This document shows, piece by piece, positions 1 to 64,000 of a DNA stretch of 64,000 bases. The DNA comes from Nitrososphaeria archaeon (lineage in GTDB: Archaea > Thermoproteota > Nitrososphaeria > Nitrososphaerales > JAAOZN01). The position numbers were made by a program, and so were the translations under genes. The stretch lies in contig JARVJZ010000003.1 of assembly GCA_029775855.1 (NCBI GenBank), forward strand, positions 162,416 to 226,415. Reading direction: 5' to 3'. The first letter of the stretch is position 1. Each line of letters opens with the position of its first letter. The notes under the pieces are model-generated. The model saw nothing but the letters and a program-made list of their open reading frames with translations, ran no database searches and was not told the origin of the DNA.

Positions 1-240
1 GATGGCACATTAAACACATTGATGGATGCAGGCGCGTTGATAACACCTCCTGGCTGTGGTCTGTGCTTCGGTGCACTAGGAGGCATTCCAGCAGACGCCG
101 AAGTTGTATTTACAACAACGAACCGCAACTTCGTAGGTAGAACCGGTAATCCTAATGCATTTACCTATCTAGGCTCACCGGCTACAGCAGCAGCAACCGC
201 TTTAAAAGGCAGAATAACAGACCCCAGAGAAGTGATGTAG
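1..240 (+). CDS. leuC: 3-isopropylmalate dehydratase/homoaconitase large subunit, C-terminal part (5' truncated by window)
   Basis: PGCGLCFG cluster ligands, TTNRNFVGR, SPATAAATA..G.ITDPR end. Confidence 0.9.
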   Translation, partial: DGTLNTLMDAGALITPPGCGLCFGALGGIPADAEVVFTTTNRNFVGRTGNPNAFTYLGSPATAAATALKGRITDPREVM

Positions 241-732
241 TTGGCTGGTAGAGCGTGGAAGTTTGGGGATAACATAAGCACAGATCACATAGCCCCAGGA
301 AGGTACTTTCATTTAAGATCTAATCTCGATGAGTTGGCTAGGCACGTGCTTGAAGATGCTAGACCGGATTTCCCTACGAATGTTAAGAAGGGGGATTTTG
401 TAGTTGCTGGTGTTAACTTCGGGTTGGGTTCTAGTAGAGAGCACGCGCCGACTATAATAAAGTTGGTTGGGGTTGAGGCGGTTTTAGCTAAATCGTTCGC
501 AAGAATCTTTTACAGAAACGCTGTAAACATAGGTCTACCTGTCGTGATCTGTGATACCTCTCTGATAGATGACGGCGACCTACTTACCATCGACCTATCC
601 TCTGGTGTAGTGTTTAACCACACGAAGAACTTGAAGATACGCTTCCCACCCTTACCAGCTGCTATGAAGAAAATACTCGATGAAGGCGGGCTTATACCGT
701 ATGTCAAACGCTTTGGAGACCTTCCGCTCTAA
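241..732 (+). CDS. leuD: 3-isopropylmalate dehydratase/homoaconitase small subunit
   Basis: GDNISTDHI, NFGLGSSREHA, SFARIFYRNAVNIGLP. Confidence 0.92.
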   Translation: MAGRAWKFGDNISTDHIAPGRYFHLRSNLDELARHVLEDARPDFPTNVKKGDFVVAGVNFGLGSSREHAPTIIKLVGVEAVLAKSFARIFYRNAVNIGLPVVICDTSLIDDGDLLTIDLSSGVVFNHTKNLKIRFPPLPAAMKKILDEGGLIPYVKRFGDLPL

Positions 733-1073
733 GCGTAGAGCCTCCACGTATATTCACATTTAGTGCAGCGGTAAAACTGTGTAGTAGGCTCATCCCCACC
801 TCTAGTCTGGAGGAACCACCAGTAAGCTTCATTATTATGACACTTTGGGCATTCTATATTAGTTGTAGGCATAGGCTTTATTTCGAGCTCCTTATCTCCA
901 ACCACTTTAATCGGCGTACTTTGTTCGGTTTCCTTAACTATGGCTTTTGTAGCGCTTTTAGCTACTGGCTCCCAGTAGCCGCACTTATCGCAGGCTAAAG
1001 CTAGTTCACTTTTAGCCTCCATCTTCACATGTCTATATCGGAGCTTTGTTCCACATTTAGGGCAGAACTTCAT
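729..1073 (-). CDS. tfs: Transcription factor S / RNA polymerase subunit M
   Basis: Two Zn ribbons; QTRGGDEP acidic hairpin. Confidence 0.92.
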   Translation of the reverse strand: MKFCPKCGTKLRYRHVKMEAKSELALACDKCGYWEPVAKSATKAIVKETEQSTPIKVVGDKELEIKPMPTTNIECPKCHNNEAYWWFLQTRGGDEPTTQFYRCTKCEYTWRLYA

Positions 1074-1357
1074 TGTAATCCGCCTTTCTTTAATGTATCT
1101 TCTGTCTTATTAAGCAGCTCTTTTATCGTCTCAGAGGCTTTCTTTACAGTCTTTGCTAAAATTTTAGTAGGCTCGGTTTTACTTCGTATAGTTAGTGTGG
1201 TTTCAGCCAACAGAGGGTGGGTTGGGGCTACTGCTGCGAAGACTATGCCGCTTTCTTTAAGAAGTTCATGGTGAAGTATGTCAGCTAACGCTACATCTTC
1301 GTCTACGAACCTTACTTCCAAAATGTTGTCTTTCTTAGAGAGGTGAGTAGGCATCAT
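1070..1357 (-). CDS. rpoL: RNA polymerase subunit Rpo11 (L)
   Basis: ED..LA..L..EL, HPL motif; adjacent to tfs. Confidence 0.8.
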   Translation of the reverse strand: MMPTHLSKKDNILEVRFVDEDVALADILHHELLKESGIVFAAVAPTHPLLAETTLTIRSKTEPTKILAKTVKKASETIKELLNKTEDTLKKGGLQ

Positions 1358-1442
1358 GAGTGCCTCTGCTCTGCCTTAGATAAAACCCTTTCTACTCTCC
1401 GTATAAGCTTTAAATATGGTATGATAAGAGCATTTGAGGGGT

Positions 1443-1802
1443 ATGGGCTCAGACCTACTACTTATTTTATTTACCGCCGCATTTGCTGCCGCAGCTTCTG
1501 TGCCTATGATTATTATACCACTAATAATTTCACCTAAAAAACCTACAAAACCAAAGGAAATGCAATATGAATGTGGGCAGATCCCAAGCGGCGCTGGCAA
1601 GATGTCGTTGATGATGCAGTACTACGCATATCTTCTTATGTTCGTCGCTTTCGACGTTATGTCTATGTTCCTTTTCGCCTGGGGTCTATCTATTCAAACA
1701 GTTGGCTTAAACGGCTTCTTTGTCGTGGTCTTGTTTATCGGCTTGTTGCTGGTTCCGTTAGGTTTTACGCTTTATCATGCTGGGAGGCGTGAAATATGGT
1801 GA
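1443..1802 (+). CDS. nuoA: Complex I subunit A
   Basis: K...YECG, YY.YLLMFVAFDV, three hydrophobic segments. Confidence 0.92.
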   Translation: MGSDLLLILFTAAFAAAASVPMIIIPLIISPKKPTKPKEMQYECGQIPSGAGKMSLMMQYYAYLLMFVAFDVMSMFLFAWGLSIQTVGLNGFFVVVLFIGLLLVPLGFTLYHAGRREIW

Positions 1803-1868
1803 ATACACTATTCGTATTCAACGCTCATTTTACCCTCTTGCCTTTAGATTAAAGAGGACGATGACACT

Positions 1869-3017
1869 ATGGCTTTAATTAGAAATCTCCTAGAATTCTT
1901 AATTAGGATAGCAATTTTGGTCGTGATTATAATCATTTTAATACCTATTCTTCTTTTGGCAGCGTATCATCTGCTTGGACCCACTTTCCCTATAGAGCCC
2001 TCGATGCTACTTGATCCTTCCGAGACTTTAGCGTTCACCTTAAAACTTATGGATACAGACCTCTTTAGGATTACCGTCTTCCCAGGCTTTACGTTTGTTG
2101 CGTTGTATGCAGCTATTGCTGGGTTATGGGAGCGGAAGCTTCTTGCTAAGATGCAGCTTCGTGTGGGTCCTCTGTATGCGGGTAGATTTGAAGGGATTCT
2201 TCAACCGATTGCTGATGTTTTAAAGCTGCTCTCTAAGGAGTTGGTTATTCCAAAAGTCGTTGATAGGTTCTTCTATATTCTTGCTCCTCTCCTTACGGTA
2301 ATCATAGCTACTGCTGCTGTTGCTGTTATACCAGTCACTGATAAGTGGGTCATCGCAAGGTCTGATGTTGGTGTGCTAGTCATATTTGCTGTGCTCGGAT
2401 TCTTTCCAATAACTGCTTTGATGGCTGCTTGGTCTTCTAACAGCAGATACCCTTTGCTCGGCGGTCTTAGGGCACTGCATCAGATGGTGTCTTACGAGAT
2501 TCCACTCATACTTTCGGCGCTTGCACCTGTTGTTTACGCCGGCTCGTTGAACCTAATAGATATTGTGAGGGTGCAGTCAAGCGTCTGGTTTATACTGTTG
2601 GCTCCGGTCTCAGCTATCGTCTTCTTAGTCTGCGCCTTAGCGGAGCTTGAGAGGATCCCCTTTGATCTCCCTGAAGCTGAGCCCGAGTTGGTTTCAGGTT
2701 GGTTGACTGAATATGGTGGGATGAACTTTGGCTTGATCTTGGGTATCGCTGTTTACATCAAGTTGTATGTGCTTTCAGCCCTCTTTACGCTTCTTTTCTT
2801 AGGTGGTTGGCTTGGGCCTGCGTTTCTACCACCAGAGTTCTGGTTCATATTGAAGAGCTTTATCGTAACAACGCTTCTACTAATTCCTCGAGGAGTTTTC
2901 CCACGGCTTAGGATAGATCTGCTTCTTAAGCAGAGTTGGGCACGCTACCTTATACTCGCGCTCTTGAATCTTTTAGTGGCTGCTTTGGTGGTCTTAAGTG
3001 GGTTTAGCTTAAGATAG
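1869..3017 (+). CDS. nuoH: Complex I subunit H
   Basis: ERKLLAKMQLRVGP, GILQPIADVLKLLSKE, RIPFDLPEAEPELVSG, PRLRID. Confidence 0.95.
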   Translation: MALIRNLLEFLIRIAILVVIIIILIPILLLAAYHLLGPTFPIEPSMLLDPSETLAFTLKLMDTDLFRITVFPGFTFVALYAAIAGLWERKLLAKMQLRVGPLYAGRFEGILQPIADVLKLLSKELVIPKVVDRFFYILAPLLTVIIATAAVAVIPVTDKWVIARSDVGVLVIFAVLGFFPITALMAAWSSNSRYPLLGGLRALHQMVSYEIPLILSALAPVVYAGSLNLIDIVRVQSSVWFILLAPVSAIVFLVCALAELERIPFDLPEAEPELVSGWLTEYGGMNFGLILGIAVYIKLYVLSALFTLLFLGGWLGPAFLPPEFWFILKSFIVTTLLLIPRGVFPRLRIDLLLKQSWARYLILALLNLLVAALVVLSGFSLR

Positions 3018-3019
3018 AG

Positions 3020-3517
3020 GTGTTCCAGTTGGTTGATTTTGTGTTTGCTGCTCTTGCTATAATAACTATTGTTTCGGCTATTTTGGCTTTGGAGGCTAAG
3101 GAGGTTGTTTACGGCGCTGTAGCGTTGGCTCTATCATTTGTTGGAATAGCTGGCTTCTTTGCGTTGTTAGATGCGGTCTTCCTCGCGATGTTTCAACTTA
3201 CCGTATATGTGGGTGCAATAGCTGTACTCATACTCTTCACTGTTATGCTTGTAAGGAGAGAGCAGTGGTTGAAGATAAAGGAGGGTGTCTATAGGACTGC
3301 TGGTGTAGTAGCGGCCGTAATAATAGCGTTAGGTTTAGGATACCTAGTTTACGCATCCGCATTTACTCACGCTACGCCTACGCTTGAGCAAGCGCCTTTT
3401 ACTTTGCTCGGTCCTTTGATTCTTTCAGATTATTGGGCTGCTTTGGTTGCTTTATCGCTCGTGCTGGCTTCAGCTGTTATCGGCGCTGTGGTTTTGGCTA
3501 AGTTGGAGAGGGATTGA
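3020..3517 (+). CDS. nuoJ: Complex I subunit J
   Basis: QLTVYVGAIAVLILFTVML. Confidence 0.92.
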   Translation: MFQLVDFVFAALAIITIVSAILALEAKEVVYGAVALALSFVGIAGFFALLDAVFLAMFQLTVYVGAIAVLILFTVMLVRREQWLKIKEGVYRTAGVVAAVIIALGLGYLVYASAFTHATPTLEQAPFTLLGPLILSDYWAALVALSLVLASAVIGAVVLAKLERD

Positions 3518-3828
3518 TCTTGGAGCCGCTTGTAAACTACTTGTTCGTCTCTGTTGTTCTCTTCGCTATAGGTGTTTATGGCTTGGTAACTAAGAAGAAT
3601 GCCCTTAGAATGCTCTTTGCTGTTGAAATATTGATTAACTCCGCGAACTTGAATTTTGTGGCTTTTACCCGTTATCTACATCCAACATCGGTAACTGGGC
3701 AAGCGCTGGCTATGTTCTCCATATCCTTGGCTGCGGCTGAAGCCGCTGTTGGGTTGGCTATCATCTTGGCTGTGTTTAGGTTGAGGAAGGATGTTGATGT
3801 TTCTGAGATCAAGGGGTTGAGAGGTTAG
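3514..3828 (+). CDS. nuoK: Complex I subunit K
   Basis: VEILINSANLNF, AAAEAAVGLAI. Confidence 0.95.
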   Translation: MILEPLVNYLFVSVVLFAIGVYGLVTKKNALRMLFAVEILINSANLNFVAFTRYLHPTSVTGQALAMFSISLAAAEAAVGLAIILAVFRLRKDVDVSEIKGLRG

Positions 3829-3833
3829 GGTCT

Positions 3834-5381
3834 ATGATGATCAATCCCTTACTCCAAGCAGTCTTCTTACCTATAATCCTTTCACCTATTGTGTATCTAA
3901 TTGGTAGGCGAATAGGCAGTAAAGTTGGATGGCTCTCGTTTATTGTATTGGCGTATTCAACTCTGCTCATAATCTACGCAGCGTCAACAAAACCAGATTA
4001 CTTTGAATTCTACTCTTGGCAACCCTTTGGAGTCTTTGGGTTGAGGCTTGATGGTCTTAGCCTACCCTTCGCAATAACGATATACCTTCTTTCAACAGTT
4101 TTAGCTGTCTACTCTATACCCTACATGACGCATCGAATCGAAGAGGAGTTTGAAGAGCAACACTTAGTCTACTCAAAACACGGTTTATACCAAGCACTAT
4201 ACCTCACTTATGCATCAGGCATGTTAGGCACAGTTTTGGCTACTAACCTAATACAGTTCTACATATTCTTCGAGATTATGTTAATTCCATCTTACTTTCT
4301 TATCGCTGAATTCGGCTATGGTGATAGGGCTAGAATATCACTTATGTACTTTTTATGGACGCATATTGGCGCCCTACTGCTTTTAGCCGGGATATTGACT
4401 ACCGTGTTTCTTTCTACACTGTATGGTGGTGTTGTTCTCACCTTCGATATGGTTCACCTCCAACCTTCAGGAGAATTGGTCAAGAGTTTTGACACTTCTT
4501 CTATTCCCATAACCTATATTCAAGCTATAGCGGTTCTCATAACGGTTGGGCTTTTTGTCAAACTTGCCTCATTCGGTTTGCATATATGGCTTCCTTATGC
4601 GCACGCTGAAGCGCCTACACCTATAAGCGCTCTGCTTTCACCAGCCATGATCGGTATAGGTGGTTATGCTTATCTTAGGATTCTACTCTATCTTCTACCT
4701 TTAGCGTATGAATATGTTTTATTCGCTATAAGCATCTGGGGCCTAGTAACCATAATCTACGGCGGGCTTATGGCTTTTATGCAAGATGATGTAAAGCGCC
4801 TTTTAGCGTACTCGAGTGTAAGCCAGATGGGCTACATAATCTTCGGAATCGCATCAACCTTTTACATAGGTATATCAGGCTCTGTGCTGCATTATGTGAG
4901 CCACGGCACAGGCAAAGCAATCCTCTTTATGGTAGCAGGCGCGATAATTCTTCAAGCACATGGTTTAAGGAGCATAAGCAAGATGGGTGGTTTAGCTAAG
5001 AAGCTTCCTATAACCGCAACAGCCGCCTTAATTGGCTTCCTAACGATAATGGGAATACCACCTACCAACGGCTTTCAATCTGAATGGATGATCTTCTACG
5101 GCTCATTTGCTGGTGCAATAGAGCGTGGTGACTTCGCTAAAACTATCGTAAGCGGGATAGCGCTTTTCGCTACTCCTCTAACCGCAGGCTACTCATTATG
5201 GTTAATGAAGCGTGTCTTTTTCGGCAAACTTCCAGAGAGTCTCAAAGATGTTAAAGAGGCGCCTCTAACGGTCACTGTTCCGCTACTAGTTTTAGCTGTA
5301 ACTGGGCTGCTTATAGGTGTGTATCCGACTATTTTTACTGAAAGGCTTTTCCCAGCTGTGCAGATGCTTCTAGGAGGTTGA
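3834..5381 (+). CDS. nuoM: Complex I subunit M-like antiporter subunit (first copy)
   Basis: FYIFFE, HIWLPYAHAEAPTPISALLS, KRLLAYSSVSQMG. Confidence 0.85.
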   Translation: MMINPLLQAVFLPIILSPIVYLIGRRIGSKVGWLSFIVLAYSTLLIIYAASTKPDYFEFYSWQPFGVFGLRLDGLSLPFAITIYLLSTVLAVYSIPYMTHRIEEEFEEQHLVYSKHGLYQALYLTYASGMLGTVLATNLIQFYIFFEIMLIPSYFLIAEFGYGDRARISLMYFLWTHIGALLLLAGILTTVFLSTLYGGVVLTFDMVHLQPSGELVKSFDTSSIPITYIQAIAVLITVGLFVKLASFGLHIWLPYAHAEAPTPISALLSPAMIGIGGYAYLRILLYLLPLAYEYVLFAISIWGLVTIIYGGLMAFMQDDVKRLLAYSSVSQMGYIIFGIASTFYIGISGSVLHYVSHGTGKAILFMVAGAIILQAHGLRSISKMGGLAKKLPITATAALIGFLTIMGIPPTNGFQSEWMIFYGSFAGAIERGDFAKTIVSGIALFATPLTAGYSLWLMKRVFFGKLPESLKDVKEAPLTVTVPLLVLAVTGLLIGVYPTIFTERLFPAVQMLLGG

Positions 5382-7520
5382 TTGTTCTTGAATGAAGCGC
5401 TACCTTGGCTCGTCTGGCTTCTACCCATAATAGGCGCATTACTCACACCAATCTTCGCAAAGATAGGGGACAAAGTAAGAGACTACCTTGCGGTATTATT
5501 CTCACTGGCTTCAGCGGTTTCAGCAGCCCTTCTGCTACTATCAAACGAAGTTATACATAGCACCGTAGAATGGATACCCTCAATAGGTCTTCAAGCCGGT
5601 GTATTAGCAGATCAACTCAGCATAATAATGGCTAACATAGTCGCTTGGATCAGTTTCCTAATCATGGTATACAGCCTAGGATACATGAAAGGTGAACCGA
5701 ACCTAACAAGATACTGGTTCTTCATGAACTTCTTCATAGGTAACATGCAGCTCATCGTATTATCAGACAACCTACTTCAACTATTCTTCGGCTGGGAAGG
5801 TGTCGGTCTATGCTCCTATGCTCTAATAGGTTTCTGGCATACCGATGAAAAGAAGTATTGGGTTGGAACACCAGTCGAAGAAGGAGGAAGAAGGGCTTGG
5901 GGGCGTGAACAAGCCTATTCACCTAGCCACGCTGGAATGAAGGCCTTCATAACAACTAGAGTTGGAGACTCAGCATTCCTCATAGGGCTACTAATACTCT
6001 ACACCCACTCAAAGACCTTCAGCTTCACACAACTAGCTGAACACACAGAGTGGGCAAGCAGCCTCGCATCAGCCGGACTACTAATCCCAGTAACAATATT
6101 GATCTTCGGCGGAGCCATCGGTAAATCAGCACAGTTTCCGCTGCAAGAATGGCTTCCAGACGCCATGGCTGGCCCAACAGCGGTTTCAGCACTAATACAC
6201 GCAGCTACTATGGTGAAGGCTGGCGTCTTTCTAGTGGCGAGAATTGGCCCCATCTTTTACACAGCGGCTCAAGCGGTTAATGCGGCGCCGTTGTTCTTTG
6301 AGGCTGTCGCTTGGGTTGGTGCGTTCACCGCCTTTTTAGCTGCTACGCAAGCTGTTGTTGGCAGAGAGATAAAGAAGGTGTTAGCGTACTCGACTGTCTC
6401 ACAGATAGGGTATATGATGCTCGCGTTAGGAGCAGCTGGCTTAGTTGCTGAGGAGACCGCGTTTGCTAGCGGTTTCACAGCAGGTTTCTTCCATCTGATG
6501 AGCCACGCTGTGTTTAAGGCTTCTCTATTCATGGCTGCTGGTGCGCTTATACACGCTTGTGGAAGCAAGTACCTTTCTGACATGGGTGGGTTAAGAAAGG
6601 TTATGCCTATAACCTTCTTCTCTATGCTCTTGGCTTCGGCTTCTCTCGCTGGTGTGCCTCCATTAAGCGGCTTTTGGAGTAAAGACGCGGTTTTGGCTTC
6701 GGTGCTTGAAGCCCATACCCCATATGCTCCTATCTTGTTCGCTTTGTCTGTTGCTACAGCTATGCTCACAGTCTTCTACACCTTTAGGATGCTTGGCTTG
6801 GTCTTCTTTGGGGAGAAGGGTAAGCTTGGATTAGAGCATAAGCACGGTTTACACGAGGAAGCTGAGCATCACCTTGGAGAAGCCCCGAAGGTTATGTGGC
6901 TGCCCTACACCATTCTAGCCGTTGCCTCCTTGGTCATCGGTTTAGCGGGTCCTTTTGTTGAAACATCCCTCCATAACTCACTTGAGCACTACTTGCACGA
7001 ATATGGATTTGAAGCTGCCCATAAAGGTTTTGAGCTTAACCTCGCAGCAGTAGGCGGATCCTTAGCAGCGTTGGCTGTAGGTCTTCCCTTAAGCTACTCC
7101 ATCTACATAGCTAGGCGTTTAGACGCTGCTAAGATTGTAAATTCAAGTAAACTTCTTAGAGCAATATACATCTTCTTGGAGAATAGATGGTATCTTAACA
7201 CACTATACTATGCGATCTTCGTGGATGGTTTGCTTAGCTTCGCACGGATTATATGGCGGGGATTAGAGGTATCTGTGATAGACCGATTGGGTGATGCGAC
7301 TGCCTCAGCATCAATCATCTTCTCAAAGGCTGGAAACTGGTTTGACAGATACATTGTAGACGGCTTCATAAACGGCTTAGCCTACATTAATGTGCGCTTC
7401 TCTAGACTCGCTAGAATTCTCCAGACAGGCGTATCACAAAATTATCTCCTCGTTTTTGCGGTAGGTGTCATTGTGGTGCTGATAATCTTGGTTCTAAACC
7501 CTTCACTACTTTTGAGGTGA
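5382..7520 (+). CDS. nuoL: Complex I subunit L
   Basis: GWEGVGLCSYALIGFW, KSAQFPLQEWLPDAMAGPTAVSALIHAATMV. Confidence 0.95.
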   Translation: MFLNEALPWLVWLLPIIGALLTPIFAKIGDKVRDYLAVLFSLASAVSAALLLLSNEVIHSTVEWIPSIGLQAGVLADQLSIIMANIVAWISFLIMVYSLGYMKGEPNLTRYWFFMNFFIGNMQLIVLSDNLLQLFFGWEGVGLCSYALIGFWHTDEKKYWVGTPVEEGGRRAWGREQAYSPSHAGMKAFITTRVGDSAFLIGLLILYTHSKTFSFTQLAEHTEWASSLASAGLLIPVTILIFGGAIGKSAQFPLQEWLPDAMAGPTAVSALIHAATMVKAGVFLVARIGPIFYTAAQAVNAAPLFFEAVAWVGAFTAFLAATQAVVGREIKKVLAYSTVSQIGYMMLALGAAGLVAEETAFASGFTAGFFHLMSHAVFKASLFMAAGALIHACGSKYLSDMGGLRKVMPITFFSMLLASASLAGVPPLSGFWSKDAVLASVLEAHTPYAPILFALSVATAMLTVFYTFRMLGLVFFGEKGKLGLEHKHGLHEEAEHHLGEAPKVMWLPYTILAVASLVIGLAGPFVETSLHNSLEHYLHEYGFEAAHKGFELNLAAVGGSLAALAVGLPLSYSIYIARRLDAAKIVNSSKLLRAIYIFLENRWYLNTLYYAIFVDGLLSFARIIWRGLEVSVIDRLGDATASASIIFSKAGNWFDRYIVDGFINGLAYINVRFSRLARILQTGVSQNYLLVFAVGVIVVLIILVLNPSLLLR

Positions 7521-7526
7521 ACAAAG

Positions 7527-9023
7527 TTGGATACACCAATACTCAGCTTGCTTATCTTCATACCAATCGTGGGAGCCGTAGTTGTATATCTCTTAGGGAG
7601 GCTTAGAGAAAGACTCTGTGAAGTAGCTTCACTTACGCTTACGGTTGTGGTTCTTGCACTATCACTCTACTTATACAGCTCCATCTTTACCTCAAACCAA
7701 GGCGCCTCATTCACCTTCATTGAAGGCCCATATCATTGGTTAGGCGGCTTCGGGGTGGACTACTACCTCGGTGTGGACGGTTTAAGTGCCTCTCTCATAC
7801 TGATCTCAGCCTTCCTATCGGTCCTTGTAGTCCTAGGCTCATGGGACCTTATTACAGAGAAGAAGCCGATCTACTACTTCCTCATACTCTTATTCGAAGG
7901 CAGTATTATTGGTGTGTTCTGCTCACTTAACCTCATACTCTTCTATGTCTTCTGGGAGATCGTCTTGATCCCCATGTTCTTCTTCATCGGAGTCTGGGGT
8001 GGACCTAGACGCAAATACGCTGCAATGAAGTTCTTAATCTTCACATATGTTGGTAGTGTTATTATGCTCCTAGGCTTTATCCTCATATACCTATTTACCG
8101 CGCCAAACACATTCAACATACCTGAGCTGGTTGGTAAGATCCCCTTCTGGGTTCAACTCTTAGCAACAGTCGCCACATTTGTAGGCTTTGGGGTTAAGCT
8201 GCCTGTTGTGCCTTTCCACACTTGGCTTCCAGATGCGCACGTCGAAGCACCAGCGCCGATAAGCGTTTTCTTAGCCGGTCTTCTTCTGAAGATGGGTGGG
8301 TATGGTTTCATAAGGGTAAACTTAGGTCTATTGGCAGACGCTTCACGCCAGTATGCTTGGGTCTTCATAATATTCGGTATCCTAACTATGTTCTACGGTG
8401 CGCTCGTAGCCATGATTCAAAGAGATCTAAAGAGGATGATAGCTTTAACGAGCATAAACCATATGGGTTTCGTCCTCTTAGGTAGCTTCGCGGGGATATC
8501 AGCTTCAACAGCGCAAGGTGCTATCTACGGGATCTCTGGGGCGATATTCCAGATGTTCAACCACGCAGCCGCTATAGGAATCCTCTTTATGCTCTCAGGA
8601 TACATACACGAGCAAGCGGGGACAAGAAACATCGATGAGTTAAAGGGTCTGCGGAGCGGTATGCCTAAGACAGCTCTAACCTTAATCTTAGGCTCTCTGG
8701 CTGGTATGAGTGTGCCGATGTATAGCAGTTTCCTCAGCGAGTGGATGGTGATTCTAAGCGCCATTTCGGTCAACACTTGGTACGCTTTGGCGGTCTTAAT
8801 ACCTCTGCTTACTGTAGCATACTTTCTATGGATGATAAAGAGGACGGTTCTTAGCCCTCTTCCTCAGCATACACATTATCACGATCTACCTAATAGAGCA
8901 ATGTTCGCGCTCCTACTCTACTTGGTCCCATTATTCCTACTTTTGGTCTTTCCATCTCTCATACTTGGGGTTGTAGACCCGCTTTCATCAGCGCTCTTTC
9001 AAGCCGTAGGTGGTGGTGGATGA
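7527..9023 (+). CDS. nuoM: Complex I subunit M (second copy)
   Basis: FYVFWE..LIPMFF, PFHTWLPDAHVEAP, LLKMGGYG. Confidence 0.92.
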   Translation: MDTPILSLLIFIPIVGAVVVYLLGRLRERLCEVASLTLTVVVLALSLYLYSSIFTSNQGASFTFIEGPYHWLGGFGVDYYLGVDGLSASLILISAFLSVLVVLGSWDLITEKKPIYYFLILLFEGSIIGVFCSLNLILFYVFWEIVLIPMFFFIGVWGGPRRKYAAMKFLIFTYVGSVIMLLGFILIYLFTAPNTFNIPELVGKIPFWVQLLATVATFVGFGVKLPVVPFHTWLPDAHVEAPAPISVFLAGLLLKMGGYGFIRVNLGLLADASRQYAWVFIIFGILTMFYGALVAMIQRDLKRMIALTSINHMGFVLLGSFAGISASTAQGAIYGISGAIFQMFNHAAAIGILFMLSGYIHEQAGTRNIDELKGLRSGMPKTALTLILGSLAGMSVPMYSSFLSEWMVILSAISVNTWYALAVLIPLLTVAYFLWMIKRTVLSPLPQHTHYHDLPNRAMFALLLYLVPLFLLLVFPSLILGVVDPLSSALFQAVGGGG

Positions 9024-10477
9024 GCACAGTCTTCTACTACGCAGCCATCTTTACAGTAAGCAGCATGCTTGTCTCAATGTTAAGCCTATCTAGGAGTTCT
9101 TCGGTGCGGCAGAGCATCCCCTTCTTTGTCTCTTTGGCGGCTCTGCTACTTTCACTTACTTTAACTCTATTCAAGATGTTAAACTACTTGTCTGCACCCT
9201 CACCGATCTACACAAATCTTTTCCACGAAGACTTCTTGGCATACTTCTTCGCCTTAACTGTGCTGCTAGTCTCTCTGTTTGTCGTTCTTTCGTCGAGAAA
9301 CTATATGTGGGGTGAAAGAAATCTTGCTGTCTACTTCTCTCTCCTCCTCTTTTCTACTCTCGGTATGGTTCTCCTCTCGTTCGCAGCTGATCTGCTTATG
9401 ATAGTGGTTGCTTGGGAGCTTATGAGTATACCAACCTATGTGCTCGCTGGGCTAAGGAAGAGTGACCCATTCTCAAACGAAGCGTCTGTAAAATACTTCC
9501 TGCTTGGCGCCTTCTCTTCCGGCATACTCCTCTACGCAATCTCACTCACCTACGGTTTAACGGGCACAACCAACCTAAACGCTGTACTACAAAACCTACA
9601 ACAATTACCTAACCCGCTAGATCCAATAGCCATACTTATGTTAGCGCTCTACATTGCTGGATTCGGATTAAAGATGTCAGTAGTTCCATTTCATATGTGG
9701 ATACCAGATGCATATGAAGGCGCACCGACAACGATTAGCGCCTTCCTTTCAGCTGGAACAAAGAAAGCGGGTTTCGTCGTAGCCATAAGGGTCTTTGTAG
9801 TAGCACTCCCCTTCTTAAGCGTAAACTGGACAACAGCCTTCGCCATACTTGCATTAGCCACTATGACTTTAGGAAATATAGCAGCCCTCACACAAAGATC
9901 AGTAAGCAGAATGCTCGCATACTCAAGCATAGCCCAAGCAGGCTACCTCCTGATAGGATTCGCTGTAGCATCAGGCCCCGCTAAGACGCTAGGTCTTATC
10001 GGCGTCTTGTTCCATGTGTTTAATCATGCGGTTATGCAGTCAGCAGCCTTTTTGGCTGTTGCTGCGGTAGATCGGGCTATTGGTAAGGTTGGTTTAGACT
10101 CTTTTGCTTCGCTTTGGCGTCGGATGCCTATAACGGCTCTCTCACTGGCTGTTGCTCTGCTAGCGTTGGCTGGAATACCGCCTTTGAATGGGTTCTGGAG
10201 TAAACTTGTGCTCTTTACAGCAGCTATCCAAGGCGATATGGCTTGGCTAGCTGTTGCGGCTGTGCTGAACAGTGCGCTTTCACTTGGCTACTATGCTTGG
10301 GTCATTAAGCGGATGTATATCGATGAGCCTACTGGTCTTGGAGCGCAAAGTAAGATTAGAGAACCTACATTAATATCTGCTGTTCTTCTAATCGCCACTG
10401 CTATAACAATAGTTGTAGGTATTTACCCTTCGTTGATCTATGATCTTGCCAAAGCTGCTGTGTTAGCATATCAGTGA
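9020..10477 (+). CDS. nuoN: Complex I subunit N
   Basis: EASVKYFLLG, VPFHMWIPDAYEGAPT, RMLAYSSIAQAGY. Confidence 0.93.
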   Translation: MSTVFYYAAIFTVSSMLVSMLSLSRSSSVRQSIPFFVSLAALLLSLTLTLFKMLNYLSAPSPIYTNLFHEDFLAYFFALTVLLVSLFVVLSSRNYMWGERNLAVYFSLLLFSTLGMVLLSFAADLLMIVVAWELMSIPTYVLAGLRKSDPFSNEASVKYFLLGAFSSGILLYAISLTYGLTGTTNLNAVLQNLQQLPNPLDPIAILMLALYIAGFGLKMSVVPFHMWIPDAYEGAPTTISAFLSAGTKKAGFVVAIRVFVVALPFLSVNWTTAFAILALATMTLGNIAALTQRSVSRMLAYSSIAQAGYLLIGFAVASGPAKTLGLIGVLFHVFNHAVMQSAAFLAVAAVDRAIGKVGLDSFASLWRRMPITALSLAVALLALAGIPPLNGFWSKLVLFTAAIQGDMAWLAVAAVLNSALSLGYYAWVIKRMYIDEPTGLGAQSKIREPTLISAVLLIATAITIVVGIYPSLIYDLAKAAVLAYQ

Positions 10478-10480
10478 ATC

Positions 10481-11326
10481 TTAACTTAATCGGTTAACCG
10501 CGAACTCAGCTATCTCGCATAAGATCTGCTTCGCTTCTGAATCAGGCAGATCACTGAGACTCATTTTGGCTTCTAAAGCATATTTTACAGCGATTTCCGC
10601 TAGCTTCTTCTTTGGGTCACCTTCTTTAAACTTTATTCGTCTTGCTATTTTAGAGCCATCGTTCCAGTCTAAGATGTCATCTTGAATCTGGTAGGCTATT
10701 CCTATGTTATATCCGTATTTCGATAACGCTTCAACTGTCTTCTCATGCGCTGTAGCGAGTTTTGCTCCTATGGTTGATGCTGTTTGGAAGAGGCTTGCGG
10801 TCTTCTTCTCTATTATTAGAATGTATTTGTCAAGGGGTACTTCGCGGTCCTCAGCTTCGGCTTTCATTTCGATTATTTCGCCTTCACACATTTGCAGCGC
10901 TGCTTTAGAGAGGTCTTCACCCACTACCTTTTTTGACTTCGACATTATATCTAATATTATTCCAAATACGAAGTCTGCTGTAAGTAGGGCTGCGTTAAAA
11001 CCATACTCTAGGTGGAAAACTGGTCTGTTTCTCCTTACAGTTTCGTCATCGATGATGTCGTCGTGTATTATTGACTCTGTATGTAAGAGTTCTACTGCCA
11101 CAGCTTCTCTTAGCGCGTCTTCCTCTCTCCCCCCAGCAGCCTTAGTGGATAGAAGTAGTATTATGGGTCTTATTCGCTTCCCGCCTTCTAACGCATACTT
11201 CAAAGGCTTATAGAAGTTTGAATCTGAGTATCTTAGAAGCTCAGCATCGATAGCCTCATCGATCATCTTAGCATAAACAGATATCTTGTTTAGTAAGTCT
11301 ACTGCTGTTTTGTTGACGCTTTGCAT
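10481..11326 (-). CDS. Polyprenyl diphosphate (GGPP-type) synthase
   Basis: GGKRIRP, HDDIID...RR, QIQDDILD. Confidence 0.92.
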   Translation of the reverse strand: MQSVNKTAVDLLNKISVYAKMIDEAIDAELLRYSDSNFYKPLKYALEGGKRIRPIILLLSTKAAGGREEDALREAVAVELLHTESIIHDDIIDDETVRRNRPVFHLEYGFNAALLTADFVFGIILDIMSKSKKVVGEDLSKAALQMCEGEIIEMKAEAEDREVPLDKYILIIEKKTASLFQTASTIGAKLATAHEKTVEALSKYGYNIGIAYQIQDDILDWNDGSKIARRIKFKEGDPKKKLAEIAVKYALEAKMSLSDLPDSEAKQILCEIAEFAVNRLS

Positions 11327-11334
11327 TTTTCGCC

Positions 11335-11667
11335 TTACCTACCATCAGAAGATATCCTTTTTATTCTTGCTTCTCTTAAGAGCCATCGCGGTTTAAGCCA
11401 CCGCTCTTCAACACCATCCTTTGTTTCCACAACTATCTCGTCTTCGTCCTCCATCAGCACCTTTTTAATAGGGTGCTTAAGTCTATGAGCGAAGTATTCT
11501 TTGTCAGTTATAGCTCTAGATACACTCTTCTTCTTTTCTATCTTCCCGAACCACTGTATATTTCCGCTGTCAAATGAGAGGTAGAGCCTAGCATACCCCA
11601 TTTCAGCATAAACCCTAAGATAGCTTAACTTATGGGGAAGCGCGTGATCCAAGACTATCTTGAACAT
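11335..11667 (-). CDS. Hypothetical protein
   Basis: Fills the gap, co-oriented with prenyl synthase. Confidence 0.65.
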   Translation of the reverse strand: MFKIVLDHALPHKLSYLRVYAEMGYARLYLSFDSGNIQWFGKIEKKKSVSRAITDKEYFAHRLKHPIKKVLMEDEDEIVVETKDGVEERWLKPRWLLREARIKRISSDGR

Positions 11668-11730
11668 TTCTCCTAATACAACAAGCGCGACATATTGATA
11701 TATAGATTTTGCAGATATAGGAGAGCTACA

Positions 11731-12291
11731 ATGGGCAGAAAAAAATTGGTTAGAGCTGCTGGGTTATGCGGCATACTCGGTGTAGCTATAGTATACCCTC
11801 TTATACTGCTAGCAATATTCTACTACCCTAGCTTTAGCTGGTTCAATAATGCGCTCAGCGACCTAGGTGTAGGTGTCTCAGCACCCATCTTTAACACAGC
11901 ACTACTTATAGGCGGCGCATTGCTTCTCATCTTCTCACTCGGATTACTAAACTACACCTCAGGATATATAGCAAAACTAGGTTCCCTTCTCCTAATCGCT
12001 GCATCTATATTTCTCGCAGCTATAGGGTTGTTCCCCGAAAACTATGGTAAACTACACTTTTACGTTTCAGTTGCTTTCTTTGTGTTAATCGTGTTTTCTT
12101 TGCTGACTCTAGGTTTGTCTCTCATACTACAATCATCAAGAGCATCAGGCTTCCTAACGGTAGTTGGCGCTATCATCGCAGCCTTGATATGGATATTCCC
12201 TTGGACTGGTGTTGCTATCCCTGAAACCATCGCTTCAATAATACTTTCGGCGCGTGTGGTATCCTTTGCCTATAAGATGCTGGTTAAATGA
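11731..12291 (+). CDS. DUF998-like membrane protein
   Basis: FSW..NALSDLG, GLFPE...LH. Confidence 0.8.
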   Translation: MGRKKLVRAAGLCGILGVAIVYPLILLAIFYYPSFSWFNNALSDLGVGVSAPIFNTALLIGGALLLIFSLGLLNYTSGYIAKLGSLLLIAASIFLAAIGLFPENYGKLHFYVSVAFFVLIVFSLLTLGLSLILQSSRASGFLTVVGAIIAALIWIFPWTGVAIPETIASIILSARVVSFAYKMLVK

Positions 12292-12299
12292 TAGATTTG

Positions 12300-12599
12300 C
12301 TACACTATGTCGCCTTCTAGCTTCCTAGCAAGCTTACCCTTCAACTTTATATTGAGGTTAAAGTCTTCAGGCTTCACCACGTCAGATGTTATTCTTTTTA
12401 TCACCAGACCGCATCTGTTATCTGGCAGAAGCTTGTTCCTTACGCACTGAGCATATGAGCAAGAAGGGCCTACACATACATCATTCAACCAGCTGCACCA
12501 AATCGTATGCCCACGTATTAACATAGCTCTCTTAGCGCATTTGAAGGATATGCATCTTGGCCAGCATCTACCATTGCTGTCGGGTCCCTCATGGGGCAA
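12300..12599 (-). CDS. Cys-rich hypothetical protein
   Basis: Eight Cys; C.P.C..F.C pattern. Confidence 0.7.
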   Translation of the reverse strand: MPHEGPDSNGRCWPRCISFKCAKRAMLIRGHTIWCSWLNDVCVGPSCSYAQCVRNKLLPDNRCGLVIKRITSDVVKPEDFNLNIKLKGKLARKLEGDIV

Positions 12600-12664
12600 T
12601 CCTTAACAACCCTTCGTCACATAACCTTTTGAAGCTCAACAATATATTTTTTATTAGTCTGTGC

Positions 12665-13915
12665 TTAGGGCCATATTCCGAGCGTTTTGATGGCTTCGGC
12701 CACTCGTCCCACTCCAACCATTAAGGCTGCTGCCCTCATGTCGATGTTGTATTTAACCGAAGTCTCATAGACAGATTTGAAGGCTGATATCATCTTTTCT
12801 TCTAGCTTCCTTTTAACTTCAGCGAGATTCCAGTGATCTCGATTAAGATTCTGAACCCACTCAAAATAACTTACAGTAACGCCGCCTGCGTTTGCAAGTA
12901 TATCAGGCACTACAAAGACCTTGTTGCTATAAAGTATTTTATCTGCTTCTGGTGTTGTGGGTCCATTAGCCCCTTCGACTACGATTCGAGCTTTGACTCT
13001 ACTAGCGTTTTCTTGTGTGATAACATTTTCTAACGCTGCGGGTAGTAGGATATCACACTCAAGCTCTAAAAGTTCCTCGTTAGTGATTTCATCGCATCCA
13101 GCCATACCGACAACACTTCCGGTCTTCTCTTTATATCTTAGAGCAGCGAGTGGGTTAATTCCTTTAGGTGAAAATATGCCGCCCCGTGAGTCACTTAATG
13201 CAATTATCTTGCAACCCATTTCAGCCAAAAAGAGTGCAGCATTAGAGCCAACATTACCAAACCCTTGAATCGCTACCGTAGCATCTTTAAGATTTAAGCC
13301 TATAGCATTTGCCGCTTCACTTGCACATATGGCAGCACCTAAACCTGTAGCCTCAGCCCTACCTTCTGAACCACCTAAGCTGACGGGTTTTCCAGTTACG
13401 CATTCTGGCACTCTGTAGCCTGTAAGTTGGCTGTATGTGTCCATTATCCAAGCCATAGTTTGAGCGTCTGTGTAGACATCTGGTGCAGGTATGTCTATGT
13501 ATGGCCCCATGAGTGGTGCGATCATGCTGGTGTATCTTCTTGTTAACCGTTCTTTTTCGCTTCGAGACATTTCCTTAGGGTTGCAGATTACACCGCCTTT
13601 TGCGCCGCCAAACGGTATGTCTACTACACCACATTTCCATGTCATCCAGAAGGCTAAAGCTTTTACTTCATCTAAAGAAACATCTGGGTGATATCTGATA
13701 CCGCCTTTATAAGGTCCTCTAGCGTCATTATGTTGTATTCTGTAGCCTAAGTATGTAATAACTTCGCCGCTATCCATTCTGACAGGGACCGCTACTGTAA
13801 CAACTCTTTTAGGTTCTTTAAGCATCTGGTATATGTCTGGGTCCATCTTTAAGAGCTCAGCGGCTATGTCTAGCTGTTTTAATGCGTTCTGAAAAGGGTT
13901 AGGTTTTGTCGTCAT
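12665..13915 (-). CDS. gdhA: Glutamate dehydrogenase
   Basis: RGPYKGGIRYHP, FGGAKGG, DIPAPDV, QGFGNVG, EGANGP. Confidence 0.96.
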   Translation of the reverse strand: MTTKPNPFQNALKQLDIAAELLKMDPDIYQMLKEPKRVVTVAVPVRMDSGEVITYLGYRIQHNDARGPYKGGIRYHPDVSLDEVKALAFWMTWKCGVVDIPFGGAKGGVICNPKEMSRSEKERLTRRYTSMIAPLMGPYIDIPAPDVYTDAQTMAWIMDTYSQLTGYRVPECVTGKPVSLGGSEGRAEATGLGAAICASEAANAIGLNLKDATVAIQGFGNVGSNAALFLAEMGCKIIALSDSRGGIFSPKGINPLAALRYKEKTGSVVGMAGCDEITNEELLELECDILLPAALENVITQENASRVKARIVVEGANGPTTPEADKILYSNKVFVVPDILANAGGVTVSYFEWVQNLNRDHWNLAEVKRKLEEKMISAFKSVYETSVKYNIDMRAAALMVGVGRVAEAIKTLGIWP

Positions 13916-14040
13916 CTTCTCGCTTGTAAATGTTGTTTAATGGGTTATATAAATTTTGCAGTAATATGCACATATTTCTTTATTTTTCTTGGTATTACTT
14001 ATTGATATTATAAGTAAAATATGGTGTAGTTTAATGATTA

Positions 14041-14721
14041 TTACTGAAGCGCTTTACTCATTTCCAAGATCTTGCTCCTCCAGTCAGCAGCTTTGACTAT
14101 TCCGCTAGCAACTAGCACGCCACATACACCTAAATTAAGAGCTGCTTCTACATCACTACCATCCACTATACCAGCGCCACAGATGACACCAACATCTGGA
14201 TTTGATATGGCTGCTGCTTTAACAGACTCGGTTATAACCTCTGGCTTAGCTTTCGACACAGCCACACCAGAGCCTATAAGCTCAGGAGGCTCTATAGCAA
14301 TGTAGTCTGGTGAAAATTCAGCATACACTGATACCTCAGACGGTTCTCTTGCACATACCACTGAAACCAAGTCAGATTCATGCAGTCTCTTTATTGTAGC
14401 CTTGATCTTATCCTGCTCTATCCTTCTTTCGCTGTGATTCAAGATAGAGCCTTTGGCGCCGGCTACCTTAATCACTTCTGCGACGATAGCTCCTGTGCTA
14501 CTTCCCACCTTTTCTGGATCTGTGTGTTGTGCGAAGACTGGGATCTTTGTGGCGCTACATATCTGCGACAAGTAGGGTAAAGGTGGGCATACCACTATAG
14601 ATGTGTTGGTTTGTTGCGAGACTTCTTCAGCCACCTTTGCGAGTCTGAGGGCGCCTTCACCAGATGCTTCAAGATAGTTTTTGAAGTTTATTATTAGCAT
14701 AGGTGTTCTGATTTTAGGCAT
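14041..14721 (-). CDS. tpiA: Triosephosphate isomerase (archaeal type)
   Basis: INFKNY, LNHSERR, AIEPPELIG, CGAGI. Confidence 0.96.
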   Translation of the reverse strand: MPKIRTPMLIINFKNYLEASGEGALRLAKVAEEVSQQTNTSIVVCPPLPYLSQICSATKIPVFAQHTDPEKVGSSTGAIVAEVIKVAGAKGSILNHSERRIEQDKIKATIKRLHESDLVSVVCAREPSEVSVYAEFSPDYIAIEPPELIGSGVAVSKAKPEVITESVKAAAISNPDVGVICGAGIVDGSDVEAALNLGVCGVLVASGIVKAADWRSKILEMSKALQ

Positions 14722-14753
14722 ATTATGACGCTATTCTAGTGGTGGATTAAAAG

Positions 14754-15338
14754 TTAGCTGCTCCAGAGGATTTTGTCCTCAAGTTCCTCTATTAAACGGA
14801 TGTATTTTTCGTGCACTCCTTCGCCCATCTCCTCTCTCTCAACTTTTTCAAATCTCCTCACAAGATCCTCTTTCTCTTCTTTAGATAACAGTCTACCACC
14901 CATAGGGTAGAGTATGTTATCCTCTTTGTATATGTGCTGAGTTAAAAGTTGTGAATACCCTTTTGCGTTGCTTGAGAATAGATGTGTTTGTCTCCAGTCT
15001 CCTTCTTTTATCTTCAAAGCTGCTTCAGCCATAGCTTTAACCGCTTTTCTACCTTCTTCATGCTCAAAGAGCATAACCCCAATTGGCCCACCTTCAACAG
15101 GTATGCCGTGTTCACTGAAGGTTTGAAAGAGGATCTTTTCTTCTTTACCGTGGTGGCATCTGTCAGCGAAGTTGCGGATAAAGTCAAGTAGGTTGATAAG
15201 TATTGTAGGTTCAACTTGTTTTCCTGCGTCAAGTCTTGCGGCTACTTCCTCTAATAGCCTTATGGCTCTTTCTATTACTCTATGCTCTTCCATTAGTATA
15301 GTGATTGGGTCTTGTTCGTGGTGATGTATATGTGTCAT
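14754..15338 (-). CDS. Hemerythrin/HHE cation-binding protein
   Basis: EEH..I, HHGKEE..LF, EHEEGR, HIYKEDNILYP. Confidence 0.9.
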   Translation of the reverse strand: MTHIHHHEQDPITILMEEHRVIERAIRLLEEVAARLDAGKQVEPTILINLLDFIRNFADRCHHGKEEKILFQTFSEHGIPVEGGPIGVMLFEHEEGRKAVKAMAEAALKIKEGDWRQTHLFSSNAKGYSQLLTQHIYKEDNILYPMGGRLLSKEEKEDLVRRFEKVEREEMGEGVHEKYIRLIEELEDKILWSS

Positions 15339-15385
15339 TTTTTCATCGATTGTTTTTAGGGTTTTATCTTTTAGTAAAGTGTTTT

Positions 15386-15401
15386 ACCTAAATCTTTAGG
15401 T
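15386..15401. promoter_or_regulatory. Palindromic candidate operator ACCTAAA-TC-TTTAGGT
   Basis: Perfect 7-bp inverted arms between divergent hemerythrin and HTH-10 regulator genes. Confidence 0.5.
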
Positions 15402-15453
15402 GTGGCTCGTAAACACAAATATATTACCGTGTATCCTAATATAGTAGGTATTA

Positions 15454-16089
15454 ATGCTCGAAGTCGAGGTTTCTATAACGCCTAATAGGACTTGGATACA
15501 TAACATATCTTCGAACCATAGCGCCGTAGTTAAGATCTTAGATTGTAAGCCCGTTAAGAGTAGTGGCGCGGTTCAAGAACTCTTCGAAATACTTGTAGGT
15601 GAAGAGTGTGTTGCTGATGTTTTGAAGGTGTTGAAGTCTGATCCTAACATCTCTAGGCTTGAGGTTATTAGTGTAAAGGGTGGGCGTATCAAAGGCTCGC
15701 TTATATCGCATACTTGCTCAGCATGTAGAATCTTAGCCTCATCCCAGTGTTTTATGGTTTCATCGACGCTTAACCAAGATGGCACGATAAGCTGGGTGAT
15801 GCTTGGGAATAAATTTGCTATTAGAAGCCTTTTGGATAATTTGGAAAAAGAGGGTGTAAAATTCGATTTAAAAAGAATAGAGCGAGCTAAAAAGCTTGAT
15901 GTATTAACTAAGAGACAGGAAGAGGTTCTGAGGTTGGCGTTTGACTTAGGCTACTTCGACTACCCGCGGAGGATAGATCTGCGTTCATTAGCTAACATAC
16001 TGGACCTCTCCCCGCCTACTCTCTCTGAGATGCTTAGGCGTGCCCAGAAGAAAGTGATAACCGAATATCTTAGAAGCAAGGCGAGCTGA
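15454..16089 (+). CDS. HTH-10 (bacterio-opsin activator-like) transcription regulator
   Basis: LTKRQEEVL..A...GYFDYPRR..L..LA..L..S..TLSE.LRRA. Confidence 0.9.
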   Translation: MLEVEVSITPNRTWIHNISSNHSAVVKILDCKPVKSSGAVQELFEILVGEECVADVLKVLKSDPNISRLEVISVKGGRIKGSLISHTCSACRILASSQCFMVSSTLNQDGTISWVMLGNKFAIRSLLDNLEKEGVKFDLKRIERAKKLDVLTKRQEEVLRLAFDLGYFDYPRRIDLRSLANILDLSPPTLSEMLRRAQKKVITEYLRSKAS

Positions 16090-16139
16090 CACTAATTTAA
16101 TTAAAAATTTATATGCAAACCTAAGCATATATTGAAATA

Positions 16140-16718
16140 GTGGTTTCCTTGGATGTGTTAGAGGCTATAAAGACGAGGCGAAGTATAAGTAAGTTCAAGC
16201 CAGATGAGCCGCCTAAAGAGTTAATTGAAAAGATACTTGACGCTGGAACTTGGGCTCCCACCCACCACCTAACCGAGCCTTGGAAATTCTTCGTGTTAAC
16301 CGGCAAGGCAAGAGAGAAGCTAGGTGAGGCTATGGCGCAAGCGTTAGCTGAAGAGCTTACAGACCTAGATTCGCAAGAGAGTAAAGTAAAGCTCGACTCA
16401 GAGAGGCAGCGTCCACTGAGAGCACCCGTAATAATCGCAGTCGCAGCCTCCCCAAAGCAAGACCCGAATGTAGTTGAGTTAGAGGAGATAGTAGCAACCG
16501 CCTCAGCTATGCAGAATATGCTTCTAGCAGCACATGCTCTAGGGTTAGGCGCTATTTTGAGGACTGGAAAAGCCGCGTATAGAAAGAAGGTTAAAGAATT
16601 CTTCGGCTTAAGTGATAAAGAGTATCTTCTTGGATTTATCTACTTAGGTTACCCAGATATGCAGCCTCAGAAGGCTACACGCACACCTTTCTCAAGCAAA
16701 ACTGTGTGGCTCAACTAA
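16140..16718 (+). CDS. Nitroreductase family protein
   Basis: RRSI..F, APTHH..EPW.F, QNMLLAAHALGLG. Confidence 0.92.
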   Translation: MVSLDVLEAIKTRRSISKFKPDEPPKELIEKILDAGTWAPTHHLTEPWKFFVLTGKAREKLGEAMAQALAEELTDLDSQESKVKLDSERQRPLRAPVIIAVAASPKQDPNVVELEEIVATASAMQNMLLAAHALGLGAILRTGKAAYRKKVKEFFGLSDKEYLLGFIYLGYPDMQPQKATRTPFSSKTVWLN

Positions 16719-16749
16719 ATAAACTAAAAATAAGAGATGGGGCGTGCTT

Positions 16750-18387
16750 TTAGAACTCGCCGCCTCCCTCTTCTTCACCTGGCTTAGGTGGCTTTGTCTC
16801 CTTCATCTTGCCAGCAGCGATAACATCGTCGATGCGTAGTATCATGCTCGCAGCGTCGGTAGCAGACTTGATGATCTGCTCCTTGACCTTTACTGGCTCA
16901 AATATCCCTTTTTCATAGATGTCTGCTACACCACCGTCCATAACGCTGATTCCATACCAGATCTTACCTTCGCCGTGCTTAGCCCTTAGCTCTACTTGTG
17001 TATCTATCGTATCCATTCCCGCGTTCTCAGCTAATGTTAAGGGTATGCTCTCTAATGCTTCGGCGAACTTCTGCGCAGCGAGCTGCTCTCTACCAGAGAG
17101 CTTATTCGCCCACTCTCTGATCTCGTAGGCTAATTGTGCTTCAGGTGCTCCGCCTCCAGCAACCAGCGCTGGCTTTTCTATGACATCTTTGGTTACCATT
17201 AGCGCGTCGTGTATAGATCTCTCAGCTTCGTCAACGACCCTCTGAGAGCCTCCCCGTATCAATATGCTCACCGCCTTAGGGTTCTTACAGCCCTCAACGA
17301 AGACCCACTTATCCTCCTCAACCTTCCTCTCCTCAACAAGCTCAGCAAACCCTAGATCCTTATCAGTCAAGTCGTCAAAGTTCGTTACTACTCTGCCCCC
17401 TGTGGCTTTGGCGAGCTTCGTCATATCACTCTCCTTCACACGCCGCACCGCAAGCACACCAGCCTTAGCAAGGAAGTGCTGAGCAACATCATCAATACCC
17501 TTCTGACAGATAACCACATTAGCACCAGTAGCCCTGATCTTATCGACCATCCCCTTCAGAATCGCTGTCTCCTCATCCAAGAACTTCTTGATCTGCGCTG
17601 GGTCATTTATCCTGATTTCTGCACTAAACTCAGGCTTCTCGATTTCAAGGGGTGCGTTTATTAGGGCTATCTTAGCGTTTTCGACACGCTTAGGCATCCC
17701 CGCGTGAACAACCTCCTTATCCAACACAACACCCTTGATCAAGCGAGTGTCGCTGAGAGTACCGCCAGGCTTCTTTTCAACTTTGATGTTGTCAATATCA
17801 ACCTTGTAGCCTGTTGGAGTCTTTTCAACTACTGTAAGTATGGCGTCTACTACAAGGTTCGCCAAGTATTTGCTCTCCTCTGAAACCAGCTTTGTAAGCA
17901 TGCTCGTCACAGCGATCTTTTCAAGCCACTCTTTGTCTGTCGGCTCAACCTTAATTGCGAGCTTATCAAGTATCTCTAACGCCTTCTCTGCAGCCGCTTT
18001 ATATCCGTCTACGATGAGTGTTGGGTGGACATCTTTGGCTATCAGCTCCTCAGCCTTCTCGAGCAGCGCTCCGGCTAAAACAACCGCCGAGGTTGTGCCG
18101 TCTCCAACCTCGTTATCAGTAGCCTTAGCAACCTCAACCAACATCTTAGCAGCAGGATGCTGAACATCGATCTCCTTCAGTATAGTTGCTCCGTCGTTGG
18201 TTATCGTGACATCTCCAAGAGAGTCAACGAGCATCTTATCCATACCACGAGGACCAAGAGAGCTCCTAACGATCTCAGCTATCAACTTAGCAGCCAAAAT
18301 GTTATTACGCTGCGCTTCTCTGCCCTTGGCTTCGCTGCTTCCCTCTTTTAATATTAGTATGGGTTGACCAGCTGCCGCCATATACAT
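16750..18387 (-). CDS. ths: Thermosome (group II chaperonin) subunit
   Basis: [30 protein letters not shown]. Confidence 0.96.
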
Positions 18388-18398
18388 TTCACCTCCTA

Positions 18399-20054
18399 TT
18401 ATTCCTCGCCGCCTCCTTCTTCTCCACCTGGCTTAGGTGGCTTTGTCTCCTTCATCTTGCCAGCAGCGATAACATCGTCAACCCTCAGTATCATGCTCGC
18501 AGCGTCGGTAGCAGACTTGATGATCTGCTCCTTGACTACAAGTGGGTCAAATATCTCCTTGCTGTAAATATCGGCTACTTTACCTTCCCTAACATCAACA
18601 CCGAACCACTTCTGCCCCTCAGCGTGCTTAGCCCTTAATTCGACTTGCACATCTATAGGATCTAATCCAGCATTTTCCGCTAAGGTTATCGCTATACCCT
18701 CTAATGCTTCGGCGAACTTCTGCGCAGCGAGCTGCTCTCTACCAGAGAGCTTCTCAGCCCACTTCAACACTTGGTGTGCAGCTTCAGCCTCACTCGCTCC
18801 TCCACCAACAACTACTGCTGGCTTTTCTATGACATCTTTGGTTACCATTAGCGCGTCGTGTATAGATCTCTCAGCTTCGTCAACGACCCTCTGAGAGCCT
18901 CCCCGTATCAATATGCTCACAGCCTTAGGGTTCTTACAGCCCTCAACGAAGACCCACTTATCCTCCTCAACCTTCCTCTCCTCAACAAGCTCAGCAAACC
19001 CTAAGTCGTTTGGTGTAAGGTCATCGAAGTTCGTCACTACTCTGCCCCCTGTGGCTTTGGCGAGCTTCGTCATATCACTCTCCTTCACACGCCGCACCGC
19101 AAGCACACCAGCCTTAGCAAGGAAGTGCTGAGCAACATCATCAATACCCTTCTGACAGATAACCACATTAGCGCCAGTCGCGACAACCTTGTCAACCATG
19201 CTCTTAAGCAGCGCGTTCTCCTCATCCAAGAACTTCTTCATCATAGTTGGATCTGTTATGTTCAGCTTTGCGTCGAACTCCGTCTTCTCGATCTCGAAAG
19301 GTGCGTTTATTAGGGCTATCTTAGCGTTTTCGACACGCTTAGGCATCCCCGCGTGAACAACCTCCTTATCCAACACAACACCCTTGATCAAGCGAGTGTC
19401 TTTAAGCGAGCCGCCAGCCTTTTTATCCACCTTGATGTTGTCAATATCGACCTTGTACCCAGAATCCTTCTTCTCAGCGACAGCTAGAACAGCGTCTACC
19501 ACCAGATTAGCCAAGTCAACCGCTTCTTTAGAGACAAGTTTGCTTTGCATGCTCGTCTTCGCAACTTTGATTAACCAGCTCCTATCCTCAGGTGATATCT
19601 TTATGCTGATGTTCTGAAGCGCTTCTAACGCCTTCGCAGCAGCCTTCCTGTAGCCATCTACGATGAGTGTTGGGTGGACATCTTTGGCTATCAGCTCCTC
19701 AGCCTTCTCGAGCAGCGCTCCGGCTAAAACAACCGCCGAGGTTGTGCCGTCTCCAACCTCGTTATCAGTAGCCTTAGCAACCTCAACCAACATCTTAGCA
19801 GCAGGATGCTGAACATCTATTTCTTTGAGCATCGTTGCTCCGTCGTTGGTTATCGTGACATCTCCAAGAGAGTCAACGAGCATCTTATCCATACCACGAG
19901 GACCAAGAGAGCTCCTAACGATCTCAGCGATCAACTTAGCAGCCAAAATGTTATTACGCTGCGCCGCCTTTCCTCTTGTTTCGGTGCTTCCCTCTTTTAG
20001 TATGAGTACTGGTTGACCTGTTTGTGTTACAGCTGGTATAGCTGTTGCAGCCAT
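18399..20054 (-). CDS. ths: Thermosome (group II chaperonin) subunit
   Basis: Same motifs; tandem paralog. Confidence 0.96.
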
Positions 20055-20120
20055 ATAATCACCTAGTATACAACCTTAGGTAGTAAACTATTTAAATATT
20101 GCTGTCATATATCATGCACG

Positions 20121-20792
20121 ATGACCCAACCAGTGTTAGATCAAGTCCTTAATGTGGTTGAGAATCCTATCAGGAGGAAGATAATAAGAAGACTTGCTCA
20201 TGAACCTAGCTACCCCCTAGAGATTTCAAGTGACTTGGGTGTAAACCAGCAGCTTGTCACAAAGCATCTTAAGGTTATGGAGGCTGCTGAGATCGTGGAG
20301 GCAACAAGGGCGTCGAGCCCTTATGGTCCTGATAGAAGAATATATGAGTTAGCCAAGAGCGTCTCCCTCACTATAGAATTCTCTCCAGACCTTTATGCAG
20401 AGCAGATTACAACATTCCAGAACATCCAGTATCCTAGAAAGAATGAGCAGCTTGAAGAATTTGAGCAGCGCTTCGACACACTCCTAAGCAAGAGAAGCTA
20501 TAGAAGCGAGCTTAACGACTACGCTAAACTAATCGCAGATATAGACCGAAGGTTAAATGAGTTAGACAAAGAGAAGGCAGCGCTTCTGCAGCTAAGGTGT
20601 AGCGTTATAAGAGTGGCAAAAGAGATTATACAAGGTACCCCACTCTCTCTTAAAGAAAGGATAGTCGCATACCACATTCTTAACAGCAACATCTGGGCCG
20701 CAAAGGTTTTGTCGGAGCGGTTGAACCTACGCGAAGAAACTGTGCAACAGATACTTCAACGCCTTAAAGAAATCAATCTGATAAAGATGTGA
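20121..20792 (+). CDS. ArsR-type regulator with coiled coil (Phr/HSR-like), divergent from thermosome genes
   Basis: ENP.RR.I...L...P.Y..E.S..L, KHL..ME.A..V, GP.R..Y. Confidence 0.8.
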   Translation: MTQPVLDQVLNVVENPIRRKIIRRLAHEPSYPLEISSDLGVNQQLVTKHLKVMEAAEIVEATRASSPYGPDRRIYELAKSVSLTIEFSPDLYAEQITTFQNIQYPRKNEQLEEFEQRFDTLLSKRSYRSELNDYAKLIADIDRRLNELDKEKAALLQLRCSVIRVAKEIIQGTPLSLKERIVAYHILNSNIWAAKVLSERLNLREETVQQILQRLKEINLIKM

Positions 20793-20821
20793 ATGTAGAG
20801 GTAAACAACTAAGACAGAAGC

Positions 20822-22000
20822 CTAACTCTTCCTAAACATAAGATAGATGAACAGCGATGTTGTTAGGCTTATTCCAGCAATAGGGTAAAACACATACCCT
20901 AAAGGGATATAATCTATCAGTATGCCTGAAAACATCGGTCCAATTATAAGCCCTATGTCAGAGAAGATCCTATAGATCCCCATCGATAGCCCTCTATGCT
21001 TAGGGTCAGAAGATTCTACTGCTAAGCTCACTTGAGCCGGCATAGTAAGGCTGGTAGAGACGCCGAATGCCAATGCTACACTAACTAGAATCGCTATGTT
21101 AAATGAGAGCGCATATAGGGCTGTTGTTAAACCAGTAAGTGTAAAGCCATATATCATCGCTACTGTGGCTCCAAGTCTGTCCGTAAGCGCACCAGCCCAC
21201 CTCATCATAAAGAAGTTTACTAATGCTATTAGACTTAAAACCAACCCTACTTCAGACTCGCTTAAGTTAAGAACCTTTTCGCAGTATATGGGTAAGACTG
21301 TGAACCTAACGCCAGTGGTTAAAATGAAGGTTGAAGCAGCAGCAACGCAAGATACTATCATAGGTTTACTTCGAAGTTTTTCAGCTATCATCGACTTAAT
21401 ATAAACCCTCTCAGATACAATCTTCTTCTCATCTCTAGACCTTGAAAAACCCATGTATGTAGCTAAAGCGCTTACTAAAGAGAGGAGTGATAAAGTAAGA
21501 AAAGGGAGTCTAAGCCCACCTAAACCCGTCAAAAACCCTCCAATCGATGGCCCGAAAGCTGAACCTAAAAAGAAACTGCTTTGATAGTATCCTAGATACC
21601 TCCCTTTTTTGGCTTCGGGTAAGATGTCTGCTATATATGCTAAGGCTGAAGTTGTAAAGACAGCAGCCCCTACCCCTTGAATAAACCTTGCTACTATAAG
21701 CTGCAGTATGTTTGTCGAATATGCTGCAAGTATACCTGTGCCGACAAACAAAAGTGTGCCCAACAGTATGCTCTTCCTTCTACCTACTTTATCGGAGAGC
21801 CTGCCTGAAGGTATATCTGTAATTATCCTTGCTATACCAAAAGCTGAAATCGTAAAACCAACATAAGTATACGATGCGCCAAAGCTCTCAGCATATTTTG
21901 GTAAGATGGGAACTACTATACCGGCGCCGAGCATAATAATGAATGTGGCTGATGATATCATTACTAGTTTCTTTTCTACTGACCTCTCTCCGGCGACCAT
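20822..22000 (-). CDS. MFS transporter
   Basis: G.LSDKVGRRK motif, about 12 hydrophobic segments. Confidence 0.92.
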   Translation of the reverse strand: MVAGERSVEKKLVMISSATFIIMLGAGIVVPILPKYAESFGASYTYVGFTISAFGIARIITDIPSGRLSDKVGRRKSILLGTLLFVGTGILAAYSTNILQLIVARFIQGVGAAVFTTSALAYIADILPEAKKGRYLGYYQSSFFLGSAFGPSIGGFLTGLGGLRLPFLTLSLLSLVSALATYMGFSRSRDEKKIVSERVYIKSMIAEKLRSKPMIVSCVAAASTFILTTGVRFTVLPIYCEKVLNLSESEVGLVLSLIALVNFFMMRWAGALTDRLGATVAMIYGFTLTGLTTALYALSFNIAILVSVALAFGVSTSLTMPAQVSLAVESSDPKHRGLSMGIYRIFSDIGLIIGPMFSGILIDYIPLGYVFYPIAGISLTTSLFIYLMFRKS

Positions 22001-22028
22001 TTTTTGGTCTCTTACTATGCAACGAAGC

Positions 22029-22238
22029 TTACTTCTTTTTCGACAACCACCATTCTAAATATTCATTCCTTTCTTGCTTCTTCTTCCTCTTCTCATCAAG
22101 CTCTGCCCGCCGCTTATCCTTCAAATCCAAAAGTTCATCCTTCGTTAGGTAGAGCCCACAGCTTGTGCAGATATACCGCTTGGTGGATGTCTCATATGTC
22201 ATAGCTCCGCCGCATTCGGGACAGAAGTTTTGTGACAT
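22029..22238 (-). CDS. Small Zn-ribbon protein
   Basis: CPECGG...CTSCG; EYLEWWL tail. Confidence 0.8.
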   Translation of the reverse strand: MSQNFCPECGGAMTYETSTKRYICTSCGLYLTKDELLDLKDKRRAELDEKRKKKQERNEYLEWWLSKKK

Positions 22239-22438
22239 TTAACAACTGTTGCCAAAGCATAAGATTAAAACCTTACTCTGAGAATTATTACAGAAAGAAG
22301 TGTTCAATTTGCAGCTAAACTTGTCTAAAAAAGTTTGCTTCCTAAAATTAGCAACTACTACTTAATCAAATATTAACTTTATTAATCGTCTAGGGTTTTG
22401 AAACGCGTATCCTAAAAGTATATCTACACCTGATTAGA

Positions 22439-22633
22439 ATGGTGAACGAAATAGCTATGTCCCAAATACAACTACCTACATGCACATCCTGCAACAAACC
22501 TATAACACCTGGAGAAGAGGCGGTAAAGTTCTACTGCCCAGAGTGCGGCGCTGTCTTAATCTGGCGATGTGAAAAATGTAGAATCTTCTTTAGACCATAT
22601 AAATGTGTGAACTGCGGCTTCGAAGGACCTTAG
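22439..22633 (+). CDS. Double Zn-ribbon protein (DUF1610/HVO_2753-like)
   Basis: CTSC, FYCPECG, RCEKCR, Y.C.NCGFEGP; precedes EF-1beta. Confidence 0.9.
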   Translation: MVNEIAMSQIQLPTCTSCNKPITPGEEAVKFYCPECGAVLIWRCEKCRIFFRPYKCVNCGFEGP

Positions 22634-22648
22634 CGGGGTGTGAATTAG

Positions 22649-22927
22649 TTGGGTGATGTGCTCGTCAGAGTAAAAGTGCTTCCAGATGATATCACAGTAT
22701 CTTTGGATGAATTAACTGAGAAGATAATAAATAAACTTCCAGCCGGCTCCTCACTCTTAAAGAAGGTTCAAGAACCTATAGCATTTGGGCTATCAGCGCT
22801 CATCTTAGATATTAAAATAAAAGAATCTGAAGGAGTTCTGGATACACTTGAGGCTTCAATTAAAGATGTGGAGCACGTAAGTCAAGTAGATGTTGTGGGT
22901 GTGAGCCGTTTATCTACTTCACTTTAA
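22649..22927 (+). CDS. ef1b: Elongation factor 1-beta
   Basis: EPIAFGL.AL motif. Confidence 0.92.
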   Translation: MGDVLVRVKVLPDDITVSLDELTEKIINKLPAGSSLLKKVQEPIAFGLSALILDIKIKESEGVLDTLEASIKDVEHVSQVDVVGVSRLSTSL

Positions 22928-22982
22928 CCCAATAAACTTTATTTTAGGTAATGCGTGCTAGCAGTTCAGAAAGGTATCTAAG

Positions 22983-25175
22983 TTGGGTAAGGTAAGCCGC
23001 CTAGCTGCTGTTAGGCTTAAGGTTAGAGAAGCTAAACATAGAGATGTAGCAAAATATCGAGCTAGAATCCCACCCAAAGTTATGAAACGGCTTAACATAA
23101 GAGATGGCGACATAGTGGAGATAGTAGGCAAGCAGAGCACAGCAGCAATCGCATGGCCTCTTGACGAAGATGAGCAGAATAGCCAAATAATTAGGCTCGA
23201 CTGGTTGACAAGAAAAAACGCAGGACTCGCATTAAACGATTATGCTGTAGTAAGAAAGGCGCAGACTAAGGTAGCTAGAACTATTAGGATTATGCCTACT
23301 GGGGCCAAACTTATGGTTGATGAAGCGTTCTCTGAATTTGTAAAGAATAGGCTTAACGGCATACCCGTGCTGGAAGGGCAGAGTTTAACCGTTATGATAT
23401 TAGGAAATTCGGTTAACTTCAAGGTTGTAGAAACTAATCCAAAGGGGTTTGTAGTAATTGATGAAACATCTGAACTTATGATTAGCCCAGATGCAGAGAA
23501 GACGACAAGTGGATTATCTATTGTAACATTTGATGATGTGGGTGGGTTAAGTATGGAGATCAAACGATTAAGGGAAATGATAGAGATTCCGCTTAAACAT
23601 CCAGAAGTCTTTCGGCGTTTAGGCATCGAACCCCCTTCAGGTGTGCTGCTTTATGGTCCACCTGGCTGTGGTAAGACGCTATTAGCTAGAGCCTTGGCTA
23701 ATGAATGTGATGCTTGCTTTTTCAGTATAAGTGGGCCGGAGATCATGAATAAATATTATGGTGAGAGTGAAGCTAAGCTTCGCGAGATCTTTAAAGAGGC
23801 TTCTGAAAATGCGCCGAGCATAATCTTCATAGACGAAATAGATGCCATAGCACCCAAAAGAGAAGAGGTTATAGGTGATGTTGAGAAGCGTGTAGTTGCA
23901 CAGCTCTTAGCCCTCATGGACGGCATCTCAGAGAGGCGTTCAGTTATCGTAGTAGGTGCAACTAATAGGCCAGAATCACTAGATCCAGCGCTCCGTAGAC
24001 CAGGTAGATTTGACAGAGAGATTGAAATCGGGGTACCAAATCAAAGATCTAGGCTAGAAATACTACAGATACACACTCGAGGTATGCCTTTAGACGAAGA
24101 TGTAGACTTAGAATCTTTAGCTTCTTCTCTACACGGGTATACTGGCGCAGATATCCGCGCGTTATGTCAAGAAGCTGCGCTTATTGCGTTGCGTAGGTAT
24201 ATTCCAGATATTGATCTTGAGGACAGTAGGGTTCCTCCGGAGATTCTTGAAAAGATGGTTGTGCGGCTATCAGATTTTCAGGAAGCTATGAAGCAGATCG
24301 TTCCAACCGCTATGAGGGAGTTCTATGTTGAATCACCTAAGGTAAGGTGGAGCGACATAGGCGGTTTAGCTAAGGTGAAAGAGACTTTGATAGAGAATGT
24401 AATATGGGCTTTGAAGTATCCCGAAAGGTTTAGACGATTAGGGATATCCGCGGCTTCAGGTGTTCTACTCTATGGGCCATCTGGCTGTGGGAAGACGATG
24501 CTCGCGCACGCATTAGCGTGTGAGAGTGGTGCAAACCTCATTAAAGTGCATGGTCCTGAGATTCTATCAAAATGGGTTGGTGAATCTGAAAAAGCTATTC
24601 GCGATATTTTTCGAAAAGCCAAGTTTTCCTCGCCTTGCATCCTCTTCTTCGATGAAATCGACTCAATAGCAAGGTCTCGTTCATCTCTAGATGAATACCA
24701 AGCCTCAGAAAAGATCTTAAGCCAGCTTCTAACAGAGATCGACAATATAAAAAATACTTCAGGCACCTTTGTAGTAGCCGCAACTAATAGACCAGATCTA
24801 ATAGATCCAGCGCTTCTAAGACCTGGTAGGCTTGACCTCTTGGTATATGTTCCTCCGCCTGATGAAGCCGGTAGGCTAGAGGTGCTGCGAATACTTACAT
24901 CAAGGATGCCTTTGTCGCAAGATGTTAAGTTAGAGGATCTTGCTAAACAGACCCAAGGATATTCAGGTGCGGATCTGCAGGCGCTTGTTAGGGAGGCTGG
25001 TTTATCCGCTTTACGCGCTTTTGGTGATTCTCCTGTTGTTAAGTTAGCTGATTTTCAAAGTGCTTTAAATAGGGTTAGACCATCTATAACTAAGGATGTT
25101 GAGTCTTGGTATAATTTGTGGAGTCAGCAGCTCAGCAGTAGGGTTGGTGGTGCTCAGAAGACCTTTTACACTTAA
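22983..25175 (+). CDS. cdc48: Cdc48/VCP AAA ATPase
   Basis: Two AAA modules ([16 protein letters not shown]), [13 protein letters not shown]. Confidence 0.95.
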
Positions 25176-25225
25176 ATAGGATCTAGATATCAATTATTTT
25201 AATGTATGTTTAGAGGAGTCGGTGT

Positions 25226-25456
25226 TTGAGGTTTCTGCTTAAGAACTATGTCTATGAGAAAATCAAGCAAGCTAGAAGTATTACTGATGTTGATCTGCTG
25301 AATGAGTTAGTGAAGAACGGTTTTGATGTGAATATGTCGATGCTTAACAAGGTTCTGCTTAAGCTTGAAATCCTTGGTTTAATAAGCGTAAGTTGGGTTG
25401 GAAAAGATAAGAGAAGGATAGAGTTTATCGAGCCGCCTCAACAGCAGCCAACCTAA
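25226..25456 (+). CDS. Small winged-helix-like protein
   Basis: LNK.LL.LE..GLI.V.W pattern; own TATA upstream. Confidence 0.7.
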   Translation: MRFLLKNYVYEKIKQARSITDVDLLNELVKNGFDVNMSMLNKVLLKLEILGLISVSWVGKDKRRIEFIEPPQQQPT

Positions 25457-25896
25457 CCTTCCGCTGCTTTTATGAGTTCGCGTAGCTTAGTAGTGCTTAC
25501 GCCGAGCAGCTGCCTTATCTTTGAATTTTTTTCAACTACTACTACTGCGCCTCCGAGAACTGCTAGGGCTGATTCGTATTCTTTGACCATCCTTAGGTAT
25601 CTTGAGGCTTCCTCCTTTGTCAAGTAGTCTTTTAATTCTCCTCTATTTTCGTCTTCGAGAAGCACGTGTATGCCTTGCTCTCTTAGTTTCTTCCGTTCTT
25701 CTTCTCCTTCGCTTGCTTCTAAGGTCTTTAGTCTTGATAGTCTTTTTATGTATTCGCTTAGGTTTGGGTGTGTTGGTTCATCGTTGACCATTTTTAGCCT
25801 TCTTGAGCCGCAGACAGGGCATCTGCTTGGTATGCGTTCGTATAAGTTGCTGGGTATATGTAGATAGTTGCAGTTATCGCATCGCCAGCCAGCCAA
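25453..25896 (-). CDS. Zn-ribbon hypothetical protein
   Basis: CDNC...CPVCGS. Confidence 0.7.
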   Translation of the reverse strand: MAGWRCDNCNYLHIPSNLYERIPSRCPVCGSRRLKMVNDEPTHPNLSEYIKRLSRLKTLEASEGEEERKKLREQGIHVLLEDENRGELKDYLTKEEASRYLRMVKEYESALAVLGGAVVVVEKNSKIRQLLGVSTTKLRELIKAAEG

Positions 25897-25941
25897 CTAA
25901 GGTTAGTTTAGTGGGGAGCCAAAGATAAATTTATCCAAATA

Positions 25942-26985
25942 GTGTCTATCTTGGATATGGGTGTAGATTTAGGCGAGATAGTCTCAAAGAGGAAGTTGAA
26001 GCTAGAGGAGCTACGTGGATGCACTATCGCGGTGGATGCGTATAACGCGCTATATCAGTTTTTGGCGGTTATAAGGGGTGAGCAAGGCGAGCCGCTTAGA
26101 GATCGAAGTGGTAGGGTAACCAGCCACCTTAGTGGTCTCTTCTACAGGAATGTGAACCTCCTTTCTTTAGGTATAAAACCGATTTACATTTTGGATGGTC
26201 AGCCTCCTAGTCTTAAAGCTGCTGAGATAGCTCGTAGGAGGAAGGTGAAGGAGGAGGCTGTGGTAAAATATGCTGAGGCTCTGTCTAGAGGAGACTATGA
26301 GGCTGCTAGAAAATATGCTCAATTTACCTCCATAATCAAAGACTACATGGTTGAAGACACTAAGACGCTGCTTAACCTTCTTGGGATACCTTGGATTGAA
26401 GCGCCTTCTGAAGGCGAAGCCACAGCAGCTTATCTTACCAAGATAGGTGTTGCAACACATACCGCAAGCCAAGACTATGACTCGCTTCTATTTGGTGCAC
26501 CTCGTCTAGTAAGAAATGTAGCCATATCTGGAAGAAGGAAGCTTCCGAATAAGCCTGTGTATGTAGAGGTTGAGCCGGAGGAGATCAGCCTTCAAACTGT
26601 TTTAAGGGAACTGGGGTTAACAAGGGAGCAGCTCATAGATGTTGGTATACTTGTTGGTACAGACTTTAACCCCGATGGCTTTAAGGGTATTGGTCCGGTT
26701 AAGGCGTTGAAGTATATTAAGCAGTATGGTAGGCTTGAGGATGTGCCTGAGATTAAGGATGCTTTGGCTGAAATAGATTATGAATCTATAAGGTCGATCT
26801 TTCTGAATCCGAAGGTTTCCACGCAAGTCGAGGTTAAATGGGGTGAGGTTGATGAGGAGGGTGTTGTAGATTTTCTATGCGGAGAGCGTAGTTTCTCAGA
26901 GGAGCGTGTAAGGTCTGCTCTCAGTAAGTTGAAGGATGCCCAAAAGAAGTCGTCTGAGACGCTTGAACGCTGGTTTGGTGTGTAG
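25942..26985 (+). CDS. fen: Flap endonuclease 1
   Basis: MGV, DAYNALYQFL, APSEGEA, SQDYD, GTDFN, GIGP..A, PIP-like TLERWF. Confidence 0.96.
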   Translation: MSILDMGVDLGEIVSKRKLKLEELRGCTIAVDAYNALYQFLAVIRGEQGEPLRDRSGRVTSHLSGLFYRNVNLLSLGIKPIYILDGQPPSLKAAEIARRRKVKEEAVVKYAEALSRGDYEAARKYAQFTSIIKDYMVEDTKTLLNLLGIPWIEAPSEGEATAAYLTKIGVATHTASQDYDSLLFGAPRLVRNVAISGRRKLPNKPVYVEVEPEEISLQTVLRELGLTREQLIDVGILVGTDFNPDGFKGIGPVKALKYIKQYGRLEDVPEIKDALAEIDYESIRSIFLNPKVSTQVEVKWGEVDEEGVVDFLCGERSFSEERVRSALSKLKDAQKKSSETLERWFGV

Positions 26986-26990
26986 TCGAG

Positions 26991-27677
26991 GTGCAGAGTA
27001 TGAGTGTGCATATGACTTTTGAGGAGCAGAGACTTAACCTAGTTAAGAACCTAAAGGAGGAAGGTCTGATCAAGTCAAAGGCCGTTGAATCAGCCTTCTT
27101 GAAGGTGCCGAGGGAGAAGTTTGTTTGGCCAGATGAGGTGGAGAACGCTTATCTTGATATTCCACTCCCCTTAGGGAAGACAAGGCAGACTATTTCGGCG
27201 CCACATATGGTTGCTATCATGCTGGAAGCTCTAGAGCTTAGAAGGGGCCTTAAGGTTCTAGAGGTAGGGTGTGGAAGTGGATACTCTGCCGCCCTTATGG
27301 CTGAGATTGTCGGATCAAATGGGCGTGTGGTTTCGATAGAGCGTATCCCAGAGCTTGTTGAGTTTGCCAAACGCAACCTAGCTAATGTCGGTTATAGTGA
27401 TGTTGTAGAGGTTATTTTGGGCGATGGGTGCCTTGGATACCCTCCTAGGTCTGAGGAGGAGATTTATGATAGAGTTGTGGTTACAGCAGCGGCTTCCACT
27501 ATACCCAAATACCTTAAGAAGCAGACCAAGCAAGGTGGGATTCTTCTGATACCAGTAGGGGGTTCGTGGTCTCAGACGCTTAAAAAGCTTGTTAAGATCT
27601 CCGTTGATAAATTTGATGTTAAGGATGTTACTGAGTGTGTGTTTGTGCCTTTGGTTGAGTCTGATGAAGCCTTGTAG
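26991..27677 (+). CDS. pcm: Protein-L-isoaspartate O-methyltransferase
   Basis: VPREKF, QTISAPHMVA, VLEVGCGSGY. Confidence 0.95.
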   Translation: MQSMSVHMTFEEQRLNLVKNLKEEGLIKSKAVESAFLKVPREKFVWPDEVENAYLDIPLPLGKTRQTISAPHMVAIMLEALELRRGLKVLEVGCGSGYSAALMAEIVGSNGRVVSIERIPELVEFAKRNLANVGYSDVVEVILGDGCLGYPPRSEEEIYDRVVVTAAASTIPKYLKKQTKQGGILLIPVGGSWSQTLKKLVKISVDKFDVKDVTECVFVPLVESDEAL

Positions 27678-27722
27678 CGTAGTGCTTAAGAATATTGGGT
27701 GCGATGGTTAAAGTAGATAGAG

Positions 27723-28496
27723 TTGACTTGTCGTGTCTGTGGAAAGTCGGAGGCTCTGCCTTTTAAATGCGCTTACTGTGGCGGCTTCTTCTGCGCTGAA
27801 CATAGGCTTCCTGAGAATCATAGCTGCCCAGAGCTCTGGTTAGCTAAACCGCCTGTGGAGCGTTGGCGTGGTGTAGAGCGGATAGATTATGTTCCCCTGA
27901 GGCGAAGATATGTTGGTGTGAATCGTTTGGGTTCAACTGAGGCAAAGCACCTAACCTTGGCTTCGATACTAGTTCTTTTAGTCGGGCTTTCACTCGGTTG
28001 GAAGAGTGATCTAACAGTTTTAGCTGGAACCGCGCTTATCTTTTTAGCTTCGTTTATGTTGCATGAGTTAGCTCACCGTTTTTCGGCAAAGAGGCGTGGT
28101 CTTTGGGCTGAGTTTAGGCTTGAGCCATACGGCGCTCTTCTCACTGCGATAAGCATCGTTTCGCCGTTTAAGATAATCGCTCCTGGTGCGGTTTTTGTTG
28201 TTGGCGCAGCTGGCTTTGATGTTATAGGTAAGGTTGCTTTAAGCGGACCTTTAACCAACCTTATTCTTATGGTGGTGCTGTATGTGGCTCGTCTGTTTGT
28301 TCCTAGTGATATTTTTTGGGTTAATATAGTTCTTGGATATGGTATCTATGTGAACGCTATTATAGCCTTCTTTAATCTTCTACCCTTTGCATCGTTAGAT
28401 GGAAGGAAGGTTTTGATGTGGAGTAGGAATGTCTGGCTCTTGTTCTTTGCTTTAAGCCTCGCTATGCTTTTGGCTTCGGTTAGCGGTTTTCTTTAG
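27723..28496 (+). CDS. AN1 Zn finger fused to M50 site-2 protease-like domain
   Basis: C..C..PFKC.YCG..FC.EHRLPENH.C; HELAH; NLLP...LDG. Confidence 0.88.
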   Translation: MTCRVCGKSEALPFKCAYCGGFFCAEHRLPENHSCPELWLAKPPVERWRGVERIDYVPLRRRYVGVNRLGSTEAKHLTLASILVLLVGLSLGWKSDLTVLAGTALIFLASFMLHELAHRFSAKRRGLWAEFRLEPYGALLTAISIVSPFKIIAPGAVFVVGAAGFDVIGKVALSGPLTNLILMVVLYVARLFVPSDIFWVNIVLGYGIYVNAIIAFFNLLPFASLDGRKVLMWSRNVWLLFFALSLAMLLASVSGFL

Positions 28497-28545
28497 AGGC
28501 AAGAAGTATAGATATAAGGTAGGATGTCGCATAAGTTAGAGGGTA

Positions 28546-29295
28546 GTGATGACGATTCAAGTTAAGGTTCTGGATAGCCCAAAACTTAGAGAGCCTGTGC
28601 TGATCTGCGGTTTGCCTGGCAGTGGTTATGTTGCTAAGATAGCGGTAGATTTTCTCGTCAGCGAGCTTAAGGCAAGCCCGCTTGCGACGATATATTCATA
28701 CTCCTTTCCACCTCAGGTCTTGATTAGATCTGATGGGTCTGCTGAGCTAACTAAACATGAGATGGCTTATGTTCTTGGGCAGAGTCAAGACCTAATACTT
28801 TACACGGGTGATGCGCAACCCGTAAATCCAGAGGCTGAGTATGAGCTTTCAAATAAGGTCTTGGATCTTGCAGAGGGATTCGGCGTTAGAAGAGTATTCA
28901 CTTTGGCGGCATACATAACAGGTCAATTTGTAAAAACTCCTAGGGTGTTTGGGACTGCGACTAACCACGAGTTTCTCAAAATGTTGATACAGAGCGGCGC
29001 GAATGTAATGAGCGAAGGCACTATCACTGGGATGAATGGGTTGATAATAGGTCTTGCTGCTCTAAGGGGTATGGTTGGCGCTTGCTTGCTAGGTGAAACC
29101 TCTGGATATGTAATGGATCCAAAGGCTTCCCATGCTGTCCTCTCTATTCTTAAGAAGGTGTTAGGTTTAGAGGTGAATCTGGCACCACTCGAAGAGCGTG
29201 CTAGGCAAGGTGAAGTGCTTAGGAGCATACTTGAGTCGATGAGAAAGTCTACACCAGAACCGCAGCCAGAGAAGGATCTAGGCTATATTAGTTAA
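28546..29295 (+). CDS. Proteasome assembly chaperone (PAC2 family)
   Basis: GLPGSGYVAK, FPPQV, CLLGETSG...DP. Confidence 0.9.
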   Translation: MMTIQVKVLDSPKLREPVLICGLPGSGYVAKIAVDFLVSELKASPLATIYSYSFPPQVLIRSDGSAELTKHEMAYVLGQSQDLILYTGDAQPVNPEAEYELSNKVLDLAEGFGVRRVFTLAAYITGQFVKTPRVFGTATNHEFLKMLIQSGANVMSEGTITGMNGLIIGLAALRGMVGACLLGETSGYVMDPKASHAVLSILKKVLGLEVNLAPLEERARQGEVLRSILESMRKSTPEPQPEKDLGYIS

Positions 29296-29318
29296 TCTAC
29301 CTAAGATGTGATGAGTGG

Positions 29319-29852
29319 TTGGAAGGTATCCTAAGTATTCTGAGAGCAGCTGGCAGACTTAAACAGATACAGCGAACCGGTTGGAAGACCAAGGTTCATG
29401 TAGTTGATGCTGAATCGGTAGCAGACCATAGCTTCAGAGTCAGTTTAGCTTCTATGCTTCTTAGTGACTTGATCGGTCTGGATACGCTGAAAGTGGTGAG
29501 GATGGCTCTAATACACGATCTTGCAGAATCAATTATAGGTGACCTAACACCAGAACAAGCGAATAAAGAGGGTAAAGAAGCGCTCGAAGACGCTGTGGCG
29601 CTCAAACTTTTAAGTGGTTTGCCTGAAAAGATCAAGCAGCTTTACATCAACTCTTGGAGAGAGTGGACTCAAGGCGGAAGTAGAGAAGCTAATCTTGTGC
29701 GTGAAGTAGATGCCCTTGAGATGGCTCTTCAAGCCGAAGAGTATGCTCAAAGCGGTTATGATCAAAATACGCTCTTAGAGTTTAAGAGGTATGCTTCTAC
29801 TCGTATAAAGAGCAAAGATGTTATGAATCTGCTGAAGATGGTGGTGAAGTAG
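29319..29852 (+). CDS. HD-domain hydrolase (HDDC2/YfbR-like)
   Basis: LK...RTGW, ESVADHS, HDLAE...GD. Confidence 0.9.
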   Translation: MEGILSILRAAGRLKQIQRTGWKTKVHVVDAESVADHSFRVSLASMLLSDLIGLDTLKVVRMALIHDLAESIIGDLTPEQANKEGKEALEDAVALKLLSGLPEKIKQLYINSWREWTQGGSREANLVREVDALEMALQAEEYAQSGYDQNTLLEFKRYASTRIKSKDVMNLLKMVVK

Positions 29853-29855
29853 CAC

Positions 29856-32079
29856 CTACTCTTTATCAATGAATTCTTCTGCCCTAGGAGGCTCCTCAGG
29901 GAGTCCCTTCCTCTTTCTGATCTCTCTTATCACATTCATCATCATAGAGCTGGGAACAGGAGACCAAGCTTTGAAGTGTGTGTTCCATATAGCTTTACCA
30001 GCAGTAGCCCCACGCATAACTTCTGATAAGTCAAAGGTTTCAGAAGCAGGCACTTCACCCTCTATTATCGCCATAGTCTCCTTCTGAATTATATTCAAGG
30101 TCTTACCACGCTTAGCAGATATAACACTAGCAACCGCTCCAATCATGTCAGCCGGACATTTAACCTCTATACCCAGCATAGGCTCCAACAGAACAGGATC
30201 AGCTGAAAGCAGCGCACCCAGTATCGCTCTTCTTGTAGCTGGCATAAGTTGTGCATAAGTTCTATGAGCTGGATCTTCATGAGGCACAAAATGGTGGAGA
30301 ATAACTTTTACACCCCTAGTATATTCATGAGCCAACGCGCCGGTTATCATTACATCAACGAATCCAGCTCTAATCGAGTCTAAAGATTCTTGAAGGAATT
30401 GCACACCCTTCGTTAAGTCAAGTAGCAGATTACCTCTCTCATCTATAGCGACTACGCTTCTAGCTTCCTCAGCATCCCAGCCCTGCTCTCTAAGTATCTT
30501 GGCTATCTCCTTTCTATCTAAGTTTTCATTTATTCTCCCTGTTCTTATGAGGTTGATCTCATTTTCAGTTAATGGCGCCACCCTAATATAGATCTTGTTA
30601 TGCTTGTTAGGTGACTTCGCCATAACGGGTCCAGCTGAGCTTCTTATAGTTTCACGGTAGTTGATTAGCGGCTTTGATGTTATTATTTCAACACCTTGTT
30701 GCTGAATTAGTGTTGTTGCTATCTCGAGGTGTAGTACACCCATCCCAGACATAAGCATTTCACCCGTTTCTTCGTTGATCTTGATTACGAGGTTAGGGTC
30801 TTCTATGCTGAGCCTATGAAGAACATCAACTAACTTAGGTAAGTCCCTTGGATGCTTAGGCTCCACCGCCACGGTAACCACAGGTTCAGATACATACTTT
30901 ATCGACTCAAACGGGACAAGGTCTTTTATTGAAGATATCGTCTCACCAGCCCTAGCGTGTTCAAGCCCAAGCAGCGCTGGTATATTACCCGCACCAAGCA
31001 CACCTATTATCTCTCTATACGGTCCCATGAACATGTTGACAGATTGAATTCTCTCTTCTCTTTTAGAGCCTATAAGATATACCTTATCTCCATCTCTAAC
31101 GGTTCCCGAGAAGAGTCTACCAGTAGCGACTACACCTGCTTGAGGATCTACTACAACATTTGTAACCATCATAACTATGGGACCATTCTCATCACAGTTC
31201 AAAAGCGCTTTACCGACCTCTGAATCTAGATCACCTTTCCATATCCTTGGGATACGGTATCTTTGGGCTACATCTGGTGGTGGGTGATGCTTAATTACCA
31301 TACTTAATATCGCTTCGTGGAGCGGAAAGTTTTGAGCTAATTCTGAAGCAGTGCCTTTAGTGTATGCATCATATACGTCACTAAATCTTATCCCCTTCTT
31401 CTGCGCTATCTCAAGGTTAAATCCCCATCGGTCCTTGGCTGAGCCGAAGGATACGCTGTTATCTTGTATGCTGACCTTCCATTTCTCCTTGTATTCCGGC
31501 TCAGCGTAAATAGAGATAAGGTGATTAAAGTCATTCACTATACCTGCAAGCCACTGCTGCATCCGCTCAGGCGTAAGTCTTAGCTCCTTTACCAACCGAT
31601 CTATCTTATTAATGTAGAGCACCGGCCTAACCCTCTCTTCAAGCGCTTGACGGGTTACAGTCTCTGTCTGAGTCATGACACCTTCAACAGCATCTGTTAC
31701 GACAACAGCGCCATCAATAGCCCTAAGGCTCCTCGTAACCCTACCAGTAAAGTCTATGTGCCCCGGTGTATCAATCATATTCAAAACATAAGGTGTGTTA
31801 TTATACTCATAGTAAAGTGTGACGTTAGCAGCCTTGATGGTCATCTGCCTCTGCTGCTCGAGATCCATGTAGTCGAGGGCTAAAGCTTGCCCAGCTACAG
31901 AGGGGCTTAGTAGCCCACAAGCAGCAAGTAGGCTATCACTCATCGTAGTTTTACCGTGATCTACGTGGGCAATAACACCAAAATTATTCGGGCTAGTCCT
32001 TTGTGGGCTAAGCCTTTCGAATCTGGTTCTTATTGCCTATGATCTTCATGATTTCCGCTGTCGTCTTATACTTCGGCAT
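29856..32079 (-). CDS. fusA: Elongation factor 2; two exons (32079-32016 and 31984-29856), 730 aa after splicing
   Basis: Exon 1 MPKYKTTAEIMKIIGNKNQIR follows a GGTGG SD; exon 2 (N)FGVIAHVDHGKTT, DTPGH, NKID, diphthamide loop HEDPAHR. Confidence 0.95.
31985..32015 (-). other. 31-nt bulge-helix-bulge intron in EF-2 mRNA
   Basis: AGA/TTT - TTCG/CGAA helix - AAA and TAA bulges - GGCT/AGCC inner stem; removal gives CAG ATT CGA AAT TTT GGT. Confidence 0.9.
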
Positions 32080-32125
32080 CAGCCACCACCTTCCTTTGGT
32101 CTAACTATCAGCCCATATCCTCCAC

Positions 32126-32133
32126 TATTTATA
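32126..32133 (-). promoter_or_regulatory. TATA box of fusA
   Basis: TATAAATA preceded by an A-rich BRE-like stretch. Confidence 0.55.
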
Positions 32134-32159
32134 GGTGTTTACGCTTTTGCTCAAATATT

Positions 32160-32801
32160 CTACTCTATGTTCGCGTGCCTATTTCTCATCTCTTCCTCGC
32201 TGAGCCTATGTTTCTCAAGCAGTACTGATACTACCGCGTCGAAGAGCACCATACACGAGTCTTCGAATAATGTGCCTAGCGGCGCTAAGGGTTCGTGTAG
32301 CCCAAGTATCTGCCTCGCAAAGTAGTCTTCTCTACTCTGCTTATGATCCATAACCCTACCTTTCACAGTAACCTTTAGGTCTGCGAGTTTACCTATTGGA
32401 GAATCTGGAAAAGAGGTGACTGCGACTATTTCTGCACCAACCGCTTTGGCTGCCTCCGCTGCTGCAACTACGAGTTTTGTTGCGCCTGAGCCTGAGATTG
32501 CTATAACTAGGTCTTTTTCACCTATCGATGGGACGAGTGTGTCTCCTAGTATGTGGACTTGGTAGCCTAGGTGTAGAAGTCTAAGTGCGAAGGCTCTGCC
32601 AACCATTCCACTTCGCCCCGCTCCCATTACGAGAATCTTACTATCCCTATGCTTCATGATCTTCTCCACGAATAGCCCTATCTCTTCTTCTGAAATCTGC
32701 GATACGGTCTGGGTTATGAGTGTTAGAAGCCCTATCATACTACTCTTAACTTCTCCGCCGACCTCAGCAGCCAAGAATACACACTCAGCTTGTGGCGCCA
32801 A
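32160..32801 (-). CDS. hxlB: 6-phospho-3-hexuloisomerase (SIS domain); start uncertain
   Basis: [36 protein letters not shown]. Confidence 0.92.
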
Positions 32802-32836
32802 TCACGAGCTAAAAAAGTTTACTCAACAAATAGGGT

Positions 32837-33580
32837 TCAGCCAGTAAGGTTAAGGAAGTATAGTAGTAGTGTTGTAAAGAGCATTATGCTTGCTATGCCG
32901 ACCAACTTATCTCTCTTCTTAAGGGTTAGTGTGTAGAGTGAGGTTGGCTTCTTGACTGCGCCATATGCTCTTGCCTCCATGGCTTCTGCGAGTTCGCTGC
33001 TTCTTATTACCGCCGTCACTACTAGTGGAATAAGTATAGGTGCGAGTTTTCTTATTCGGTTGATGAAGTTTCCCTTCTCTAACTCGAGTCCTCTGGACTT
33101 CTGTGCGTCCATTATCTGTATGGCGTCGAGCATAAGCACGGGCACGAATCTGACCGCTGTGACAAATGCGAAGACCACATCTTGAGGGACTTTGAACCAC
33201 CTTAGCACATACTCAAGCTCATCTGGCGAAGTTGTGAGAAAGAATAGTGAAGTTGAACCTACAATAGCAACAAACCTAACCGCCAACACAAAAGAGGTTA
33301 TTATAGAATAGCCTACTAGAAAGTTTATCACGAATATGAGCACCGAGAAGCCGGCTGAAAACATCAGTGTGCGGTATACACGCTTTAAGATCTTGGCTAA
33401 AGCGGCTATGGTGAAGATCGCTGCTAAAGATATTCCTATGTGGATTAAGGTTGAGCTGATTAGTGATAATGCAAACAGTTCGATTGATATGAGCAGTTTT
33501 ATTCTTGGGTCAAGAATGTGGATAGGTGAATCCCCTCTTCTGAATATAAATGCGTTAGCTACCCAATACATTATGCACAC
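32837..33580 (-). CDS. ecfT: ECF transporter T component
   Basis: H.LDPR.KL, AQKSRG, AMEARAY. Confidence 0.9.
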   Translation of the reverse strand: MCIMYWVANAFIFRRGDSPIHILDPRIKLLISIELFALSLISSTLIHIGISLAAIFTIAALAKILKRVYRTLMFSAGFSVLIFVINFLVGYSIITSFVLAVRFVAIVGSTSLFFLTTSPDELEYVLRWFKVPQDVVFAFVTAVRFVPVLMLDAIQIMDAQKSRGLELEKGNFINRIRKLAPILIPLVVTAVIRSSELAEAMEARAYGAVKKPTSLYTLTLKKRDKLVGIASIMLFTTLLLYFLNLTG

Positions 33581-34386
33581 CTAAACCTATCCAAAATCCA
33601 CTTCTTTGCTGTGTAGATGTTATCGAAGACTTCTCCATCACCAACGTTGAGGCGTTGAGCGAGCTCAACGAGCTGCGGCTTGATTAACCTAGCCTCTGCT
33701 AAAAGCGAATCATCTGTAAAGACCTTTGACGCAGGCTTATCTGCTATAATCTTTCCTCTGCTCATAACTATGGTTCTAGGCTGCATGGGCCAAAGAAACT
33801 CTATGTCGTGTGAAACCAAGATGACCGTCTTACCTTGCGTCAGTAGGAGGCGAATTATCTGCTCCAGCTTCTCCTTATTTAGGAGATCCTGCCCCACAGT
33901 AGGTTCGTCGAGCACAAGTACGTCTGGGTCCCAAGCTAGTACCGCTGCTAAGCAGAGTCTCTTTTTTTCACCTCCGCTCAACATCATAGGTGATGTGGTT
34001 GCGTATTCATTCAGCCCAAAGAATCTGAGCGCCCAGTCGACTCTTTGCTTCACCACTTCATGGCTGAAGCCGAAGTTTCTTAAGCCGAATTCAACTTCAT
34101 GCTCCACTGTGTCTGAGAAGAGTTGGTGGTCTGAGTTCTGAAATACCACCCCTACCCTTCGTGAGAGGCTCGCTACTGTTTGCTGTGTGGTGTCGTAGCC
34201 GAAGACCTTGACCGTGCCTTTTGTAGGCTTGAGTAGTCCGTTCATATGCTTGACTAGAGTTGTTTTACCAGCGCCGTTTGCTCCAACGATTGCTACTAAC
34301 TCACCTTGCCCGAACTTTACAGTAATATCATCAAGCGCCTTTACCCCAGCTGGGTGTATGTAGGTGACGCTGTTGAATTCTATCAT
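33571..34386 (-). CDS. ecfA: ECF transporter ATPase
   Basis: GANGAGKT, FQN, LSGGEKKR, LDEPT.GQD. Confidence 0.9.
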   Translation of the reverse strand: MIEFNSVTYIHPAGVKALDDITVKFGQGELVAIVGANGAGKTTLVKHMNGLLKPTKGTVKVFGYDTTQQTVASLSRRVGVVFQNSDHQLFSDTVEHEVEFGLRNFGFSHEVVKQRVDWALRFFGLNEYATTSPMMLSGGEKKRLCLAAVLAWDPDVLVLDEPTVGQDLLNKEKLEQIIRLLLTQGKTVILVSHDIEFLWPMQPRTIVMSRGKIIADKPASKVFTDDSLLAEARLIKPQLVELAQRLNVGDGEVFDNIYTAKKWILDRFRCA

Positions 34387-35225
34387 CTTTGAGCCACGTT
34401 TATCTGCTCAACAAACTCCGACGGGGTAAGAGGTAGGTGTTTAAAGATGCAAGCGTCCTTTAGTAGATGTCTTAATCTGACTATAGATGGTACGCCCACC
34501 CCTACTGTGAGTAGCCTGTCGTCCTTTAAGACCTCTCTTGGTTCATTGTTGGAGATTATTTTACCGTCTTCCATAACGATGAGTCTATCCGCTATCGAAA
34601 CTAGAAGGTCAAGCCTATGCTCTACCACAATTACAGTAAGCTTCAGCGTGTCGTGTAGATGCTTAACCGTGGTTATTAGGTCGAGTGCGCTCAGCGGGTC
34701 TAAAAGTGAGGTCGGTTCATCTAATATTAGGATCTTAGGCTTCATAGCCAACACTCCGGCGATTGCCACACGCTGCTTCTGCCCGTCAGAGATTTCGTGA
34801 GGTGCTCTATGCATTATCTCCCTTATACCAAGAAGATCGATAGCCCAGTCAACACGCTTCTTGATCTCCTCTCTAGGCAGACCGAGGTTCTCAAGACCGA
34901 AGGCAATATCCCTCTCGACCGAAAACATGAAGATTTGGTTTTCAGGGTTTTGAAAGACATATCCCACGTGCTTGGCGATTTCAGAAATCGTATGCTCGGA
35001 TACCTTAAGATTATTTATGTAAACCTCTCCTATGTATGTGCCGCTATACATGTGTGGTATGAGTCCATTTATGCTTCTTAGGAGGGTTGATTTGCCACAG
35101 CCGCTAGGGCCGGCTATGATCGCTATCTCCCCATCATCTATGCTTAGGTTTACATCTGTTAGCGCTGGTCTTGGAGAGCCTGCGTAGTGGAATGTGAACC
35201 CTTTTATTTCAATGATCTTCGGCAA
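34383..35225 (-). CDS. ecfA: ECF transporter ATPase
   Basis: GPSGCGKST, FQNPENQ, SDGQKQR, LDEPTSLLD. Confidence 0.9.
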   Translation of the reverse strand: MPKIIEIKGFTFHYAGSPRPALTDVNLSIDDGEIAIIAGPSGCGKSTLLRSINGLIPHMYSGTYIGEVYINNLKVSEHTISEIAKHVGYVFQNPENQIFMFSVERDIAFGLENLGLPREEIKKRVDWAIDLLGIREIMHRAPHEISDGQKQRVAIAGVLAMKPKILILDEPTSLLDPLSALDLITTVKHLHDTLKLTVIVVEHRLDLLVSIADRLIVMEDGKIISNNEPREVLKDDRLLTVGVGVPSIVRLRHLLKDACIFKHLPLTPSEFVEQINVAQR

Positions 35226-35271
35226 GGCGCATCACATTTTCTAAAGTAGGTGTATTAATCGTTATCTAAAA

Positions 35272-36303
35272 CTAGGTTATCTCTAGCAGCTCAGCATCGA
35301 TCTTCTTGGCTAAAGTGAGGAGAGTTCTATCGCAGGCTTGCTGGAGAGGCGGTTTAACTGTAAATGATGCTGCGCCGGCGTGCCCGCCGCCAGCCCCTTT
35401 GAGCGCTGAGCCAACCTTTTCGGCGACATCTATACCCAGATGCACTCCACTCTTCTCGCAGAATTCCTGAGTCGCTCTTAAGCTGCCCCTAACCTCGCCG
35501 TCTACCTCTCCCAAAGATACGGCGACATCAGCACCTAGGTCGATTAAAGCCCTTGCTGCTGAAGCTTGGTAAGAGCCTACTTGGGTAAGCGCTACGATCC
35601 AATCCTCTAGCCTATAGATCTTAAGCCTCTGAGCGGCTTTTAGTCTAGCGATCTTTTCTGATATGTCCTTCTTGACTCGAAGTTTCTGCCTAGCTTTGCT
35701 GAGTGTGGCTCCGTATCTGCAGAGTTTGACTGCGTTTTCAAGTGTTGCGCATTCGGCAAGATTTAGATTAGCGGTATCTGTTATTAAACCCAGTAGAAGG
35801 GCTTCAGCGACCTTACGGGGGATCTTCACATGCTTGGCTTCATGTAGTGTGAGCACAATTTCACAAGTGGAGGTTGACTCTTCATCAATAAGCAGATGGT
35901 CTACAAGCGTCTTAACGCTTTCCGAATGAGGGTGGTGGTCAATAAGCATTTTACTGCAGTTGGAGCGGCTAATGGGTTCAAGCCAATCACTTAAGAGTTG
36001 AGCGTGCCCTGTGTCTACTATAACCAGCATATCTAAGTCGTCAAAATTTGGCGAAGACACCAAGTTAACAGGGTATTCTGAATGCACAGCCTTAGCTATG
36101 GCGCCCAGACCATCAGGAGCAGCAACAGCAACCTCACACCTAGAATTAAGCCTCTTTAAAAGATGAGCGATACCGTAAGCAGACGCATAAGCATCGACAT
36201 CAGCATTCCTATGGGTAACTATAAGCACACGCCGTAAATTCTCCGCCTTCTTAAAAGGAAACTTCTCAAGCACATCAGTATCCAAACCCAACTCCTTAAG
36301 CAT
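35272..36303 (-). CDS. DHH/DHHA1 phosphoesterase (start placed outside the tRNA)
   Basis: H.NAD.DA, VDT, IDHH, GGGH..AA. Confidence 0.9.
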   Translation of the reverse strand: MLKELGLDTDVLEKFPFKKAENLRRVLIVTHRNADVDAYASAYGIAHLLKRLNSRCEVAVAAPDGLGAIAKAVHSEYPVNLVSSPNFDDLDMLVIVDTGHAQLLSDWLEPISRSNCSKMLIDHHPHSESVKTLVDHLLIDEESTSTCEIVLTLHEAKHVKIPRKVAEALLLGLITDTANLNLAECATLENAVKLCRYGATLSKARQKLRVKKDISEKIARLKAAQRLKIYRLEDWIVALTQVGSYQASAARALIDLGADVAVSLGEVDGEVRGSLRATQEFCEKSGVHLGIDVAEKVGSALKGAGGGHAGAASFTVKPPLQQACDRTLLTLAKKIDAELLEIT

Positions 36304-36341
36304 AAAGAGATAATAGTCCCTACTTAAACCCTCCATATAGC

Positions 36342-36455
36342 GGGCCCGTAGCTCAGCCAGGTAGAGCACCGGAGGAGCGAAAGCTTCGGTGAAGCTTTTA
36401 ACCCGGGGGCCCCGGGTCCGAATACCTATGCTGGTAGGGTGTCCCGGCGGGCCCG
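36342..36455 (+). tRNA. tRNA-Lys(UUU) with two introns (36373-36393 at 30/31; 36423-36441 at 59/60)
   Basis: Acceptor GGGCCCG/CGGGCCC-G; D arm GCTC-AGCCAGGTA-GAGC; after splicing CCGGG-CT-TTT-AA-CCCGG and CCGGG-TCCGAAT-CCCGG. Confidence 0.9.
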
Positions 36456-36459
36456 CATT

Positions 36460-37902
36460 TTACTCTTCGGTGTTGTTGTTTCTTTGCCATATGTAGTAGC
36501 GTTTGTTCTGCGCTAAGATTGCCATCTTTTGTATTATTTTGGCTAATGTTTGTATGTTTTTTAGGGTCTGCTTTGTTTCTTCTAGGCTTAGCCTTCTTTT
36601 CTTTATCAGTATGTTTAGGGTGTAGCGTGTGGTATCTGAATTTAGTAGTGTTTCTATGAGGCTTTCTATCTGGTTTGGCTTGAGTTTCTCTAGTTTTTGT
36701 GTTATGTATTGCTTGGCTGCGGCTAGCCTCGGATCTATGTCGTATTTAGTTAGGTGCTGAAGGGTTTCTCTGGATTTTAACGATAGGGTTGAGGTGTATT
36801 CTACTTCTTGCATGCCAGCTTTTTTGAAGAAGGGGTTGTATTTCGCCATCACCGCTAAAGCTTCGACATATTTGTAGCCCACTTTCGGTAAAGTTTCTTT
36901 TACAAGTCTTACTGCTAACCCTACTCCCCTATACTTCGGATGGATCACCACTCTTGATATGGTTATGAAGTCTCGATTCAGATGCTCCACATCCACATGT
37001 CTCCCAAAGTATTTTGTTCTACCTGCGTTTGAATAGGTTGGTGTGCTGTAAACGATTACCCCAACGGTTTCGCCTCTAAGTTCAGCTTTAAAGACCTTTT
37101 TTATGTTGCAGAGCTTCCCATCTCTATAGTGGTAGCGCTTAAGGGTTTCAAGGTCTCTGATTGACCCCTCTTTGACTACAATCTCCTTTAATATGCTGCA
37201 CGGTCTACTTTTAACATCTTCAATATACTTGACTTCAACGGCTTCGCCGAACCCCTTAACTATGTAGATATTCGGCTGTAGATCTTCAAGCAGATCTCTA
37301 TGTGATGTGGCAACCAAAAGTGTTGCTCCTAGGTTTCGAGCCACCTTCTGCACACAGTAAGCAACTATCTTCGCGGTCTCTCGGTCTAAGAGTGAGCAAA
37401 ATTCGTCGAAGACGAGTGTGTTTGCGCCGATAGACATCATTTTCGCTATTTTGAAGCGGTATTTCTGCCCCTCGCTCAGATCTCGATATCTTCTGATGAA
37501 TAAGGTTGCTTCATTCAACCCGGCTAGGCTTAAGTATTTTATCGCCTGCTCCAAGTCTGAGCCTAGGGCTTCAACCAGCACACTATCTTGGTTAACTTCA
37601 ACCTCTTTATCTTGAATCACTTTACCGAAGGAGCCGCTTTCTTTTAAGGCTGACGTTATATCGCTTAGAAGCGTAGACTTCCCTGTGCCTGAGTCGCCGG
37701 TTATGTAGATTACATCCCCAGGCTTTATGTCAATTAAAAGGTCTTTGTATATTGTATTAGGGTTTTCAACCCCTACGCTCAGCCCAAATGCTTCGCTAAC
37801 ACCTATGGTTCTATCTGAGACTTCCGCTTTATCTAAGAATGTCTTTTCGAATCTAAAGATCTTCTTCGGCTTTTTGCAGCTGACTTTTACTTTGATTAGC
37901 AT
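36460..37902 (-). CDS. ABC ATPase-GNAT acetyltransferase fusion
   Basis: GDSGTGKST, LSEGQKYRF, VFDEF, ATSH; ISRVVIHPKYRGVGLA. Confidence 0.88.
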   Translation of the reverse strand: MLIKVKVSCKKPKKIFRFEKTFLDKAEVSDRTIGVSEAFGLSVGVENPNTIYKDLLIDIKPGDVIYITGDSGTGKSTLLSDITSALKESGSFGKVIQDKEVEVNQDSVLVEALGSDLEQAIKYLSLAGLNEATLFIRRYRDLSEGQKYRFKIAKMMSIGANTLVFDEFCSLLDRETAKIVAYCVQKVARNLGATLLVATSHRDLLEDLQPNIYIVKGFGEAVEVKYIEDVKSRPCSILKEIVVKEGSIRDLETLKRYHYRDGKLCNIKKVFKAELRGETVGVIVYSTPTYSNAGRTKYFGRHVDVEHLNRDFITISRVVIHPKYRGVGLAVRLVKETLPKVGYKYVEALAVMAKYNPFFKKAGMQEVEYTSTLSLKSRETLQHLTKYDIDPRLAAAKQYITQKLEKLKPNQIESLIETLLNSDTTRYTLNILIKKRRLSLEETKQTLKNIQTLAKIIQKMAILAQNKRYYIWQRNNNTEE

Positions 37903-37903
37903 C

Positions 37904-39355
37904 TTAGACCTTTATGATGATTCCTGATTGTTTGGCTCCCCAGCATGCTAGAGCGAGCGCGTATGCTAGGTCGTCTGTACAGCCACTTTTCTTGTCAAAG
38001 AGGTATCCACCAATTCTGCTTCGTGTGTATGTGATTGAGTTTAATGCGTTTATTAGAGCAGTGTCGTATGGTATTATGAGTCTGCGCTTCTCCATCTGCA
38101 GCCTTAATTCTGAGAGGATTTCCTGCTTCATCTTAGCTGTTAGAGTTACGCCTTCTACTGGAAGCCCGAGTTCTTTGCAGTGTTCTATAATCGGGTTGCC
38201 CAGTCCAGTCTGATCCATAGAAAGTTTGGTTAGATTGTTTGCTTTATGGTAGTCAGCTATCTCCGCTGTAAACTGTGTGTATGATATGTTGCGTTTGCTG
38301 ACGCTATGGACAACATAAAGGTATTTGTCAACGCATCTCACTACTACGAAGGCAGCTGCGCTGTCCTTCCCTCCTGGGTCATAGCCTCCGTATAGTTCTC
38401 CAATATTTAGTTGAGGTGCGTCGCCTAAGCAGCCTCTGAGTAGGTCGATTGGGAAGTAGGTGCTTTCATCATCTATGAACTGAGCCTCATACTCCTGCCT
38501 ATATCTCACTTCACCTATCAAAGATCTTTGCTCTTCGAGGAATTCTCTGCTGATTAACGGGTTAATCGACGATGGCAGGTGGTAGACCCATTCTCTAGGC
38601 CAGGTTGTGAAAGCCCGATAGGTTATATGGTCTTTGTCCCAAGGTGTTGTAAGGAGCCAAAGCGTGCCATTTGTTGCTGCGAGCATAGGTAGAATCACCC
38701 TCTCTATGACATCTGAAGGTATGAATGCGGCTTCGTCCACAACAGCTAAGTGCACCGTAAACCCTCTTAGTGTAGAACCATACCTACCAGAAGGTAAACA
38801 TAGTATCCTGCTTCGATTCTTAAATAGTATCTGCGTCTTAGTAGCCTTAAGCACAACCATCTTAACCACACTTGACTCAACGAATGACAAAACTTTGCTA
38901 AATGTCTCTAAGCTCTGCCTAAGAGTAGCGGATACGATGATAGATGTGCTTCTGGGATGCGTTAGTGCGTGATATAAAAGTTTGACAGCTGCTAAGGTAG
39001 ATTTCCCAGTCTGCCTACCACAGACCAAGATGAGCCTCTTCGACCTATTGCGTAGCACCTCAACTTGATAAGGGAAGAGGTCCATCCGCAGCACCTTCGC
39101 GGAAAATAAAGCTGGATCTTTTAAGAGTGGTTTGAGTTTCTCATCGAAACGCTCTTTGTAAATAAGCCGGTCAAGCTTGGTTTCGGCGAATTCAAGATAC
39201 CCTAGCTTAGCGAGATGCGGGAAGGTCTGTAGGCAGTTGAGGCATACTTTGCCAGTGTTTAATCTGCAGAAGACGACTTCATCTACAGTATGGTGGCAGC
39301 CTTCAACTAAGAGCTTCTCTAATTCATTCAGAAGACCTTCTCCTTCGGTCTGCAA
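37904..39355 (-). CDS. terL: Terminase large subunit
   Basis: L.PYQ, GRQTGKST, LRG, VVDEAAFI, YRQEYEAQF, GYDPG, DQTGLG, DDLAYALALA. Confidence 0.93.
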   Translation of the reverse strand: MQTEGEGLLNELEKLLVEGCHHTVDEVVFCRLNTGKVCLNCLQTFPHLAKLGYLEFAETKLDRLIYKERFDEKLKPLLKDPALFSAKVLRMDLFPYQVEVLRNRSKRLILVCGRQTGKSTLAAVKLLYHALTHPRSTSIIVSATLRQSLETFSKVLSFVESSVVKMVVLKATKTQILFKNRSRILCLPSGRYGSTLRGFTVHLAVVDEAAFIPSDVIERVILPMLAATNGTLWLLTTPWDKDHITYRAFTTWPREWVYHLPSSINPLISREFLEEQRSLIGEVRYRQEYEAQFIDDESTYFPIDLLRGCLGDAPQLNIGELYGGYDPGGKDSAAAFVVVRCVDKYLYVVHSVSKRNISYTQFTAEIADYHKANNLTKLSMDQTGLGNPIIEHCKELGLPVEGVTLTAKMKQEILSELRLQMEKRRLIIPYDTALINALNSITYTRSRIGGYLFDKKSGCTDDLAYALALACWGAKQSGIIIKV

Positions 39356-39530
39356 AATACCATCCTACAGCCGAGCCGGCTAGCGGTCCAAGGTTTAGAG
39401 CCGCTTCGTTTTTGTCGAGTAGTAGGGATATTATGAGTCCTAGTATGATGAGTATTGCGAGTACGCCTCTGTAGTCTGTGTTTCCTCTGAAGATGCTCTT
39501 TAAGACCTGCTTGGGTTGTTTTTCAGACAA
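39324..39530 (-). CDS. Small two-TM protein (holin-like)
   Basis: Two hydrophobic segments, VGWYF, basic C-terminus. Confidence 0.55.
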   Translation of the reverse strand: MSEKQPKQVLKSIFRGNTDYRGVLAILIILGLIISLLLDKNEAALNLGPLAGSAVGWYFADRRRRSSE

Positions 39531-39885
39531 GTTTTTTCACCCTCCTGTAGTGTTTATCTGGCTTTATTGACTTCATCATCTTCTTCACAACCTTCTCTGG
39601 GATGTGGAATTCAAAGGGTATCTTGCCGAATCTGTAGCCCTTTAAGACTAGGCTTTGAGGTATGCTGTCCCAGATTCTTGCTGCACCATCGGTTATCTCG
39701 TTTACCAAAATGATATGTGGCTTTGAGTAGGTTAGGTCTCGATATATTCCAGCGAAGACGCCTATTGTAAACTGTTCTGTCTTTATGGTGCTTTCCTTGA
39801 CAGATGTGTTAAATCTGATTCCACGGCATCTGCAGGCATCGAGCCAAAGCAACCCAACTATATCCCCAACCTCAAACTCCAACAC
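39523..39885 (-). CDS. Hypothetical virus-type protein (GD.V...WxDA)
   Basis: Coupled to neighbours; WLDA motif and IP...V tail. Confidence 0.65.
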   Translation of the reverse strand: MLEFEVGDIVGLLWLDACRCRGIRFNTSVKESTIKTEQFTIGVFAGIYRDLTYSKPHIILVNEITDGAARIWDSIPQSLVLKGYRFGKIPFEFHIPEKVVKKMMKSIKPDKHYRRVKKLV

Positions 39886-39889
39886 ATTT

Positions 39890-40138
39890 TCACCCTACCG
39901 CTTCTCTACTTTCTTCAACACTGCCGAGAACCTTATCCAACTCTTCCTCAGCATCTAAACCGCTCTTTTCGACTATTCTCAAGATATTTAGGGCTGTTTT
40001 ATTCATTATATCCACAAGCCTAATCTTATCCCGAGTATCTTTCTCCTTAGGTATCTGCTCATCAAGCCATATGAACCTTTGATAAAGTCTGCTAAGCATC
40101 TCCTTAAGATCTACTGGCGAAATCTGAGCTTCAGCCAA
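39890..40138 (-). CDS. Small helical protein, candidate terminase small subunit
   Basis: Charged helical 82 aa shortly upstream of terL (inference). Confidence 0.45.
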   Translation of the reverse strand: MAEAQISPVDLKEMLSRLYQRFIWLDEQIPKEKDTRDKIRLVDIMNKTALNILRIVEKSGLDAEEELDKVLGSVEESREAVG

Positions 40139-40149
40139 CTACTCACCAC

Positions 40150-40707
40150 TCAAGCGATATACTGCACCTCAACGCCTATTGTTGTGCTGCTGGGTAGGTT
40201 GTGGTGGACTCTGATTTTAATCGGCGTTGGAACCCCAGGCTCTATGACGCCTTGTATTAATGCAGCTGCGTGGTTCAGACCGTATGTGGTCATCTGAGAT
40301 AAACCGATGCTAACACCTCCATATGTTGTGGTCGAGTAGCGGATTGTGAACCCTGTGTTGACTGCGTTGTTGTCGGCATCGGTTACATCGTATCTAATGT
40401 ATCTTCCTTGATTCGCGTCGTACCATGAGTGTGGGCAAGCTACTGTAAGTAGGCATGGGAGCTTGGTTGGTGTGAATATGAGGAGGTCAACCCAAGTATT
40501 TGGTTCAACGCTTTGGCTAGCCACCTCTCTCTTAATATCTGGGATTTTAACCCAGCTTCCCCCTATACGCTGCTTTAAAGCGTCTTCAGATGTATCGTGC
40601 CATAGCTGCCCTTCTGATGGGTTGTCTGGTGGTGTGGAGCCTATATAGAGTGTCTTCAGATTCAGCTTATCCTTAGATATAATTTCAGCAGACTCCCAGA
40701 GGCTCAC
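40150..40707 (-). CDS. Tail fibre-like protein
   Basis: GSTPP.NP.EGQLW.DT....LK....G.W fibre shaft motif, beta-rich C-terminus. Confidence 0.7.
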   Translation of the reverse strand: MSLWESAEIISKDKLNLKTLYIGSTPPDNPSEGQLWHDTSEDALKQRIGGSWVKIPDIKREVASQSVEPNTWVDLLIFTPTKLPCLLTVACPHSWYDANQGRYIRYDVTDADNNAVNTGFTIRYSTTTYGGVSIGLSQMTTYGLNHAAALIQGVIEPGVPTPIKIRVHHNLPSSTTIGVEVQYIA

Positions 40708-40991
40708 TCCGTCTTCACCACCCTTAATGATCCTCTTGCAACTAGAGGCTTACCCGCTATAGACGCTCTAACCTCGTAGAGCCATACACCTATGCCCCAA
40801 GACTCGTCAAGCGTCAAGTCGAAGTGGTATGTGCCTGTCTGCTCTTTAACCGAGCTCTGCGAATCAACCCTCTTAGCCTTAGAAGCATCCCAAACAGAGA
40901 TCTTAGGGGGCTCATCTACATCTGTTAACTCGCCGCTGAAGTCTTTAGATACGATCTTCAGCCTAACGGTTGTTCCAAGCTCGAAGCTCAA
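40704..40991 (-). CDS. Ig-like virion accessory protein
   Basis: G.TV.L......G.L.D...P.I, TG.Y..D, G.W.Y. Confidence 0.6.
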   Translation of the reverse strand: MSFELGTTVRLKIVSKDFSGELTDVDEPPKISVWDASKAKRVDSQSSVKEQTGTYHFDLTLDESWGIGVWLYEVRASIAGKPLVARGSLRVVKTE

Positions 40992-41086
40992 ACCGTTAAC
41001 ACCTCAACTTTAAATATATGCACTTCGGCTGGGTCCGGCTCTGGATCTGAGGCTTGAGGATCTATATCCGCACCGCCCCCGCTCAT
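40988..41086 (-). CDS. 32-aa small ORF MSGGGADIDPQASDPEPDPAEVHIFKVEVLTV
   Basis: Fills the gap; stop overlaps next TTG start. Confidence 0.4.
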   Translation of the reverse strand: MSGGGADIDPQASDPEPDPAEVHIFKVEVLTV

Positions 41087-41103
41087 AAGATCAACCCTTA
41101 GGC

Positions 41104-43311
41104 TCAACCCCAGCCACCTTGATCTATGAACTCCTCAACCTCTTCGACCACATCGAGGATGCCGTCGTTGTCTTGATCTAGCGTCGGGTCTTTCATGCTC
41201 TGACCCCAATGCTTCTTAGATGAGTCAAGCAGATTAGGCAGTGTGAGTTTAACCTCGTGGATCTCTTGATTATGATCTGCTGTTACGGAGAGGTATGTTG
41301 GTAAACCGTCGCCGACAGTAGTGTTCTTCAGCTGAATGAAGTCCGCAGGCCCAGAGGAATCTTTTCTAAACAGCAGAAGATACTTTTTGTTAATATTCCT
41401 TAAGCCATAGTATTGGTTATTTGAGTCTTCGAATTCGTATGTTGCCTTCCCGTCATCTGAGTAGAAGCACTCTAATTTGAGCCTGCATTGACTTATGCCG
41501 TATGACGCTGAGTCTCTGAAGTCCTCTGGAGGCATCTTAACTATGAAGCCAACCCTATTCTTGCAACCATATGTTGATGAATATGTGAACTGATGCTGAT
41601 CTGTAGGCACAAGGAACTTAGCGCCATATATCGTGCCGTGATTGTTATAGCCGCTGTAGTCTTGAGCATCCCCGTCGAAAAGTAAGTCTAACACCAAGCC
41701 GCCTCTCACATCAGGTATAGTTTGGTCGAATCTACGGTTGTAGAGCTGCTGAGTCTCAGATGCAGATAAAGCTCGGTTGTAGATGCGCACCTCATCTGCT
41801 AACATTTTTGTATAACCGCTGAAGCCGTAGCCAATCCTTAGGTTTGATGTCGTCGTTCTCACGGTGGTTCCATTAGTATCCGTTTCCCCGACTAGTGTGC
41901 CGTCAACATACATCCTCAAATATCGTCCATCAAAGGTTCCAGCCCAGTGATGCCACAAACCATCCCTAACATCAACACTACCCGATGCGCTGAAGGAGTT
42001 TCCAGCTGGATTCTTAAAATACACGGAGGGGCGACCAAGAGCGGTGAGGTAAAGCATATAGTCATAGTCGCTAACTCCTTTTTGAACAAAGCCTCTACCA
42101 CCTGATACTCCTGGTTCAAACTTAAACCAACCCTCGAGGGTGAAGGCTGAGGAAAGTTCAAGAGAGCTCCCGCTTCCACAGTTAACATAATCATCCACGC
42201 CGTCGAAGCTTAAAGCGTTGTCAACAACCTTCGTTTCACCCCTTGACCCAGTGTATGCTTCACCTAACCCCGTTCGGTCTGGCAGAATGTCGCTCAGCTT
42301 CGTGCCGTCTAAGAAGAACAGTTTATCTGTTGACGCTAAGCCGCCTTCCAAACATTTCTGATACTGTGAGCCGTTCCAAGAATACAAATCAACTCTCTTA
42401 ACTGTATCCGGCAGCCTCGCTTCAACCTTAACCCATCTGCCAACATCAACAACTATCCTATCAATGTATTTCACATTTTGAGCCGTTGGATATTCGTAGA
42501 TGTTTATTGAGCCCACTGTGCTCCAATTCGGGTTACCCACTTTACCCGCCTTCCTAAGAGGTAGAATAAAGCGTCTCCAGCCTGTGAAGTTATCAACTAT
42601 AAGCCAGTAGAATTGGTCTGCTAAAGTAGGTGCTCCTATCACCACGTTTATGTTTGTGCCTGTGTTTGCGCCGTAGATGTATAGGCAGAGGAAGTCGTAT
42701 GTTGACCAGTCTTGAGTATTTGAAAACTCTCTTCTACAGCCTACTGAAGCGTATGAGCCGCTTCCAATAGCCATCTTCAAGCTGCTTGACCCCTTCGATA
42801 CAGTCGTTGTTTCTTCGGAAAGTACTACACCATAGCTCCCTGAGCCGGCTTGATAAGGGCTCCAAATCGTCTCATCGTCGTCATATACTACTATAGGACT
42901 GCACTCCTCTAAGTCGTTGTCCAAATAGAACTCATAGGAATACTTCATGTTTGCTTTATCGTGGCTCCAGTTGCAGAGTGAACCCTTCACATATGAATCT
43001 ACTAACGCATCCCCTTCTATATCGTAGTTGTTCAAAGGATGTAGTTTTAATTCACCTAAGGAAACAGATGGGAAACCCACTCCATATAGCAGGTAGTCTC
43101 CCTCTCCGAAGTCACTATTACCCCATGGGCTGCATCCGAATTGATTCGCTGATTGATCTTTGGCGTGCTTCTGACTCCAGCCGCATAGCTTCTTGTTCGC
43201 GTAGTCTGCTGGTAGAACTAGCCTACTCCACCTCCCCTTGCTTGGATCTGGGTTCCTGTAGACCCTTAGGTCTTGAACCTCCTTCCAGAAGCCGTATCTT
43301 CGAACAGCCAT
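41104..43311 (-). CDS. LamG/concanavalin-A-domain virion adhesin with a carbohydrate-binding-like domain
   Basis: ALSFDGVDDYV, FTLEGW, DGLWHH...TFDG...MYVDG, DEVRIYNRALS, D.SG.NNHGTIYGA. Confidence 0.85.
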   Translation of the reverse strand: MAVRRYGFWKEVQDLRVYRNPDPSKGRWSRLVLPADYANKKLCGWSQKHAKDQSANQFGCSPWGNSDFGEGDYLLYGVGFPSVSLGELKLHPLNNYDIEGDALVDSYVKGSLCNWSHDKANMKYSYEFYLDNDLEECSPIVVYDDDETIWSPYQAGSGSYGVVLSEETTTVSKGSSSLKMAIGSGSYASVGCRREFSNTQDWSTYDFLCLYIYGANTGTNINVVIGAPTLADQFYWLIVDNFTGWRRFILPLRKAGKVGNPNWSTVGSINIYEYPTAQNVKYIDRIVVDVGRWVKVEARLPDTVKRVDLYSWNGSQYQKCLEGGLASTDKLFFLDGTKLSDILPDRTGLGEAYTGSRGETKVVDNALSFDGVDDYVNCGSGSSLELSSAFTLEGWFKFEPGVSGGRGFVQKGVSDYDYMLYLTALGRPSVYFKNPAGNSFSASGSVDVRDGLWHHWAGTFDGRYLRMYVDGTLVGETDTNGTTVRTTTSNLRIGYGFSGYTKMLADEVRIYNRALSASETQQLYNRRFDQTIPDVRGGLVLDLLFDGDAQDYSGYNNHGTIYGAKFLVPTDQHQFTYSSTYGCKNRVGFIVKMPPEDFRDSASYGISQCRLKLECFYSDDGKATYEFEDSNNQYYGLRNINKKYLLLFRKDSSGPADFIQLKNTTVGDGLPTYLSVTADHNQEIHEVKLTLPNLLDSSKKHWGQSMKDPTLDQDNDGILDVVEEVEEFIDQGGWG

Positions 43312-43317
43312 CTTACA

Positions 43318-43572
43318 TCAGCCTCCTAGAGGATTCTTCAACGCTTCCTCCTTAGCCTTCAGATACTCTTCCTCACTCATCGCTGTGCATGAGCCTTGCG
43401 AGTCGTGGCTGCAGAAGTGAATCTGTATGATGTATTGCTTTGATGGGTTCAGTATGCTCTTTAAATCCTTTAACGCTTCATCTACACCCACTTCGGTAGC
43501 GTCTAGGCGTATGAAGTCCCCCTCTGAAGCTTCTTCGCCTATGATCTCATATGCTTCAACATAGATCTTCAT
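43318..43572 (-). CDS. Hypothetical protein (H.C.HD...C metal-site motif)
   Basis: Coupled ORF. Confidence 0.65.
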   Translation of the reverse strand: MKIYVEAYEIIGEEASEGDFIRLDATEVGVDEALKDLKSILNPSKQYIIQIHFCSHDSQGSCTAMSEEEYLKAKEEALKNPLGG

Positions 43573-43775
43573 TTAACCACCTCCTTCCTAACCACCTTAC
43601 CCCTTAGATCAGAGAGGTCACTAAGTTTCTCGCCGCCGCACTCAACCAAATGTTTACGCTTAACATATCTCCCAGCAACCTCTACGATCTTCTCAAGGCT
43701 CCAAGCCTCCATAGAGACCTCGCTACCCCAAACATCGTGTTTACCAGAGGCCTCCTCCTTCACCTTTAACCTCAA
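43569..43775 (-). CDS. Hypothetical protein
   Basis: Coupled ORF; GGAGGTGG SD for the next gene. Confidence 0.55.
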   Translation of the reverse strand: MRLKVKEEASGKHDVWGSEVSMEAWSLEKIVEVAGRYVKRKHLVECGGEKLSDLSDLRGKVVRKEVVK

Positions 43776-43776
43776 T

Positions 43777-44190
43777 CTACATCACCACCAAATAGTAATC
43801 CCAATTCTTAGGCGGCTCGAAGACATTGTCATTCTGAGGCTCAACACACCAAACCTTGAAGCTGAAGTCGACAAAGCAGTTCAAAGCGTGGCCAAAGTGT
43901 TTGCTCGGGTAAGCCCAGAGTATGCCGAATGCATTAGGAAACCATAGGTTAACTCTACCCATCAAAACAAAGCTGAAGTCGTCACAGTCGAAAAACTCAC
44001 TCAAATACTGCTCCCTATCTGTCAAGTCTTTAGCGAGAAACTGTTCAATTGCTTCTTTAGGTAGAAGCCTATAGTAAGAGTCTCTGAGAAAGATGCTCGC
44101 AGACGGAAAAGCTTTCCGCAGCAGCCCCTCAACAACAGAAGCCTTAACCGTCAAGAAGTTAAAGGGATATAAGATTATACTCAACTTCAA
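43777..44190 (-). CDS. Papain/transglutaminase-like cysteine protease (agglutinin C-terminal-like)
   Basis: FDCDDFS, GHALN, VEPQND. Confidence 0.75.
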   Translation of the reverse strand: MKLSIILYPFNFLTVKASVVEGLLRKAFPSASIFLRDSYYRLLPKEAIEQFLAKDLTDREQYLSEFFDCDDFSFVLMGRVNLWFPNAFGILWAYPSKHFGHALNCFVDFSFKVWCVEPQNDNVFEPPKNWDYYLVVM

Positions 44191-44636
44191 TCCACAGTTA
44201 TATCCCAGTCTAATGTGATGGTCTTTGTCTCATCTTTCACTATAGGTGTTGGGAAGACCGCTCTTGAAAGCATTACACCTCCACTTTGTGATGTAAATAA
44301 GCCCGCTTCACGCCAAACACCATTATTATCTTGGCTGCTAAAGAAGGTTGAAAATGTCGCCGTGCACCCAGATCTGAACCTATCTGTAACCTGCTTTCTA
44401 GAACCTATCGGTTGAATTAGATCTGTGTCTGAAGGTGAAGGCGCTTGGTCGGATGAGCCTACACCACAATACGCAAAGCTCTCTGTTGAAGCTCCAATTA
44501 AGAGGTCGCAGATATGGCTCTTCCCCCTAGAAACTACTAGGTTGGTTATGGTATACTCTTCTATTGGCTTGCTTCCACCAAGGCTCTTATGCACTCGAAT
44601 TCTAACTCTACCTTCTAAGATTATATTCCAGTTCAA
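44187..44636 (-). CDS. Tail collar/fibre-anchor protein
   Basis: NLVV..G, GVG.....P...DT.L, EAGLF, G.ML.R, I.K. Confidence 0.75.
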   Translation of the reverse strand: MNWNIILEGRVRIRVHKSLGGSKPIEEYTITNLVVSRGKSHICDLLIGASTESFAYCGVGSSDQAPSPSDTDLIQPIGSRKQVTDRFRSGCTATFSTFFSSQDNNGVWREAGLFTSQSGGVMLSRAVFPTPIVKDETKTITLDWDITVD

Positions 44637-44650
44637 AACTGTTTACCACC

Positions 44651-44920
44651 TTAACCGCAGCTTGAAAAATCCACTCTAGCACATCCAACTGTGAAGACGC
44701 CCTTTAGATGAGTAAAAGCGCTGCAAGCAGCATTTAGCCCAGTAGCATCGCTAAGTTGCCTTCTGTATCGATTGATTATAAGATTCTCTTCTAAAGGTGT
44801 TTTTTCGCTGAATGTTGTAATGAAGGTAACCACACCTACGCGTGTAGCACCATCTTTAAGCTGCTGGTCTCTAAGGCTACGCTTAATGGAGTCAATAATC
44901 TCCCATAAGTTCTCAGGCAA
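44651..44920 (-). CDS. Hypothetical tail-tip-associated protein
   Basis: Coupled after hub gene. Confidence 0.6.
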   Translation of the reverse strand: MPENLWEIIDSIKRSLRDQQLKDGATRVGVVTFITTFSEKTPLEENLIINRYRRQLSDATGLNAACSAFTHLKGVFTVGCARVDFSSCG

Positions 44921-44921
44921 T

Positions 44922-46355
44922 CTACCCCAACTCCATCTTCATATAATCTATAGCAGATGCGCCTGCATTGTACTCTATGACTACACTTTTGACCGTAAGT
45001 TCACAGTCTATGTGAAGTTCTGGAATTACAACCCTAGCGGCATCTCCTACTTGAGGTATCTTAGATAACCCCTTTACCATTAGGTTTTCGAGGATAAACC
45101 TTCTACTCACCTTTTCAGTAAGGAGGTTTAGAGCTAACGTTTTAACGGTAGCCTTGTCGATTATGTTGGTGTTTACGTATATGAACTCCCTTCGCCCATA
45201 CTTCTTTACGCTGTTTTCGTCAACGGCTTGTGCAAGCACCGGTACACCGTAGAACTGCTTATAGGCTGGTGTCCAACTTCCGTCAACTACTATCCACTCC
45301 TCACCGTCAGAAGAGTATGCGTGTATGTCTTCGTTTGAGTTGTTGTGATACCACCTATATGTAGAAGTTTCTGTGCCACATTTAGCCAAGGTTATCCAAT
45401 ACTGCTTCCCAGCCTCAACATCTGACTGCAAAGGGATAGCAACCCAACTAGGATAGCCTTCCTCACCAACATCTGAGGGTGTAATCGTGAAGTAGTCTAT
45501 CTTTTGACCTCTCGGCTTTCCATCAAGGTCTTGTACAATCTGCCCAGATATAGGCTCGGTTGGTACTCCTTGCTTTTCTAAAAATAGAGCTATCATTCTA
45601 AGTTTATCTCCTGTTGGTGTGAATTTCGCTGCGTAGTGCCCGCTTTCTAATGTGGTGTAGCCTTCTGTGATGGTCTGGCTCTGGTCTACTTTAAGCTCAT
45701 ATCCGCCTATGGCATGCACTATATTGCGCATTTCACGTATACTTTCCAGAACCTCTATCGGCTGGATGATGTTGCTTGATGTCAGCGTCAAATCAGACCT
45801 TCTTGAACCTTTTGGGTAGAAGTGTAGTTTGAGGTTGGGGGTAAAGACATATTGGTAGTGCGCTAGTTCAGCAAGCTGGTCTAGGCACTCCTTTAACGAT
45901 ACGTAATTGAATACTAAGCTGCCTACTTTCTTATCTGTTTCTTGCACACCACTAGTATCAACTTCAGGAGCATACTTAGAGAAAAGGTCTCTCACGATAA
46001 AGTCGATTGTTTTATCGTGGTAAGATTCAACTACATATCTGTTTAACATCAGTATGTATGCATATTCTGCAGCATCTATTACGAGAAGCCTTCTCCCTCC
46101 ACTATAGTTTACAGCTACCTCCTCAACTTGCCCTTGGTAGATGTGTTGTAAAGGAGGGTTTACAGAATCGCAGTAGACGTTTACAATAGAGCCTACGCCG
46201 TATGCTTCTCTGTAGAAGCCGTTTGAGTCGTTGACTATTAGTCTGAATGTGCTTGCGCCTCCTTGGTGTAGCCTTAGTTCAAAGCTGCAGCCTTCGCTTC
46301 CAACAACTCTTGTCTTATTATTTAAGTCGGTTATTTTAACTCTTGCGTAAAGCAT
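44922..46355 (-). CDS. Tail tip/hub protein
   Basis: Follows tape measure; S.KECLDQLAEL, D.NS.KKYG.RE, GD.A.V. Confidence 0.75.
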   Translation of the reverse strand: MLYARVKITDLNNKTRVVGSEGCSFELRLHQGGASTFRLIVNDSNGFYREAYGVGSIVNVYCDSVNPPLQHIYQGQVEEVAVNYSGGRRLLVIDAAEYAYILMLNRYVVESYHDKTIDFIVRDLFSKYAPEVDTSGVQETDKKVGSLVFNYVSLKECLDQLAELAHYQYVFTPNLKLHFYPKGSRRSDLTLTSSNIIQPIEVLESIREMRNIVHAIGGYELKVDQSQTITEGYTTLESGHYAAKFTPTGDKLRMIALFLEKQGVPTEPISGQIVQDLDGKPRGQKIDYFTITPSDVGEEGYPSWVAIPLQSDVEAGKQYWITLAKCGTETSTYRWYHNNSNEDIHAYSSDGEEWIVVDGSWTPAYKQFYGVPVLAQAVDENSVKKYGRREFIYVNTNIIDKATVKTLALNLLTEKVSRRFILENLMVKGLSKIPQVGDAARVVIPELHIDCELTVKSVVIEYNAGASAIDYMKMELG

Positions 46356-46370
46356 GTGTTTGCGCCTTTA

Positions 46371-48191
46371 TCAAATCCTATTTCTGAGCCTCAGCTGCTT
46401 GGCTATTTCAAAGCCTACTTGCTCGGAAAGCTTCTTTACATCTATGTTTGATGAGATCTTCTGTGTTGTGATGTTGATTGAGCCTATGCTGATAGCGCTG
46501 AATGCTGAGAATGTTCTTGCAAGGTCTGTTAGGGTTGGTTCAACAGCGCCTTGGATTTCGGCTAGACCCTTCTTTGTTTGGTTCAGCATGTCGCTCCACA
46601 TATCTGGCCATATGCTTCGCTTTGCTAATATGTCCCAGAGCCAGTTGAATGCAGAGGCTATTGAGTTAACGAAGTTCCAGACCGCGGTTTGGATGGGTGT
46701 TATTGCATTTCTATAGAATCTCCATATAGCTTCTGAGATCGATTCCCAGACTTCAACGGATATATTTTGGAGTGTGGTGAATTGTGTCTGTAGGCTGTTG
46801 ATTAGGCTCAGCAAGCTCAGAGTCTTCTCTGAGATGGTGTTTGAGGCTTTTGCCCAGATGGTTGATATCGAGTTTATGCTTTCCGCTGCTGCTTTAAGAG
46901 CTTCACCTACACTTTCTTTAAAGCGTATGAAAGTTTGTGTGATACCTTCTGCCGTCTGCTTTATTCGATTTGATAAGGTTTCGGCGAATGTATGCAGTGT
47001 CTGTATAAGGTTATCTTGTATCCATTTAACTAATGCTGTAGTTGCTAAAGAGATGCTGCTGAAGAAAGCTTCATAGCCTTCGAGCAGCCAGCTCCTCAAT
47101 CTATCATTCAAGATCTGGATCTGAGATGCGCCTTCACTCACTTTGGCTACAAGAGCGGTAAAACCTCTTTCTAACACGCTGAAGATCTTCTCTCTACCCT
47201 CAGGCTTAGCCCAAGTCACTAGCGTGTTCCCTAGGGCTTCAAGTATAGGTATGAGACCACTGCCAACTACCTCCTTGACCTCCTCCATTAAGTTAGCGAA
47301 CCTAGCGTAAGCTCCTTCTGCTTCGTAGGCTGCTTGAGCGCTTCCTCTAAACTTTAACTCTAGATTTGTGAGAATTTCAGAGAAGCCTATAGTGGTCTTC
47401 TGTGCTTTTGTGCTTGCAGCACCGTATCTATCAAGGAACTCTTCTACCGCTTTAGCGTCGAGTTCACAGAGCTTCTTCTTCATCCGCTCTACTACTTCGC
47501 TCCAAGTCAAAGTCTGTTTTGACGCCTCATCGACCGATACACCTATATTTTTTAGAGATTCTACAACGCTCTCCTCCACCAAAGCTAATCTCCCATACTT
47601 CGATGCTAGGCTTTCGACTCTCTCATTTAACTCAAGAATCTTATAAGATGCCAGCTCAACCTCTACACCATACTTACTCTTCAGATCTGATGCTTGACCT
47701 CTGAATGCTTGACCAAGGTCTTCAACGACTTGCTTTAATGTTCTACCCGAGCCTGCTGCTGTGTCTATCGCAACACTTAGGGTTTTTAGTGCTTCTTCCG
47801 GTTCAATCCCATATCTTATAAGCGTAGTTAACGCTTCAAGGAGTTCCTGTTTTGTATAAAGCGTTGATGCTCTTATCTGATCTATCTGGCTGCTTATCTT
47901 TGGGCCCCATTCGCTCCAGCTCAGACCAAGGTTTTCAATCATCTTTCTTAAAACACCGCTTGCACTTTTCATTTCCACAACCATACCTATGGCTTCTCCA
48001 AGAAAATTTCTGATGGATGAAGCTGCGTTCAATCCTATCGATGCAACTATGAACCCGCCTGCTATGTTCGCTACCTGCCCAAGCTGGCTGAAGCCGCGTG
48101 AAAGCCTACTTGTATTCTCAGCAACGGTTTTGAAGACGCTACTCGCTTGATCTATAGCCCTAATCCTAGCTACAAGGTCGAATGTAGGCAG
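46371..48191 (-). CDS. Tape measure protein, 606 aa from a probable CTG start
   Basis: Open upstream of the tracked start: LPTFDLVARIRAIDQASSVFKTV; long helical; SIWPDMW; AGGTGA SD before CTG. Confidence 0.8.
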   Translation of the reverse strand: MPTFDLVARIRAIDQASSVFKTVAENTSRLSRGFSQLGQVANIAGGFIVASIGLNAASSIRNFLGEAIGMVVEMKSASGVLRKMIENLGLSWSEWGPKISSQIDQIRASTLYTKQELLEALTTLIRYGIEPEEALKTLSVAIDTAAGSGRTLKQVVEDLGQAFRGQASDLKSKYGVEVELASYKILELNERVESLASKYGRLALVEESVVESLKNIGVSVDEASKQTLTWSEVVERMKKKLCELDAKAVEEFLDRYGAASTKAQKTTIGFSEILTNLELKFRGSAQAAYEAEGAYARFANLMEEVKEVVGSGLIPILEALGNTLVTWAKPEGREKIFSVLERGFTALVAKVSEGASQIQILNDRLRSWLLEGYEAFFSSISLATTALVKWIQDNLIQTLHTFAETLSNRIKQTAEGITQTFIRFKESVGEALKAAAESINSISTIWAKASNTISEKTLSLLSLINSLQTQFTTLQNISVEVWESISEAIWRFYRNAITPIQTAVWNFVNSIASAFNWLWDILAKRSIWPDMWSDMLNQTKKGLAEIQGAVEPTLTDLARTFSAFSAISIGSINITTQKISSNIDVKKLSEQVGFEIAKQLRLRNRI

Positions 48192-48197
48192 CCTCTC

Positions 48198-48656
48198 TCA
48201 CCTAAACTTGAACTTGAGCTTAAAGAGGTCTTCAGCCTTCGAAGCCATCTCAGCCATCAACTTAGGTTCAACCTCGCTTATAGCTGGTCTGAGGAAGGGT
48301 CTCTCCCTAAAGCCTGGGTGCTTAGCAGACTTTGCGAAGTATGTGCTTGAACCCGCTCTGAAAAGCAGCGCTTTAGCTGCTCTAGGCCTTATTATATGTG
48401 GTTTGGTGCCAAATTCTATGTATGGTGCGTAATTGAGTTGTGAGCCTATTAGGTAGTTTAATTCCCCTTCTCTAACCCATTTTATGCTTGAAGATAATCT
48501 TCCTGTGCGTTTCGGTGCTAATCTGCTCGCTATTGAAGATGCTGCTTCAACATATTTTCTGAGTATTGCGTCACATACCTTCTTTAGCTCGTTGGCGCCG
48601 CTCAACATCGCATATCTGAAGTCCCAAAGGTTATCTACAGAGACTCTGAGCTCCAA
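48198..48656 (-). CDS. HK97 gp10-like neck/tail completion protein
   Basis: AP.RTG.L..SI, YAPYIEFGT, RPFLRPA. Confidence 0.88.
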   Translation of the reverse strand: MELRVSVDNLWDFRYAMLSGANELKKVCDAILRKYVEAASSIASRLAPKRTGRLSSSIKWVREGELNYLIGSQLNYAPYIEFGTKPHIIRPRAAKALLFRAGSSTYFAKSAKHPGFRERPFLRPAISEVEPKLMAEMASKAEDLFKLKFKFR

Positions 48657-48883
48657 AGACGCCTTCGCCTCTCTATTCTACGCCTTGACTCTTCTATGGC
48701 TGTATGCCGCTTCGGTTCAAGAGCGAAGAGAGACGAGCTTGATGCAAGGCATAACTCATCCACAAGGATGCTAAGTAGACTACCAGAATCAAGGCCAAGT
48801 ATGGCGCTTGGTGCTCGATGTGTAAGTAGCCCAAGGGCACCAGCCCTAACGCCCAAGTTAGTTGCTGCGAAATTTCTCAGCAT
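48635..48883 (-). CDS. Tail assembly chaperone extension (T-like; probably reached by frameshift)
   Basis: Overlaps the chaperone end in the +1 frame; PS.ILG...D motif. Confidence 0.6.
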   Translation of the reverse strand: MLRNFAATNLGVRAGALGLLTHRAPSAILGLDSGSLLSILVDELCLASSSSLFALEPKRHTAIEESRRRIERRRRLWSSESL

Positions 48884-49157
48884 ACCATTCAGCCTCCCCG
48901 TAGAGCTCTATACAGTATCTTAGAAGCTCGTTGAATAGTGTTGTAGTGTCTTCTGCATTTGGTTTAGGTTCTATAAGGCTTTCGCAGAGTAGGCTAACGG
49001 CTTTCTCTATCTCGCTTGAAACTTTAACCGCTTCTTCAACACACTCCACTGACTGAATCTTCTTAAATAAGTTGGCGTAAACTTGTATGAGTGCGTAGTG
49101 CCAAGCTTGCGGTGTCTTCAACCTGTAGATTGAATCGTTAACTTTAATCTCTTTCAA
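48858..49157 (-). CDS. Tail assembly chaperone (G-like)
   Basis: Between tube and tape measure genes; ends AAA TTT CGC AGC AAC TAA. Confidence 0.7.
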   Translation of the reverse strand: MKEIKVNDSIYRLKTPQAWHYALIQVYANLFKKIQSVECVEEAVKVSSEIEKAVSLLCESLIEPKPNAEDTTTLFNELLRYCIELYGEAEWYAEKFRSN

Positions 49158-49305
49158 GTCTCCTCAGTCTGCCGAACCATCTTGAGAAGTGCTCCCATGA
49201 GCAGAAGACCGTGGTTTGCGAAGTGTTTTCATTTACCTTCACCTTTAAGGTTATGGTGAAGTCCTCTGAGGTCAGATGTGCTCCGCAAAGCGAGCAGCTC
49301 GGCAT
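49144..49305 (-). CDS. 53-aa TRASH-like Zn finger (not in ORF track)
   Basis: MPSCSLCG...VFCSWEHF; fills tube-chaperone gap. Confidence 0.65.
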   Translation of the reverse strand: MPSCSLCGAHLTSEDFTITLKVKVNENTSQTTVFCSWEHFSRWFGRLRRLERD

Positions 49306-49308
49306 ACT

Positions 49309-50262
49309 CTAGTATCCGCTCTGGTCGTTTTGAAGTGTGATCTTAACCACACCATTAACGCTGTGTTTGAGCGCCGTGAATGTCAGGATTTGAGTGAGCC
49401 TATCCTGCCCCTTTAGGTTTACATCTCCTTCTTCGTAGATTAGTCTAGGTAGCGTAATCTCTAACTCATACCTATAGTTTCCAGATATCACGCTACCTTG
49501 AAACTTTAGGCTTATGGAGTTCTCTTCTGAAGCTAGAAATCTGTCTAAGTGCGTGCTGCTGTCAAACTTTATGGTCGCGGAGCCCTTAACATCTAATGGC
49601 GCTTCTTCAACTTCCTGTGGAAACCGTGAGCCGAATCTGTAGCCTTCTGGGAAGTTGTTGTTTAGCTCGAGGCTAAAGTGTTCAAATTTTACTGGGATGC
49701 CATTTATCTCTTGATGCACGACTTGAGAGGTATGTATGTAACCTTGCTGAGAGAAGTTAAAGGGGCCTGTGTATAAGTTTACTCTGCTCTCCTCGCCGCC
49801 TAAGATGTCTGCTGTTATGCCTAGGTGGTCCCCTGCTTCACCCTCTATTATGAGCCTATTTACGACGCATCCTGTGATGCGCTTTGCTGCTACGCTCCCT
49901 AAACCTACCTCTATCGTATAGCTCGGCCAAGGAGATGAAGACCCACTTCTAGGTGTAAAGGTGTGTCTGTAAACTGTGGGGTTGCCATTCGGGTCAGGTT
50001 GAGTGGTAGAGACTTCACCTAGGGCAGAATAGAGAAACTCACCTAAACCTTTGTCGTATACTGGGTAAATCTCTATGCTACCCGTTGTTTTGGCTTTTGT
50101 TAAGTCTACTTGTGTGATGAATCTCCCTCCTTCTACCGTCCTCAGATATTCAACACCAGGTTGGAACTTGAGGCTCTCAGAAAGTATTCTTATGTGCGTG
50201 TTGAGGCTCGGCGCGGGCACACCGTAGCTCGACTCCTTACCCATCCTCAAATAGTTTGCCAT
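49309..50262 (-). CDS. Major tail tube protein
   Basis: G.ESSYG, Y.HTFTP, PSYTIEVG, G..VN.L, L.ITLP, I.L.N....Y. Confidence 0.85.
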   Translation of the reverse strand: MANYLRMGKESSYGVPAPSLNTHIRILSESLKFQPGVEYLRTVEGGRFITQVDLTKAKTTGSIEIYPVYDKGLGEFLYSALGEVSTTQPDPNGNPTVYRHTFTPRSGSSSPWPSYTIEVGLGSVAAKRITGCVVNRLIIEGEAGDHLGITADILGGEESRVNLYTGPFNFSQQGYIHTSQVVHQEINGIPVKFEHFSLELNNNFPEGYRFGSRFPQEVEEAPLDVKGSATIKFDSSTHLDRFLASEENSISLKFQGSVISGNYRYELEITLPRLIYEEGDVNLKGQDRLTQILTFTALKHSVNGVVKITLQNDQSGY

Positions 50263-50273
50263 CTTACTATCCC

Positions 50274-50347
50274 CTCAATTCTGTCTAGACACCCTGATTC
50301 CCCAGGGTGTTTCGCCGGAGTTTCACCGGCTCGTCAGTAGACTTAAG
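50274..50347 (-). ncRNA. Type I hammerhead ribozyme; cleavage predicted between 50288 and 50287
   Basis: GUCUA-CUGACGA-GCCGG(UGAAACU)CCGGC-GAAA-CACCCUG(GGGAAU)CAGGGUG-UC/UAGAC. Confidence 0.93.
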
Positions 50348-50786
50348 CATAAGGGGTCCAAACCTTCTTCAGATCTATTATGCGAGCCCAAGCTAGGGCG
50401 TAGTCTTGCTCAGACCCTCTTGCAACCTCTATAACTCTGGGCTCAGGTTCGTTTTCGACTAGACCATCTAATGTTGGGTTGGAGTTCAGCGCTTCTTCAA
50501 CGCCTTCAATCAGCCTATATATGGTCTTTTCAGCTTCATCTTCAGATGCGTGGCGTTCAATTACCCCTATCTCAAACCTTAAGATGTATTGGAATCTGTG
50601 TAAATCAGAGCGTCCACTATATTCTTTACCTAGCCATTGAACATAGATTAAGGGGTATCGGTATGCTGTAAATGGGATGCCAAAATGGTATGCCGCGACA
50701 TCTTTGAGAGTTGGATTTGAGCGCATAACCTCAATATACTTATGCACGAGCTCAGCGTAGACCAAACATTCTCTAACCCTTAACAA
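50343..50786 (-). CDS. Tail terminator-like protein
   Basis: YP.IYV, VE.AL..NPTL.GLV; precedes tube gene. Confidence 0.7.
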   Translation of the reverse strand: MLRVRECLVYAELVHKYIEVMRSNPTLKDVAAYHFGIPFTAYRYPLIYVQWLGKEYSGRSDLHRFQYILRFEIGVIERHASEDEAEKTIYRLIEGVEEALNSNPTLDGLVENEPEPRVIEVARGSEQDYALAWARIIDLKKVWTPYA

Positions 50787-51111
50787 CCCCTGTGGATGCT
50801 GCTTTGCCGGATAGGTAGTTTGAGCGGATGAAATCTTTAAGCCTCTCTTTCGCCTCAGATACTAAGGGTTGGGATTTAGATTCGTCAAGGTTCGCTCTTT
50901 TTAATCTGAAGACTCCGGCAGCCCACTCTGCTGCTATCCATCTTATCTCATCTGGCACCTTTTGCAGAGGCGTCGTTGTGTATGCTCTTAGCTGCTCATC
51001 CATCTGGCTCTCGACATTTAGAATAATCTGCTGTATCTCTGTATCATATTGGATTTCTGTGGGCGTCATGTTCAGCCAACCCTTAACATCGCTTACCGAG
51101 CAATACCTCAT
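50773..51111 (-). CDS. Head-tail adaptor (gp6/gp36-like)
   Basis: YCSVSDVK..L, D..L..Y...PL..VP..I..IA. Confidence 0.78.
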   Translation of the reverse strand: MRYCSVSDVKGWLNMTPTEIQYDTEIQQIILNVESQMDEQLRAYTTTPLQKVPDEIRWIAAEWAAGVFRLKRANLDESKSQPLVSEAKERLKDFIRSNYLSGKAASTGVVKG

Positions 51112-51325
51112 ATTCCCTCAACTCTTTGACCGATGATGGTGCAAATTCTGAAAGCCTTCCGTCTCTGTGAATGAGCCTCCTATTCTCTAGTATAGTTGAA
51201 TTCGTCAATCCATGCTTTGCAAGCCATAGTAGCTGCACTCTGATGTCCCATGAGCCTTCTTTTGAACCTAATTCTTTTAAACCACTCTTTAGAAGACTTT
51301 TAGGAGTTTCTTTTTTAGTCATCAA
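51083..51325 (-). CDS. Hypothetical first gene of the cluster
   Basis: Overlaps adaptor start; TATA upstream. Confidence 0.55.
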   Translation of the reverse strand: MMTKKETPKSLLKSGLKELGSKEGSWDIRVQLLWLAKHGLTNSTILENRRLIHRDGRLSEFAPSSVKELREYEVLLGKRC

Positions 51326-51345
51326 ACTTTGACCACATCTGATAA

Positions 51346-51353
51346 TATTTAAA
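51346..51353 (-). promoter_or_regulatory. TATA box heading the tail/terminase cluster
   Basis: TTTAAATA about 24 nt upstream of ATG 51322 (leaderless spacing). Confidence 0.5.
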
Positions 51354-51580
51354 ATAATTGTTCAGTTATGCGCATATCTATGTAAAAAATTGATAGTGTC
51401 ACACAAGATGGGTTAACAGCAGTATGAGTATACTCCGTTCTGAAAGTCTATGCATACCATTTAAAGGTCGCCTAAAGTTTTCAATGGGTTAAACTTTAGT
51501 GTTCGCTCTCTCAAGCTATTGGTCAAGAAGATTACATAAACTCTCCTAAAGGTGATGTTAAGGCAACATTCCTTTACTCA

Positions 51581-52108
51581 TTGTCTAAAAGTGGTGTGGA
51601 AGAAGGTAGAGAGCAAGAAGAGGTTAGAAGAAAGGTAGCCGAGTGCATAAATTTACTAAATAGGCAAGCGGCTAAGCTCAACCTATCTCTCAGCAAGTTG
51701 AAGGCATTTGAAGATGAATGCTTTCGTAAGACTATCTGGCACCTGAAGGTAGGAGATAAAGCCTCAGCCTCAATATATGCTTCAGAAGTAGCCTACCTAA
51801 GAAGGTTAAACTCGGCGCTCAAAGAGATCAAAGAACTTGTTGCGTACGCAACACTGAAGCTTAACTCTCTACTAGACACGCAGCATCTAACCACCTCGCT
51901 CACCATACTAATCGAAACCTTAAGACAGATACCTCACGGCTTAGACGCTGAAGACCTTGGGCATCTAACCAAACTACTCTGTGATACTGCTACCTCGCAA
52001 AAACGAATTGAAAGAGCTATGCATAAGACAGATTTGCAGACCGAGGGTGTGTTGAAGGAGGCTGAATCTAAGATTCAAGGGGAGTATTCAGAACCCTTAG
52101 CTGGCTGA
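51581..52108 (+). CDS. Divergent ESCRT-III/Snf7 (CdvB paralog)
   Basis: Helical; D..CF..., A.IYA.EVA.LRR, ..VL.EA.. Confidence 0.72.
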   Translation: MSKSGVEEGREQEEVRRKVAECINLLNRQAAKLNLSLSKLKAFEDECFRKTIWHLKVGDKASASIYASEVAYLRRLNSALKEIKELVAYATLKLNSLLDTQHLTTSLTILIETLRQIPHGLDAEDLGHLTKLLCDTATSQKRIERAMHKTDLQTEGVLKEAESKIQGEYSEPLAG

Positions 52109-55100
52109 CTCCCCGCTCTCCTCATTCTGGTATACAAACCCCCTCTTTCTTCTCAACACAAGCCAAGACAGAACCACACCTAGTATGAACGCCGCTGGTA
52201 TTGTTATGAGGTAATTTTCAAAGAGTAATGGCTGCTGCTGAATCTGCTGCGAAACAGGCTTAGCGACGTTAACTTTAATCGTTATAACCTTTGTATGCAC
52301 TACCGCCCTATCATCCATATACTGCACATTCAATTGAAGCGGGTATGTAGCTGGCGGTGCGTCTCCAACTCTTAGGGTTAGGCTGAAAGACGACTGCCCA
52401 TCCTTAGGTATCTCACCGAGTATTGTCGAATATGAGTAATATTCCACGAAAGGCGGGGCTACCAGAGCGCTTACATTCACGCTTTTGGCTGGTATTATCC
52501 CACCATTATACACAATACCGGAAACGGTAAAGGTTGAAGACGGTGCTACAAGCTCCGGTCTCACAGACACACCTGAAACCCTAAGATCTATGTAGCCTCT
52601 GACCGTTAAGCCCAAGGTTAAGTCTTCAAGCCACTCTAAACCTAACCTATCCACATATCTAACTGAAAGGGTTGCTTGAGCTGTTTCTGTTAGCATCTGC
52701 TGCTCTATCAATGATTTTGGCGTAAAGATTTTAACCGCTATTTGTGCCTCTCCGCCAGCCTCTATCTTATCGAAGTACCAGTTTCCGCTGTCTCCTACTA
52801 TACTTAAGGTTGGCGGTAGGTGTAGCTTCACTGAAATATTGTTTGCATCTTCTTCGCCCACATTTCTTAACCTCAGTAAAACCTCGTTCACCTTTGCTGC
52901 ATACAGATCGTAGTCTTCTGTTGAGAGCCTTAGCTTAACCTCGCTCTGTCTGCTGCCAGATATCTGAAAGCCTAGCGTTGCGGTTTCTGTCTTCAAATCT
53001 CCTGTTGGTGTTAAGAGTCTTGCTGTGAGGGTTATCGCTCCTGTTGAGCCTAGGGCTGATTTTGTTACATAGATCTTAAGCGGGATAGTTATGTTTGCGC
53101 CCGCTTCCAACTTATTTACGGTGATGTAATCTACTCCGCTTATCTGAATGGATGCTGAGGGTGATGTAAATCTAAGCTCCATATTACTTAATGAGCCGTC
53201 GAGAAGGTTTGCTAACATCACTTTAATCTCCTCAGCTCCGCCAGCTAAAACCTCCTTAGGTGTGTAGTCTACATTAAGCGCTCGAAGAGTGCTTCGGATG
53301 AGCTGAATAGTCGTCTGCAGCGTTTCACTCCTCCTCTGCCCACCTTCAACATAGTATGTGAAGGTGAAGACTAACGGCACAGCCCCTTCAGCTGAATCAA
53401 ATGGAGCCTTAGCAGAAATAGTAAATTCAGCCTCAGCACCAGACTTTAGAATCCCGAGGCTCTGCTTAGCGCCTGAGGTTATAGTCAAAGGAGGTTGCGT
53501 TGACGCTAATACTTCTAGCGAGTAGGCTGTTGAACCCCCTTGGTTCACCACCTTAAAGCTAAATTCTTTGGCTGTGCCTGATGTTAGCGTGTTATCTCCA
53601 ACTTTAAGTGTTAGAAGAGGCTCTGCAGCTATTTTTGATGCTACCAACCCTAATGAGTAAGTTTCTGTAAATTCAACATCATCTTCATCGTAGTATGTCA
53701 GCGTAAGTTTTGAGTTAAATGTTGACGCTGCAGCTGATGCCGGTGTGTAGACTTCAAGATGTATATTCGCTGCGTCAGAGGGGAATATAGCATTCAGCCT
53801 CCATCGGTCTGTGCTTGCTGTCAGAGGTGGTGGAAGCGTTAAGAATGCTTCTATAGACTTTATAGTTGTGGTTGAATTGTTCAGAACAACTATCTTTACT
53901 GGGCTCCATCCTCCAGCAGTAAGATCAGTTTCAACCCCCTCTACTACTATATGAGGCGCCTTAACCTCTTTGACCGAAGCTGCGATAGTCCTCACTGAAG
54001 TCATCTGAATGTTTGGTGAAGGCTTGTATGTTATGGTTGCTGTAATCTGAAAGGTCTGACCTACCGCTTCTCTCGCTGCAAATATATTTACCACTATACT
54101 TCTAGCTTCGCCAGAAGCTAGATCACCAATCTGCCAAACATTATCCTTACCCTCAAGCCTTAACGGCGGAGTTAAACTTAGACTCAATCTAACAGAATAA
54201 AGAGTTCTAGCATCATTATTCCTCACTGTAAGATGTAGTGTATTCGCTTTGCCAGCAGCAAGCATTTGCTTAGATGCCACAACATCCAGCTCAGCTTCTC
54301 TCACCGTATTGACATAGAAGAATACGCTCTTACCCTCCCTCATACTGTTCCCAACACTGTTTCTGTATGAGGTGGTTAGGGTGATCTGATAGGTGCCACC
54401 AGCTGAAGAAGGTGGGGCATAGATTGAAACCTTTACGCTCTTCACCTCTCCAGCCTTAAGCAAGCCTAACTCCCATTCAGCTTCGCCACCAACTATGATA
54501 AGCGGAGGTGTAGTTGCTACTGTAGCCTTCAAGGCGCTTATATCTGCTGAACCCGCATTTCTAAATGTGAATCTGACGACGTTTACGCTGTCAGCATCAA
54601 GCCCACCTACATCAGCGCTAACCTCAACCCTAGCCTTCCCAGTAATTGGGATTTGAATCGTTAAGTTAACTGGGTTCCTATACACCACACCATCTGGCTG
54701 ATTAGCGTAGTAGCGTATGGTTAGAGGAAGTGTATAAAAGCCCTTTTGTGCACCCTCTAGAATATTGAGATTGTAGTTGAAGAGCACAAGCCCGCCAAAA
54801 GACGGTATCGTATAGTTAAAGGATGACGTTAAGGTACTTCTACCTAAAGGATCTGAAAACGGCGCTCTTAGATGTAGCTCACCCTCAAAGCTGCTCAGAG
54901 TAAATTCCGCTGAAGCCCTAACACCTACTGTAAGTGGTGCAGCAACCTCTCCAGCATCCACCTCTAATGGTGATGTTATTGAACCCCATCTGACATACGC
55001 AACATCAAACCTCACAAGATTTACGGTAAGTGAGTAGAAGCCAACGTTATCAAGCAGATTCGACACCTTAAGGTAGTATTCGCCTTCAACATCAACTATG

Positions 55101-55768
55101 CTCTGAAGAGCCTCTGAACCACCTAAACCCACTCTATTTGACGAAGCTAACATCACTCTATCCGGGCTATAGAGGGTTAAGGTAAGGTCGAGCTGCTTGG
55201 TCGGAGCTACTGTAGCTGTAAGTATCTGCCCAACCCTACCACTTATCTTATAATAGTGCTCACCCCTCGAATCTATTGTATAATTATATGTCCCTTCAAG
55301 TATGGTTAAAGCGTCTTGAATAGTTGCTCCCGGAGCTATTGGAGAGAAGGTTAGAGTATATGTATCTTGTATAGGCAGCCTATTCTCAACCCTGATGAAG
55401 TAGTAGCCTGAGAGCTTCACCAGATAACGAATTTCTTCTTTAAAGCCTACATTAGCTTGGGCTGATGAAGCGACCACTGCTTGCGCATCGTTGTAAAGAT
55501 ATAGGTTCAGATCACTGTTTTGCATCGTAAGCGTTATCGCTACACTCTGCCCCCTAGCAGCCTCAAACTTAAAAAAGTGGTTAGCGGATGCAGGGATGAT
55601 GTAAGTGTATGTGCCAGCAGAGATAACAGCAGCGTTAGCAAATGATGTTCCCGCTTGAGCAAACACACGGTGCTGTAAGCCCCATCCAACCAAAACAGCA
55701 AAGAAGCATATAATCAACACAGTTCTCCAAGCTTTGTTCAACGCCCTCAACTCTAAACTCATCCCCAA
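52097..55768 (-). CDS. Large surface protein: PPC-like domains plus repeated COG1361/CARDB-like Ig folds, C-terminal TM
   Basis: Signal peptide, DL.LYLY..., G.YY.RV, repeated N.G...A motifs, TM followed by RRKR. Confidence 0.82.
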   Translation of the reverse strand: MGMSLELRALNKAWRTVLIICFFAVLVGWGLQHRVFAQAGTSFANAAVISAGTYTYIIPASANHFFKFEAARGQSVAITLTMQNSDLNLYLYNDAQAVVASSAQANVGFKEEIRYLVKLSGYYFIRVENRLPIQDTYTLTFSPIAPGATIQDALTILEGTYNYTIDSRGEHYYKISGRVGQILTATVAPTKQLDLTLTLYSPDRVMLASSNRVGLGGSEALQSIVDVEGEYYLKVSNLLDNVGFYSLTVNLVRFDVAYVRWGSITSPLEVDAGEVAAPLTVGVRASAEFTLSSFEGELHLRAPFSDPLGRSTLTSSFNYTIPSFGGLVLFNYNLNILEGAQKGFYTLPLTIRYYANQPDGVVYRNPVNLTIQIPITGKARVEVSADVGGLDADSVNVVRFTFRNAGSADISALKATVATTPPLIIVGGEAEWELGLLKAGEVKSVKVSIYAPPSSAGGTYQITLTTSYRNSVGNSMREGKSVFFYVNTVREAELDVVASKQMLAAGKANTLHLTVRNNDARTLYSVRLSLSLTPPLRLEGKDNVWQIGDLASGEARSIVVNIFAAREAVGQTFQITATITYKPSPNIQMTSVRTIAASVKEVKAPHIVVEGVETDLTAGGWSPVKIVVLNNSTTTIKSIEAFLTLPPPLTASTDRWRLNAIFPSDAANIHLEVYTPASAAASTFNSKLTLTYYDEDDVEFTETYSLGLVASKIAAEPLLTLKVGDNTLTSGTAKEFSFKVVNQGGSTAYSLEVLASTQPPLTITSGAKQSLGILKSGAEAEFTISAKAPFDSAEGAVPLVFTFTYYVEGGQRRSETLQTTIQLIRSTLRALNVDYTPKEVLAGGAEEIKVMLANLLDGSLSNMELRFTSPSASIQISGVDYITVNKLEAGANITIPLKIYVTKSALGSTGAITLTARLLTPTGDLKTETATLGFQISGSRQSEVKLRLSTEDYDLYAAKVNEVLLRLRNVGEEDANNISVKLHLPPTLSIVGDSGNWYFDKIEAGGEAQIAVKIFTPKSLIEQQMLTETAQATLSVRYVDRLGLEWLEDLTLGLTVRGYIDLRVSGVSVRPELVAPSSTFTVSGIVYNGGIIPAKSVNVSALVAPPFVEYYSYSTILGEIPKDGQSSFSLTLRVGDAPPATYPLQLNVQYMDDRAVVHTKVITIKVNVAKPVSQQIQQQPLLFENYLITIPAAFILGVVLSWLVLRRKRGFVYQNEESGESAS

Positions 55769-55820
55769 TAGTTAAAGGATAAAATGTTTACTTAAGTTTA
55801 TGAAAACTTATGAAAGTCAA

Positions 55821-57146
55821 CTACATGAAGAGCACGAGTGAAAGATATAGAACAACTATATTCAACGCTGAAACAGGCAAGCCGATCTTAAGGAACTCAA
55901 AGAATCCAAGCGTGTGACCCCTACTTTCAGCCTCCTCTACTATTATCAAGTTGCTAGCGGCGCCTATAAGGGTAAGGTTCCCAGCTAAAGTGCTCCCACC
56001 AGCCAAAGCAACCCACGCTAACGCATCACTCCCACCATATCCAGCGGCCTTCATCACAGGTAGGTAAAGCGCCACCATCGGAACATTACTCACCAGTTGA
56101 CTGAGCAAAATACTTGAAGCCAATATAGCGATAAGCGAATAAGAGAGGTTATCCCTATTCAGCTGAGGCAGATGTGCAGAGAGCTGAGCAATAATCCCCG
56201 CCTCCATCACACCTTGCATTAAAACGAATAAGCCTGCAAATAGGACAAGAACACTCCAGTCAAGCCTCTTAAGGATCTCTCTCCTCCTACTCGATAAAAG
56301 TAGCAGCATTGTAGCGCCAAATAAAGAAACCTCACTTATGCCTAAAGGTATCTTCGCCCCCAAGCTCTCAAAAATGTTGATGAGCACTATACCTACAACC
56401 GTTAATGTAAGTGTTGCTGCCGTCTGCTTAGCCAGCAATGGATCAGATACCCTCGTCTCTTTCAGCGTAACCTCAAGATCTATGAGTTGTGTAAAGCTCT
56501 TCCTCGCCAACCTAAACTCTCGACGATAAACCCACCTTATAACGAGGCTCGTCAAAAAGAGATTTGCTAAAGTCGGCAAAGCCAAATATAGCACAAAAGT
56601 TAGGACTGGAGCAGATAGCCCGCTGACCAACGCTATAAGGAGATTCTGAGGATTCCCCATAGGTGTCAAAGCGCTACCAATCGTCACAGAAAATGCTAAT
56701 GTAATAAGGAGAGGCTTAGAGGAGATGCGCATCTTTTTAGCAAGCGAAATCATTATAGGCGTGCCCATAAGTGCTAAAGTGTCATTCATCAACACAGCAG
56801 AAGCCAAACCAAAAACGAAAAAGGTAAGATAGACAATATCCTCAGGCTTCTTAGCCTTCAAGAACAACTTAGCCGCTAAATCCTCCAGCATACCTGAGAC
56901 ATCCATAGCTGTCACAAAAGTAAACATGCTGAAAAGAAAGACTATAACTTCAAGATTGATAGCGCGGTAAGCCTCAGAGACCTCGATAACCCCTGAGAAG
57001 ACCATAGCAACAGCACCAACAAGCATCGAAGCCCAAATAGGTAAGCCGCTCCCCCTAACATTCCGAAAAGCGATTGCAGCATATGTCCCCAAAAAGATAA
57101 CAACAGCCAAGATATAGCGTATGTCATCCAAGCTTGCTCGCAGCAC
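55821..57146 (-). CDS. ArsB/NhaD/CitMHS-type anion permease
   Basis: LMNDT, GSALTPMGNPQNL, SNVP, AGNLTLIGAASNLI. Confidence 0.88.
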   Translation of the reverse strand: MLRASLDDIRYILAVVIFLGTYAAIAFRNVRGSGLPIWASMLVGAVAMVFSGVIEVSEAYRAINLEVIVFLFSMFTFVTAMDVSGMLEDLAAKLFLKAKKPEDIVYLTFFVFGLASAVLMNDTLALMGTPIMISLAKKMRISSKPLLITLAFSVTIGSALTPMGNPQNLLIALVSGLSAPVLTFVLYLALPTLANLFLTSLVIRWVYRREFRLARKSFTQLIDLEVTLKETRVSDPLLAKQTAATLTLTVVGIVLINIFESLGAKIPLGISEVSLFGATMLLLLSSRRREILKRLDWSVLVLFAGLFVLMQGVMEAGIIAQLSAHLPQLNRDNLSYSLIAILASSILLSQLVSNVPMVALYLPVMKAAGYGGSDALAWVALAGGSTLAGNLTLIGAASNLIIVEEAESRGHTLGFFEFLKIGLPVSALNIVVLYLSLVLFM

Positions 57147-57193
57147 ACATCTAGATTGCTTTTTATAGAAGTTTTTTCCTTCATAAAGGAGAA

Positions 57194-57730
57194 ATGCTTG
57201 AAAGACCCTTCAAAGTTCTATTCGTAGGCGATAAAGCAGTCGGAAAAACCACTCTACTTAACAGAATTCTATCAAACAGTTTTAAATCAAAACATCTCCC
57301 AGAAATCGGTGCCAACATCGCTGAAAAAGACTTCAAATTTACCAACACTACAGTCAGACTTCTATTTTGGGATGTTGAAACCACATCATCAAACAAAATG
57401 GGAATAGGAAAGATCTTCGCCGACACCAACGCAGTAGTATCGCTATTTGATGTATGCAACCCAAGAACATTAAACATAGCAGAGAAACAGTACACCATGG
57501 TTAGATGGATCCACACACCAAGCCTATGGCTAGTCGGAAACAAAATCGACCTAACCGAATACAGAATAGTAGATAAGACCGAAGCTATGAAAAGAGCTGA
57601 GAAGCTAAAGGTAAACTATAAAGAAATCTCAGCGAAGACAGGCGAAAACGTCAAAGACCTCCTAACTTCAGTCCTAAAAGACATCATCGAAGCAAGGCTG
57701 AAAGAACTAAAAGTCTCACTAAGTGAGTGA
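57194..57730 (+). CDS. Rab/Ras-like small GTPase with degenerate switch motifs
   Basis: GDKAVGKTT, WDVET, GNKIDL, ISAKTGENV. Confidence 0.88.
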   Translation: MLERPFKVLFVGDKAVGKTTLLNRILSNSFKSKHLPEIGANIAEKDFKFTNTTVRLLFWDVETTSSNKMGIGKIFADTNAVVSLFDVCNPRTLNIAEKQYTMVRWIHTPSLWLVGNKIDLTEYRIVDKTEAMKRAEKLKVNYKEISAKTGENVKDLLTSVLKDIIEARLKELKVSLSE

Positions 57731-58800
57731 ACATGAACGACACAGCAGCATTCTTCAGAAGAAACGAAGTACAAAAGATCCTCAGACTACTTATAGACAA
57801 AGAACTAACCACCATTACACCCTCCCTTAGCTACGAATTCGGAGTCTGCTACGAAGCGATAAGCAGAGAAATCAAGAGAGATGACAAAGAAATCGCCGCT
57901 ATTCTAGAAGAGTTAAGCAAGCTCAAAATCCTAGAGCAAGATGTGACAGGAAACATAGGTGTCTGCCCAATCTGCAGCTCACACAAACTTATGGTGGAAC
58001 TACGCTGCCCATCGTGTAAAAGTTCAAAAATAGTTAAAGGCATTATGCTCGAGCACATAAAATGCGGCTACGTCGACCTAGAAGAGAAATTTAAAAGTGG
58101 CGATAGATACGTCTGCCCCAAGTGTAATAAGCCCTTAACGACCATAGGTGTGGACTACAGAAAACCAAGCGTAGTCTACAAATGCTTGGACTGCAACTCG
58201 CTATCACCAACCGCTGCAAAACACCACCTATGCATTAAGGGTCACTCCTTTGAAGAGCAGAACCTAATTATGAAACCTGTAATCACATACAAATTTGACC
58301 TAGAAAATAGATTTCTTGTAGAGAAAGAGCTATTGGAATTTGACACCGTACTTAACAACTTTAGAGAGGAAGGTTGGCACATCGAATCCCCAGCCTATAT
58401 AGAAGGAGAAAGCGGAGTACATCATGAATTTTCATTCAGCATCTGGTTTACACAACCCACCTCAGCTCTTGGATGGCCGGATTTGGTTGCTGAACACTGC
58501 GCAGAGGAAAATGAAGTAAGTTCAACCCCTCTCTTAGCCTTCCAAGCCAAGGCGATGGATGTGCACTCTAAGGAGAAGATATTGGTCGCTATGCCGGGGT
58601 TAGATGAGAATGCTAAGCTGCTTGCCCGAGGTTTCAGCATAAACACAGTAGAAGGCAGTAGCGCAGAGGAGGTAAAAGAGAAGCTAAAACAGACCCTCTT
58701 AAACATAAAACAGAAGAGGAGCAAGGCGGTGTTAGAAGCTGAAAAGGCTGCTTTAGAAGAAGCCCTTAAGGAGCTAGGGGGTACAATAGATCGAACATAA
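57727..58800 (+). CDS. TackOD1-like multi-Zn-ribbon protein with a restriction-endonuclease-like C-terminal domain
   Basis: CP.C, CPSC.S, EH..CG, CPKC.K.L..IGVDY.KP, G.SGV.H.F. Confidence 0.75.
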   Translation: MNMNDTAAFFRRNEVQKILRLLIDKELTTITPSLSYEFGVCYEAISREIKRDDKEIAAILEELSKLKILEQDVTGNIGVCPICSSHKLMVELRCPSCKSSKIVKGIMLEHIKCGYVDLEEKFKSGDRYVCPKCNKPLTTIGVDYRKPSVVYKCLDCNSLSPTAAKHHLCIKGHSFEEQNLIMKPVITYKFDLENRFLVEKELLEFDTVLNNFREEGWHIESPAYIEGESGVHHEFSFSIWFTQPTSALGWPDLVAEHCAEENEVSSTPLLAFQAKAMDVHSKEKILVAMPGLDENAKLLARGFSINTVEGSSAEEVKEKLKQTLLNIKQKRSKAVLEAEKAALEEALKELGGTIDRT

Positions 58801-60068
58801 AGCTGACGTTTCTTATTTCATTTTACTGGATTATATTAGCTGCTCTACTTCTGTCAGCACCTTCTATTAAATTCACTATTTTAGGTTTCTCTTTTTACGA
58901 AGTTATTTTAGTGTTGCTGATACCCCTTGTTCTAGATGCATCACAGACGTTCATTAAGGGTTTTGTTCTACTATTCGGTCAGACATCATCCCCACCCACC
59001 CTAAATTTACACGAGCGCCGCCCTAAGGTTTCGATTATAATTCCAGCGCATAATGAAGGCGAGTATATTGAGAACACTCTTGCAAGCGTGCTAGAAGACC
59101 CTTATCCGAATAAAGAGGTTATTTTAGTAGATGACGGCTCAACCGATGACACATATGTGAAAGCCATGATATATAGCAACCGAAGCGAGTTGAAGGTGAT
59201 TAGGAGAGAGAAGGCTAGCGGCACAAAGGCAAGGGCTGTGAACTATGGATTCGTCTTCACTAAGGGTGATGTAGTAATCGTAATAGATGGAGACACACTT
59301 ATCGAAAGAGGCGCCATCGAAAAGATAATCGCCCCATTGAGTAAAGACGCTGATGTAGTTGCTGTCTCCGGTAATGTTAGAGTTGTTAACAAAGTGAATC
59401 TGCTTACAAAGCTTCAAGCATATGAATATCTTTGTAGTATGGAGCTGGGGAGAAGATGGCAGAGCCTCTTCAGCGGCATATTGGTGATCCCCGGAGCATT
59501 CGGCGCCTTCAGACGTGAGGTGTTTGAGTCGCTTGGTCGAATGCACCCAGATACAATTACTGAAGATTTTGATTTGACTATTATGATGCAGAAGGTTAGG
59601 AAGAGGCTGGTCTTTTCGCCGGAAGCCGTAGCTTGGACACACGCGCCAGAAAGTTGGAAAGGTTGGGTAAGGCAGAGGATTAGGTGGGCTGTTGGGCAGA
59701 TACAAGTCTACCGTAAACACCTAAACATCCTATTTAGGAGAAGATTCGGATTATTCGGCTCTTTTATCGTGCCTAACAGCATCTTTATGGACATAGTAGC
59801 GCTCATACTTAGGTTTAGTTGGGGTTTGACTTTGTTTGTCCTATATTCTGCCGAAATATTAGCTAGACTCGCTATCATAATATTTGCCTTCTACCTTCTA
59901 CTAGAGTTATCAACAGTATTGATGGCTGCTGCCTTGACTCCAAGAAAGGAAGATGTCAAGTACACGGTCCTCGCACCTATAATGGTCTTGTTCTATAGGC
60001 CGTTCTACTCCATCGTGAGGCTCTGGGCGTATCTTAAAGCATTTCTAGGTAAGAAGGTTCGTTGGTGA
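58797..60068 (+). CDS. Processive GT2 glycosyltransferase (IcaA/PgaC-like); start uncertain
   Basis: PAHNE, DDGS.D, KA.A.N, DGD, TEDF, RQRIRW; frame is open and hydrophobic upstream of GTG 58911. Confidence 0.88.
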   Translation: MKLTFLISFYWIILAALLLSAPSIKFTILGFSFYEVILVLLIPLVLDASQTFIKGFVLLFGQTSSPPTLNLHERRPKVSIIIPAHNEGEYIENTLASVLEDPYPNKEVILVDDGSTDDTYVKAMIYSNRSELKVIRREKASGTKARAVNYGFVFTKGDVVIVIDGDTLIERGAIEKIIAPLSKDADVVAVSGNVRVVNKVNLLTKLQAYEYLCSMELGRRWQSLFSGILVIPGAFGAFRREVFESLGRMHPDTITEDFDLTIMMQKVRKRLVFSPEAVAWTHAPESWKGWVRQRIRWAVGQIQVYRKHLNILFRRRFGLFGSFIVPNSIFMDIVALILRFSWGLTLFVLYSAEILARLAIIIFAFYLLLELSTVLMAAALTPRKEDVKYTVLAPIMVLFYRPFYSIVRLWAYLKAFLGKKVRW

Positions 60069-60115
60069 AACCTTTAATATAGGTTATATACAATTCTTCG
60101 CTAAAATCAGAGGGC

Positions 60116-60907
60116 TTGAATATGAATGCAATAACGGGTGAAAAGGAGATCTTCGTTAAATCTCACTCACCAAACGGTCTGCTTGTAGAATTCTCTATCT
60201 GTTTAAAGAACATCCCAGGAGCTTTGGCTGAAGTTTCGAGTCTGTTGGCTAAAATGGGTGTAAACATCCTATCAGGCTTTATGAACTTTAAGCCCGGTGA
60301 AGAGAAGGGTAGGTGGGCGTTTGTAGCCGATCTTAAGGATCTTGATGTATCCGCTGAGGATATATTGAAGCGGCTTAAAGAGTTGAGCTCTGTCTCGGAT
60401 GCAGATTTCATACAAGCTAAGTATAATAGCTTGATTATAGATGAGATGCACTTCCCCCTTCTAGTCATGGGTTCAAACAGCCTCCTCTTTAAAGTCGATA
60501 GCTGGGCTGATATGGCTTCCCATTTACTACAGTGCTTCGGCACAGGTGGAGCGGTCATACTATACGAGATGGGGTTAAAGGCTGGTGAAGCCCATGCTAA
60601 AGATGTTATTAAAGAGGGATTTAGCGGCAAGGTAGCATTCGATGTAATTCTCTCAGAGCGCATCGCATTAGGATGGGGGATACCTAAAGTTATTAACTTC
60701 GACGAGAAGAATGTAGAAGGGTTGATATCTGTGCAAGGTCTCTTCGAATGCATACCCTTCAAAGGAAAATGTAAAGATGGTAAGAGCCACTTCTTCAGAG
60801 GCTATCTCGTTGGTGTGCTTAAACAACTCTTCGGTAAGAAGGTTAAGGTAGAGGAAGTCGAATGCGTCGCCAAAGGTGAGCAGAATTGTCTATTTAAACT
60901 TGGGTAA
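60116..60907 (+). CDS. ACT plus V4R domain protein
   Basis: N.PGALA.VS..LA..GVNILSG; GWG, FEC, SHFFRGYL.G, E.EC.AKG...C.F. Confidence 0.88.
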   Translation: MNMNAITGEKEIFVKSHSPNGLLVEFSICLKNIPGALAEVSSLLAKMGVNILSGFMNFKPGEEKGRWAFVADLKDLDVSAEDILKRLKELSSVSDADFIQAKYNSLIIDEMHFPLLVMGSNSLLFKVDSWADMASHLLQCFGTGGAVILYEMGLKAGEAHAKDVIKEGFSGKVAFDVILSERIALGWGIPKVINFDEKNVEGLISVQGLFECIPFKGKCKDGKSHFFRGYLVGVLKQLFGKKVKVEEVECVAKGEQNCLFKLG

Positions 60908-60911
60908 GCTG

Positions 60912-61046
60912 TTAACGAAGCCCCCCTCTAAAATGTATGCACTTCTCTGGGTCATCTGGGCAGAACTCTTTAGCACCACAAGGGTGCGTTTCTGCGTATG
61001 GGTCACATTCTTCTACACTATCACTAGATTCTGGCTTGAGTTTCAT
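60912..61046 (-). CDS. 44-aa Cys-rich small protein (not in ORF track)
   Basis: TAATG overlap with deacetylase stop; MKLKPESSDSVEECDPYAETHPCGAKEFCPDDPEKCIHFRGGLR. Confidence 0.5.
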   Translation of the reverse strand: MKLKPESSDSVEECDPYAETHPCGAKEFCPDDPEKCIHFRGGLR

Positions 61047-61885
61047 TATGTCTCCTCAAATCCAGTTATTAGGTTATGTATCGATCTCCCTAATTCTTCA
61101 CCTAGGTAGCCACCTTCAAGCACAAAGAATGTAGGCTTATTTAACGACTTTATGAGTCTACCGATCTTTCTGTAGGTGCTTTCTGTGAGGTTTAGGGATG
61201 CCAGGTCCCCACGGTATGTGTCGAAGCCGGCTGAGACCGCTACAACCTCAAATCTGTTTGATTTGCAATTTTGAAGCGCATCTTTAAGCGTTTTTAAGTA
61301 TTCTTCTTCACCACAATCTGCCCAGAGCGGATAGTTTAGGCAGTTGCCTACTGAAGTTAAGCCTGTGCCAGGATAGTTTGGGTATCGGTGTAGCGAGATG
61401 TATGTAACATCTGTGTATCCTTGAAAGATTTCTTGTGTGCCGTTTCCGTGATGCCCATCTATATCAAGTATTAACGCCGGTCTATTGATATACTTCACAG
61501 CTATAGCGATGTTGTTAAGGTAGCAGAAGCCCCTTGTGTGAGCACCTAACGCTGCACCACCTCTCCCAGCATGGTGACCAGGAGGTCTCATTAAAGAGAA
61601 TCCATTGGTTTGAGCCGCTAGAATGGCTCCCCCAGCAGCGAGTCTTGCGTATTCGTAAATGCCTTCGTATGCCGGTGTGTCTGCATCTGCTAATAAGCCG
61701 CTCTTAAGCTTGTTGACATATTCTTGCGCATGCACTCTTAATACATCTTCTTCTGAAGCTGGTGTTGGTGTGAGGAATTCATAGCCCTCTTGCCTCAACA
61801 CCTCATACGCTTTTCTCACTCTATGCGGGCTCTCAATGTGCCAAGAGCCGTATTCTAGGCATCTTTCAGAGAAGATAATCTTCAT
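61046..61885 (-). CDS. Histone deacetylase family hydrolase
   Basis: H.ESP.R, RPPGHHA, GFCYLNN, DIDGHHGNGTQ, SAGFD, LEGGY. Confidence 0.95.
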   Translation of the reverse strand: MKIIFSERCLEYGSWHIESPHRVRKAYEVLRQEGYEFLTPTPASEEDVLRVHAQEYVNKLKSGLLADADTPAYEGIYEYARLAAGGAILAAQTNGFSLMRPPGHHAGRGGAALGAHTRGFCYLNNIAIAVKYINRPALILDIDGHHGNGTQEIFQGYTDVTYISLHRYPNYPGTGLTSVGNCLNYPLWADCGEEEYLKTLKDALQNCKSNRFEVVAVSAGFDTYRGDLASLNLTESTYRKIGRLIKSLNKPTFFVLEGGYLGEELGRSIHNLITGFEET

Positions 61886-61962
61886 CTTGTAGCGTTTAGG
61901 GTATAGGCTCTATATTTGTATTGCTTTAATCTGCTTTATTAATTACGCGCTACTCGTGGTGT

Positions 61963-62556
61963 TTAGAGCAAGCCTAGCTTCTCCTTTATTAAAGCAACCT
62001 CTCTCTCCAGCTTTTCGAACCTTCTATCCATATAGTCTTTCAGATCACTTCTTAGCGCTCGTATCTCAAGTATTGTTTCGTCTTGCTTTGTTAAGATCGC
62101 TTTAACATCGGTTTTTACCTCTTTTATATCGGTCTTTACCTCCTTTATATCTGTCTTTATTTCCTTTATGTCTGTTTTCATCTCTTTTATGTCAGCTTTC
62201 ATTTCCTTTATGTCTGTTTTCATCTCTTTTATGTCGTCTCTCATCTCTACCCCTACGACTGCTATCTTAGCGAGTTGTTCTAGGCTGAGTTGTTCTCTGT
62301 ATTCTGTTAGGTTCATTACTTCTTTGTCGTATGGCTCTACTATGATGTTGCTTACTTCTGCTGATGGTGGCTTCTCTGTTTTTACGGTTTGGATGAATTT
62401 GTCTACTTTCTCCACGCTCCCTTCTATTAGTATGATTAGGTCTTCGCCTATGTTTGCTGCTTCGAAGCCGGTTAATGTGTATGCTTTGCTGAGTAGGTGT
62501 AGTCTGTAACCTACATCTTGAACCCTCTTGCCTTTGATGGTGATCTTGGCTTTCAC
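61963..62556 (-). CDS. Acylphosphatase fused to a heptad-repeat coiled coil
   Basis: G.RVQDVGYR; DIKEMKT-type repeats. Confidence 0.85.
   Translation of the reverse strand: MKAKITIKGKRVQDVGYRLHLLSKAYTLTGFEAANIGEDLIILIEGSVEKVDKFIQTVKTEKPPSAEVSNIIVEPYDKEVMNLTEYREQLSLEQLAKIAVVGVEMRDDIKEMKTDIKEMKADIKEMKTDIKEIKTDIKEVKTDIKEVKTDVKAILTKQDETILEIRALRSDLKDYMDRRFEKLEREVALIKEKLGLL
62092..62240 (-). repeat. Degenerate 21-bp tandem repeat encoding DIKE(M/I/V)KT
   Basis: About 7 in-frame heptads. Confidence 0.8.
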
Positions 62557-62655
62557 ATTTTGTGAGAAAGGTTGGTTGGATTTAAGTTTATCTCCTAATC
62601 GCTCCTCTAGCTTCTTATCGAAGCGCTTATAAGGCTGGGGTCTTCATACAACATC

Positions 62656-63471
62656 TTGGTTAGGTTGAGTGCTCTTAAAAGGGAGTTTCTGGAGCTGCTT
62701 GAGAAGGATGTGGAGTTTAGGTATGCTGTGGCTGGCTACTTAGGGTTTTCTGAAATTCTAAAGAGGCTTGATTTTCACAGCGAGCAGCTGGTTAGGCTTC
62801 GTGATGAGCAGCTTAAGATTTGGAATGAGATTAAGGGGATTAAGGATGAGCAGCTTAAGATTTGGAATGAGATTAAGGGGATTAAGGATGAGCAGCTTAA
62901 GATTTGGAATGAGATTAAGGGGATTAAGGATGAGCAGCTTAAGATCCGTGATGAACAGGTTAGGCTTCGTGATGAGCAAGTTAAGATTTGGAATGAGATT
63001 AAGGGGATTAAGGATGAGCAGCTTAGGCTTAGGGAGGATTTCAATAGAATGCTTGAAGTTATCGGCAGGATGGATTTGAGGCTTAGTAGGGTTGAGCGTA
63101 CTCTTGAGAAGCTTACGGTTGATGTTGAAGACGAGGCGAGGTCTATTATTAGGTGGAGGGTTAGGGTTGAGTTTGGTGTTGATGTTGAGCTTGCTCCGCT
63201 GATCTTGCCTGATCTTGAGTTGGATATCTATGGTGTCTCTGATGGTCTTTGTGTGGTTGGTGAGGCTACGGTTAGGGGTGGTGTTGGTGTGCTGCGTGGT
63301 TTGCTGGAGAAGGTTGAGCGGCTTAAGGTTAAGTATCCTGATAGGGTTAGGGGTAGGCTGATAACTGTGGTTTATGCTTCTCTTGCTCTGCCTGAGCTCG
63401 TTGAAGCTGCTAGGGAGAGTGGAGTTTGGGTTCTGAAGGCTACTGGCGATTATTATAAGCCTGCCATCTAA
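62656..63471 (+). CDS. Coiled-coil repeat protein with PD-(D/E)xK-like C-terminus (DUF3782/PaRep-like)
   Basis: L.LLEKD.EFRYAVAG.LG; ELDIYG....V.GEATVR. Confidence 0.8.
   Translation: MVRLSALKREFLELLEKDVEFRYAVAGYLGFSEILKRLDFHSEQLVRLRDEQLKIWNEIKGIKDEQLKIWNEIKGIKDEQLKIWNEIKGIKDEQLKIRDEQVRLRDEQVKIWNEIKGIKDEQLRLREDFNRMLEVIGRMDLRLSRVERTLEKLTVDVEDEARSIIRWRVRVEFGVDVELAPLILPDLELDIYGVSDGLCVVGEATVRGGVGVLRGLLEKVERLKVKYPDRVRGRLITVVYASLALPELVEAARESGVWVLKATGDYYKPAI
62803..63027 (+). repeat. 42-bp/21-bp coding tandem repeat (DEQLKIWNEIKGIK)
   Basis: Three exact 42-bp copies at 62803-62928, then variant units. Confidence 0.92.
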
Positions 63472-63561
63472 TCTTCTTATCGTTTGTGGTAGACGTTTTG
63501 TCCATAAGGCTTAAATACGTTTCATGTTAGATGGTTTCTTACGAAAAAGGTGAATTGATAC

Positions 63562-64000
63562 ATGAGTAGAATACTGTCTCTAACCATAGCTTCTCTGCTA
63601 ATATTGGCCTCGTTCGCAGGCCTCAGCTTGGTTGCTCCTGTTGGTGTAGCCTCAGCTGCTGCACCGACCATAACATTAAGCGCCTCTTCGGGGCCTGCGG
63701 CGATCGTAGATCCCCTTGGAAACACTATTCTTTCATCTACTGTTATCGTGGATGGAAGCGGCTTCCCAGCAGGTCAAACGGGTATAACTATCAGGATTGC
63801 TTCTAGCGGTACTACACCGTCTCCAACCGCTGGTACCCAACTAAGGCTTGATAGACCGACCATTCAAACAGTAGGTGCTAATACTGTTGACGCTGATGCG
63901 AACGGCAAGTTCAGAGCAAGAATCCACATAATCGACACCACTAACGGTGAGATTACTGGTGGAAGCAAGGTCATCTTCGCTGTCTACACCCCTGCTGGTG
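63562..64000 (+). CDS. Secreted/S-layer-like protein, 3' truncated (not in ORF track)
   Basis: AGGTGA SD; MSRILSLTIASLLILASFAGLSLVAPVGVASA-AAPTITLS..., V.GSGF, DANG.F. Confidence 0.8.
   Translation, partial: MSRILSLTIASLLILASFAGLSLVAPVGVASAAAPTITLSASSGPAAIVDPLGNTILSSTVIVDGSGFPAGQTGITIRIASSGTTPSPTAGTQLRLDRPTIQTVGANTVDADANGKFRARIHIIDTTNGEITGGSKVIFAVYTPAG

Follow-up and report, generated by a model that had tools for sequence, protein, structure and literature searches.

A probable tRNA-type intron of 31 nt splits the elongation factor 2 gene of a hot-spring archaeon just ahead of its GTP-binding loop

How can an archaeon make elongation factor 2 (EF-2) from its single gene for this protein, when the frame that opens at the start codon ends after 23 codons? 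The question is raised by a locus in the window, the 64,000-nt stretch of a Nitrososphaeria genome from a hot spring that was analysed here, in which the EF-2 gene lies on the minus strand (as do all features given below) and is split by a tRNA-type insert just 5' of the GTP-binding loop. Exon 1 (32079-32016, 64 nt) holds the ATG, 20 further codons (MPKYKTTAEIMKIIGNKNQIR) and the first base of an Asn codon, the insert occupies the next 31 nt (32015-31985), and exon 2 (31984-29856) supplies the AT of the Asn codon and continues as FGVIAHVDHGKTT... to the stop. [quoted passage not shown] Without splicing, the frame that begins with the ATG at 32079 runs for 23 codons before meeting a TAG at 32010-32008, which is indeed codon 24, and the G1/P-loop codons (AHVDHGKT, 31947-31970) are reached from the start codon only once the insert is removed. 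Four placements of the cuts would yield an identical peptide; the canonical one, excision of 32015-31985, joins CGA A|AT TTT to read R N F and gives QIR-NFGVIAHVDHGKTT in silico, with a 730-residue archaeal EF-2 (aEF-2) as the product and IRNFGVIAHVDHGK as the predicted junction peptide of the spliced mRNA (NFGVIAHVDHGK directly following ...NQIR).

Exon 2, whose frame from 31982 on reads FGVIAHVDHGKTTMSD... for 708 residues, scores on its own 855.6 bits against the aEF-2 profile TIGR00490 (curated cut-off 738.45) and covers profile positions 23-719 of 720, while positions 1-22 correspond to exon 1; the score and the G1 motif AHVDHGKT together identify an archaeal EF-2. A search for a second EF-2 gene (fusA), which the original prediction had said would refute it if intact, found none in this 98.4%-complete genome, where EF-2 is thus single-copy, and DNA contigs from two runs on other samples (X2 and X3, one of them from another study) run uninterrupted across the insert. 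Upstream, a putative TATA-box-like element (TATAAATA, 32126-32133) lies 47 nt ahead of the ATG, and a transcription start is predicted near 32100. In the window, no Rfam family was found at gathering thresholds and no tRNA was found by ARAGORN.

Structurally, the insert and both exons fold together as a helix, a 3-nt bulge, a 4-bp helix, a second 3-nt bulge and a helix. The central 4-bp helix pairs UUCG (32021-32018), which is exonic and belongs to the codons AUU CGA, with the intronic CGAA (31990-31987); it is framed by the 5' bulge AAA (32017-32015, predicted cut between 32016 and 32015) and the 3' bulge UAA (31986-31984, predicted cut between 31985 and 31984). Inside the intron, GGCU (GGCT in DNA, 32014-32011) and AGCC (31994-31991) close an inner hairpin with its loop (31991-32014), and outside it the exons pair with each other through ACCAGA (32027-32022) and GGCAAUAA (32037-32030; DNA: GGCAATAA) of exon 1 (strands within 32022-32037) and UUU.GGU (31983-31977; DNA: TTTTGGT) and UUAUUGCC (31975-31968; DNA: TTATTGCC) of exon 2 (strands within 31968-31983). 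The locus thus has the two opposed 3-nt bulges with four base pairs between them, the exon-exon helix h and the intronic helix h' of a BHB intron, and cutting after the second base of each bulge yields, in silico, a functional joined frame. Codons make up the two outer helices and one half of the central helix, so that the same bases are constrained by protein and RNA structure alike. RNAfold gave −25.8 kcal/mol for the 81-nt region versus −12.3 ± 2.75 for 200 shuffles (z = −4.9), none of which was as stable. The minimum-energy fold departs from the predicted drawing in having a 4-nt 3' bulge (UAAU) instead of a 3-nt one; across relatives, though, the three bulge-adjacent pairs form in all 25 sequences in the 3-nt register, whereas the 4-nt register retains them in 18, 25 and 20 of the 25, which points to the 3-nt register as the conserved one, as originally drawn.

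Aligning the 5' ends of EF-2 genes from relatives, another check proposed with the prediction, revealed homologous inserts of 26-42 nt in 33 distinct genes across two orders of Nitrososphaeria (43 loci, with the remainder of the gene intact in each). Intron lengths are not multiples of three in 24 of the 33, all 33 contain an in-frame stop, and in 23 the stop stands at the position of the window's TAG. The frame-restoring junction obeys the cut rule, with all four central pairs formed in 31 of the 33 distinct introns and three of four in the other two; as a chance control, a complete central helix at the frame-dictated position arose in 2.2% of other placements (461/20849). The 5' bulge is AAA or AAU in all 33. 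Beyond the class, every one of 23 flagged genomes belonging to other Thermoproteota classes gave a canonical intron solution, and the cut rule restores ...QIRNFGVIAHVDHGKTT in the window, in all 33 distinct sequences of the class and in the 23 loci of other classes. Four EF-2 intron sites were recognized, all within the first approximately 65 codons: the codon of site A, that of the window's intron, also holds homologous introns in other Thermoproteota classes, and site-B introns place the 3' bulge inside an internal loop and are therefore relaxed, not canonical. Seven relatives carry inteins at GK|T of the EF-2 P-loop, 1 nt from site B. The intron belongs to an old family that reaches well beyond this genome and is common across Thermoproteota.

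Paired bases covary at site A. In an alignment of 25 distinct rows (A1), 89.6% of cells are paired, versus 33-49% when partners are slid, and seven pairs changed on both sides (34 cells), a level reached by none of 500 shuffles. In the inner hairpin, pairs 38-68 and 39-67 carry both-side changes in 9 and 13 of the 25 rows, respectively, and in the outer helix GGCAACAA/UUGUUGCC is a compensated variant present in five rows (pair 18-88). The central helix is paired in the window's register in 22 rows, the other three having CAGG/CCUG shifted by 1 nt, and synonymous exon changes from AUU CGA to AUC AGG or AUC CGA are matched in the intronic 3' strand by changes from CGAA to CCUG or CGGA. Where the intron is present, the two exon-exon helices form a mean of 7.24 of 8 and 5.76 of 6 pairs; in 99 intronless genes the corresponding means are 4.69 and 3.05. 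The exon 1 peptide is meanwhile conserved, with 2293 synonymous versus 1991 nonsynonymous pairwise codon differences among 28 site-A sequences, and matches residues 1-21 of intronless EF-2. The insert itself varies freely in sequence and length, keeping its base pairing and not its peptide. Taken together, the covariation, variable length, in-frame stops and an exon-exon pairing specific to intron-bearing genes support reading the insert as an intron.

The genome encodes the splicing endonuclease and RtcB ligase that a BHB intron calls for: two EndA paralogs (PF01974, 97 and 82 bits; ORFs of 185 and 180 aa) at C1:250462-250695 and C1:5132-5386, tentatively assigned as catalytic alpha and structural beta subunits on the basis of catalytic residues, and one RtcB (PF01139, 593 bits). 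Metatranscriptome contigs from two runs of one study (X7 and X8) end at 31857 and 31766 and restart at 32058 and 32177, leaving 31858-32057, and hence the junction, uncovered; conserved genes lose contigs to a filter in such data. A fragment of an X7 transcript contig terminates at 32100. When metagenome contigs were searched for exact copies of the 18-nt spliced junction, 25 matches were returned, none of this lineage, comprising 22 chance matches and three intronless EF-2 genes of the ammonia-oxidiser type. We also scanned the genome for strict hBHBh' introns, flanked by exons of at least 10 codons, whose removal fuses two open frames, which recovered EF-2 among 407 matches at loose and 105 at stricter settings. 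EF-2 aside, no coding-like join was seen in the 24 of the 105 stricter matches that were inspected by joined peptide, and one candidate spuriously connected frames within an aldehyde-oxidoreductase-like gene. Given the scope of the scan, EF-2 need not be the sole case.

Could the two frames instead be reconciled during translation? A programmed +1 ribosomal frameshift, by which ribosomes would slip before the TAG, read through the insert and add approximately 10 residues ahead of the P-loop, is conceivable for the window genome because no stop codon interrupts the exon-2 frame within the insert; in 18 of the 33 distinct sequences, this one included, that frame is already open 5' of the frame-0 stop, and one shift could link the frames. 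Close relatives nevertheless differ in the shift they would need: of the 33, 18 call for +1, 6 for −1 and 9 for no shift but stop readthrough, and in 15 of 33 no single shift connects the frames, including a relative of the same genus (L004) with a 30-nt insert and an in-frame TAG. Homologues thus do not share the one direction of shift, nor throughout the overlapping frames, of a frameshift site, no known slippery motif is visible by eye, and the conservation of pairing over peptide also speaks against a translated insert; we consider frameshifting very unlikely. Still less probable, in our judgement, is a bypass of the kind seen in phage T4 gene 60, with ribosomes hopping across the 31 nt. 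A stop soon after the take-off region, a stable hairpin and a short gap are all features that such a hop would share. Gene 60-type bypass is, however, defined by matching take-off and landing codons, and the sole codon-boundary placement in the window sets a take-off CGA against a mismatched landing AAU; what is conserved, moreover, is the 4-bp helix, the two 3-nt bulges and the exon-exon helices, which fit an EndA substrate.

Between these two in probability, and likewise very doubtful, is the reading in which the 23-codon ORF encodes a separate leader peptide and an N-terminally shortened EF-2 starts in or after the insert. Gene callers do place starts in this way (proteins of 695 aa, or of 714-728 aa), and L004 has a start codon within its insert, 5' of the P-loop. 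Set against this, such a product would lack G1 in the window, because the earliest ATG, GTG or TTG of the exon-2 frame (31943) lies past the P-loop, and exon 1, which is under coding constraint, matches residues 1-21 of intronless EF-2 and fills 22 positions that belong to the aEF-2 profile. A naive reading, which sees only a broken ORF, would suggest a decaying pseudogene or an assembly artefact; with this the sole EF-2 of a nearly complete genome, the insert found in independent assemblies, and the rest of the gene intact at all 43 loci of the two orders and in the 23 genomes of other classes, we regard that explanation as the least credible of all.

We therefore conclude that the 31 nt at 32015-31985 are very probably an archaeal BHB intron, carried by the precursor mRNA of the only aEF-2 gene in the genome. 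The transcript can fold such that two outer helices pair exon 1 with exon 2; between the two 3-nt bulges, the end of exon 1 and the 3' end of the intron then form the 4-bp central helix, and the intron itself folds as the inner hairpin. A two-subunit alpha/beta EndA would then cleave each bulge after its second base, RtcB would ligate the exons and circularise the 31-mer, and the joined mRNA would yield the 730-residue EF-2 with its N-terminal segment and P-loop intact, while ribosomes on unspliced RNA would halt after 23 codons at the intronic TAG.

As had been anticipated of gene callers, public databases misreport the protein: the N-terminus is truncated or read through in each of the 27 public representatives that share at least 93% identity with intron-bearing loci (lengths of 695 aa, or of 714-728 aa with a start inside the insert), and no correctly spliced N-terminus occurs in these 27 or elsewhere among the 120 public relatives listed. 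Many public EF-2 proteins are thus wrong, the 27 close representatives examined being without the true N-terminus or P-loop, which affects annotation, completeness estimates and marker alignments, EF-2 being an essential, single-copy and standard phylogenetic marker. If the transcripts are spliced, many uncultivated Thermoproteota, along with thermophilic relatives of ammonia oxidisers, need their tRNA-splicing enzymes to produce a core translation factor. The coupling of translation capacity with tRNA maturation that was first proposed for the intron is speculation. Bolder still, and in our view unlikely, is that the introns form an ancient multi-site set retained for its role as a checkpoint, whereby EF-2, and hence elongation capacity, would be made only with spare EndA and RtcB capacity and a selected in-frame stop would abort unspliced translation. 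Such a checkpoint would place a core translation factor under an archaeal equivalent of HAC1/XBP1-type regulated splicing. With its four intron sites and one intein site in approximately 65 codons, the gene offers a natural system for studying archaeal intron gain, loss and sliding, and it also suits the study of splicing in competition with coupled translation.

Among known systems, the closest is the BHB intron of crenarchaeal cbf5 pre-mRNA, reportedly described by Watanabe in 2002 and Yoshinari in 2006. In Crenarchaeota it is a short, frame-breaking tRNA-type intron of a protein-coding gene that annotators miscall (Yokobori 2009), found in lineages with hetero-oligomeric EndA and patchily distributed in a way that implies gains and losses (PMC2738675), all of which resembles EF-2. 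EndA-spliced cbf5 mRNA is the precedent (PMC2738675; PMC7714728), and cbf5 is, according to the latter, the only archaeal protein-coding frame known to be interrupted in this way (PMC7714728). A full-text literature search, in line with the original prediction, whose author knew of no such case, found no mention of an EF-2 BHB intron, which supplementary lists of predicted introns could nonetheless hold; the EF-2 intron adds to a known kind, of which only cbf5 and one Haloferax 5'UTR were previously represented among mRNAs. It differs from cbf5 in lying within the first 22 codons just before the P-loop, in being canonical hBHBh' where cbf5 is relaxed, in having four sites in one gene across Nitrososphaeria and other Thermoproteota classes, and in that its splicing is predicted from sequence. 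With pre-tRNA and pre-rRNA BHB introns it shares the 4-bp helix between two 3-nt bulges, the cuts after the second bulge base and, presumably, EndA and RtcB; unlike theirs, its substrate is an mRNA with helices made of codons. In Haloferax volcanii, a euryarchaeon with a different EndA type, the HVO_1309 mRNA carries a 5'UTR BHB intron whose processing by the splicing endonuclease was shown in vivo and in vitro, and which lies in an untranslated leader and interrupts no frame (PMC7714728). The likeness to EF-2 lies in an mRNA serving as splicing-endonuclease substrate, as is predicted for EF-2. In eukaryotes, unconventional splicing of HAC1/XBP1 mRNA, which PMC13149111 mentions, removes an intron that is short (26 nt in XBP1) and changes the frame; a protein endonuclease makes the cuts and a tRNA-type ligase joins the exons. 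There too a functional protein comes only from spliced mRNA, yet EF-2 is not a member of that family, which relies on the endonuclease IRE1, twin stem-loops and stress regulation, whereas EF-2 has a BHB motif. P-loop inteins of ATPases and GTPases, finally, occupy the same conserved spot as the EF-2 introns, but their removal takes place at the protein level; more than 600 residues longer, they represent a separate kind of element.

The EF-2 gene on the minus strand of the window is divided between two reading frames. The original prediction held that the unspliced frame stops early, and an ATG at 32079 does begin MPKYKTTAEIMKIIGNKNQIRKA in a frame that ends at a TAG at 32010-32008. A second frame, read from 31982 (FGVIAHVDHGKTTMSD...), extends for 708 residues until it stops at 29856 and is an archaeal EF-2 (TIGR00490, 855.6 bits; cut-off, 738). 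This match starts only at profile position 23 of 720, so the long frame is short of about 22 N-terminal residues; its earliest ATG, GTG or TTG, at 31943, lies beyond the P-loop codons. Taking out the 31 nt at 32015-31985 joins CGA A to AT TTT (exon 1, 32079-32016; exon 2, 31984-29856) and yields ...NQIR-N-FGVIAHVDHGKTT in a 730-residue protein, thereby restoring the EF-2 N-terminus as had been proposed for a tRNA-type, bulge-helix-bulge (BHB) intron; every quoted string and coordinate of that proposal was correct on re-reading of the minus strand.

Structurally, the 81 nt at 32045-31965 fold at −25.8 kcal/mol, against −12.3 ± 2.75 for shuffled sequences (z = −4.9; none of 200 shuffles equal). 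Exon 1 pairs with exon 2 in two outer helices, GGCAAUAA/UUAUUGCC and ACCAGA/UUU.GGU, and with the 3′ end of the intron in a 4-bp central helix, UUCG/CGAA; the 5′ bulge is AAA, and an inner hairpin, GGCU...AGCC, lies within the intron. In the minimum-energy structure the 3′ bulge is 4 nt long (UAAU); in the alternative, canonical structure it is 3 nt (UAA), and beyond it come three pairs, a single bulged U and another three pairs. We prefer the canonical bulge because its pairs are kept in relatives: the three pairs adjoining it form in 25/25 rows of the site-A alignment (see below for sites) in the 3-nt register, compared with 18, 25 and 20 of 25 in the 4-nt register.

Homologous inserts occur at the fusA 5′ ends of relatives. 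Twenty families were searched in a same-order sample of 40 genomes, and among the 29 EF-2 loci read, 16 carry an insert at site A, which splits the Asn codon following Arg after its first base; four carry one at site B, in the P-loop, where the Lys codon of GK|T is interrupted; one has an intein at GK|T; and eight have neither (one of these, L006, judged by eye, its flank being masked). Adding 80 named genome contigs and another three orders from this class raised the count to 43 insert-bearing loci, representing 33 distinct sequences. The EF-2 break occurs in 10/10 genomes of family f9 and 4/4 of f4, and in a second order (family f24) a site-A insert is present in eight of nine matched genomes (seven full-length hits, plus G050 from a 5′ fragment, L154), the ninth having an intein. 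Two other orders (41 matched genomes) gave five inteins and no small insert, and no insert was seen in any examined locus or row of the ammonia-oxidiser families (Nitrosopumilaceae, Nitrosotalea, Nitrososphaera), with or without the rows flagged as unpublished (G387, G310, G351, G259, G165). Site-B inserts (L007, L008, L021, L022, L064, L241) are 28-29 nt long, with ACGG/CCGU or CGGG/CUCG as central helix, and their motif is relaxed, the 3′ bulge lying within an internal loop. Seven relatives (L016, L151, L166, L167, L175, L176, L179) have EF-2 inteins at GK|T, open frames of 1264-1372 aa that end in ...VHN|T, one base from site B; for introns and inteins alike, the P-loop region is a hotspot.

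To look beyond the class, we sampled 140 Thermoproteota genomes (121 outside Nitrososphaeria) and retrieved 23 loci at which the EF-2 match had a late start or contained stops, leaving out six other short or contig-end rows. A canonical BHB solution was found in 23/23. Site A (Arg|Asn) accounts for 14, with inserts of 29-39 nt and a central helix of UCCG/CGGA, UUCG/CGAA or UUCG/CGAG; a new site C (His|Val in AH|VDHGK) for six (L229-L233, L239), with 30-33 nt and GCCC/GGGU or GCGC/GCGU; site B for one (L241, CGGG/CCCG); and a new site D (Gln|Leu in EIEQ|LRQMT, near residue 64) for two (L242, L243; GAGC/GCUC). Thus, of the 120 other-class genomes in the sample that gave an EF-2 match, at least 23 carry an EF-2 intron, and none was found in the families of that sample with closed genomes of 1.5-2.3 Mb.

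The 33 distinct inserts measure 26, 28, 29, 30, 31, 32, 37 or 42 nt, 24 of them not multiples of three, and excision gives the same conserved peptide for every one. When the cut rule (two bases after each strand of the 4-bp helix) is applied at the frame-restoring junction, all four pairs form in 31/33 and three of four in the other two, against 2.2% (461/20849) for other placements in the same sequences. In the MAFFT alignment A1 of 25 distinct site-A rows, 89.6% of cells are paired in the canonical structure, compared with 33-49% after a shift of the 3′ partners by 1-3 columns, and seven pairs are changed on both sides (34 cells); 0/500 shuffles reach these values, though the rows are related, so that shuffle counts overstate independence; the slid controls and individual compensations are firmer. 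Among the latter, GGCAAUAA/UUAUUGCC becomes GGCAACAA/UUGUUGCC in five rows, through a synonymous Asn change and an Ile-to-Val change; the fourth inner pair goes from U-A to C-G within the window's own genus (L001 vs L003); and exon AUU CGA becomes AUC AGG paired with an intron 3′ strand changed from CGAA to CCUG in L019, L024 and L027, where the entire motif is displaced by one base. Exon-exon pairs average 7.24/8 and 5.76/6 in intron-bearing genes and 4.69 and 3.05 in 99 distinct intronless genes, and this complementarity is specific to the former. Pairwise codon differences across 28 exon 1 sequences (2293 synonymous vs 1991 nonsynonymous) show coding constraint on exon 1; three intron-bearing loci (L009, L012, L027) have ACG or UCG where the start ATG aligns.

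An exon-1-frame stop lies within all 33 inserts, in 23 as the second codon past the junction codon (TAG, TAA or TGA, in differing stem sequence) and usually at intron bases 6-8 (GGNNUAG, GGNNUAA or GGNNUGA, with the stem varying); selection may favour it as a way of halting translation on unspliced mRNA. A ribosomal frameshift joining the two frames is formally possible as a +1 shift if the window is taken alone, but the inserts would need different events, +1 in 18, −1 in six and stop-codon readthrough in nine, and a single shift is impossible in 15/33, among them a relative from the same genus whose insert is 30 nt long and holds an in-frame TAG. For a gene-60-type translational hop the take-off codon, CGA, does not match the landing codon, AAU, and initiation inside or after the insert finds no start codon ahead of the P-loop in the window.

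A pseudogene or misassembly is excluded, as the insert is conserved across lineages and interrupts the sole EF-2 of a 98.4%-complete genome (1.5 Mb, 6 contigs), in which an exon-2 search for a second intact fusA returned this EF-2 only and one 28%-identical GTPase. It is also present in independent DNA: two further hot-spring samples, one of which belongs to another study, yielded contigs that span the region gap-free (DNA run X2, record 6, 31830-32800; X3, record 8, 31200-32699). They differ from the window at base 32011, the fourth of the inner stem, where the plus-strand A is replaced by C in X2 and by G in X3; at its partner, 31994, neither has a listed change. Contigs from two metatranscriptome runs of one study (X7, X8) do not cover 31858-32057. 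One 493-nt contig (X7, record 13) leads from 31317, a position within EF-2, back to 32100, which is some 26 nt downstream from a TATA-like box; read in the direction of the gene, an internal 3′ end is thereby attached to the likely 5′ end. The join could be a circular molecule, a chimeric molecule or an assembly artefact.

Evolutionarily, a quick EF-2 tree of 52 rows, thinned by similarity and rooted at the midpoint (LG+G4, with SH-aLRT as the only branch support), needs six changes at site A, at least four forced by starred branches, and places the intronless ammonia-oxidiser clade as sister (98*) to intron-bearing f9 and f4. This topology is consistent with an old intron and several losses; repeated insertion at one site is a possible alternative history, gain and loss being indistinguishable on a tree that has no outgroup or species tree. 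Separately, the EF-2 match of the closed MAG L086 spans 2958 nt for 708 residues, which suggests that another part of the gene holds an intein or insert, and that of G104:C4 lies in two pieces (residues 1-582 and 579-733).

Functionally, the window's genome encodes the tRNA splicing enzymes: the ligase RtcB (592.6 bits) and two paralogs of the endonuclease EndA (PF01974, 97.2 and 82.4 bits; ORFs of 185 and 180 aa), of which one has and the other lacks what we take to be the His of the catalytic motif. This pair fits an (alpha-beta)2 enzyme, the type of EndA that PMC4090602 and PMC5829648 report for this group. ARAGORN finds only 33 tRNA genes in this 98%-complete genome, 14 with predicted introns, which suggests that more tRNAs exist whose introns are unusual; these probably contain several introns each, or introns of non-canonical form. 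Several of the intron predictions look doubtful, including one intron of 503 nt.

Gene callers were expected to misreport such an EF-2, and they do. Among 120 listed public relatives of exon 2, 27 are ≥93% identical to intron-bearing loci, and the N-terminus is wrong in 27/27, the calls being 695 aa and starting past the P-loop, or 714-728 aa and starting within the insert (MASPNDFGV..., MWAINRRFEWLSSNKLSPNNFGV...). A 719-aa call from a Nitrosocaldaceae archaeon record (MKTKFERFNPNNFGV...) shows the same error at 83% identity to L017, below the 93% threshold. Neither these public protein calls nor a junction search gave a spliced form, and we infer splicing from the anatomy, the comparative evidence and the cbf5 precedent. 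Our full-text literature search (subscription journals and supplementary files being outside it) found no report of a BHB intron in EF-2. In the portions seen of each source, cbf5 is the sole mRNA intron reported before the Haloferax 5′UTR case (PMC7714728), no other pre-mRNA splicing is confirmed and annotators ignore or misread such introns (PMC2738675), and only cbf5 papers are cited for pre-mRNA (PMC5829648, PMC12397907). We file the EF-2 intron as a new case of an element already known from cbf5, the archaeal BHB mRNA intron.

Follow-up and report, generated by a model that had tools for sequence, protein, structure and literature searches.

Related head-tail systems

The closest described systems are the immobilized thaumarchaeal head-tail 'proviruses' Nvie-Pro1, NCAV2-Pro1/NitIsl-Pro1 and CalSub-Pro, which are single loci (PMC6563490; PMC5797428). 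According to the available text of these papers, they share with the system described here (genome G000) the host class, the TerL, portal, HK97-type capsid and prohead protease genes and a siphovirus-type tail, and in both cases integrase, att sites and replication genes are absent. They are single loci, whereas the head genes and the tail/packaging genes of G000 are located at least about 146 kb apart, a split found in three species. The purifying selection measured for the G000 system also sets it apart from the 'proviruses' as characterized in that text. An ABC-ATPase/GNAT partner is not mentioned in the main text available for PMC5797428 or PMC6563490 (0 occurrences of 'ABC' in the latter). 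TerL relatives in records titled Candidatus Nitrosocaldus (L075, L087) are remote, with 34-36% identity.

In RcGTA of Rhodobacter capsulatus, the main cluster comprises terminase, portal, capsid and tail genes and only accessory genes are located elsewhere; packaging of random host DNA has been demonstrated. RcGTA and other alphaproteobacterial GTAs resemble the G000 system in having host-encoded head-tail genes at more than one locus without replication or integration genes. Further likenesses of RcGTA are vertical inheritance, purifying selection and the non-transmissibility of its own genes. However, RcGTA is bacterial and of an unrelated lineage; in G000 the cut separates head from tail, and TerL together with its ABC-GNAT partner closes the tail operon. 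The VTA of Methanococcus voltae, an archaeal phage-like particle reportedly linked to gene transfer (Eiserling et al. 1999, cited in PMC5797428), is likened here by description only; it is archaeal as well, but its host is euryarchaeal. Tailocins are phage tail-like bacteriocins without capsid, portal and terminase. The operon has in common with them a chromosomal tail cluster and fast-evolving fibres, but in G000 TerL is intact, a full head module exists elsewhere and no sheath gene is present. Thermoproteota tailed viruses, both free and integrated (IMG/VR contigs L133-L212 and genome loci L046-L081), encode the same families in the order tail, small genes, TerL, ABC-GNAT. In at least some of them an integrase, a HerA-like ATPase or an IrrE/M78-like peptidase is present; the G000 element, by contrast, is split and lacks all three.

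The tail and packaging operon

In the window (the whole analysed stretch of 64,000 nucleotides), 23 ORFs form a single co-oriented run on the minus strand between 36460 and 51325. They abut or overlap, with gaps of about 80-170 nt only after g03, gp10 and g17. From 51325 to 36460 the products are adaptor-like, tube, gp10/Neck1, tape measure, hub, fibre/LamG, a small membrane protein, TerL and an ABC-ATPase/GNAT fusion:

51346-51353, minus strand: TTTAAATA, TATA-like box, followed after about 25 nt by the TTG start codon of g01
51083-51325, minus strand: g01, first gene, 80 aa, no family match
50773-51111, minus strand: g02, 112 aa, weakly head-tail adaptor-like (Phage_Mu_Gp36, E 0.0057, below cut-off)
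50343-50786, minus strand: g03, 147 aa, weakly connector/tail-terminator-like (phrog_4204 tail terminator, 4.3e-4)
49309-50262, minus strand: g04, 317 aa, tail tube protein (Phage_tube_2, 3.5e-25; phrog_290, 1.7e-35)
48635-49305, minus strand: g05-g07, 53/99/82 aa, small overlapping ORFs, tail-chaperone by position only
48198-48656, minus strand: g08, 152 aa, HK97 gp10/Neck1 tail-completion protein (HK97-gp10_like, 1.5e-6; phrog_5, 1.2e-18; TIGR01725, 9.5e-7)
46371-48032, minus strand: g09, tape measure, 553 aa from the first canonical start (PHROG tape-measure families, best 3.8e-10)
44922-46355, minus strand: g10, 477 aa, weakly distal tail/baseplate hub-like, after the tape measure (phrog_196 baseplate hub, 7.1e-6)
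40150-44920, minus strand: g11-g18, fibre/receptor-binding region, by matches of g12, g13 and g16
41104-43311, minus strand: g16, 735 aa, LamG and CBM (Laminin_G_3, 2.3e-26)
39523-40138, minus strand: g19 (82 aa) and g20 (120 aa), small conserved genes preceding TerL
39324-39530, minus strand: g21, 68 aa, small and hydrophobic, holin-like only in its position, overlapping the TerL start
37904-39355, minus strand: g22, TerL, 483 aa (Terminase_6N, 2.3e-18; Terminase_6C, 1.3e-4; phrog_2, 1.3e-42)
36460-37902, minus strand: g23, last gene, 480 aa, ABC-type ATPase, GNAT acyltransferase and helical C-terminal domain

The co-oriented operon of tail genes and TerL had been recognized in the original prediction, as had the TATA box, which is kept in the congeneric species G003 though the surrounding spacer has diverged. 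Also as predicted, no capsid, sheath or integrase family, and equally no repressor or replication family, was matched by any of the 23 proteins in Pfam and PHROG profile searches; the only portal match is a secondary one of g03 (phrog_490, 0.006). The adaptor, terminator and hub functions proposed for g02, g03 and g10 correspond to the weak matches listed, and those of chaperones (g05-g07) and holin (g21) to position, with no significant family match for any of the four proteins. For the protease proposed in the tail operon, the sole lead is g13 with an Agglutinin_C-like match (2e-6). For g09, 10 of the 12 PHROG matches are tape-measure families, in line with the prediction, but the 606 aa given for it are the length of the orthologous ORF in G003; in G000, the frame is open for 55 more codons upstream, to 48197, up to the gp10 stop. 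No tRNA was detected anywhere in the window by ARAGORN and Rfam, so the tRNA that had been placed at the boundary does not exist.

Several of the weakly assigned genes are conserved beyond the genus. In the contiguous relatives G008 and G021, the capsid gene is directly followed by a homologue of g02; g03 is conserved in G008, G021, G047, G023 and G020, and g10 is 68% identical to its counterpart in G003 and 38% to that in G008. Homologues of g21 (85-88% identity within the genus, full 68 aa) are located ahead of TerL in G008, G021 and G038, as are those of g20 in G008, G023, G018 and the loci L048, L073 and L095. The nearest Atlas clusters of g20 (82-85% identity within the genus, pN 0.08-0.09) are viral hypothetical proteins. 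Within the genus, identities to G002 and G003 amount to 77-80% for g01 and 85% for the tube protein g04, and g05, g06 and g07 are all conserved in both species. The region g11-g18 is the fastest-evolving part of the operon (33-57% identity to G003); G003 has no match to g13, and its g18 match covers 28% of the length. Besides g13 and g16, this region contains g12, which matches phrog_5417 (2.9e-22) and the tail fibre family phrog_4176 (4.8e-7). Many small ORFs of the operon have no assignable function and could conceal regulatory or replication roles. Contigs from an RNA library match parts of the operon, with DNA carry-over as a possible source.

TerL is a single-copy gene. Its residues G117 K118, D207 E208, D326 and D461 D462 are invariant across 10 relatives, and its N-terminal four-cysteine extension is genus-specific, with a cysteine pattern common to G000, G002 and G003. 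The product of g23 matches ABC_tran (8.6e-12), three GNAT families (about 1e-3), phrog_293 (5.9e-34), phrog_886 and phrog_11143, and its P-loop, signature and GNAT motif residues are invariant in 23 relatives. Fold matches of its structure model (pLDDT 87.9) include ABC nucleotide-binding domains, a Leptospira phage GNAT protein (2.1e-20) and, at rank 34, the phage Mom protein.

The head module

The original prediction of a separate locus for the head genes, like that of split GTA systems, was borne out. A five-gene module is located on another contig (C2, 196595-200433):

C2, 199258-200433: portal (tblastn with a relative's portal, E 1.2e-53; phrog_9232, 1.8e-15)
C2, head module: H2, prohead protease/scaffold-like (the three best solved-structure matches of its model are T4 capsid protease gp21)
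C2, head module: H3, cement/decoration protein (Phage_cement_2, 1.2e-10)
C2, head module: H4, HK97-type major capsid protein (Phage_capsid_4, 7e-13; TIGR01554, 39.2 bits at a cut-off of 27.5)
C2, head module: H5, small RHH-like protein

A divergent RHH-like gene lies beside the module, and a TATA-like box precedes the portal gene in G000, G002 and G003. From contig positions and lengths (133,165 + 12,675 bases), the distance to the tail/TerL operon is at least about 146 kb. Both loci are flanked by core host genes on both sides, the head module by metabolic genes, and their GC and GC3 are inside the host range. Recognizable integration, replication and lysogeny genes are absent at both loci. 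A genome-wide family scan yielded no tyrosine integrase and no capsid match, but it is insensitive and missed the capsid gene of G000 itself, and the lack of an integrase match is therefore a weak negative. A tblastn search using the portal and the protease-capsid fusion of a relative as queries matched only the C2 module in the genome. With this result and the single TerL, the suggested dependence on a helper virus finds no support.

Gene order and distribution in the wider family

In relatives from other Nitrososphaeria families, the same genes form one block of about 17.5 kb ending with TerL and ABC-GNAT; in G008, portal to ABC-GNAT are contiguous in a single 17.5 kb block. The position of TerL after the tail genes was thus correctly noted, but it is a trait of the family and not a local peculiarity. 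Judged from these arrangements, the family gene order is the ancestral one. G008 and G021, which are close relatives, have a protease-capsid fusion of the kind described for the thaumarchaeal 'proviruses' in the text available. In IMG/VR, at least 574 stretches code for ABC-GNAT relatives. Among the best 80 of these loci, TerL adjoins ABC-GNAT in 66, and in 21 the match is at most 150 nt from the contig end. Some family contigs (L170, L199) carry an integrase and other non-structural genes, so the G000 copy is a reduced one.

The distribution is patchy: among 61 genomes of the order, TerL was found in 23, the portal in 14, the tube in 11 and the capsid in 7. There is no parallel between the identity of TerL and that of the host protein FEN1 (69% for FEN1 but 34% for TerL in G008), and domestication is therefore shown at the genus level only.

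Conservation and selection within the genus

Absence of the cluster from close relatives, relaxed selection and a complete provirus in sister strains had been named as observations that would speak against a domesticated system. Both loci are located at the same host sites in two of the three congeneric species, G002 and G003, which carry the same split and no complete provirus. In the third, G001, the closest relative by FEN1 (90%), no TerL, capsid, portal or tube gene was found; the completeness of this genome is only 72%, and both sites coincide with contig ends.

The loci are under strong purifying selection. By the NG86 method, synonymous sites are saturated (pS 0.53-0.89), whereas pN is 0.06-0.25 for capsid, tube, portal, adaptor, hub, tape measure, TerL and ABC-GNAT; the value for the capsid (0.065) is as low as that of thiolase (0.063). 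In G000 none of the 28 ORFs of the two loci is interrupted, and in G003, in spite of the saturation, 23 of the 28 genes retain their full length; the genes are therefore kept by selection. When unconstrained substitution at 10% per site was simulated, a mean of 5.3 and a maximum of 11 of the 28 genes stayed stop-free (200 trials).

Interpretation of the two-locus system

The operon is probably the tail and packaging half of a split, immobilized and host-maintained two-locus particle system that derives from a tailed virus and is most likely GTA-like.

A protein-only or killer particle, PBSX-like or acting by tail-mediated antagonism, would not need DNA transfer, and packaging would be accessory. 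Killer particles are named as an alternative in the available text of Abby et al. (PMC5797428), and for G000 this reading is rather unlikely. It agrees with the TerL of G003, a pseudogene that has lost 11 and 5 bases in two out-of-frame deletions; packaging is therefore dispensable in at least one lineage, in which the other genes are intact. It also agrees with the fibre/receptor-binding genes, which show the fastest evolution and are exchanged between species, a pattern expected of a targeting device. However, the breaks look recent, since the surviving TerL codons still show a pN of 0.16. In G000 and G002, TerL and ABC-GNAT are intact (pN 0.15-0.20 against saturated pS) with invariant catalytic residues, and the genes for portal, protease and capsid rank with the best-conserved ones.

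It is unlikely that the loci are a single old, decaying provirus without present function, from which the integrase and replication genes have disappeared and which a chromosomal rearrangement has divided into two parts. The missing integrase and att sites, the G003 pseudogene, the patchy distribution and the failure to find the element in the incomplete G001 genome would fit, and contig C5 carries the frameshifted remnant of a further ABC-GNAT gene, which shows that such elements do decay in G000. Against this stand the open reading frames, whose retention at saturated synonymous sites is impossible without selection according to the simulation, and the TATA boxes conserved at both loci.

An element that is still a virus, either active or helper-dependent, or a satellite excised or mobilized by another element, is very unlikely. 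The integrase-bearing contigs of the family and the many IMG/VR relatives would fit, and metagenome contigs from three runs break at 36338-36423, adjoining the last gene. Since G003 has a 2.4 kb insertion at this place, the break marks a variable spot, not an excision joint, and no contig joining across the cluster (empty site) was found in four metagenome runs. Moreover, the loci are far apart among host genes, they occupy the same positions in three species at saturated dS, and neither a second TerL nor, by tblastn, a second head module was detected, an unrelated second capsid or portal being possible.

A mis-assembly near 51.4 kb, which had also been considered, was ruled out by the 51.3-51.6 kb junction common to G002 and G003 and by a contig from an independent run that spans 51074-51759 with zero differences. 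That head and tail contigs come from different organisms or strains is extremely improbable: although the assembly has 6 contigs and 2.08% estimated contamination and one metagenome holds several strains of differing depths, both loci lie inside long contigs (333.6 kb, 226.4 kb) with flanking host genes 72-92% identical within the genus, and the two-site arrangement is seen independently in G002 and G003.

In the GTA-like two-locus system, the head genes would form a procapsid, which TerL would fill with DNA. TerL may be assisted by the ABC-ATPase/GNAT protein, to which it is always linked and whose GNAT part is similar to DNA-modifying enzymes of the Mom type. Adaptor, gp10 and terminator-like proteins would join the head to a non-contractile tail of about 85-90 nm, and the small membrane protein g21 may aid release. 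Since no single capsid-full could hold both loci and a replication/integration module is absent, the particles would be unable to propagate the element. Their predicted payload would most likely be host DNA, by analogy with gene transfer agents. A hot-spring Nitrososphaeria lineage seems to keep both loci as its own genes. For the thaumarchaeal head-tail elements, a GTA-like domestication has been speculated in the literature and never demonstrated (PMC6563490; PMC5797428, in the text available). With tail/packaging and head loci far apart and both preserved by selection, the system described here is a good candidate for a host-owned gene-transfer particle.

Gene content of the tail/TerL operon

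The tail and terminase operon seen in the original prediction was recovered as 23 ORFs (g01-g23) at 36460-51325, all on the minus strand and mostly abutting or overlapping. Firm family names could be given to 6 of the 23 ORFs by family searches, including Pfam and PHROG.

Operon genes with firm family names (window coordinates, strand, product, support)
36460-37902, minus, fusion of an ABC-type ATPase and a GNAT acyltransferase (ABC-GNAT, g23), family searches
37904-39355, minus, large terminase subunit (TerL, g22), Terminase_6N 2.3e-18 and phrog_2 1.3e-42
41104-43311, minus, LamG/CBM protein of 735 aa, Laminin_G_3 2.3e-26
46371-48032, minus, tape measure, tape-measure families in 10 of its 12 PHROG matches
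48198-48656, minus, HK97-gp10/Neck1 protein, phrog_5 1.2e-18
49309-50262, minus, tail tube, Phage_tube_2 3.5e-25 and phrog_290 1.7e-35

The names adaptor (g02), terminator (g03) and hub (g10), proposed from the sequence alone, are kept provisionally, by position and weak matches only. Capsid, sheath, integrase, repressor and replication families were not matched by any of the 23 proteins in the family searches, and the sole portal match was a secondary hit of g03 (phrog_490, 0.006). The Phage_tube_2 and tape-measure PHROG matches, without a sheath match among the 23 proteins, argue for a siphovirus-type (non-contractile) tail. The tape measure had been given as 606 aa; from the first canonical start it has 553 aa, but the frame is open for 55 codons more and the orthologous ORF of the sister species G003 has 606 aa. 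With 0.15 nm of tail length per tape-measure residue, the rule applied in the original prediction, the tail would measure roughly 85-90 nm. A -1 frameshift between g06 and g07 was considered and set aside, as g07 is read in frame +1 with respect to g06.

A TATA-like sequence, TTTAAATA, is located about 25 nt ahead of the first start codon of the operon and is kept in the sister species. Neither a tRNA nor an Rfam family was found in the 64-kb window, and therefore the tRNA boundary that had been described does not exist. Residues 1-70 of TerL form a genus-specific N-terminal extension. Its four cysteines, spaced C-x9-C-x7-C-x2-C in G000 (the window's own genome), are kept in the three species G000, G002 and G003, and the TerLs of other families begin downstream of the extension. 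The extension may be a zinc ribbon.

A head module on a second contig

In the element of G021, a relative from another family of the order, a portal gene and a protease-capsid fusion gene are located directly upstream of the adaptor gene. Both proteins were used as tblastn queries against G000 (1.507 Mb, 6 contigs, 98.4% complete), in which the window spans C3:162416-226415, and a portal gene could be identified at C2:199258-200433 (33% identity, E 1.2e-53). Annotation of its surroundings on contig C2 (locus L029) revealed a five-gene module on the minus strand.

Genes of the head module (position, strand, product, support)
Within L029, minus, portal, 397 aa, phrog_9232 1.8e-15
Within L029, minus, H2, 333 aa, protease-like by fold
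Within L029, minus, H3, 147 aa, Phage_cement_2 1.2e-10
Within L029, minus, major capsid protein, 318 aa, Phage_capsid_4 7e-13 and TIGR01554 39.2 bits (cut-off 27.5)
L029:10595-10792, minus, H5, 65 aa, RHH-like by eye

The conserved motif pattern of H2 (N...Y..EEL...H and H.S) is also present in the N-terminal part of the fused protease-capsid proteins. Neither as a single sequence nor as a profile did H2 match the sequence of a solved structure. It is the fold search only, with a model of mean pLDDT 60.3 (residues 1-210 better), that points to a capsid protease: the three top solved-structure matches were the T4 capsid assembly protease gp21 (E 6e-4 to 1e-3), and H2 is called protease-like here.

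H5 and a 71-aa ORF that adjoins the portal gene and is divergently transcribed both have a ribbon-helix-helix look by eye; the nearest named Atlas clusters of H5 are RHH families (0.90-0.92), taken as a lead only. H5 is 91-94% identical within the genus, and homologues were found in the loci L042, L016 and L038. Its place shifts: it follows the capsid gene in G000 and in the order relative G028, g12 in G008 and the LamG gene in G021, the latter two being likewise order relatives.

The module is flanked by amidohydrolase, thiolase and 3-hydroxyacyl-CoA dehydrogenase genes on one side and by a GalT-like gene and an EamA transporter gene on the other. Contig-internal distances give a shortest possible path between the head and tail loci of 145,840 bases (133,165 + 12,675). 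The separate head locus that had been proposed was thereby found, on C2 and at least 145.8 kb from the tail/TerL operon.

Conservation and selection within the genus

Three other genomes of the genus (G001, G002 and G003) were compared. The whole tail/TerL cluster of G003 is bordered as in G000, by a CdvB-like gene at one end and by DHH and ECF genes at the other, and its head module adjoins the same thiolase gene on a separate contig. G002 has the same head site and the same 5' junction of the tail cluster, with the TerL end on a third contig. The search for the cluster in close relatives thus returned the same two sites in G000, G002 and G003. Of the 28 genes of both loci, 23 are full-length in G003; g21 has 88% coverage, g14 and g18 are partial, TerL is in three pieces and g13 has no match. 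In G002, 17 of the 28 genes are full-length on the three contigs compared, which cover the head site and the two ends of the tail cluster.

Between G000 and G003, the synonymous proportions (Nei-Gojobori) are saturated with a pS of 0.53-0.89, against which the well-conserved genes have a pN of 0.06-0.25.

Nonsynonymous proportions (pN) between G000 and G003
Capsid, 0.065
Tube, 0.087
Portal, 0.116
TerL, 0.163
ABC-GNAT, 0.197
Tape measure, 0.244
Flanking host genes, 0.063-0.16

The check for relaxed selection thus gave purifying selection instead. When unconstrained substitution was simulated, on average 5.3 of the 28 genes were free of stop codons at 10% divergence and 1.0 of 28 at 30%. The fibre region (g11 and g13-g18) diverges fastest (33-57% identity). 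The GC and GC3 contents are inside the host range. The TATA boxes of both loci are conserved islands within diverged spacers; beyond them, no regulatory motif shared by the two promoters was seen. In this one genus, the genes are vertically inherited under purifying selection, with a broken TerL in G003.

By FEN1 the closest relative is G001 (90%, versus 85-86%), in which no orthologue of TerL, capsid, portal or tube was found. As this genome is 72% complete and its contigs, whose ends match nothing, stop within about 650 bases of both expected junctions, loss and non-assembly are indistinguishable there.

Neighbourhood of the operon and metagenomic support

The operon is surrounded by core host genes for complex I subunits, two thermosome subunits, CDC48, FEN1, EF-2, an ECF transporter and a DHH phosphoesterase. 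Further features of the window were observed.

Other genes of the window (coordinates, strand where assigned, product)
35272-36369, DHH phosphoesterase gene; in G001 and G003, not in G000, the first ~25 codons are out of frame with the remainder
51581-52108, plus, CdvB/ESCRT-III-like protein of 175 aa, divergent from the tail operon (NCBIfam CdvB 6.5e-7, far under the cut-off)
57194-58800, plus, Ras-family small GTPase gene that overlaps the beginning of a TackOD1-domain (thaumarchaeal output) gene
61963-63471, acylphosphatase-domain protein with a long tandem-repeat coiled coil, adjoining a repeat-rich DUF3782-like protein

The CdvB-like gene has the same position in G002 and G003, but its identity (51-54%) is well below that of the other host neighbours. 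The Ras-family GTPase and TackOD1 genes are likely a two-gene signalling pair. The elements of the order relatives G008 and G023 likewise adjoin genes for proteins with acylphosphatase, DUF3782/PD-(D/E)XK and HTH_28 domains (L043:10503-14477 and L044:132-3367); a deeper synteny via the acylphosphatase and DUF3782 genes was rejected, as they are multi-copy and weakly similar.

In G003, an insertion of 2.4 kb (L015:2195-4560) is located between ABC-GNAT and the DHH gene, directly after the last gene of the element. It contains a 322-aa ORF in which DNA methyltransferase motifs were recognised by eye and a small ORF that, likewise by eye, is RHH-like. Metagenome contigs from three runs break at 36338-36423, the same spot as this insertion, and therefore the junction after ABC-GNAT is variable between strains.

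The stretch is present in hot-spring metagenomes of three studies. A mis-assembly near 51.4 kb had been considered; contigs from independent runs bear out the sequence, also across the 51.3-51.6 kb junction. Candidate joints at 37416/46355 and 46649/50963 were rejected as real junctions, their sides being only 21-22 letters long. Contigs of the RNA-library run X7 cover 12 of 30 bins, none of them between 36202 and 41009; short contigs (95-100% identity) lie on the g03, gp10, hub and LamG genes and on flanking host genes, which does not show expression, as DNA may have been carried over into the library.

The ABC-GNAT protein

Across 23 relatives, ABC-GNAT has invariant residues which we take to be the P-loop, the signature and the GNAT motif. 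The structural model is confident (pLDDT 87.9). A specific identity could not be derived from a PDB fold search, which returned generic ABC nucleotide-binding domains only. Among viral models, the top match was a Leptospira phage GNAT protein (2.1e-20), and further matches of the GNAT part were small phage NAT proteins and the Mom protein of a Salmonella phage (rank 34, 8.8e-5, rmsd 2.7 over 145 columns). We infer that ABC-GNAT may act in packaging or in modification of the packaged DNA. A relic of a second ABC-ATPase/GNAT gene is located at C5:32317-33130 of G000 (L030:8317-9130, minus strand); it comprises the GNAT half only, in two reading frames, is 35-45% identical to the window's copy and has an ORF with a SIR2_2 domain beside it.

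Relatives of the TerL/ABC-GNAT cassette

The genes of G008 lie together in a single block on the minus strand, about 17.5 kb long, in the order portal, protease-capsid fusion, adaptor, g03, tube, gp10, tape measure, hub, g12, H5, g20, g21, TerL and ABC-GNAT. The window's operon is exactly this order minus the head part. Across 61 genomes of the order (G000 included), relatives were found of TerL in 23, of the portal in 14, of the tube in 11 and of the capsid in 7. TerL identity does not track the host (FEN1 69% and TerL 34% in G008; 63% and 56% in G021), and the elements of other families are located at other chromosomal sites. Because of this patchiness, the mismatch between TerL and host and the differing sites, host ownership is attributed to the one genus and not to the order.

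In the search for TerL relatives, 149 of 187 candidate stretches were confirmed and the best 80 of the 149 were used. By title, the closest of these 80 are from Nitrososphaeria or Thaumarchaeota MAGs, the more distant ones from Bathyarchaeia, Caldarchaeales, Archaeoglobaceae and some bacteria; Nitrosopumilales are also among the named relatives. ABC-GNAT is located within 3 kb of TerL in 25 of the best 80 loci and adjacent to it in 7 of 11 TerL loci from order relatives. A single-protein TerL scan of IMG/VR gave no matches; an alignment-based ABC-GNAT scan yielded at least 574 relatives among the 600 pattern matches listed. TerL is beside ABC-GNAT in 66 of the best 80 IMG/VR loci, and 21 of the 80 have an ABC-GNAT match that stops no more than 150 nt from the contig end. 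Three IMG/VR contigs were annotated, of which L170 carries a tyrosine integrase and L199 an IrrE/M78-like peptidase and a HerA-like ATPase. Ordinary temperate viruses are therefore part of the family, and the copy in the window is a stripped, split derivative.

At three distant TerL/ABC-GNAT loci, situated on long contigs (two Bathyarchaeia, one Calditenuaceae), the 67 ORFs up to 10 kb from the cassette gave no match to capsid, portal or tail PHROGs; the same genomes have strong portal-profile matches (E 3e-76 to 1e-96) on other contigs. In G061 and G062, these adjoin protease, cement and capsid genes (318-320 aa) resembling those of G000. The cassette and the best-matching portal or head module are thus on different contigs in 3 of 5 distant genomes (G061, G062 and G063); in the two further genomes, one contig carries both portal and TerL, at distances of about 24 and 14 kb. 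The head-tail system may thus have been scattered recurrently, provided that the parts seen in these MAGs belong together. The TerL of one Bathyarchaeia relative (G064:C2:92542-93801) contains an in-frame TAA; upstream of it, the same contig carries portal and tube-like genes at 24 and 13 kb.

A still wider reading is tentative and rather doubtful: the cassette would mark a large Thermoproteota head-tail family (Nitrososphaeria, Bathyarchaeia, Caldarchaeales), repeatedly immobilised and scattered, as a widespread archaeal counterpart of bacterial GTAs, with the GNAT part modifying packaged DNA in a Mom-like manner so that it survives recipient restriction.

Nature of the two-locus system

With tube, gp10, tape measure and TerL in the operon and portal, protease-like, cement and HK97 capsid proteins in the head module, the host chromosome encodes structural and packaging genes of tailed-virus ancestry, and host genes flank both loci. 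Replication, integration and lysogeny-control families were matched by none of the 28 proteins, about half of the ORFs being without assignment. A genome-wide family scan of G000 gave no match to the integrase family PF00589; the Pfam capsid scan likewise gave none despite the capsid gene present, and therefore the genome-wide negatives, including that for the integrase, are weak. Judged on the distance of at least 145.8 kb alone, both loci would not be transmissible as a unit by a particle, and since the element is split in two, it cannot carry itself. Signs touching host regulation are the conserved TATA boxes at both loci and the RHH-like small genes (by eye and from the Atlas lead).

A functional integrated provirus of the Caudoviricetes is one contiguous genome with integration and replication modules between att repeats. 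This does not fit G000, whose two loci are separated by 146 kb or more and which has no integrase match and a window without tRNA. A tailocin, consisting of tail genes only, does not fit either, as the operon carries an intact TerL and G000 has a head module elsewhere. The closest likeness is to the immobilised head-tail elements of Thaumarchaeota, as far as the text of Krupovic et al. (2019; PMC6563490) describes them: G000 likewise has TerL, portal, HK97 capsid, protease and tail genes, in Nitrososphaeria, with the integrase unmatched in an insensitive scan. Nvie-Pro1, NCAV2-Pro1 and CalSub-Pro are presented there as head-tail elements that lack both att sites and replication genes, and domestication akin to GTAs is called "a distinct possibility". 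The same idea appears, with killer particles in addition, in the text of Abby et al. (2018; PMC5797428). Full-text searches on Thaumarchaeota GTAs and on archaeal terminases brought up no description of a split system or of the ABC-GNAT partner; the supplementary annotation tables of these papers may list an ABC-like gene.

Taken together, we consider it reasonably probable that the two loci form a host-maintained, immobilised head-tail particle system, most likely GTA-like. The main rivals are killer-particle use and slow decay. Use as killer particles would agree with the conserved tail and its fast-diverging fibre region, yet it is unlikely beside the retained head module and packaging genes. 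Slow decay, to which two out-of-frame deletions (11 and 5 bases) in the G003 TerL could be attributed, is more improbable still given the purifying selection on the other genes.

In Nitrososphaeria, systems of this kind have so far been suspected rather than demonstrated, and the present one is a variant of them. GTAs are well studied in a few bacterial groups, and the archaeal case is mainly one methanogen with poorly defined genetics; Nitrososphaeria (Thaumarchaeota) are a globally important group with few known viruses. The domestication of their immobilised "proviruses" is, in the published texts considered here, so far only speculated by the authors. The locus pair offers the missing comparative argument, namely the split, the positional conservation across species and clear selection, as well as a defined, testable set of 28 genes. 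Furthermore, a TerL behind the tail genes together with an ABC-ATPase/GNAT protein is characteristic of a large lineage of tailed viruses of archaea that has so far gone undescribed.

Follow-up and report, generated by a model that had tools for sequence, protein, structure and literature searches.

Hammerhead ribozymes occur by the hundreds in bacterial genomes, in type I, II and III topologies, and many of them are located in prophages, often flanking genes (Perreault et al. 2011, PMC3088659). The same paper reports at least three hammerheads from archaea and proposes that long phage transcripts are processed into gene-length mRNAs (PMC3088659). Circular or spliced products are mentioned there as well and are described as not detected (Perreault et al. 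2011, PMC3088659). The role of these hundreds of prophage hammerheads has been open since 2011. Haloviruses HF1 and HF2 carry a core variant, HHphage, at 13 nt before the start codon of a helicase gene (PMC3088659). Additionally, type I hammerheads are found in the 5' UTRs of linear RNA mycoviruses, where cleavage is needed for translation, according to Lopez-Galiano et al. 2026 (PMC13725137).

In this study we analyzed a single type I hammerhead located at the boundary between a tail terminator-like gene and a tail tube gene of a Nitrososphaeria archaeon. The whole stretch of DNA that was analyzed, 64,000 nt in length, is referred to as the window. As with the intercistronic hammerheads of prophages, the ribozyme has a consensus core and lies between genes of what would be a long phage transcript, whereas the prophage examples are bacterial and often form arrays of 2–3 that flank genes near integrases (PMC3088659). 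A second difference is that a head-to-tail RNA junction was seen at the window while circular or spliced products of prophage hammerheads went undetected in that account (PMC3088659). With HHphage of HF1/HF2, which are tailed archaeal viruses, the window ribozyme shares a position upstream of a start codon, with 25 nt in place of 13 nt between them, and we count as a further likeness that a transcript 5' end has been mapped near the HHphage cut site (PMC3088659). HHphage is however a high-salt core variant of a lytic virus, where it stands in front of an early helicase gene (PMC3088659), in contrast to the canonical core, late structural gene and chromosomal cluster of the window. The mycovirus hammerheads likewise stand directly upstream of an open reading frame (ORF) such that self-cleavage makes the 5' end of the translated RNA, but these are eukaryotic RNA viruses with cap-independent translation, while the window holds a DNA-encoded archaeal operon with a predicted Shine-Dalgarno (SD)-led cistron (PMC13725137). 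Intercistronic prophage hammerheads are already known; what is new here is the Nitrososphaeria host, to which this ribozyme type is now extended, the terminator/tube position within a vertically kept cluster, and the RNA junction. The locus also offers a clean setting, with one canonical ribozyme, kept at a syntenic site among species of a thermophilic ammonia-oxidizing archaeal genus, between a low-copy terminator gene and a high-copy tube gene.

The window belongs to a host genome of 1.5 Mb with 43% G+C that is 98% complete, and the stretch is present in runs labelled hot springs metagenome. The features discussed below are collected in Table 1. The tube protein matches PF18906 (Phage_tube_2) with 89.5 bits against a cut-off of 27 (E 3.5e-25, residues 4–297) and PHROG 290 with an E-value of 1.7e-35, and tblastn led to siphovirus features annotated as major tail or tail tube protein. 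A MAG labelled Nitrosopumilales contains the nearest relative that is publicly available for the tube gene. The product of the gene before it has a weak match to the tail terminators of PHROG 4204 (E 4e-4), and its homologues, all of them close and unnamed, are 140 aa in length. Its AlphaFold (AF2) model, which has a pLDDT of 68.9, gave lambda gpU, the P74-26 neck and T5 p142 as the top Foldseek matches with E-values of 6e-6 to 6e-4 (8iyd_G, E 6.4e-6; 3fz2_C, E 2.1e-5; TM about 0.5–0.62). The predicted fold and the position directly before the tube gene both suggest that this gene encodes a lambda gpU-like tail terminator. The original prediction had placed the ribozyme between a terminator and a tube gene, and it agrees with both of these assignments.

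Further downstream we found a tail-completion-like gene, a tape measure gene, hub-like and fibre-like genes and a large terminase gene; no capsid, portal or integrase gene was recognized among the ORFs scanned. On the upstream side the conserved TATA-like sequence TTTAAATATT is probably the promoter of an operon comprised of the 80-aa ORF, the 112-aa ORF, the terminator, the hammerhead and the tube gene, judging from its position and conservation. TackOD1, the 'Thaumarchaeal output domain', is encoded by one of the neighboring host genes. On a 14-kb contig of a relative the cluster adjoins the same host genes as in the window (CitMHS transporter, TackOD1, GT2, V4R/ACT and deacetylase), which indicates a long-resident element and not a recent integration. 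The setting is thus a resident siphovirus-like tail gene cluster in a hot-spring Nitrososphaeria archaeon.

Table 1. Features of the hammerhead locus, with coordinates in the window.
Feature	Coordinates	Strand	Basis or remark
TATA-like sequence TTTAAATATT, conserved	51344..51353	minus	Precedes the 80-aa ORF; conserved among the three aligned sequences
80-aa ORF	51083-51325	minus	First small ORF of the operon
112-aa connector-like ORF	50773..51111	minus	ORF list; weak Mu Gp36 match, E 0.0057
Tail terminator-like gene, 140 aa from TTG 50765	50343..50765	minus	Longest frame reaches 50786
Type I hammerhead ribozyme	50283..50342	minus	Stem I, core, stem II, GAAA, stem III, GUC, stem I
Core, stem II and loop II	50314..50337	minus	With GAAACA, a 30-nt block invariant among relatives
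Predicted scissile bond	50287..50288	minus	C17 = 50288, N1.1 = 50287; from hammerhead geometry, GUC then UAGAC
AGAA bulge (50282-50279) and UUGAG strand (50278-50274) of distal stem I	50274..50282	minus	MFE fold
Leader on the 3' cleavage product, 25 nt	50263..50287	minus	SD-like GAGGGG at 50276-50271, 8 nt before the tube ATG
Tail tube (major tail) gene, 317 aa	49309..50262	minus	Pfam Phage_tube_2, PHROG 290, tblastn
660-nt segment, ends joined head to tail in an RNA-library contig	50288..50947	minus	Record 12

All elements named in the original prediction are present on the minus strand, and together they make up a full type I hammerhead whose core matches the consensus. Stem I consists of 5 bp formed by GUCUA (50342–50338) and UAGAC (50287–50283). 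The core CUGACGA occupies 50337–50331 and leads into a 5-bp stem II of GCCGG and CCGGC with UGAAACU as loop II (50330–50314). GAAA follows at 50313–50310, with its GAA portion at 50313–50311, and then stem III, CACCCUG(G)/(U)CAGGGUG at 50309–50290, which has a GGAA loop and amounts to 9 bp including the A15.1-U16.1 pair (50310/50289). The residues that define the hammerhead class, C3 U4 G5 A6 N7 G8 A9 together with G12 A13 A14, are all found here and are invariant in all relatives. Three helices surround this core, A15.1 pairs with U16.1, and N17, which must not be G, is a C. With an open stem I and with loops closing stems II and III, the topology is that of type I. The minimum free energy (MFE) fold of the hammerhead region, at -28.1 kcal/mol with z = -2.81, contains all three stems and in addition a distal extension of stem I.

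In this distal extension UUGAG pairs with CUUAA (50347–50343), which includes the stop codon of the terminator gene, and UUGAG itself overlaps the start of the SD. A contact between stem I and loop II, as in fast natural hammerheads, had been proposed on the basis of this region, and the observations point both ways: the AGAA bulge and the 5-bp extension do appear in the MFE fold of the window, but the register of the extension is not kept in relatives, which have purine-rich internal loops there instead. The placement of the ribozyme in an 80-nt gap between the terminator stop codon (TAA, 50345–50343) and the tube ATG at 50262 is borne out from the sequence, as is the retention of the GAGGGG SD on a 25-nt leader after a cut at 50288/50287. 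The 3' end of the host 16S rRNA reads ...GGAUCACCUCCU, and relatives have GGAGGUGA at the position of the GAGGGG of the window.

Searches with the Rfam models, which had been suggested as a check, did not place the ribozyme in a described family; at gathering thresholds there were no matches in the whole window, for hammerhead families included. In e-value mode the best match was RAGATH-1-hammerhead (RF03152) with 26.8 bits against a gathering score of 56.3 (E 0.014), in an alignment that spans stem I, the core, GAAAC, stem III and GUC. RF03152 and the window ribozyme have type I topology in common and differ in an extra 5' hairpin of the model, which stays unmatched, and in a longer stem II. 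Hammerhead_3 (RF00008) gave a permuted partial match of 20.1 bits against a gathering score of 48.5, and across the genome Hammerhead_1 (RF00163, gathering score 34 bits) had no match with E ≤ 10. The window ribozyme therefore has the core and helices of the hammerhead class while reaching the gathering score of no Rfam family, and by score it is not a member of any Rfam sub-family.

The low Rfam scores could mean that an ordinary intergenic hairpin region resembles a hammerhead by chance and that there is no ribozyme, as could the lack of enrichment of the loose pattern CTGANGA..GAAA..TH, for which we counted 4 matches against 17 expected. This explanation is at odds with the behavior of the full descriptor (core, three stems, N17 not G), which matches only three places in the 1.5-Mb genome. 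The window copy is the only one of the three with long stems (5/9/5 bp for stems II/III/I), the other two having 5/5/3 and 3/3/3 and large loops. When 12 first-order Markov genomes with the same dinucleotide statistics were searched, no match had all stems of ≥5 bp, and matches with all stems of ≥4 bp averaged 0.08 per genome. Chance is already contradicted by the covariation of the stems and by an RNA-library end at C17, both of which are described below, and we consider it extremely improbable. The identity of the sequence as a hammerhead ribozyme is very likely.

An exact 29-nt module of the ribozyme, with N at core position 7, was found in 23 metagenome contigs of unrelated contexts. Eighteen of these parse as full type I hammerheads and two are CRISPR spacers, while three fail to parse (L014 and the identical pair L021/L030). 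A viral contig set contained neither a relative of the tube gene nor a copy of the 29-nt module, and blastn with the 60-nt ribozyme gave no match among INPHARED phages. We built an alignment (A1) of 15 distinct ribozymes with the module, drawn from the metagenome contigs, the window and genome loci. In A1, 97.9% of the cells pair, and 9 of the 16 pairs show changes on both sides, comprising all five stem I pairs and four of the six stem III pairs. None of 500 shuffled alignments reached the observed paired fraction, the number of both-side changes or the covariation score, although 16 of the 500 reached the count of further pair types. In control alignments, in which the partner was moved by 1–3 columns, pairing was 34–47%. 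Rows entered A1 only if they carried the exact stem II module and passed a descriptor requiring stems of ≥3 bp, so that stem II is uninformative in this analysis and the paired fraction is somewhat inflated. Stems I and III of the hammerhead covary across these 15 ribozymes, which is the outcome that had been looked for in relatives.

A covariance model (R1) built from A1 recognized the window copy as the only strong match in its own genome (72.6 bits, E 1e-22), the other matches being at 15.3 and 14.5 bits with E-values of 0.18 and 0.36. Among 151 sampled genomes of the class, 9 contain R1 matches at E ≤ 0.01. Stem II does covary in the three strongest of the matches in other Nitrososphaeria genomes (GUCCG/CGGAC, GUCUG/CAGAC), and loop II reads UGAAAYU in two of these and UGAGACC in the third. 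The earlier remark that archaeal examples are few fares differently by measure. It does not sit well with R1 matches in 9 of 151 genomes, while on the side of the literature our search found no paper joining 'hammerhead' with 'Nitrososphaer*', and the supplementary hammerhead alignments of PMC3088659 may list the module. A search for hammerhead ribozyme, archaea and Thaumarchaeota returned only work on Saccharolobus translation initiation.

We also followed the ribozyme at the tail locus itself. Three of the 4 genomes examined of the genus/family contain the tube gene, as do 6 of 401 genomes sampled from the class. The two congeneric genomes and 6 metagenome contigs of the locus all have the ribozyme at the same site, and it is intact and syntenic in 3 of the 4 genus genomes examined. 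A three-way alignment, covering 1.2 kb of DNA from the window and two congeners, has as its longest invariant run the 30-nt block that extends from the core to GAAACA. Between the window and these two relatives the tube gene has a dN of about 0.09 with synonymous sites saturated, and between the two relatives its dN/dS is 0.031/0.699, suggesting that the tail cluster is under purifying selection. The invariance of the 30-nt block despite saturated synonymous sites indicates that the RNA element is under purifying selection of its own, as are the surrounding proteins. Compensatory changes are found within the locus as well. In stem I one A-U pair is replaced by G-C, and the variants differ at the sixth pair of stem III, where C-G, A-U and U-A all occur. 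The more distant tube loci L006 (53% identity), L007 and L008 (36% each) have no hammerhead at the tube-proximal intergenic position, which shows that the ribozyme is not required for such operons. An R1 match of 15.6 bits in L008 lies inside coding sequence and was taken as chance.

The occurrence of an identical 29-nt module in 23 contigs of unrelated contexts, together with the missing hammerhead in more distant homologous tail operons, could mean that the ribozyme is a selfish or relict module, one that moves between the intergenic spacers of viruses without serving the operon. We regard this as improbable. The ribozyme at the locus has stayed intact and syntenic in the genus and has acquired compensatory changes while synonymous sites became saturated. 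Its placement is also regular, with a stop codon immediately ahead of it and an SD and a start codon behind. In 12 of the 21 non-CRISPR module contigs the longest upstream open frame stops 4–8 nt before the core, and in most module contigs an ORF starts within about 65 nt, behind a leader that is A-rich or contains GGAGG. A PHROGs search with the genes that follow the hammerheads in L037-L039 gave no informative match. In L011 and L040 the ribozyme occurs as paired copies.

Nine runs contain the stretch, and one of them (X7) is a metatranscriptome, which was analyzed as assembled contigs. We compared the contigs of X7 with those of three DNA runs (X2, X3 and X6) over the 1901 positions from 49300 to 51200, a region in which X7 has three contigs at ≥95% identity. 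Record 12 of X7, a contig of 239 nt with a mean word depth of 19.9, runs along the minus strand from 50430 to 50288, where it is joined to 50947 and continues to 50852, thereby going back 660 nt. There are no shared and no inserted letters at the joint. The joint point 50288 is the predicted C17, in the orientation expected for the 3' end made by cleavage, and random placement of the sole reported joint would put one of its ends on the predicted bond with a probability of about 2 in 1901 (~0.1%). DNA contigs of X2 (49300–51019) and X3 (49979–51035) are collinear across 50288 and 50947; for X6 no joint was reported, and its listed pieces do not bridge either position. The original prediction had called for RNA ends at 50287/50288, and here one RNA-library contig ends exactly there and is joined onward to 50947. 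We conclude that record 12 is evidence for in situ cleavage that is real, though thin, being one assembled contig from one run that carries no strand, abundance or end chemistry, from an RNA library that may contain DNA. A repeat-driven assembly chimera was considered and rejected, as the 16-mers of 50200–51400 occur nowhere else in the genome and no letters are shared at the joint. Among the X7 contigs listed, none covers 49940–50259 or 50948–51027, gaps that do not show absence. X7 contigs within 50288–50947 have a higher word depth than the tube contig, though contig depths cannot rank transcripts.

Circular RNAs give rise to joints of this type, in which two points of one transcript are connected head to tail. 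RtcB, a ligase that acts on 2',3'-cyclic phosphate and 5'-OH ends and produces circular RNAs in archaea, is encoded by the host of the window (E 2e-178). Record 12 fits in situ cleavage followed by ligation, possibly into a 660-nt circle with the terminator gene. The segment that would be closed in this way comprises the full terminator ORF together with the hammerhead as far as C17. We entertain tentatively, with somewhat less than even confidence, that the main product is a ligated and probably circular 660-nt RNA (50947..50288), in which RtcB would have joined the cyclic phosphate left by the hammerhead to a 5'-OH from an endonucleolytic cut at 50948|50947. Such a circle would be an exonuclease-resistant message with the complete terminator ORF, and it would add to the processing of the transcript proposed below more than exclude it. 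The clean head-to-tail junction, the collinear DNA contigs, the uniqueness of the 16-mers of the region, and the presence of both RtcB and an intact ORF are all consistent with ligation. Circular or spliced products of prophage hammerheads had also been raised before, as undetected, by Perreault et al. 2011 (PMC3088659).

The other end of the joint provides less support for a circle, as we found neither a ribozyme nor a conserved RNA element at 50947. An Rfam scan in e-value mode over 50780–51120, which would include a second ribozyme at 50947, gave two weak snoRNA matches (E 6–7), and local and circular folds near 50947 showed nothing distinctive. Three candidates were judged by eye and rejected, namely an HDV-like P1 at 50947, a hammerhead substrate site at 50947, and stem I complementarity at 50947 for hammerhead-mediated ligation; at most 4 bp are possible, and 16.1 would be G. 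Position 50947 is instead the third position of codon 55 (GA|G) of the 112-aa ORF, and in the three-way alignment the DNA around it varies codon-like among relatives, in the manner of coding sequence. RelE-type ribosome-dependent nucleases cut between the second and third base of a codon, and we speculate that the cut at 50947 fits a nuclease of this type. An endless reading frame on the circle was considered and rejected; 660 nt corresponds to 220 codons, but there are stops in all three frames.

With a single contig from a single run, a circle is indistinguishable from an intermolecular join or a cDNA chimera. The joint could be a library artefact if reverse transcriptase jumped from a 5' end at 50947 to the hammerhead-cleaved 3' end, in which case there would be cleavage and no ligation. 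False back-splice junctions are known to arise when reverse transcriptase jumps end to end between templates, and with assembled contigs only, read support is not countable. A jump of this kind agrees less well with the absence of non-templated letters at the joint and with its assembly into a 239-nt contig at a mean word depth of 19.9, and it would still need discrete RNA ends at both 50288 and 50947. On balance we take a jump as a serious alternative, though a somewhat unlikely one. An RNA 3' end at C17 is needed whether the joint was made by ligation or by a template jump.

If ligation did take place, the hammerhead could be half of an RNA circularization device, in which the C17 cyclic phosphate and a ribozyme-independent 5'-OH at 50947 are joined by RtcB to give a closed terminator mRNA. 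We put this forward as a rather doubtful proposal. In retrozymes and in engineered Tornado circles, the 2',3'-cyclic phosphate of a small ribozyme is joined by an RtcB-type ligase with a ribozyme at both ends, whereas the window segment has a ribozyme at its 3' end only. If true, an archaeon or its virus would here provide the first natural example of a circular protein-coding RNA made with a single ribozyme. It would also mean that the circular product raised by Perreault et al. 2011 (PMC3088659), and undetected there, has been observed.

Taken together, we think it likely that a type I hammerhead, which folds constitutively within the polycistronic tail mRNA, splits the terminator message from the tube message. 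The transcript would probably start at the TATA-like box near 51350 and would carry the 80-aa ORF, the 112-aa ORF, the tail terminator, the hammerhead and the tail tube in this order. The ribozyme, positioned directly after the terminator stop codon, would then cut past C17 (50288). The upstream product, with the low-copy connector and terminator genes, would have the stable stem III hairpin and a 2',3'-cyclic phosphate at its 3' end, and a part of it may be ligated. The downstream product would start with a 5'-OH and the 25-nt SD-bearing leader and would encode the high-copy tube protein. In lambda, one terminator hexamer is found for roughly thirty tube hexamers. Cleavage may thereby uncouple the fates of the two halves of the operon, and differential expression of the terminator and tube messages through cleavage, by way of stability or translation, is plausible but inferred. 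Stabilization of the tube mRNA, as put forward in the original prediction, would be one such effect. The RNA evidence concerns only the upstream (5') product, ligated to 50947.

An environmental RNA that ends at the predicted cut makes the question of the expression ratio of the two cistrons directly testable. It is likewise testable whether cyclic-phosphate ends made by ribozymes are fed to RtcB to yield circular mRNAs in archaea.

Two features of the leader region bear on how cleavage may relate to translation. In the window the distal stem I strand overlaps the start of the SD, and cleavage followed by release of this strand could therefore unmask the SD; this overlap is found in the window only and is not conserved in relatives. 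In most contexts the stop codon of the upstream gene abuts stem I, such that a terminating ribosome would cover stem I. This arrangement suggests a possible interplay between upstream translation and folding of the ribozyme.

The tail cluster of the window sits at the identical chromosomal site in a congeneric contig (L032), where it adjoins genes for CitMHS, TackOD1, GT2, V4R and a deacetylase. Pfam and PHROGs searches recognised no capsid, portal, protease or integrase genes within the cluster. It may not be a complete provirus, but an element that has been domesticated or is in decay. In the window, the tail operon and the host CitMHS gene flank the gene for a 1223-aa protein, and in L032 this slot instead carries genes for an N6/N4 DNA methylase and a DpnII-like endonuclease, together with a Snf7-like gene. 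Because the gene content differs in L032, the slot is a variable island adjoining the tail cluster.

The conserved block AATTAATTTAAATATT, found in the window and in the homologous loci of two relatives (L004 and L005), resembles the TATA box of archaeal promoters and probably marks the start of the ribozyme-containing operon. Position 50947 on the minus strand, to which an RNA-library contig joins the predicted C17 of the ribozyme, falls between the second and third base of codon 55 (GAG) of a 112-aa ORF and has no other distinguishing feature.

Coordinates of features in the window and in other hammerhead-bearing loci
Feature	Location	Strand	Details
Tail cluster	window 37904-51353	minus	connector ORFs, terminator, tube, tail completion, tape measure, hub-like and fibre-like genes, large terminase at end
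Conserved block AATTAATTTAAATATT	window 51344-51353; homologous positions in L004, L005		just upstream of 80-aa ORF
1223-aa protein	window 52097-55768	minus	CARDB, NPCBM_assoc, PPC and DUF11 domains
Type I hammerheads	L040 (G151:C1) 589-638, 1501-1550, 2167-2216	minus
Two hammerheads	L011:4683-4734, 4981-5032	one strand	likewise in L028
CRISPR spacer (hammerhead module)	L022:682-718		array has a 37-nt repeat in at least 44 copies
CRISPR spacer (hammerhead module)	L018:5713-5748		array has a 29-nt repeat in at least 35 copies

Other genomes of the class Nitrososphaeria also carry hammerheads. L040 contains three on the same strand within ~1.6 kb. Two of these have a near-identical TATA-like TATTTAATTTTTGAA ~15 nt upstream, which places them right where repeated transcription units begin. 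The hammerheads of three further genomes (L037 in G043, L038 in G140 and L039 in G077) are closely alike, with stem I AUCCC...GGGAK and stem II GUCYG/CRGAC; loop II is UGAAAYU in L037 and L038 and UGAGACC in L039. Each follows an ORF of 75-110 aa and precedes one of 210-236 aa that has a GGAGGUGA leader; a PHROG search with the downstream protein gave no informative match.

In the metagenome contig L011 the paired hammerheads are spaced 298 nt apart and enclose a single 75-aa ORF. Such a pair could release a one-gene RNA, which would perhaps be circularised.

The hammerhead module itself is a spacer in two CRISPR arrays, on metagenome contigs L022 and L018. Neither of the two repeats was found in the genome of the window. 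The L022 spacer and the ribozyme of the window agree at 34 of 37 positions, and one spacer against so conserved a module could target many unrelated viruses.
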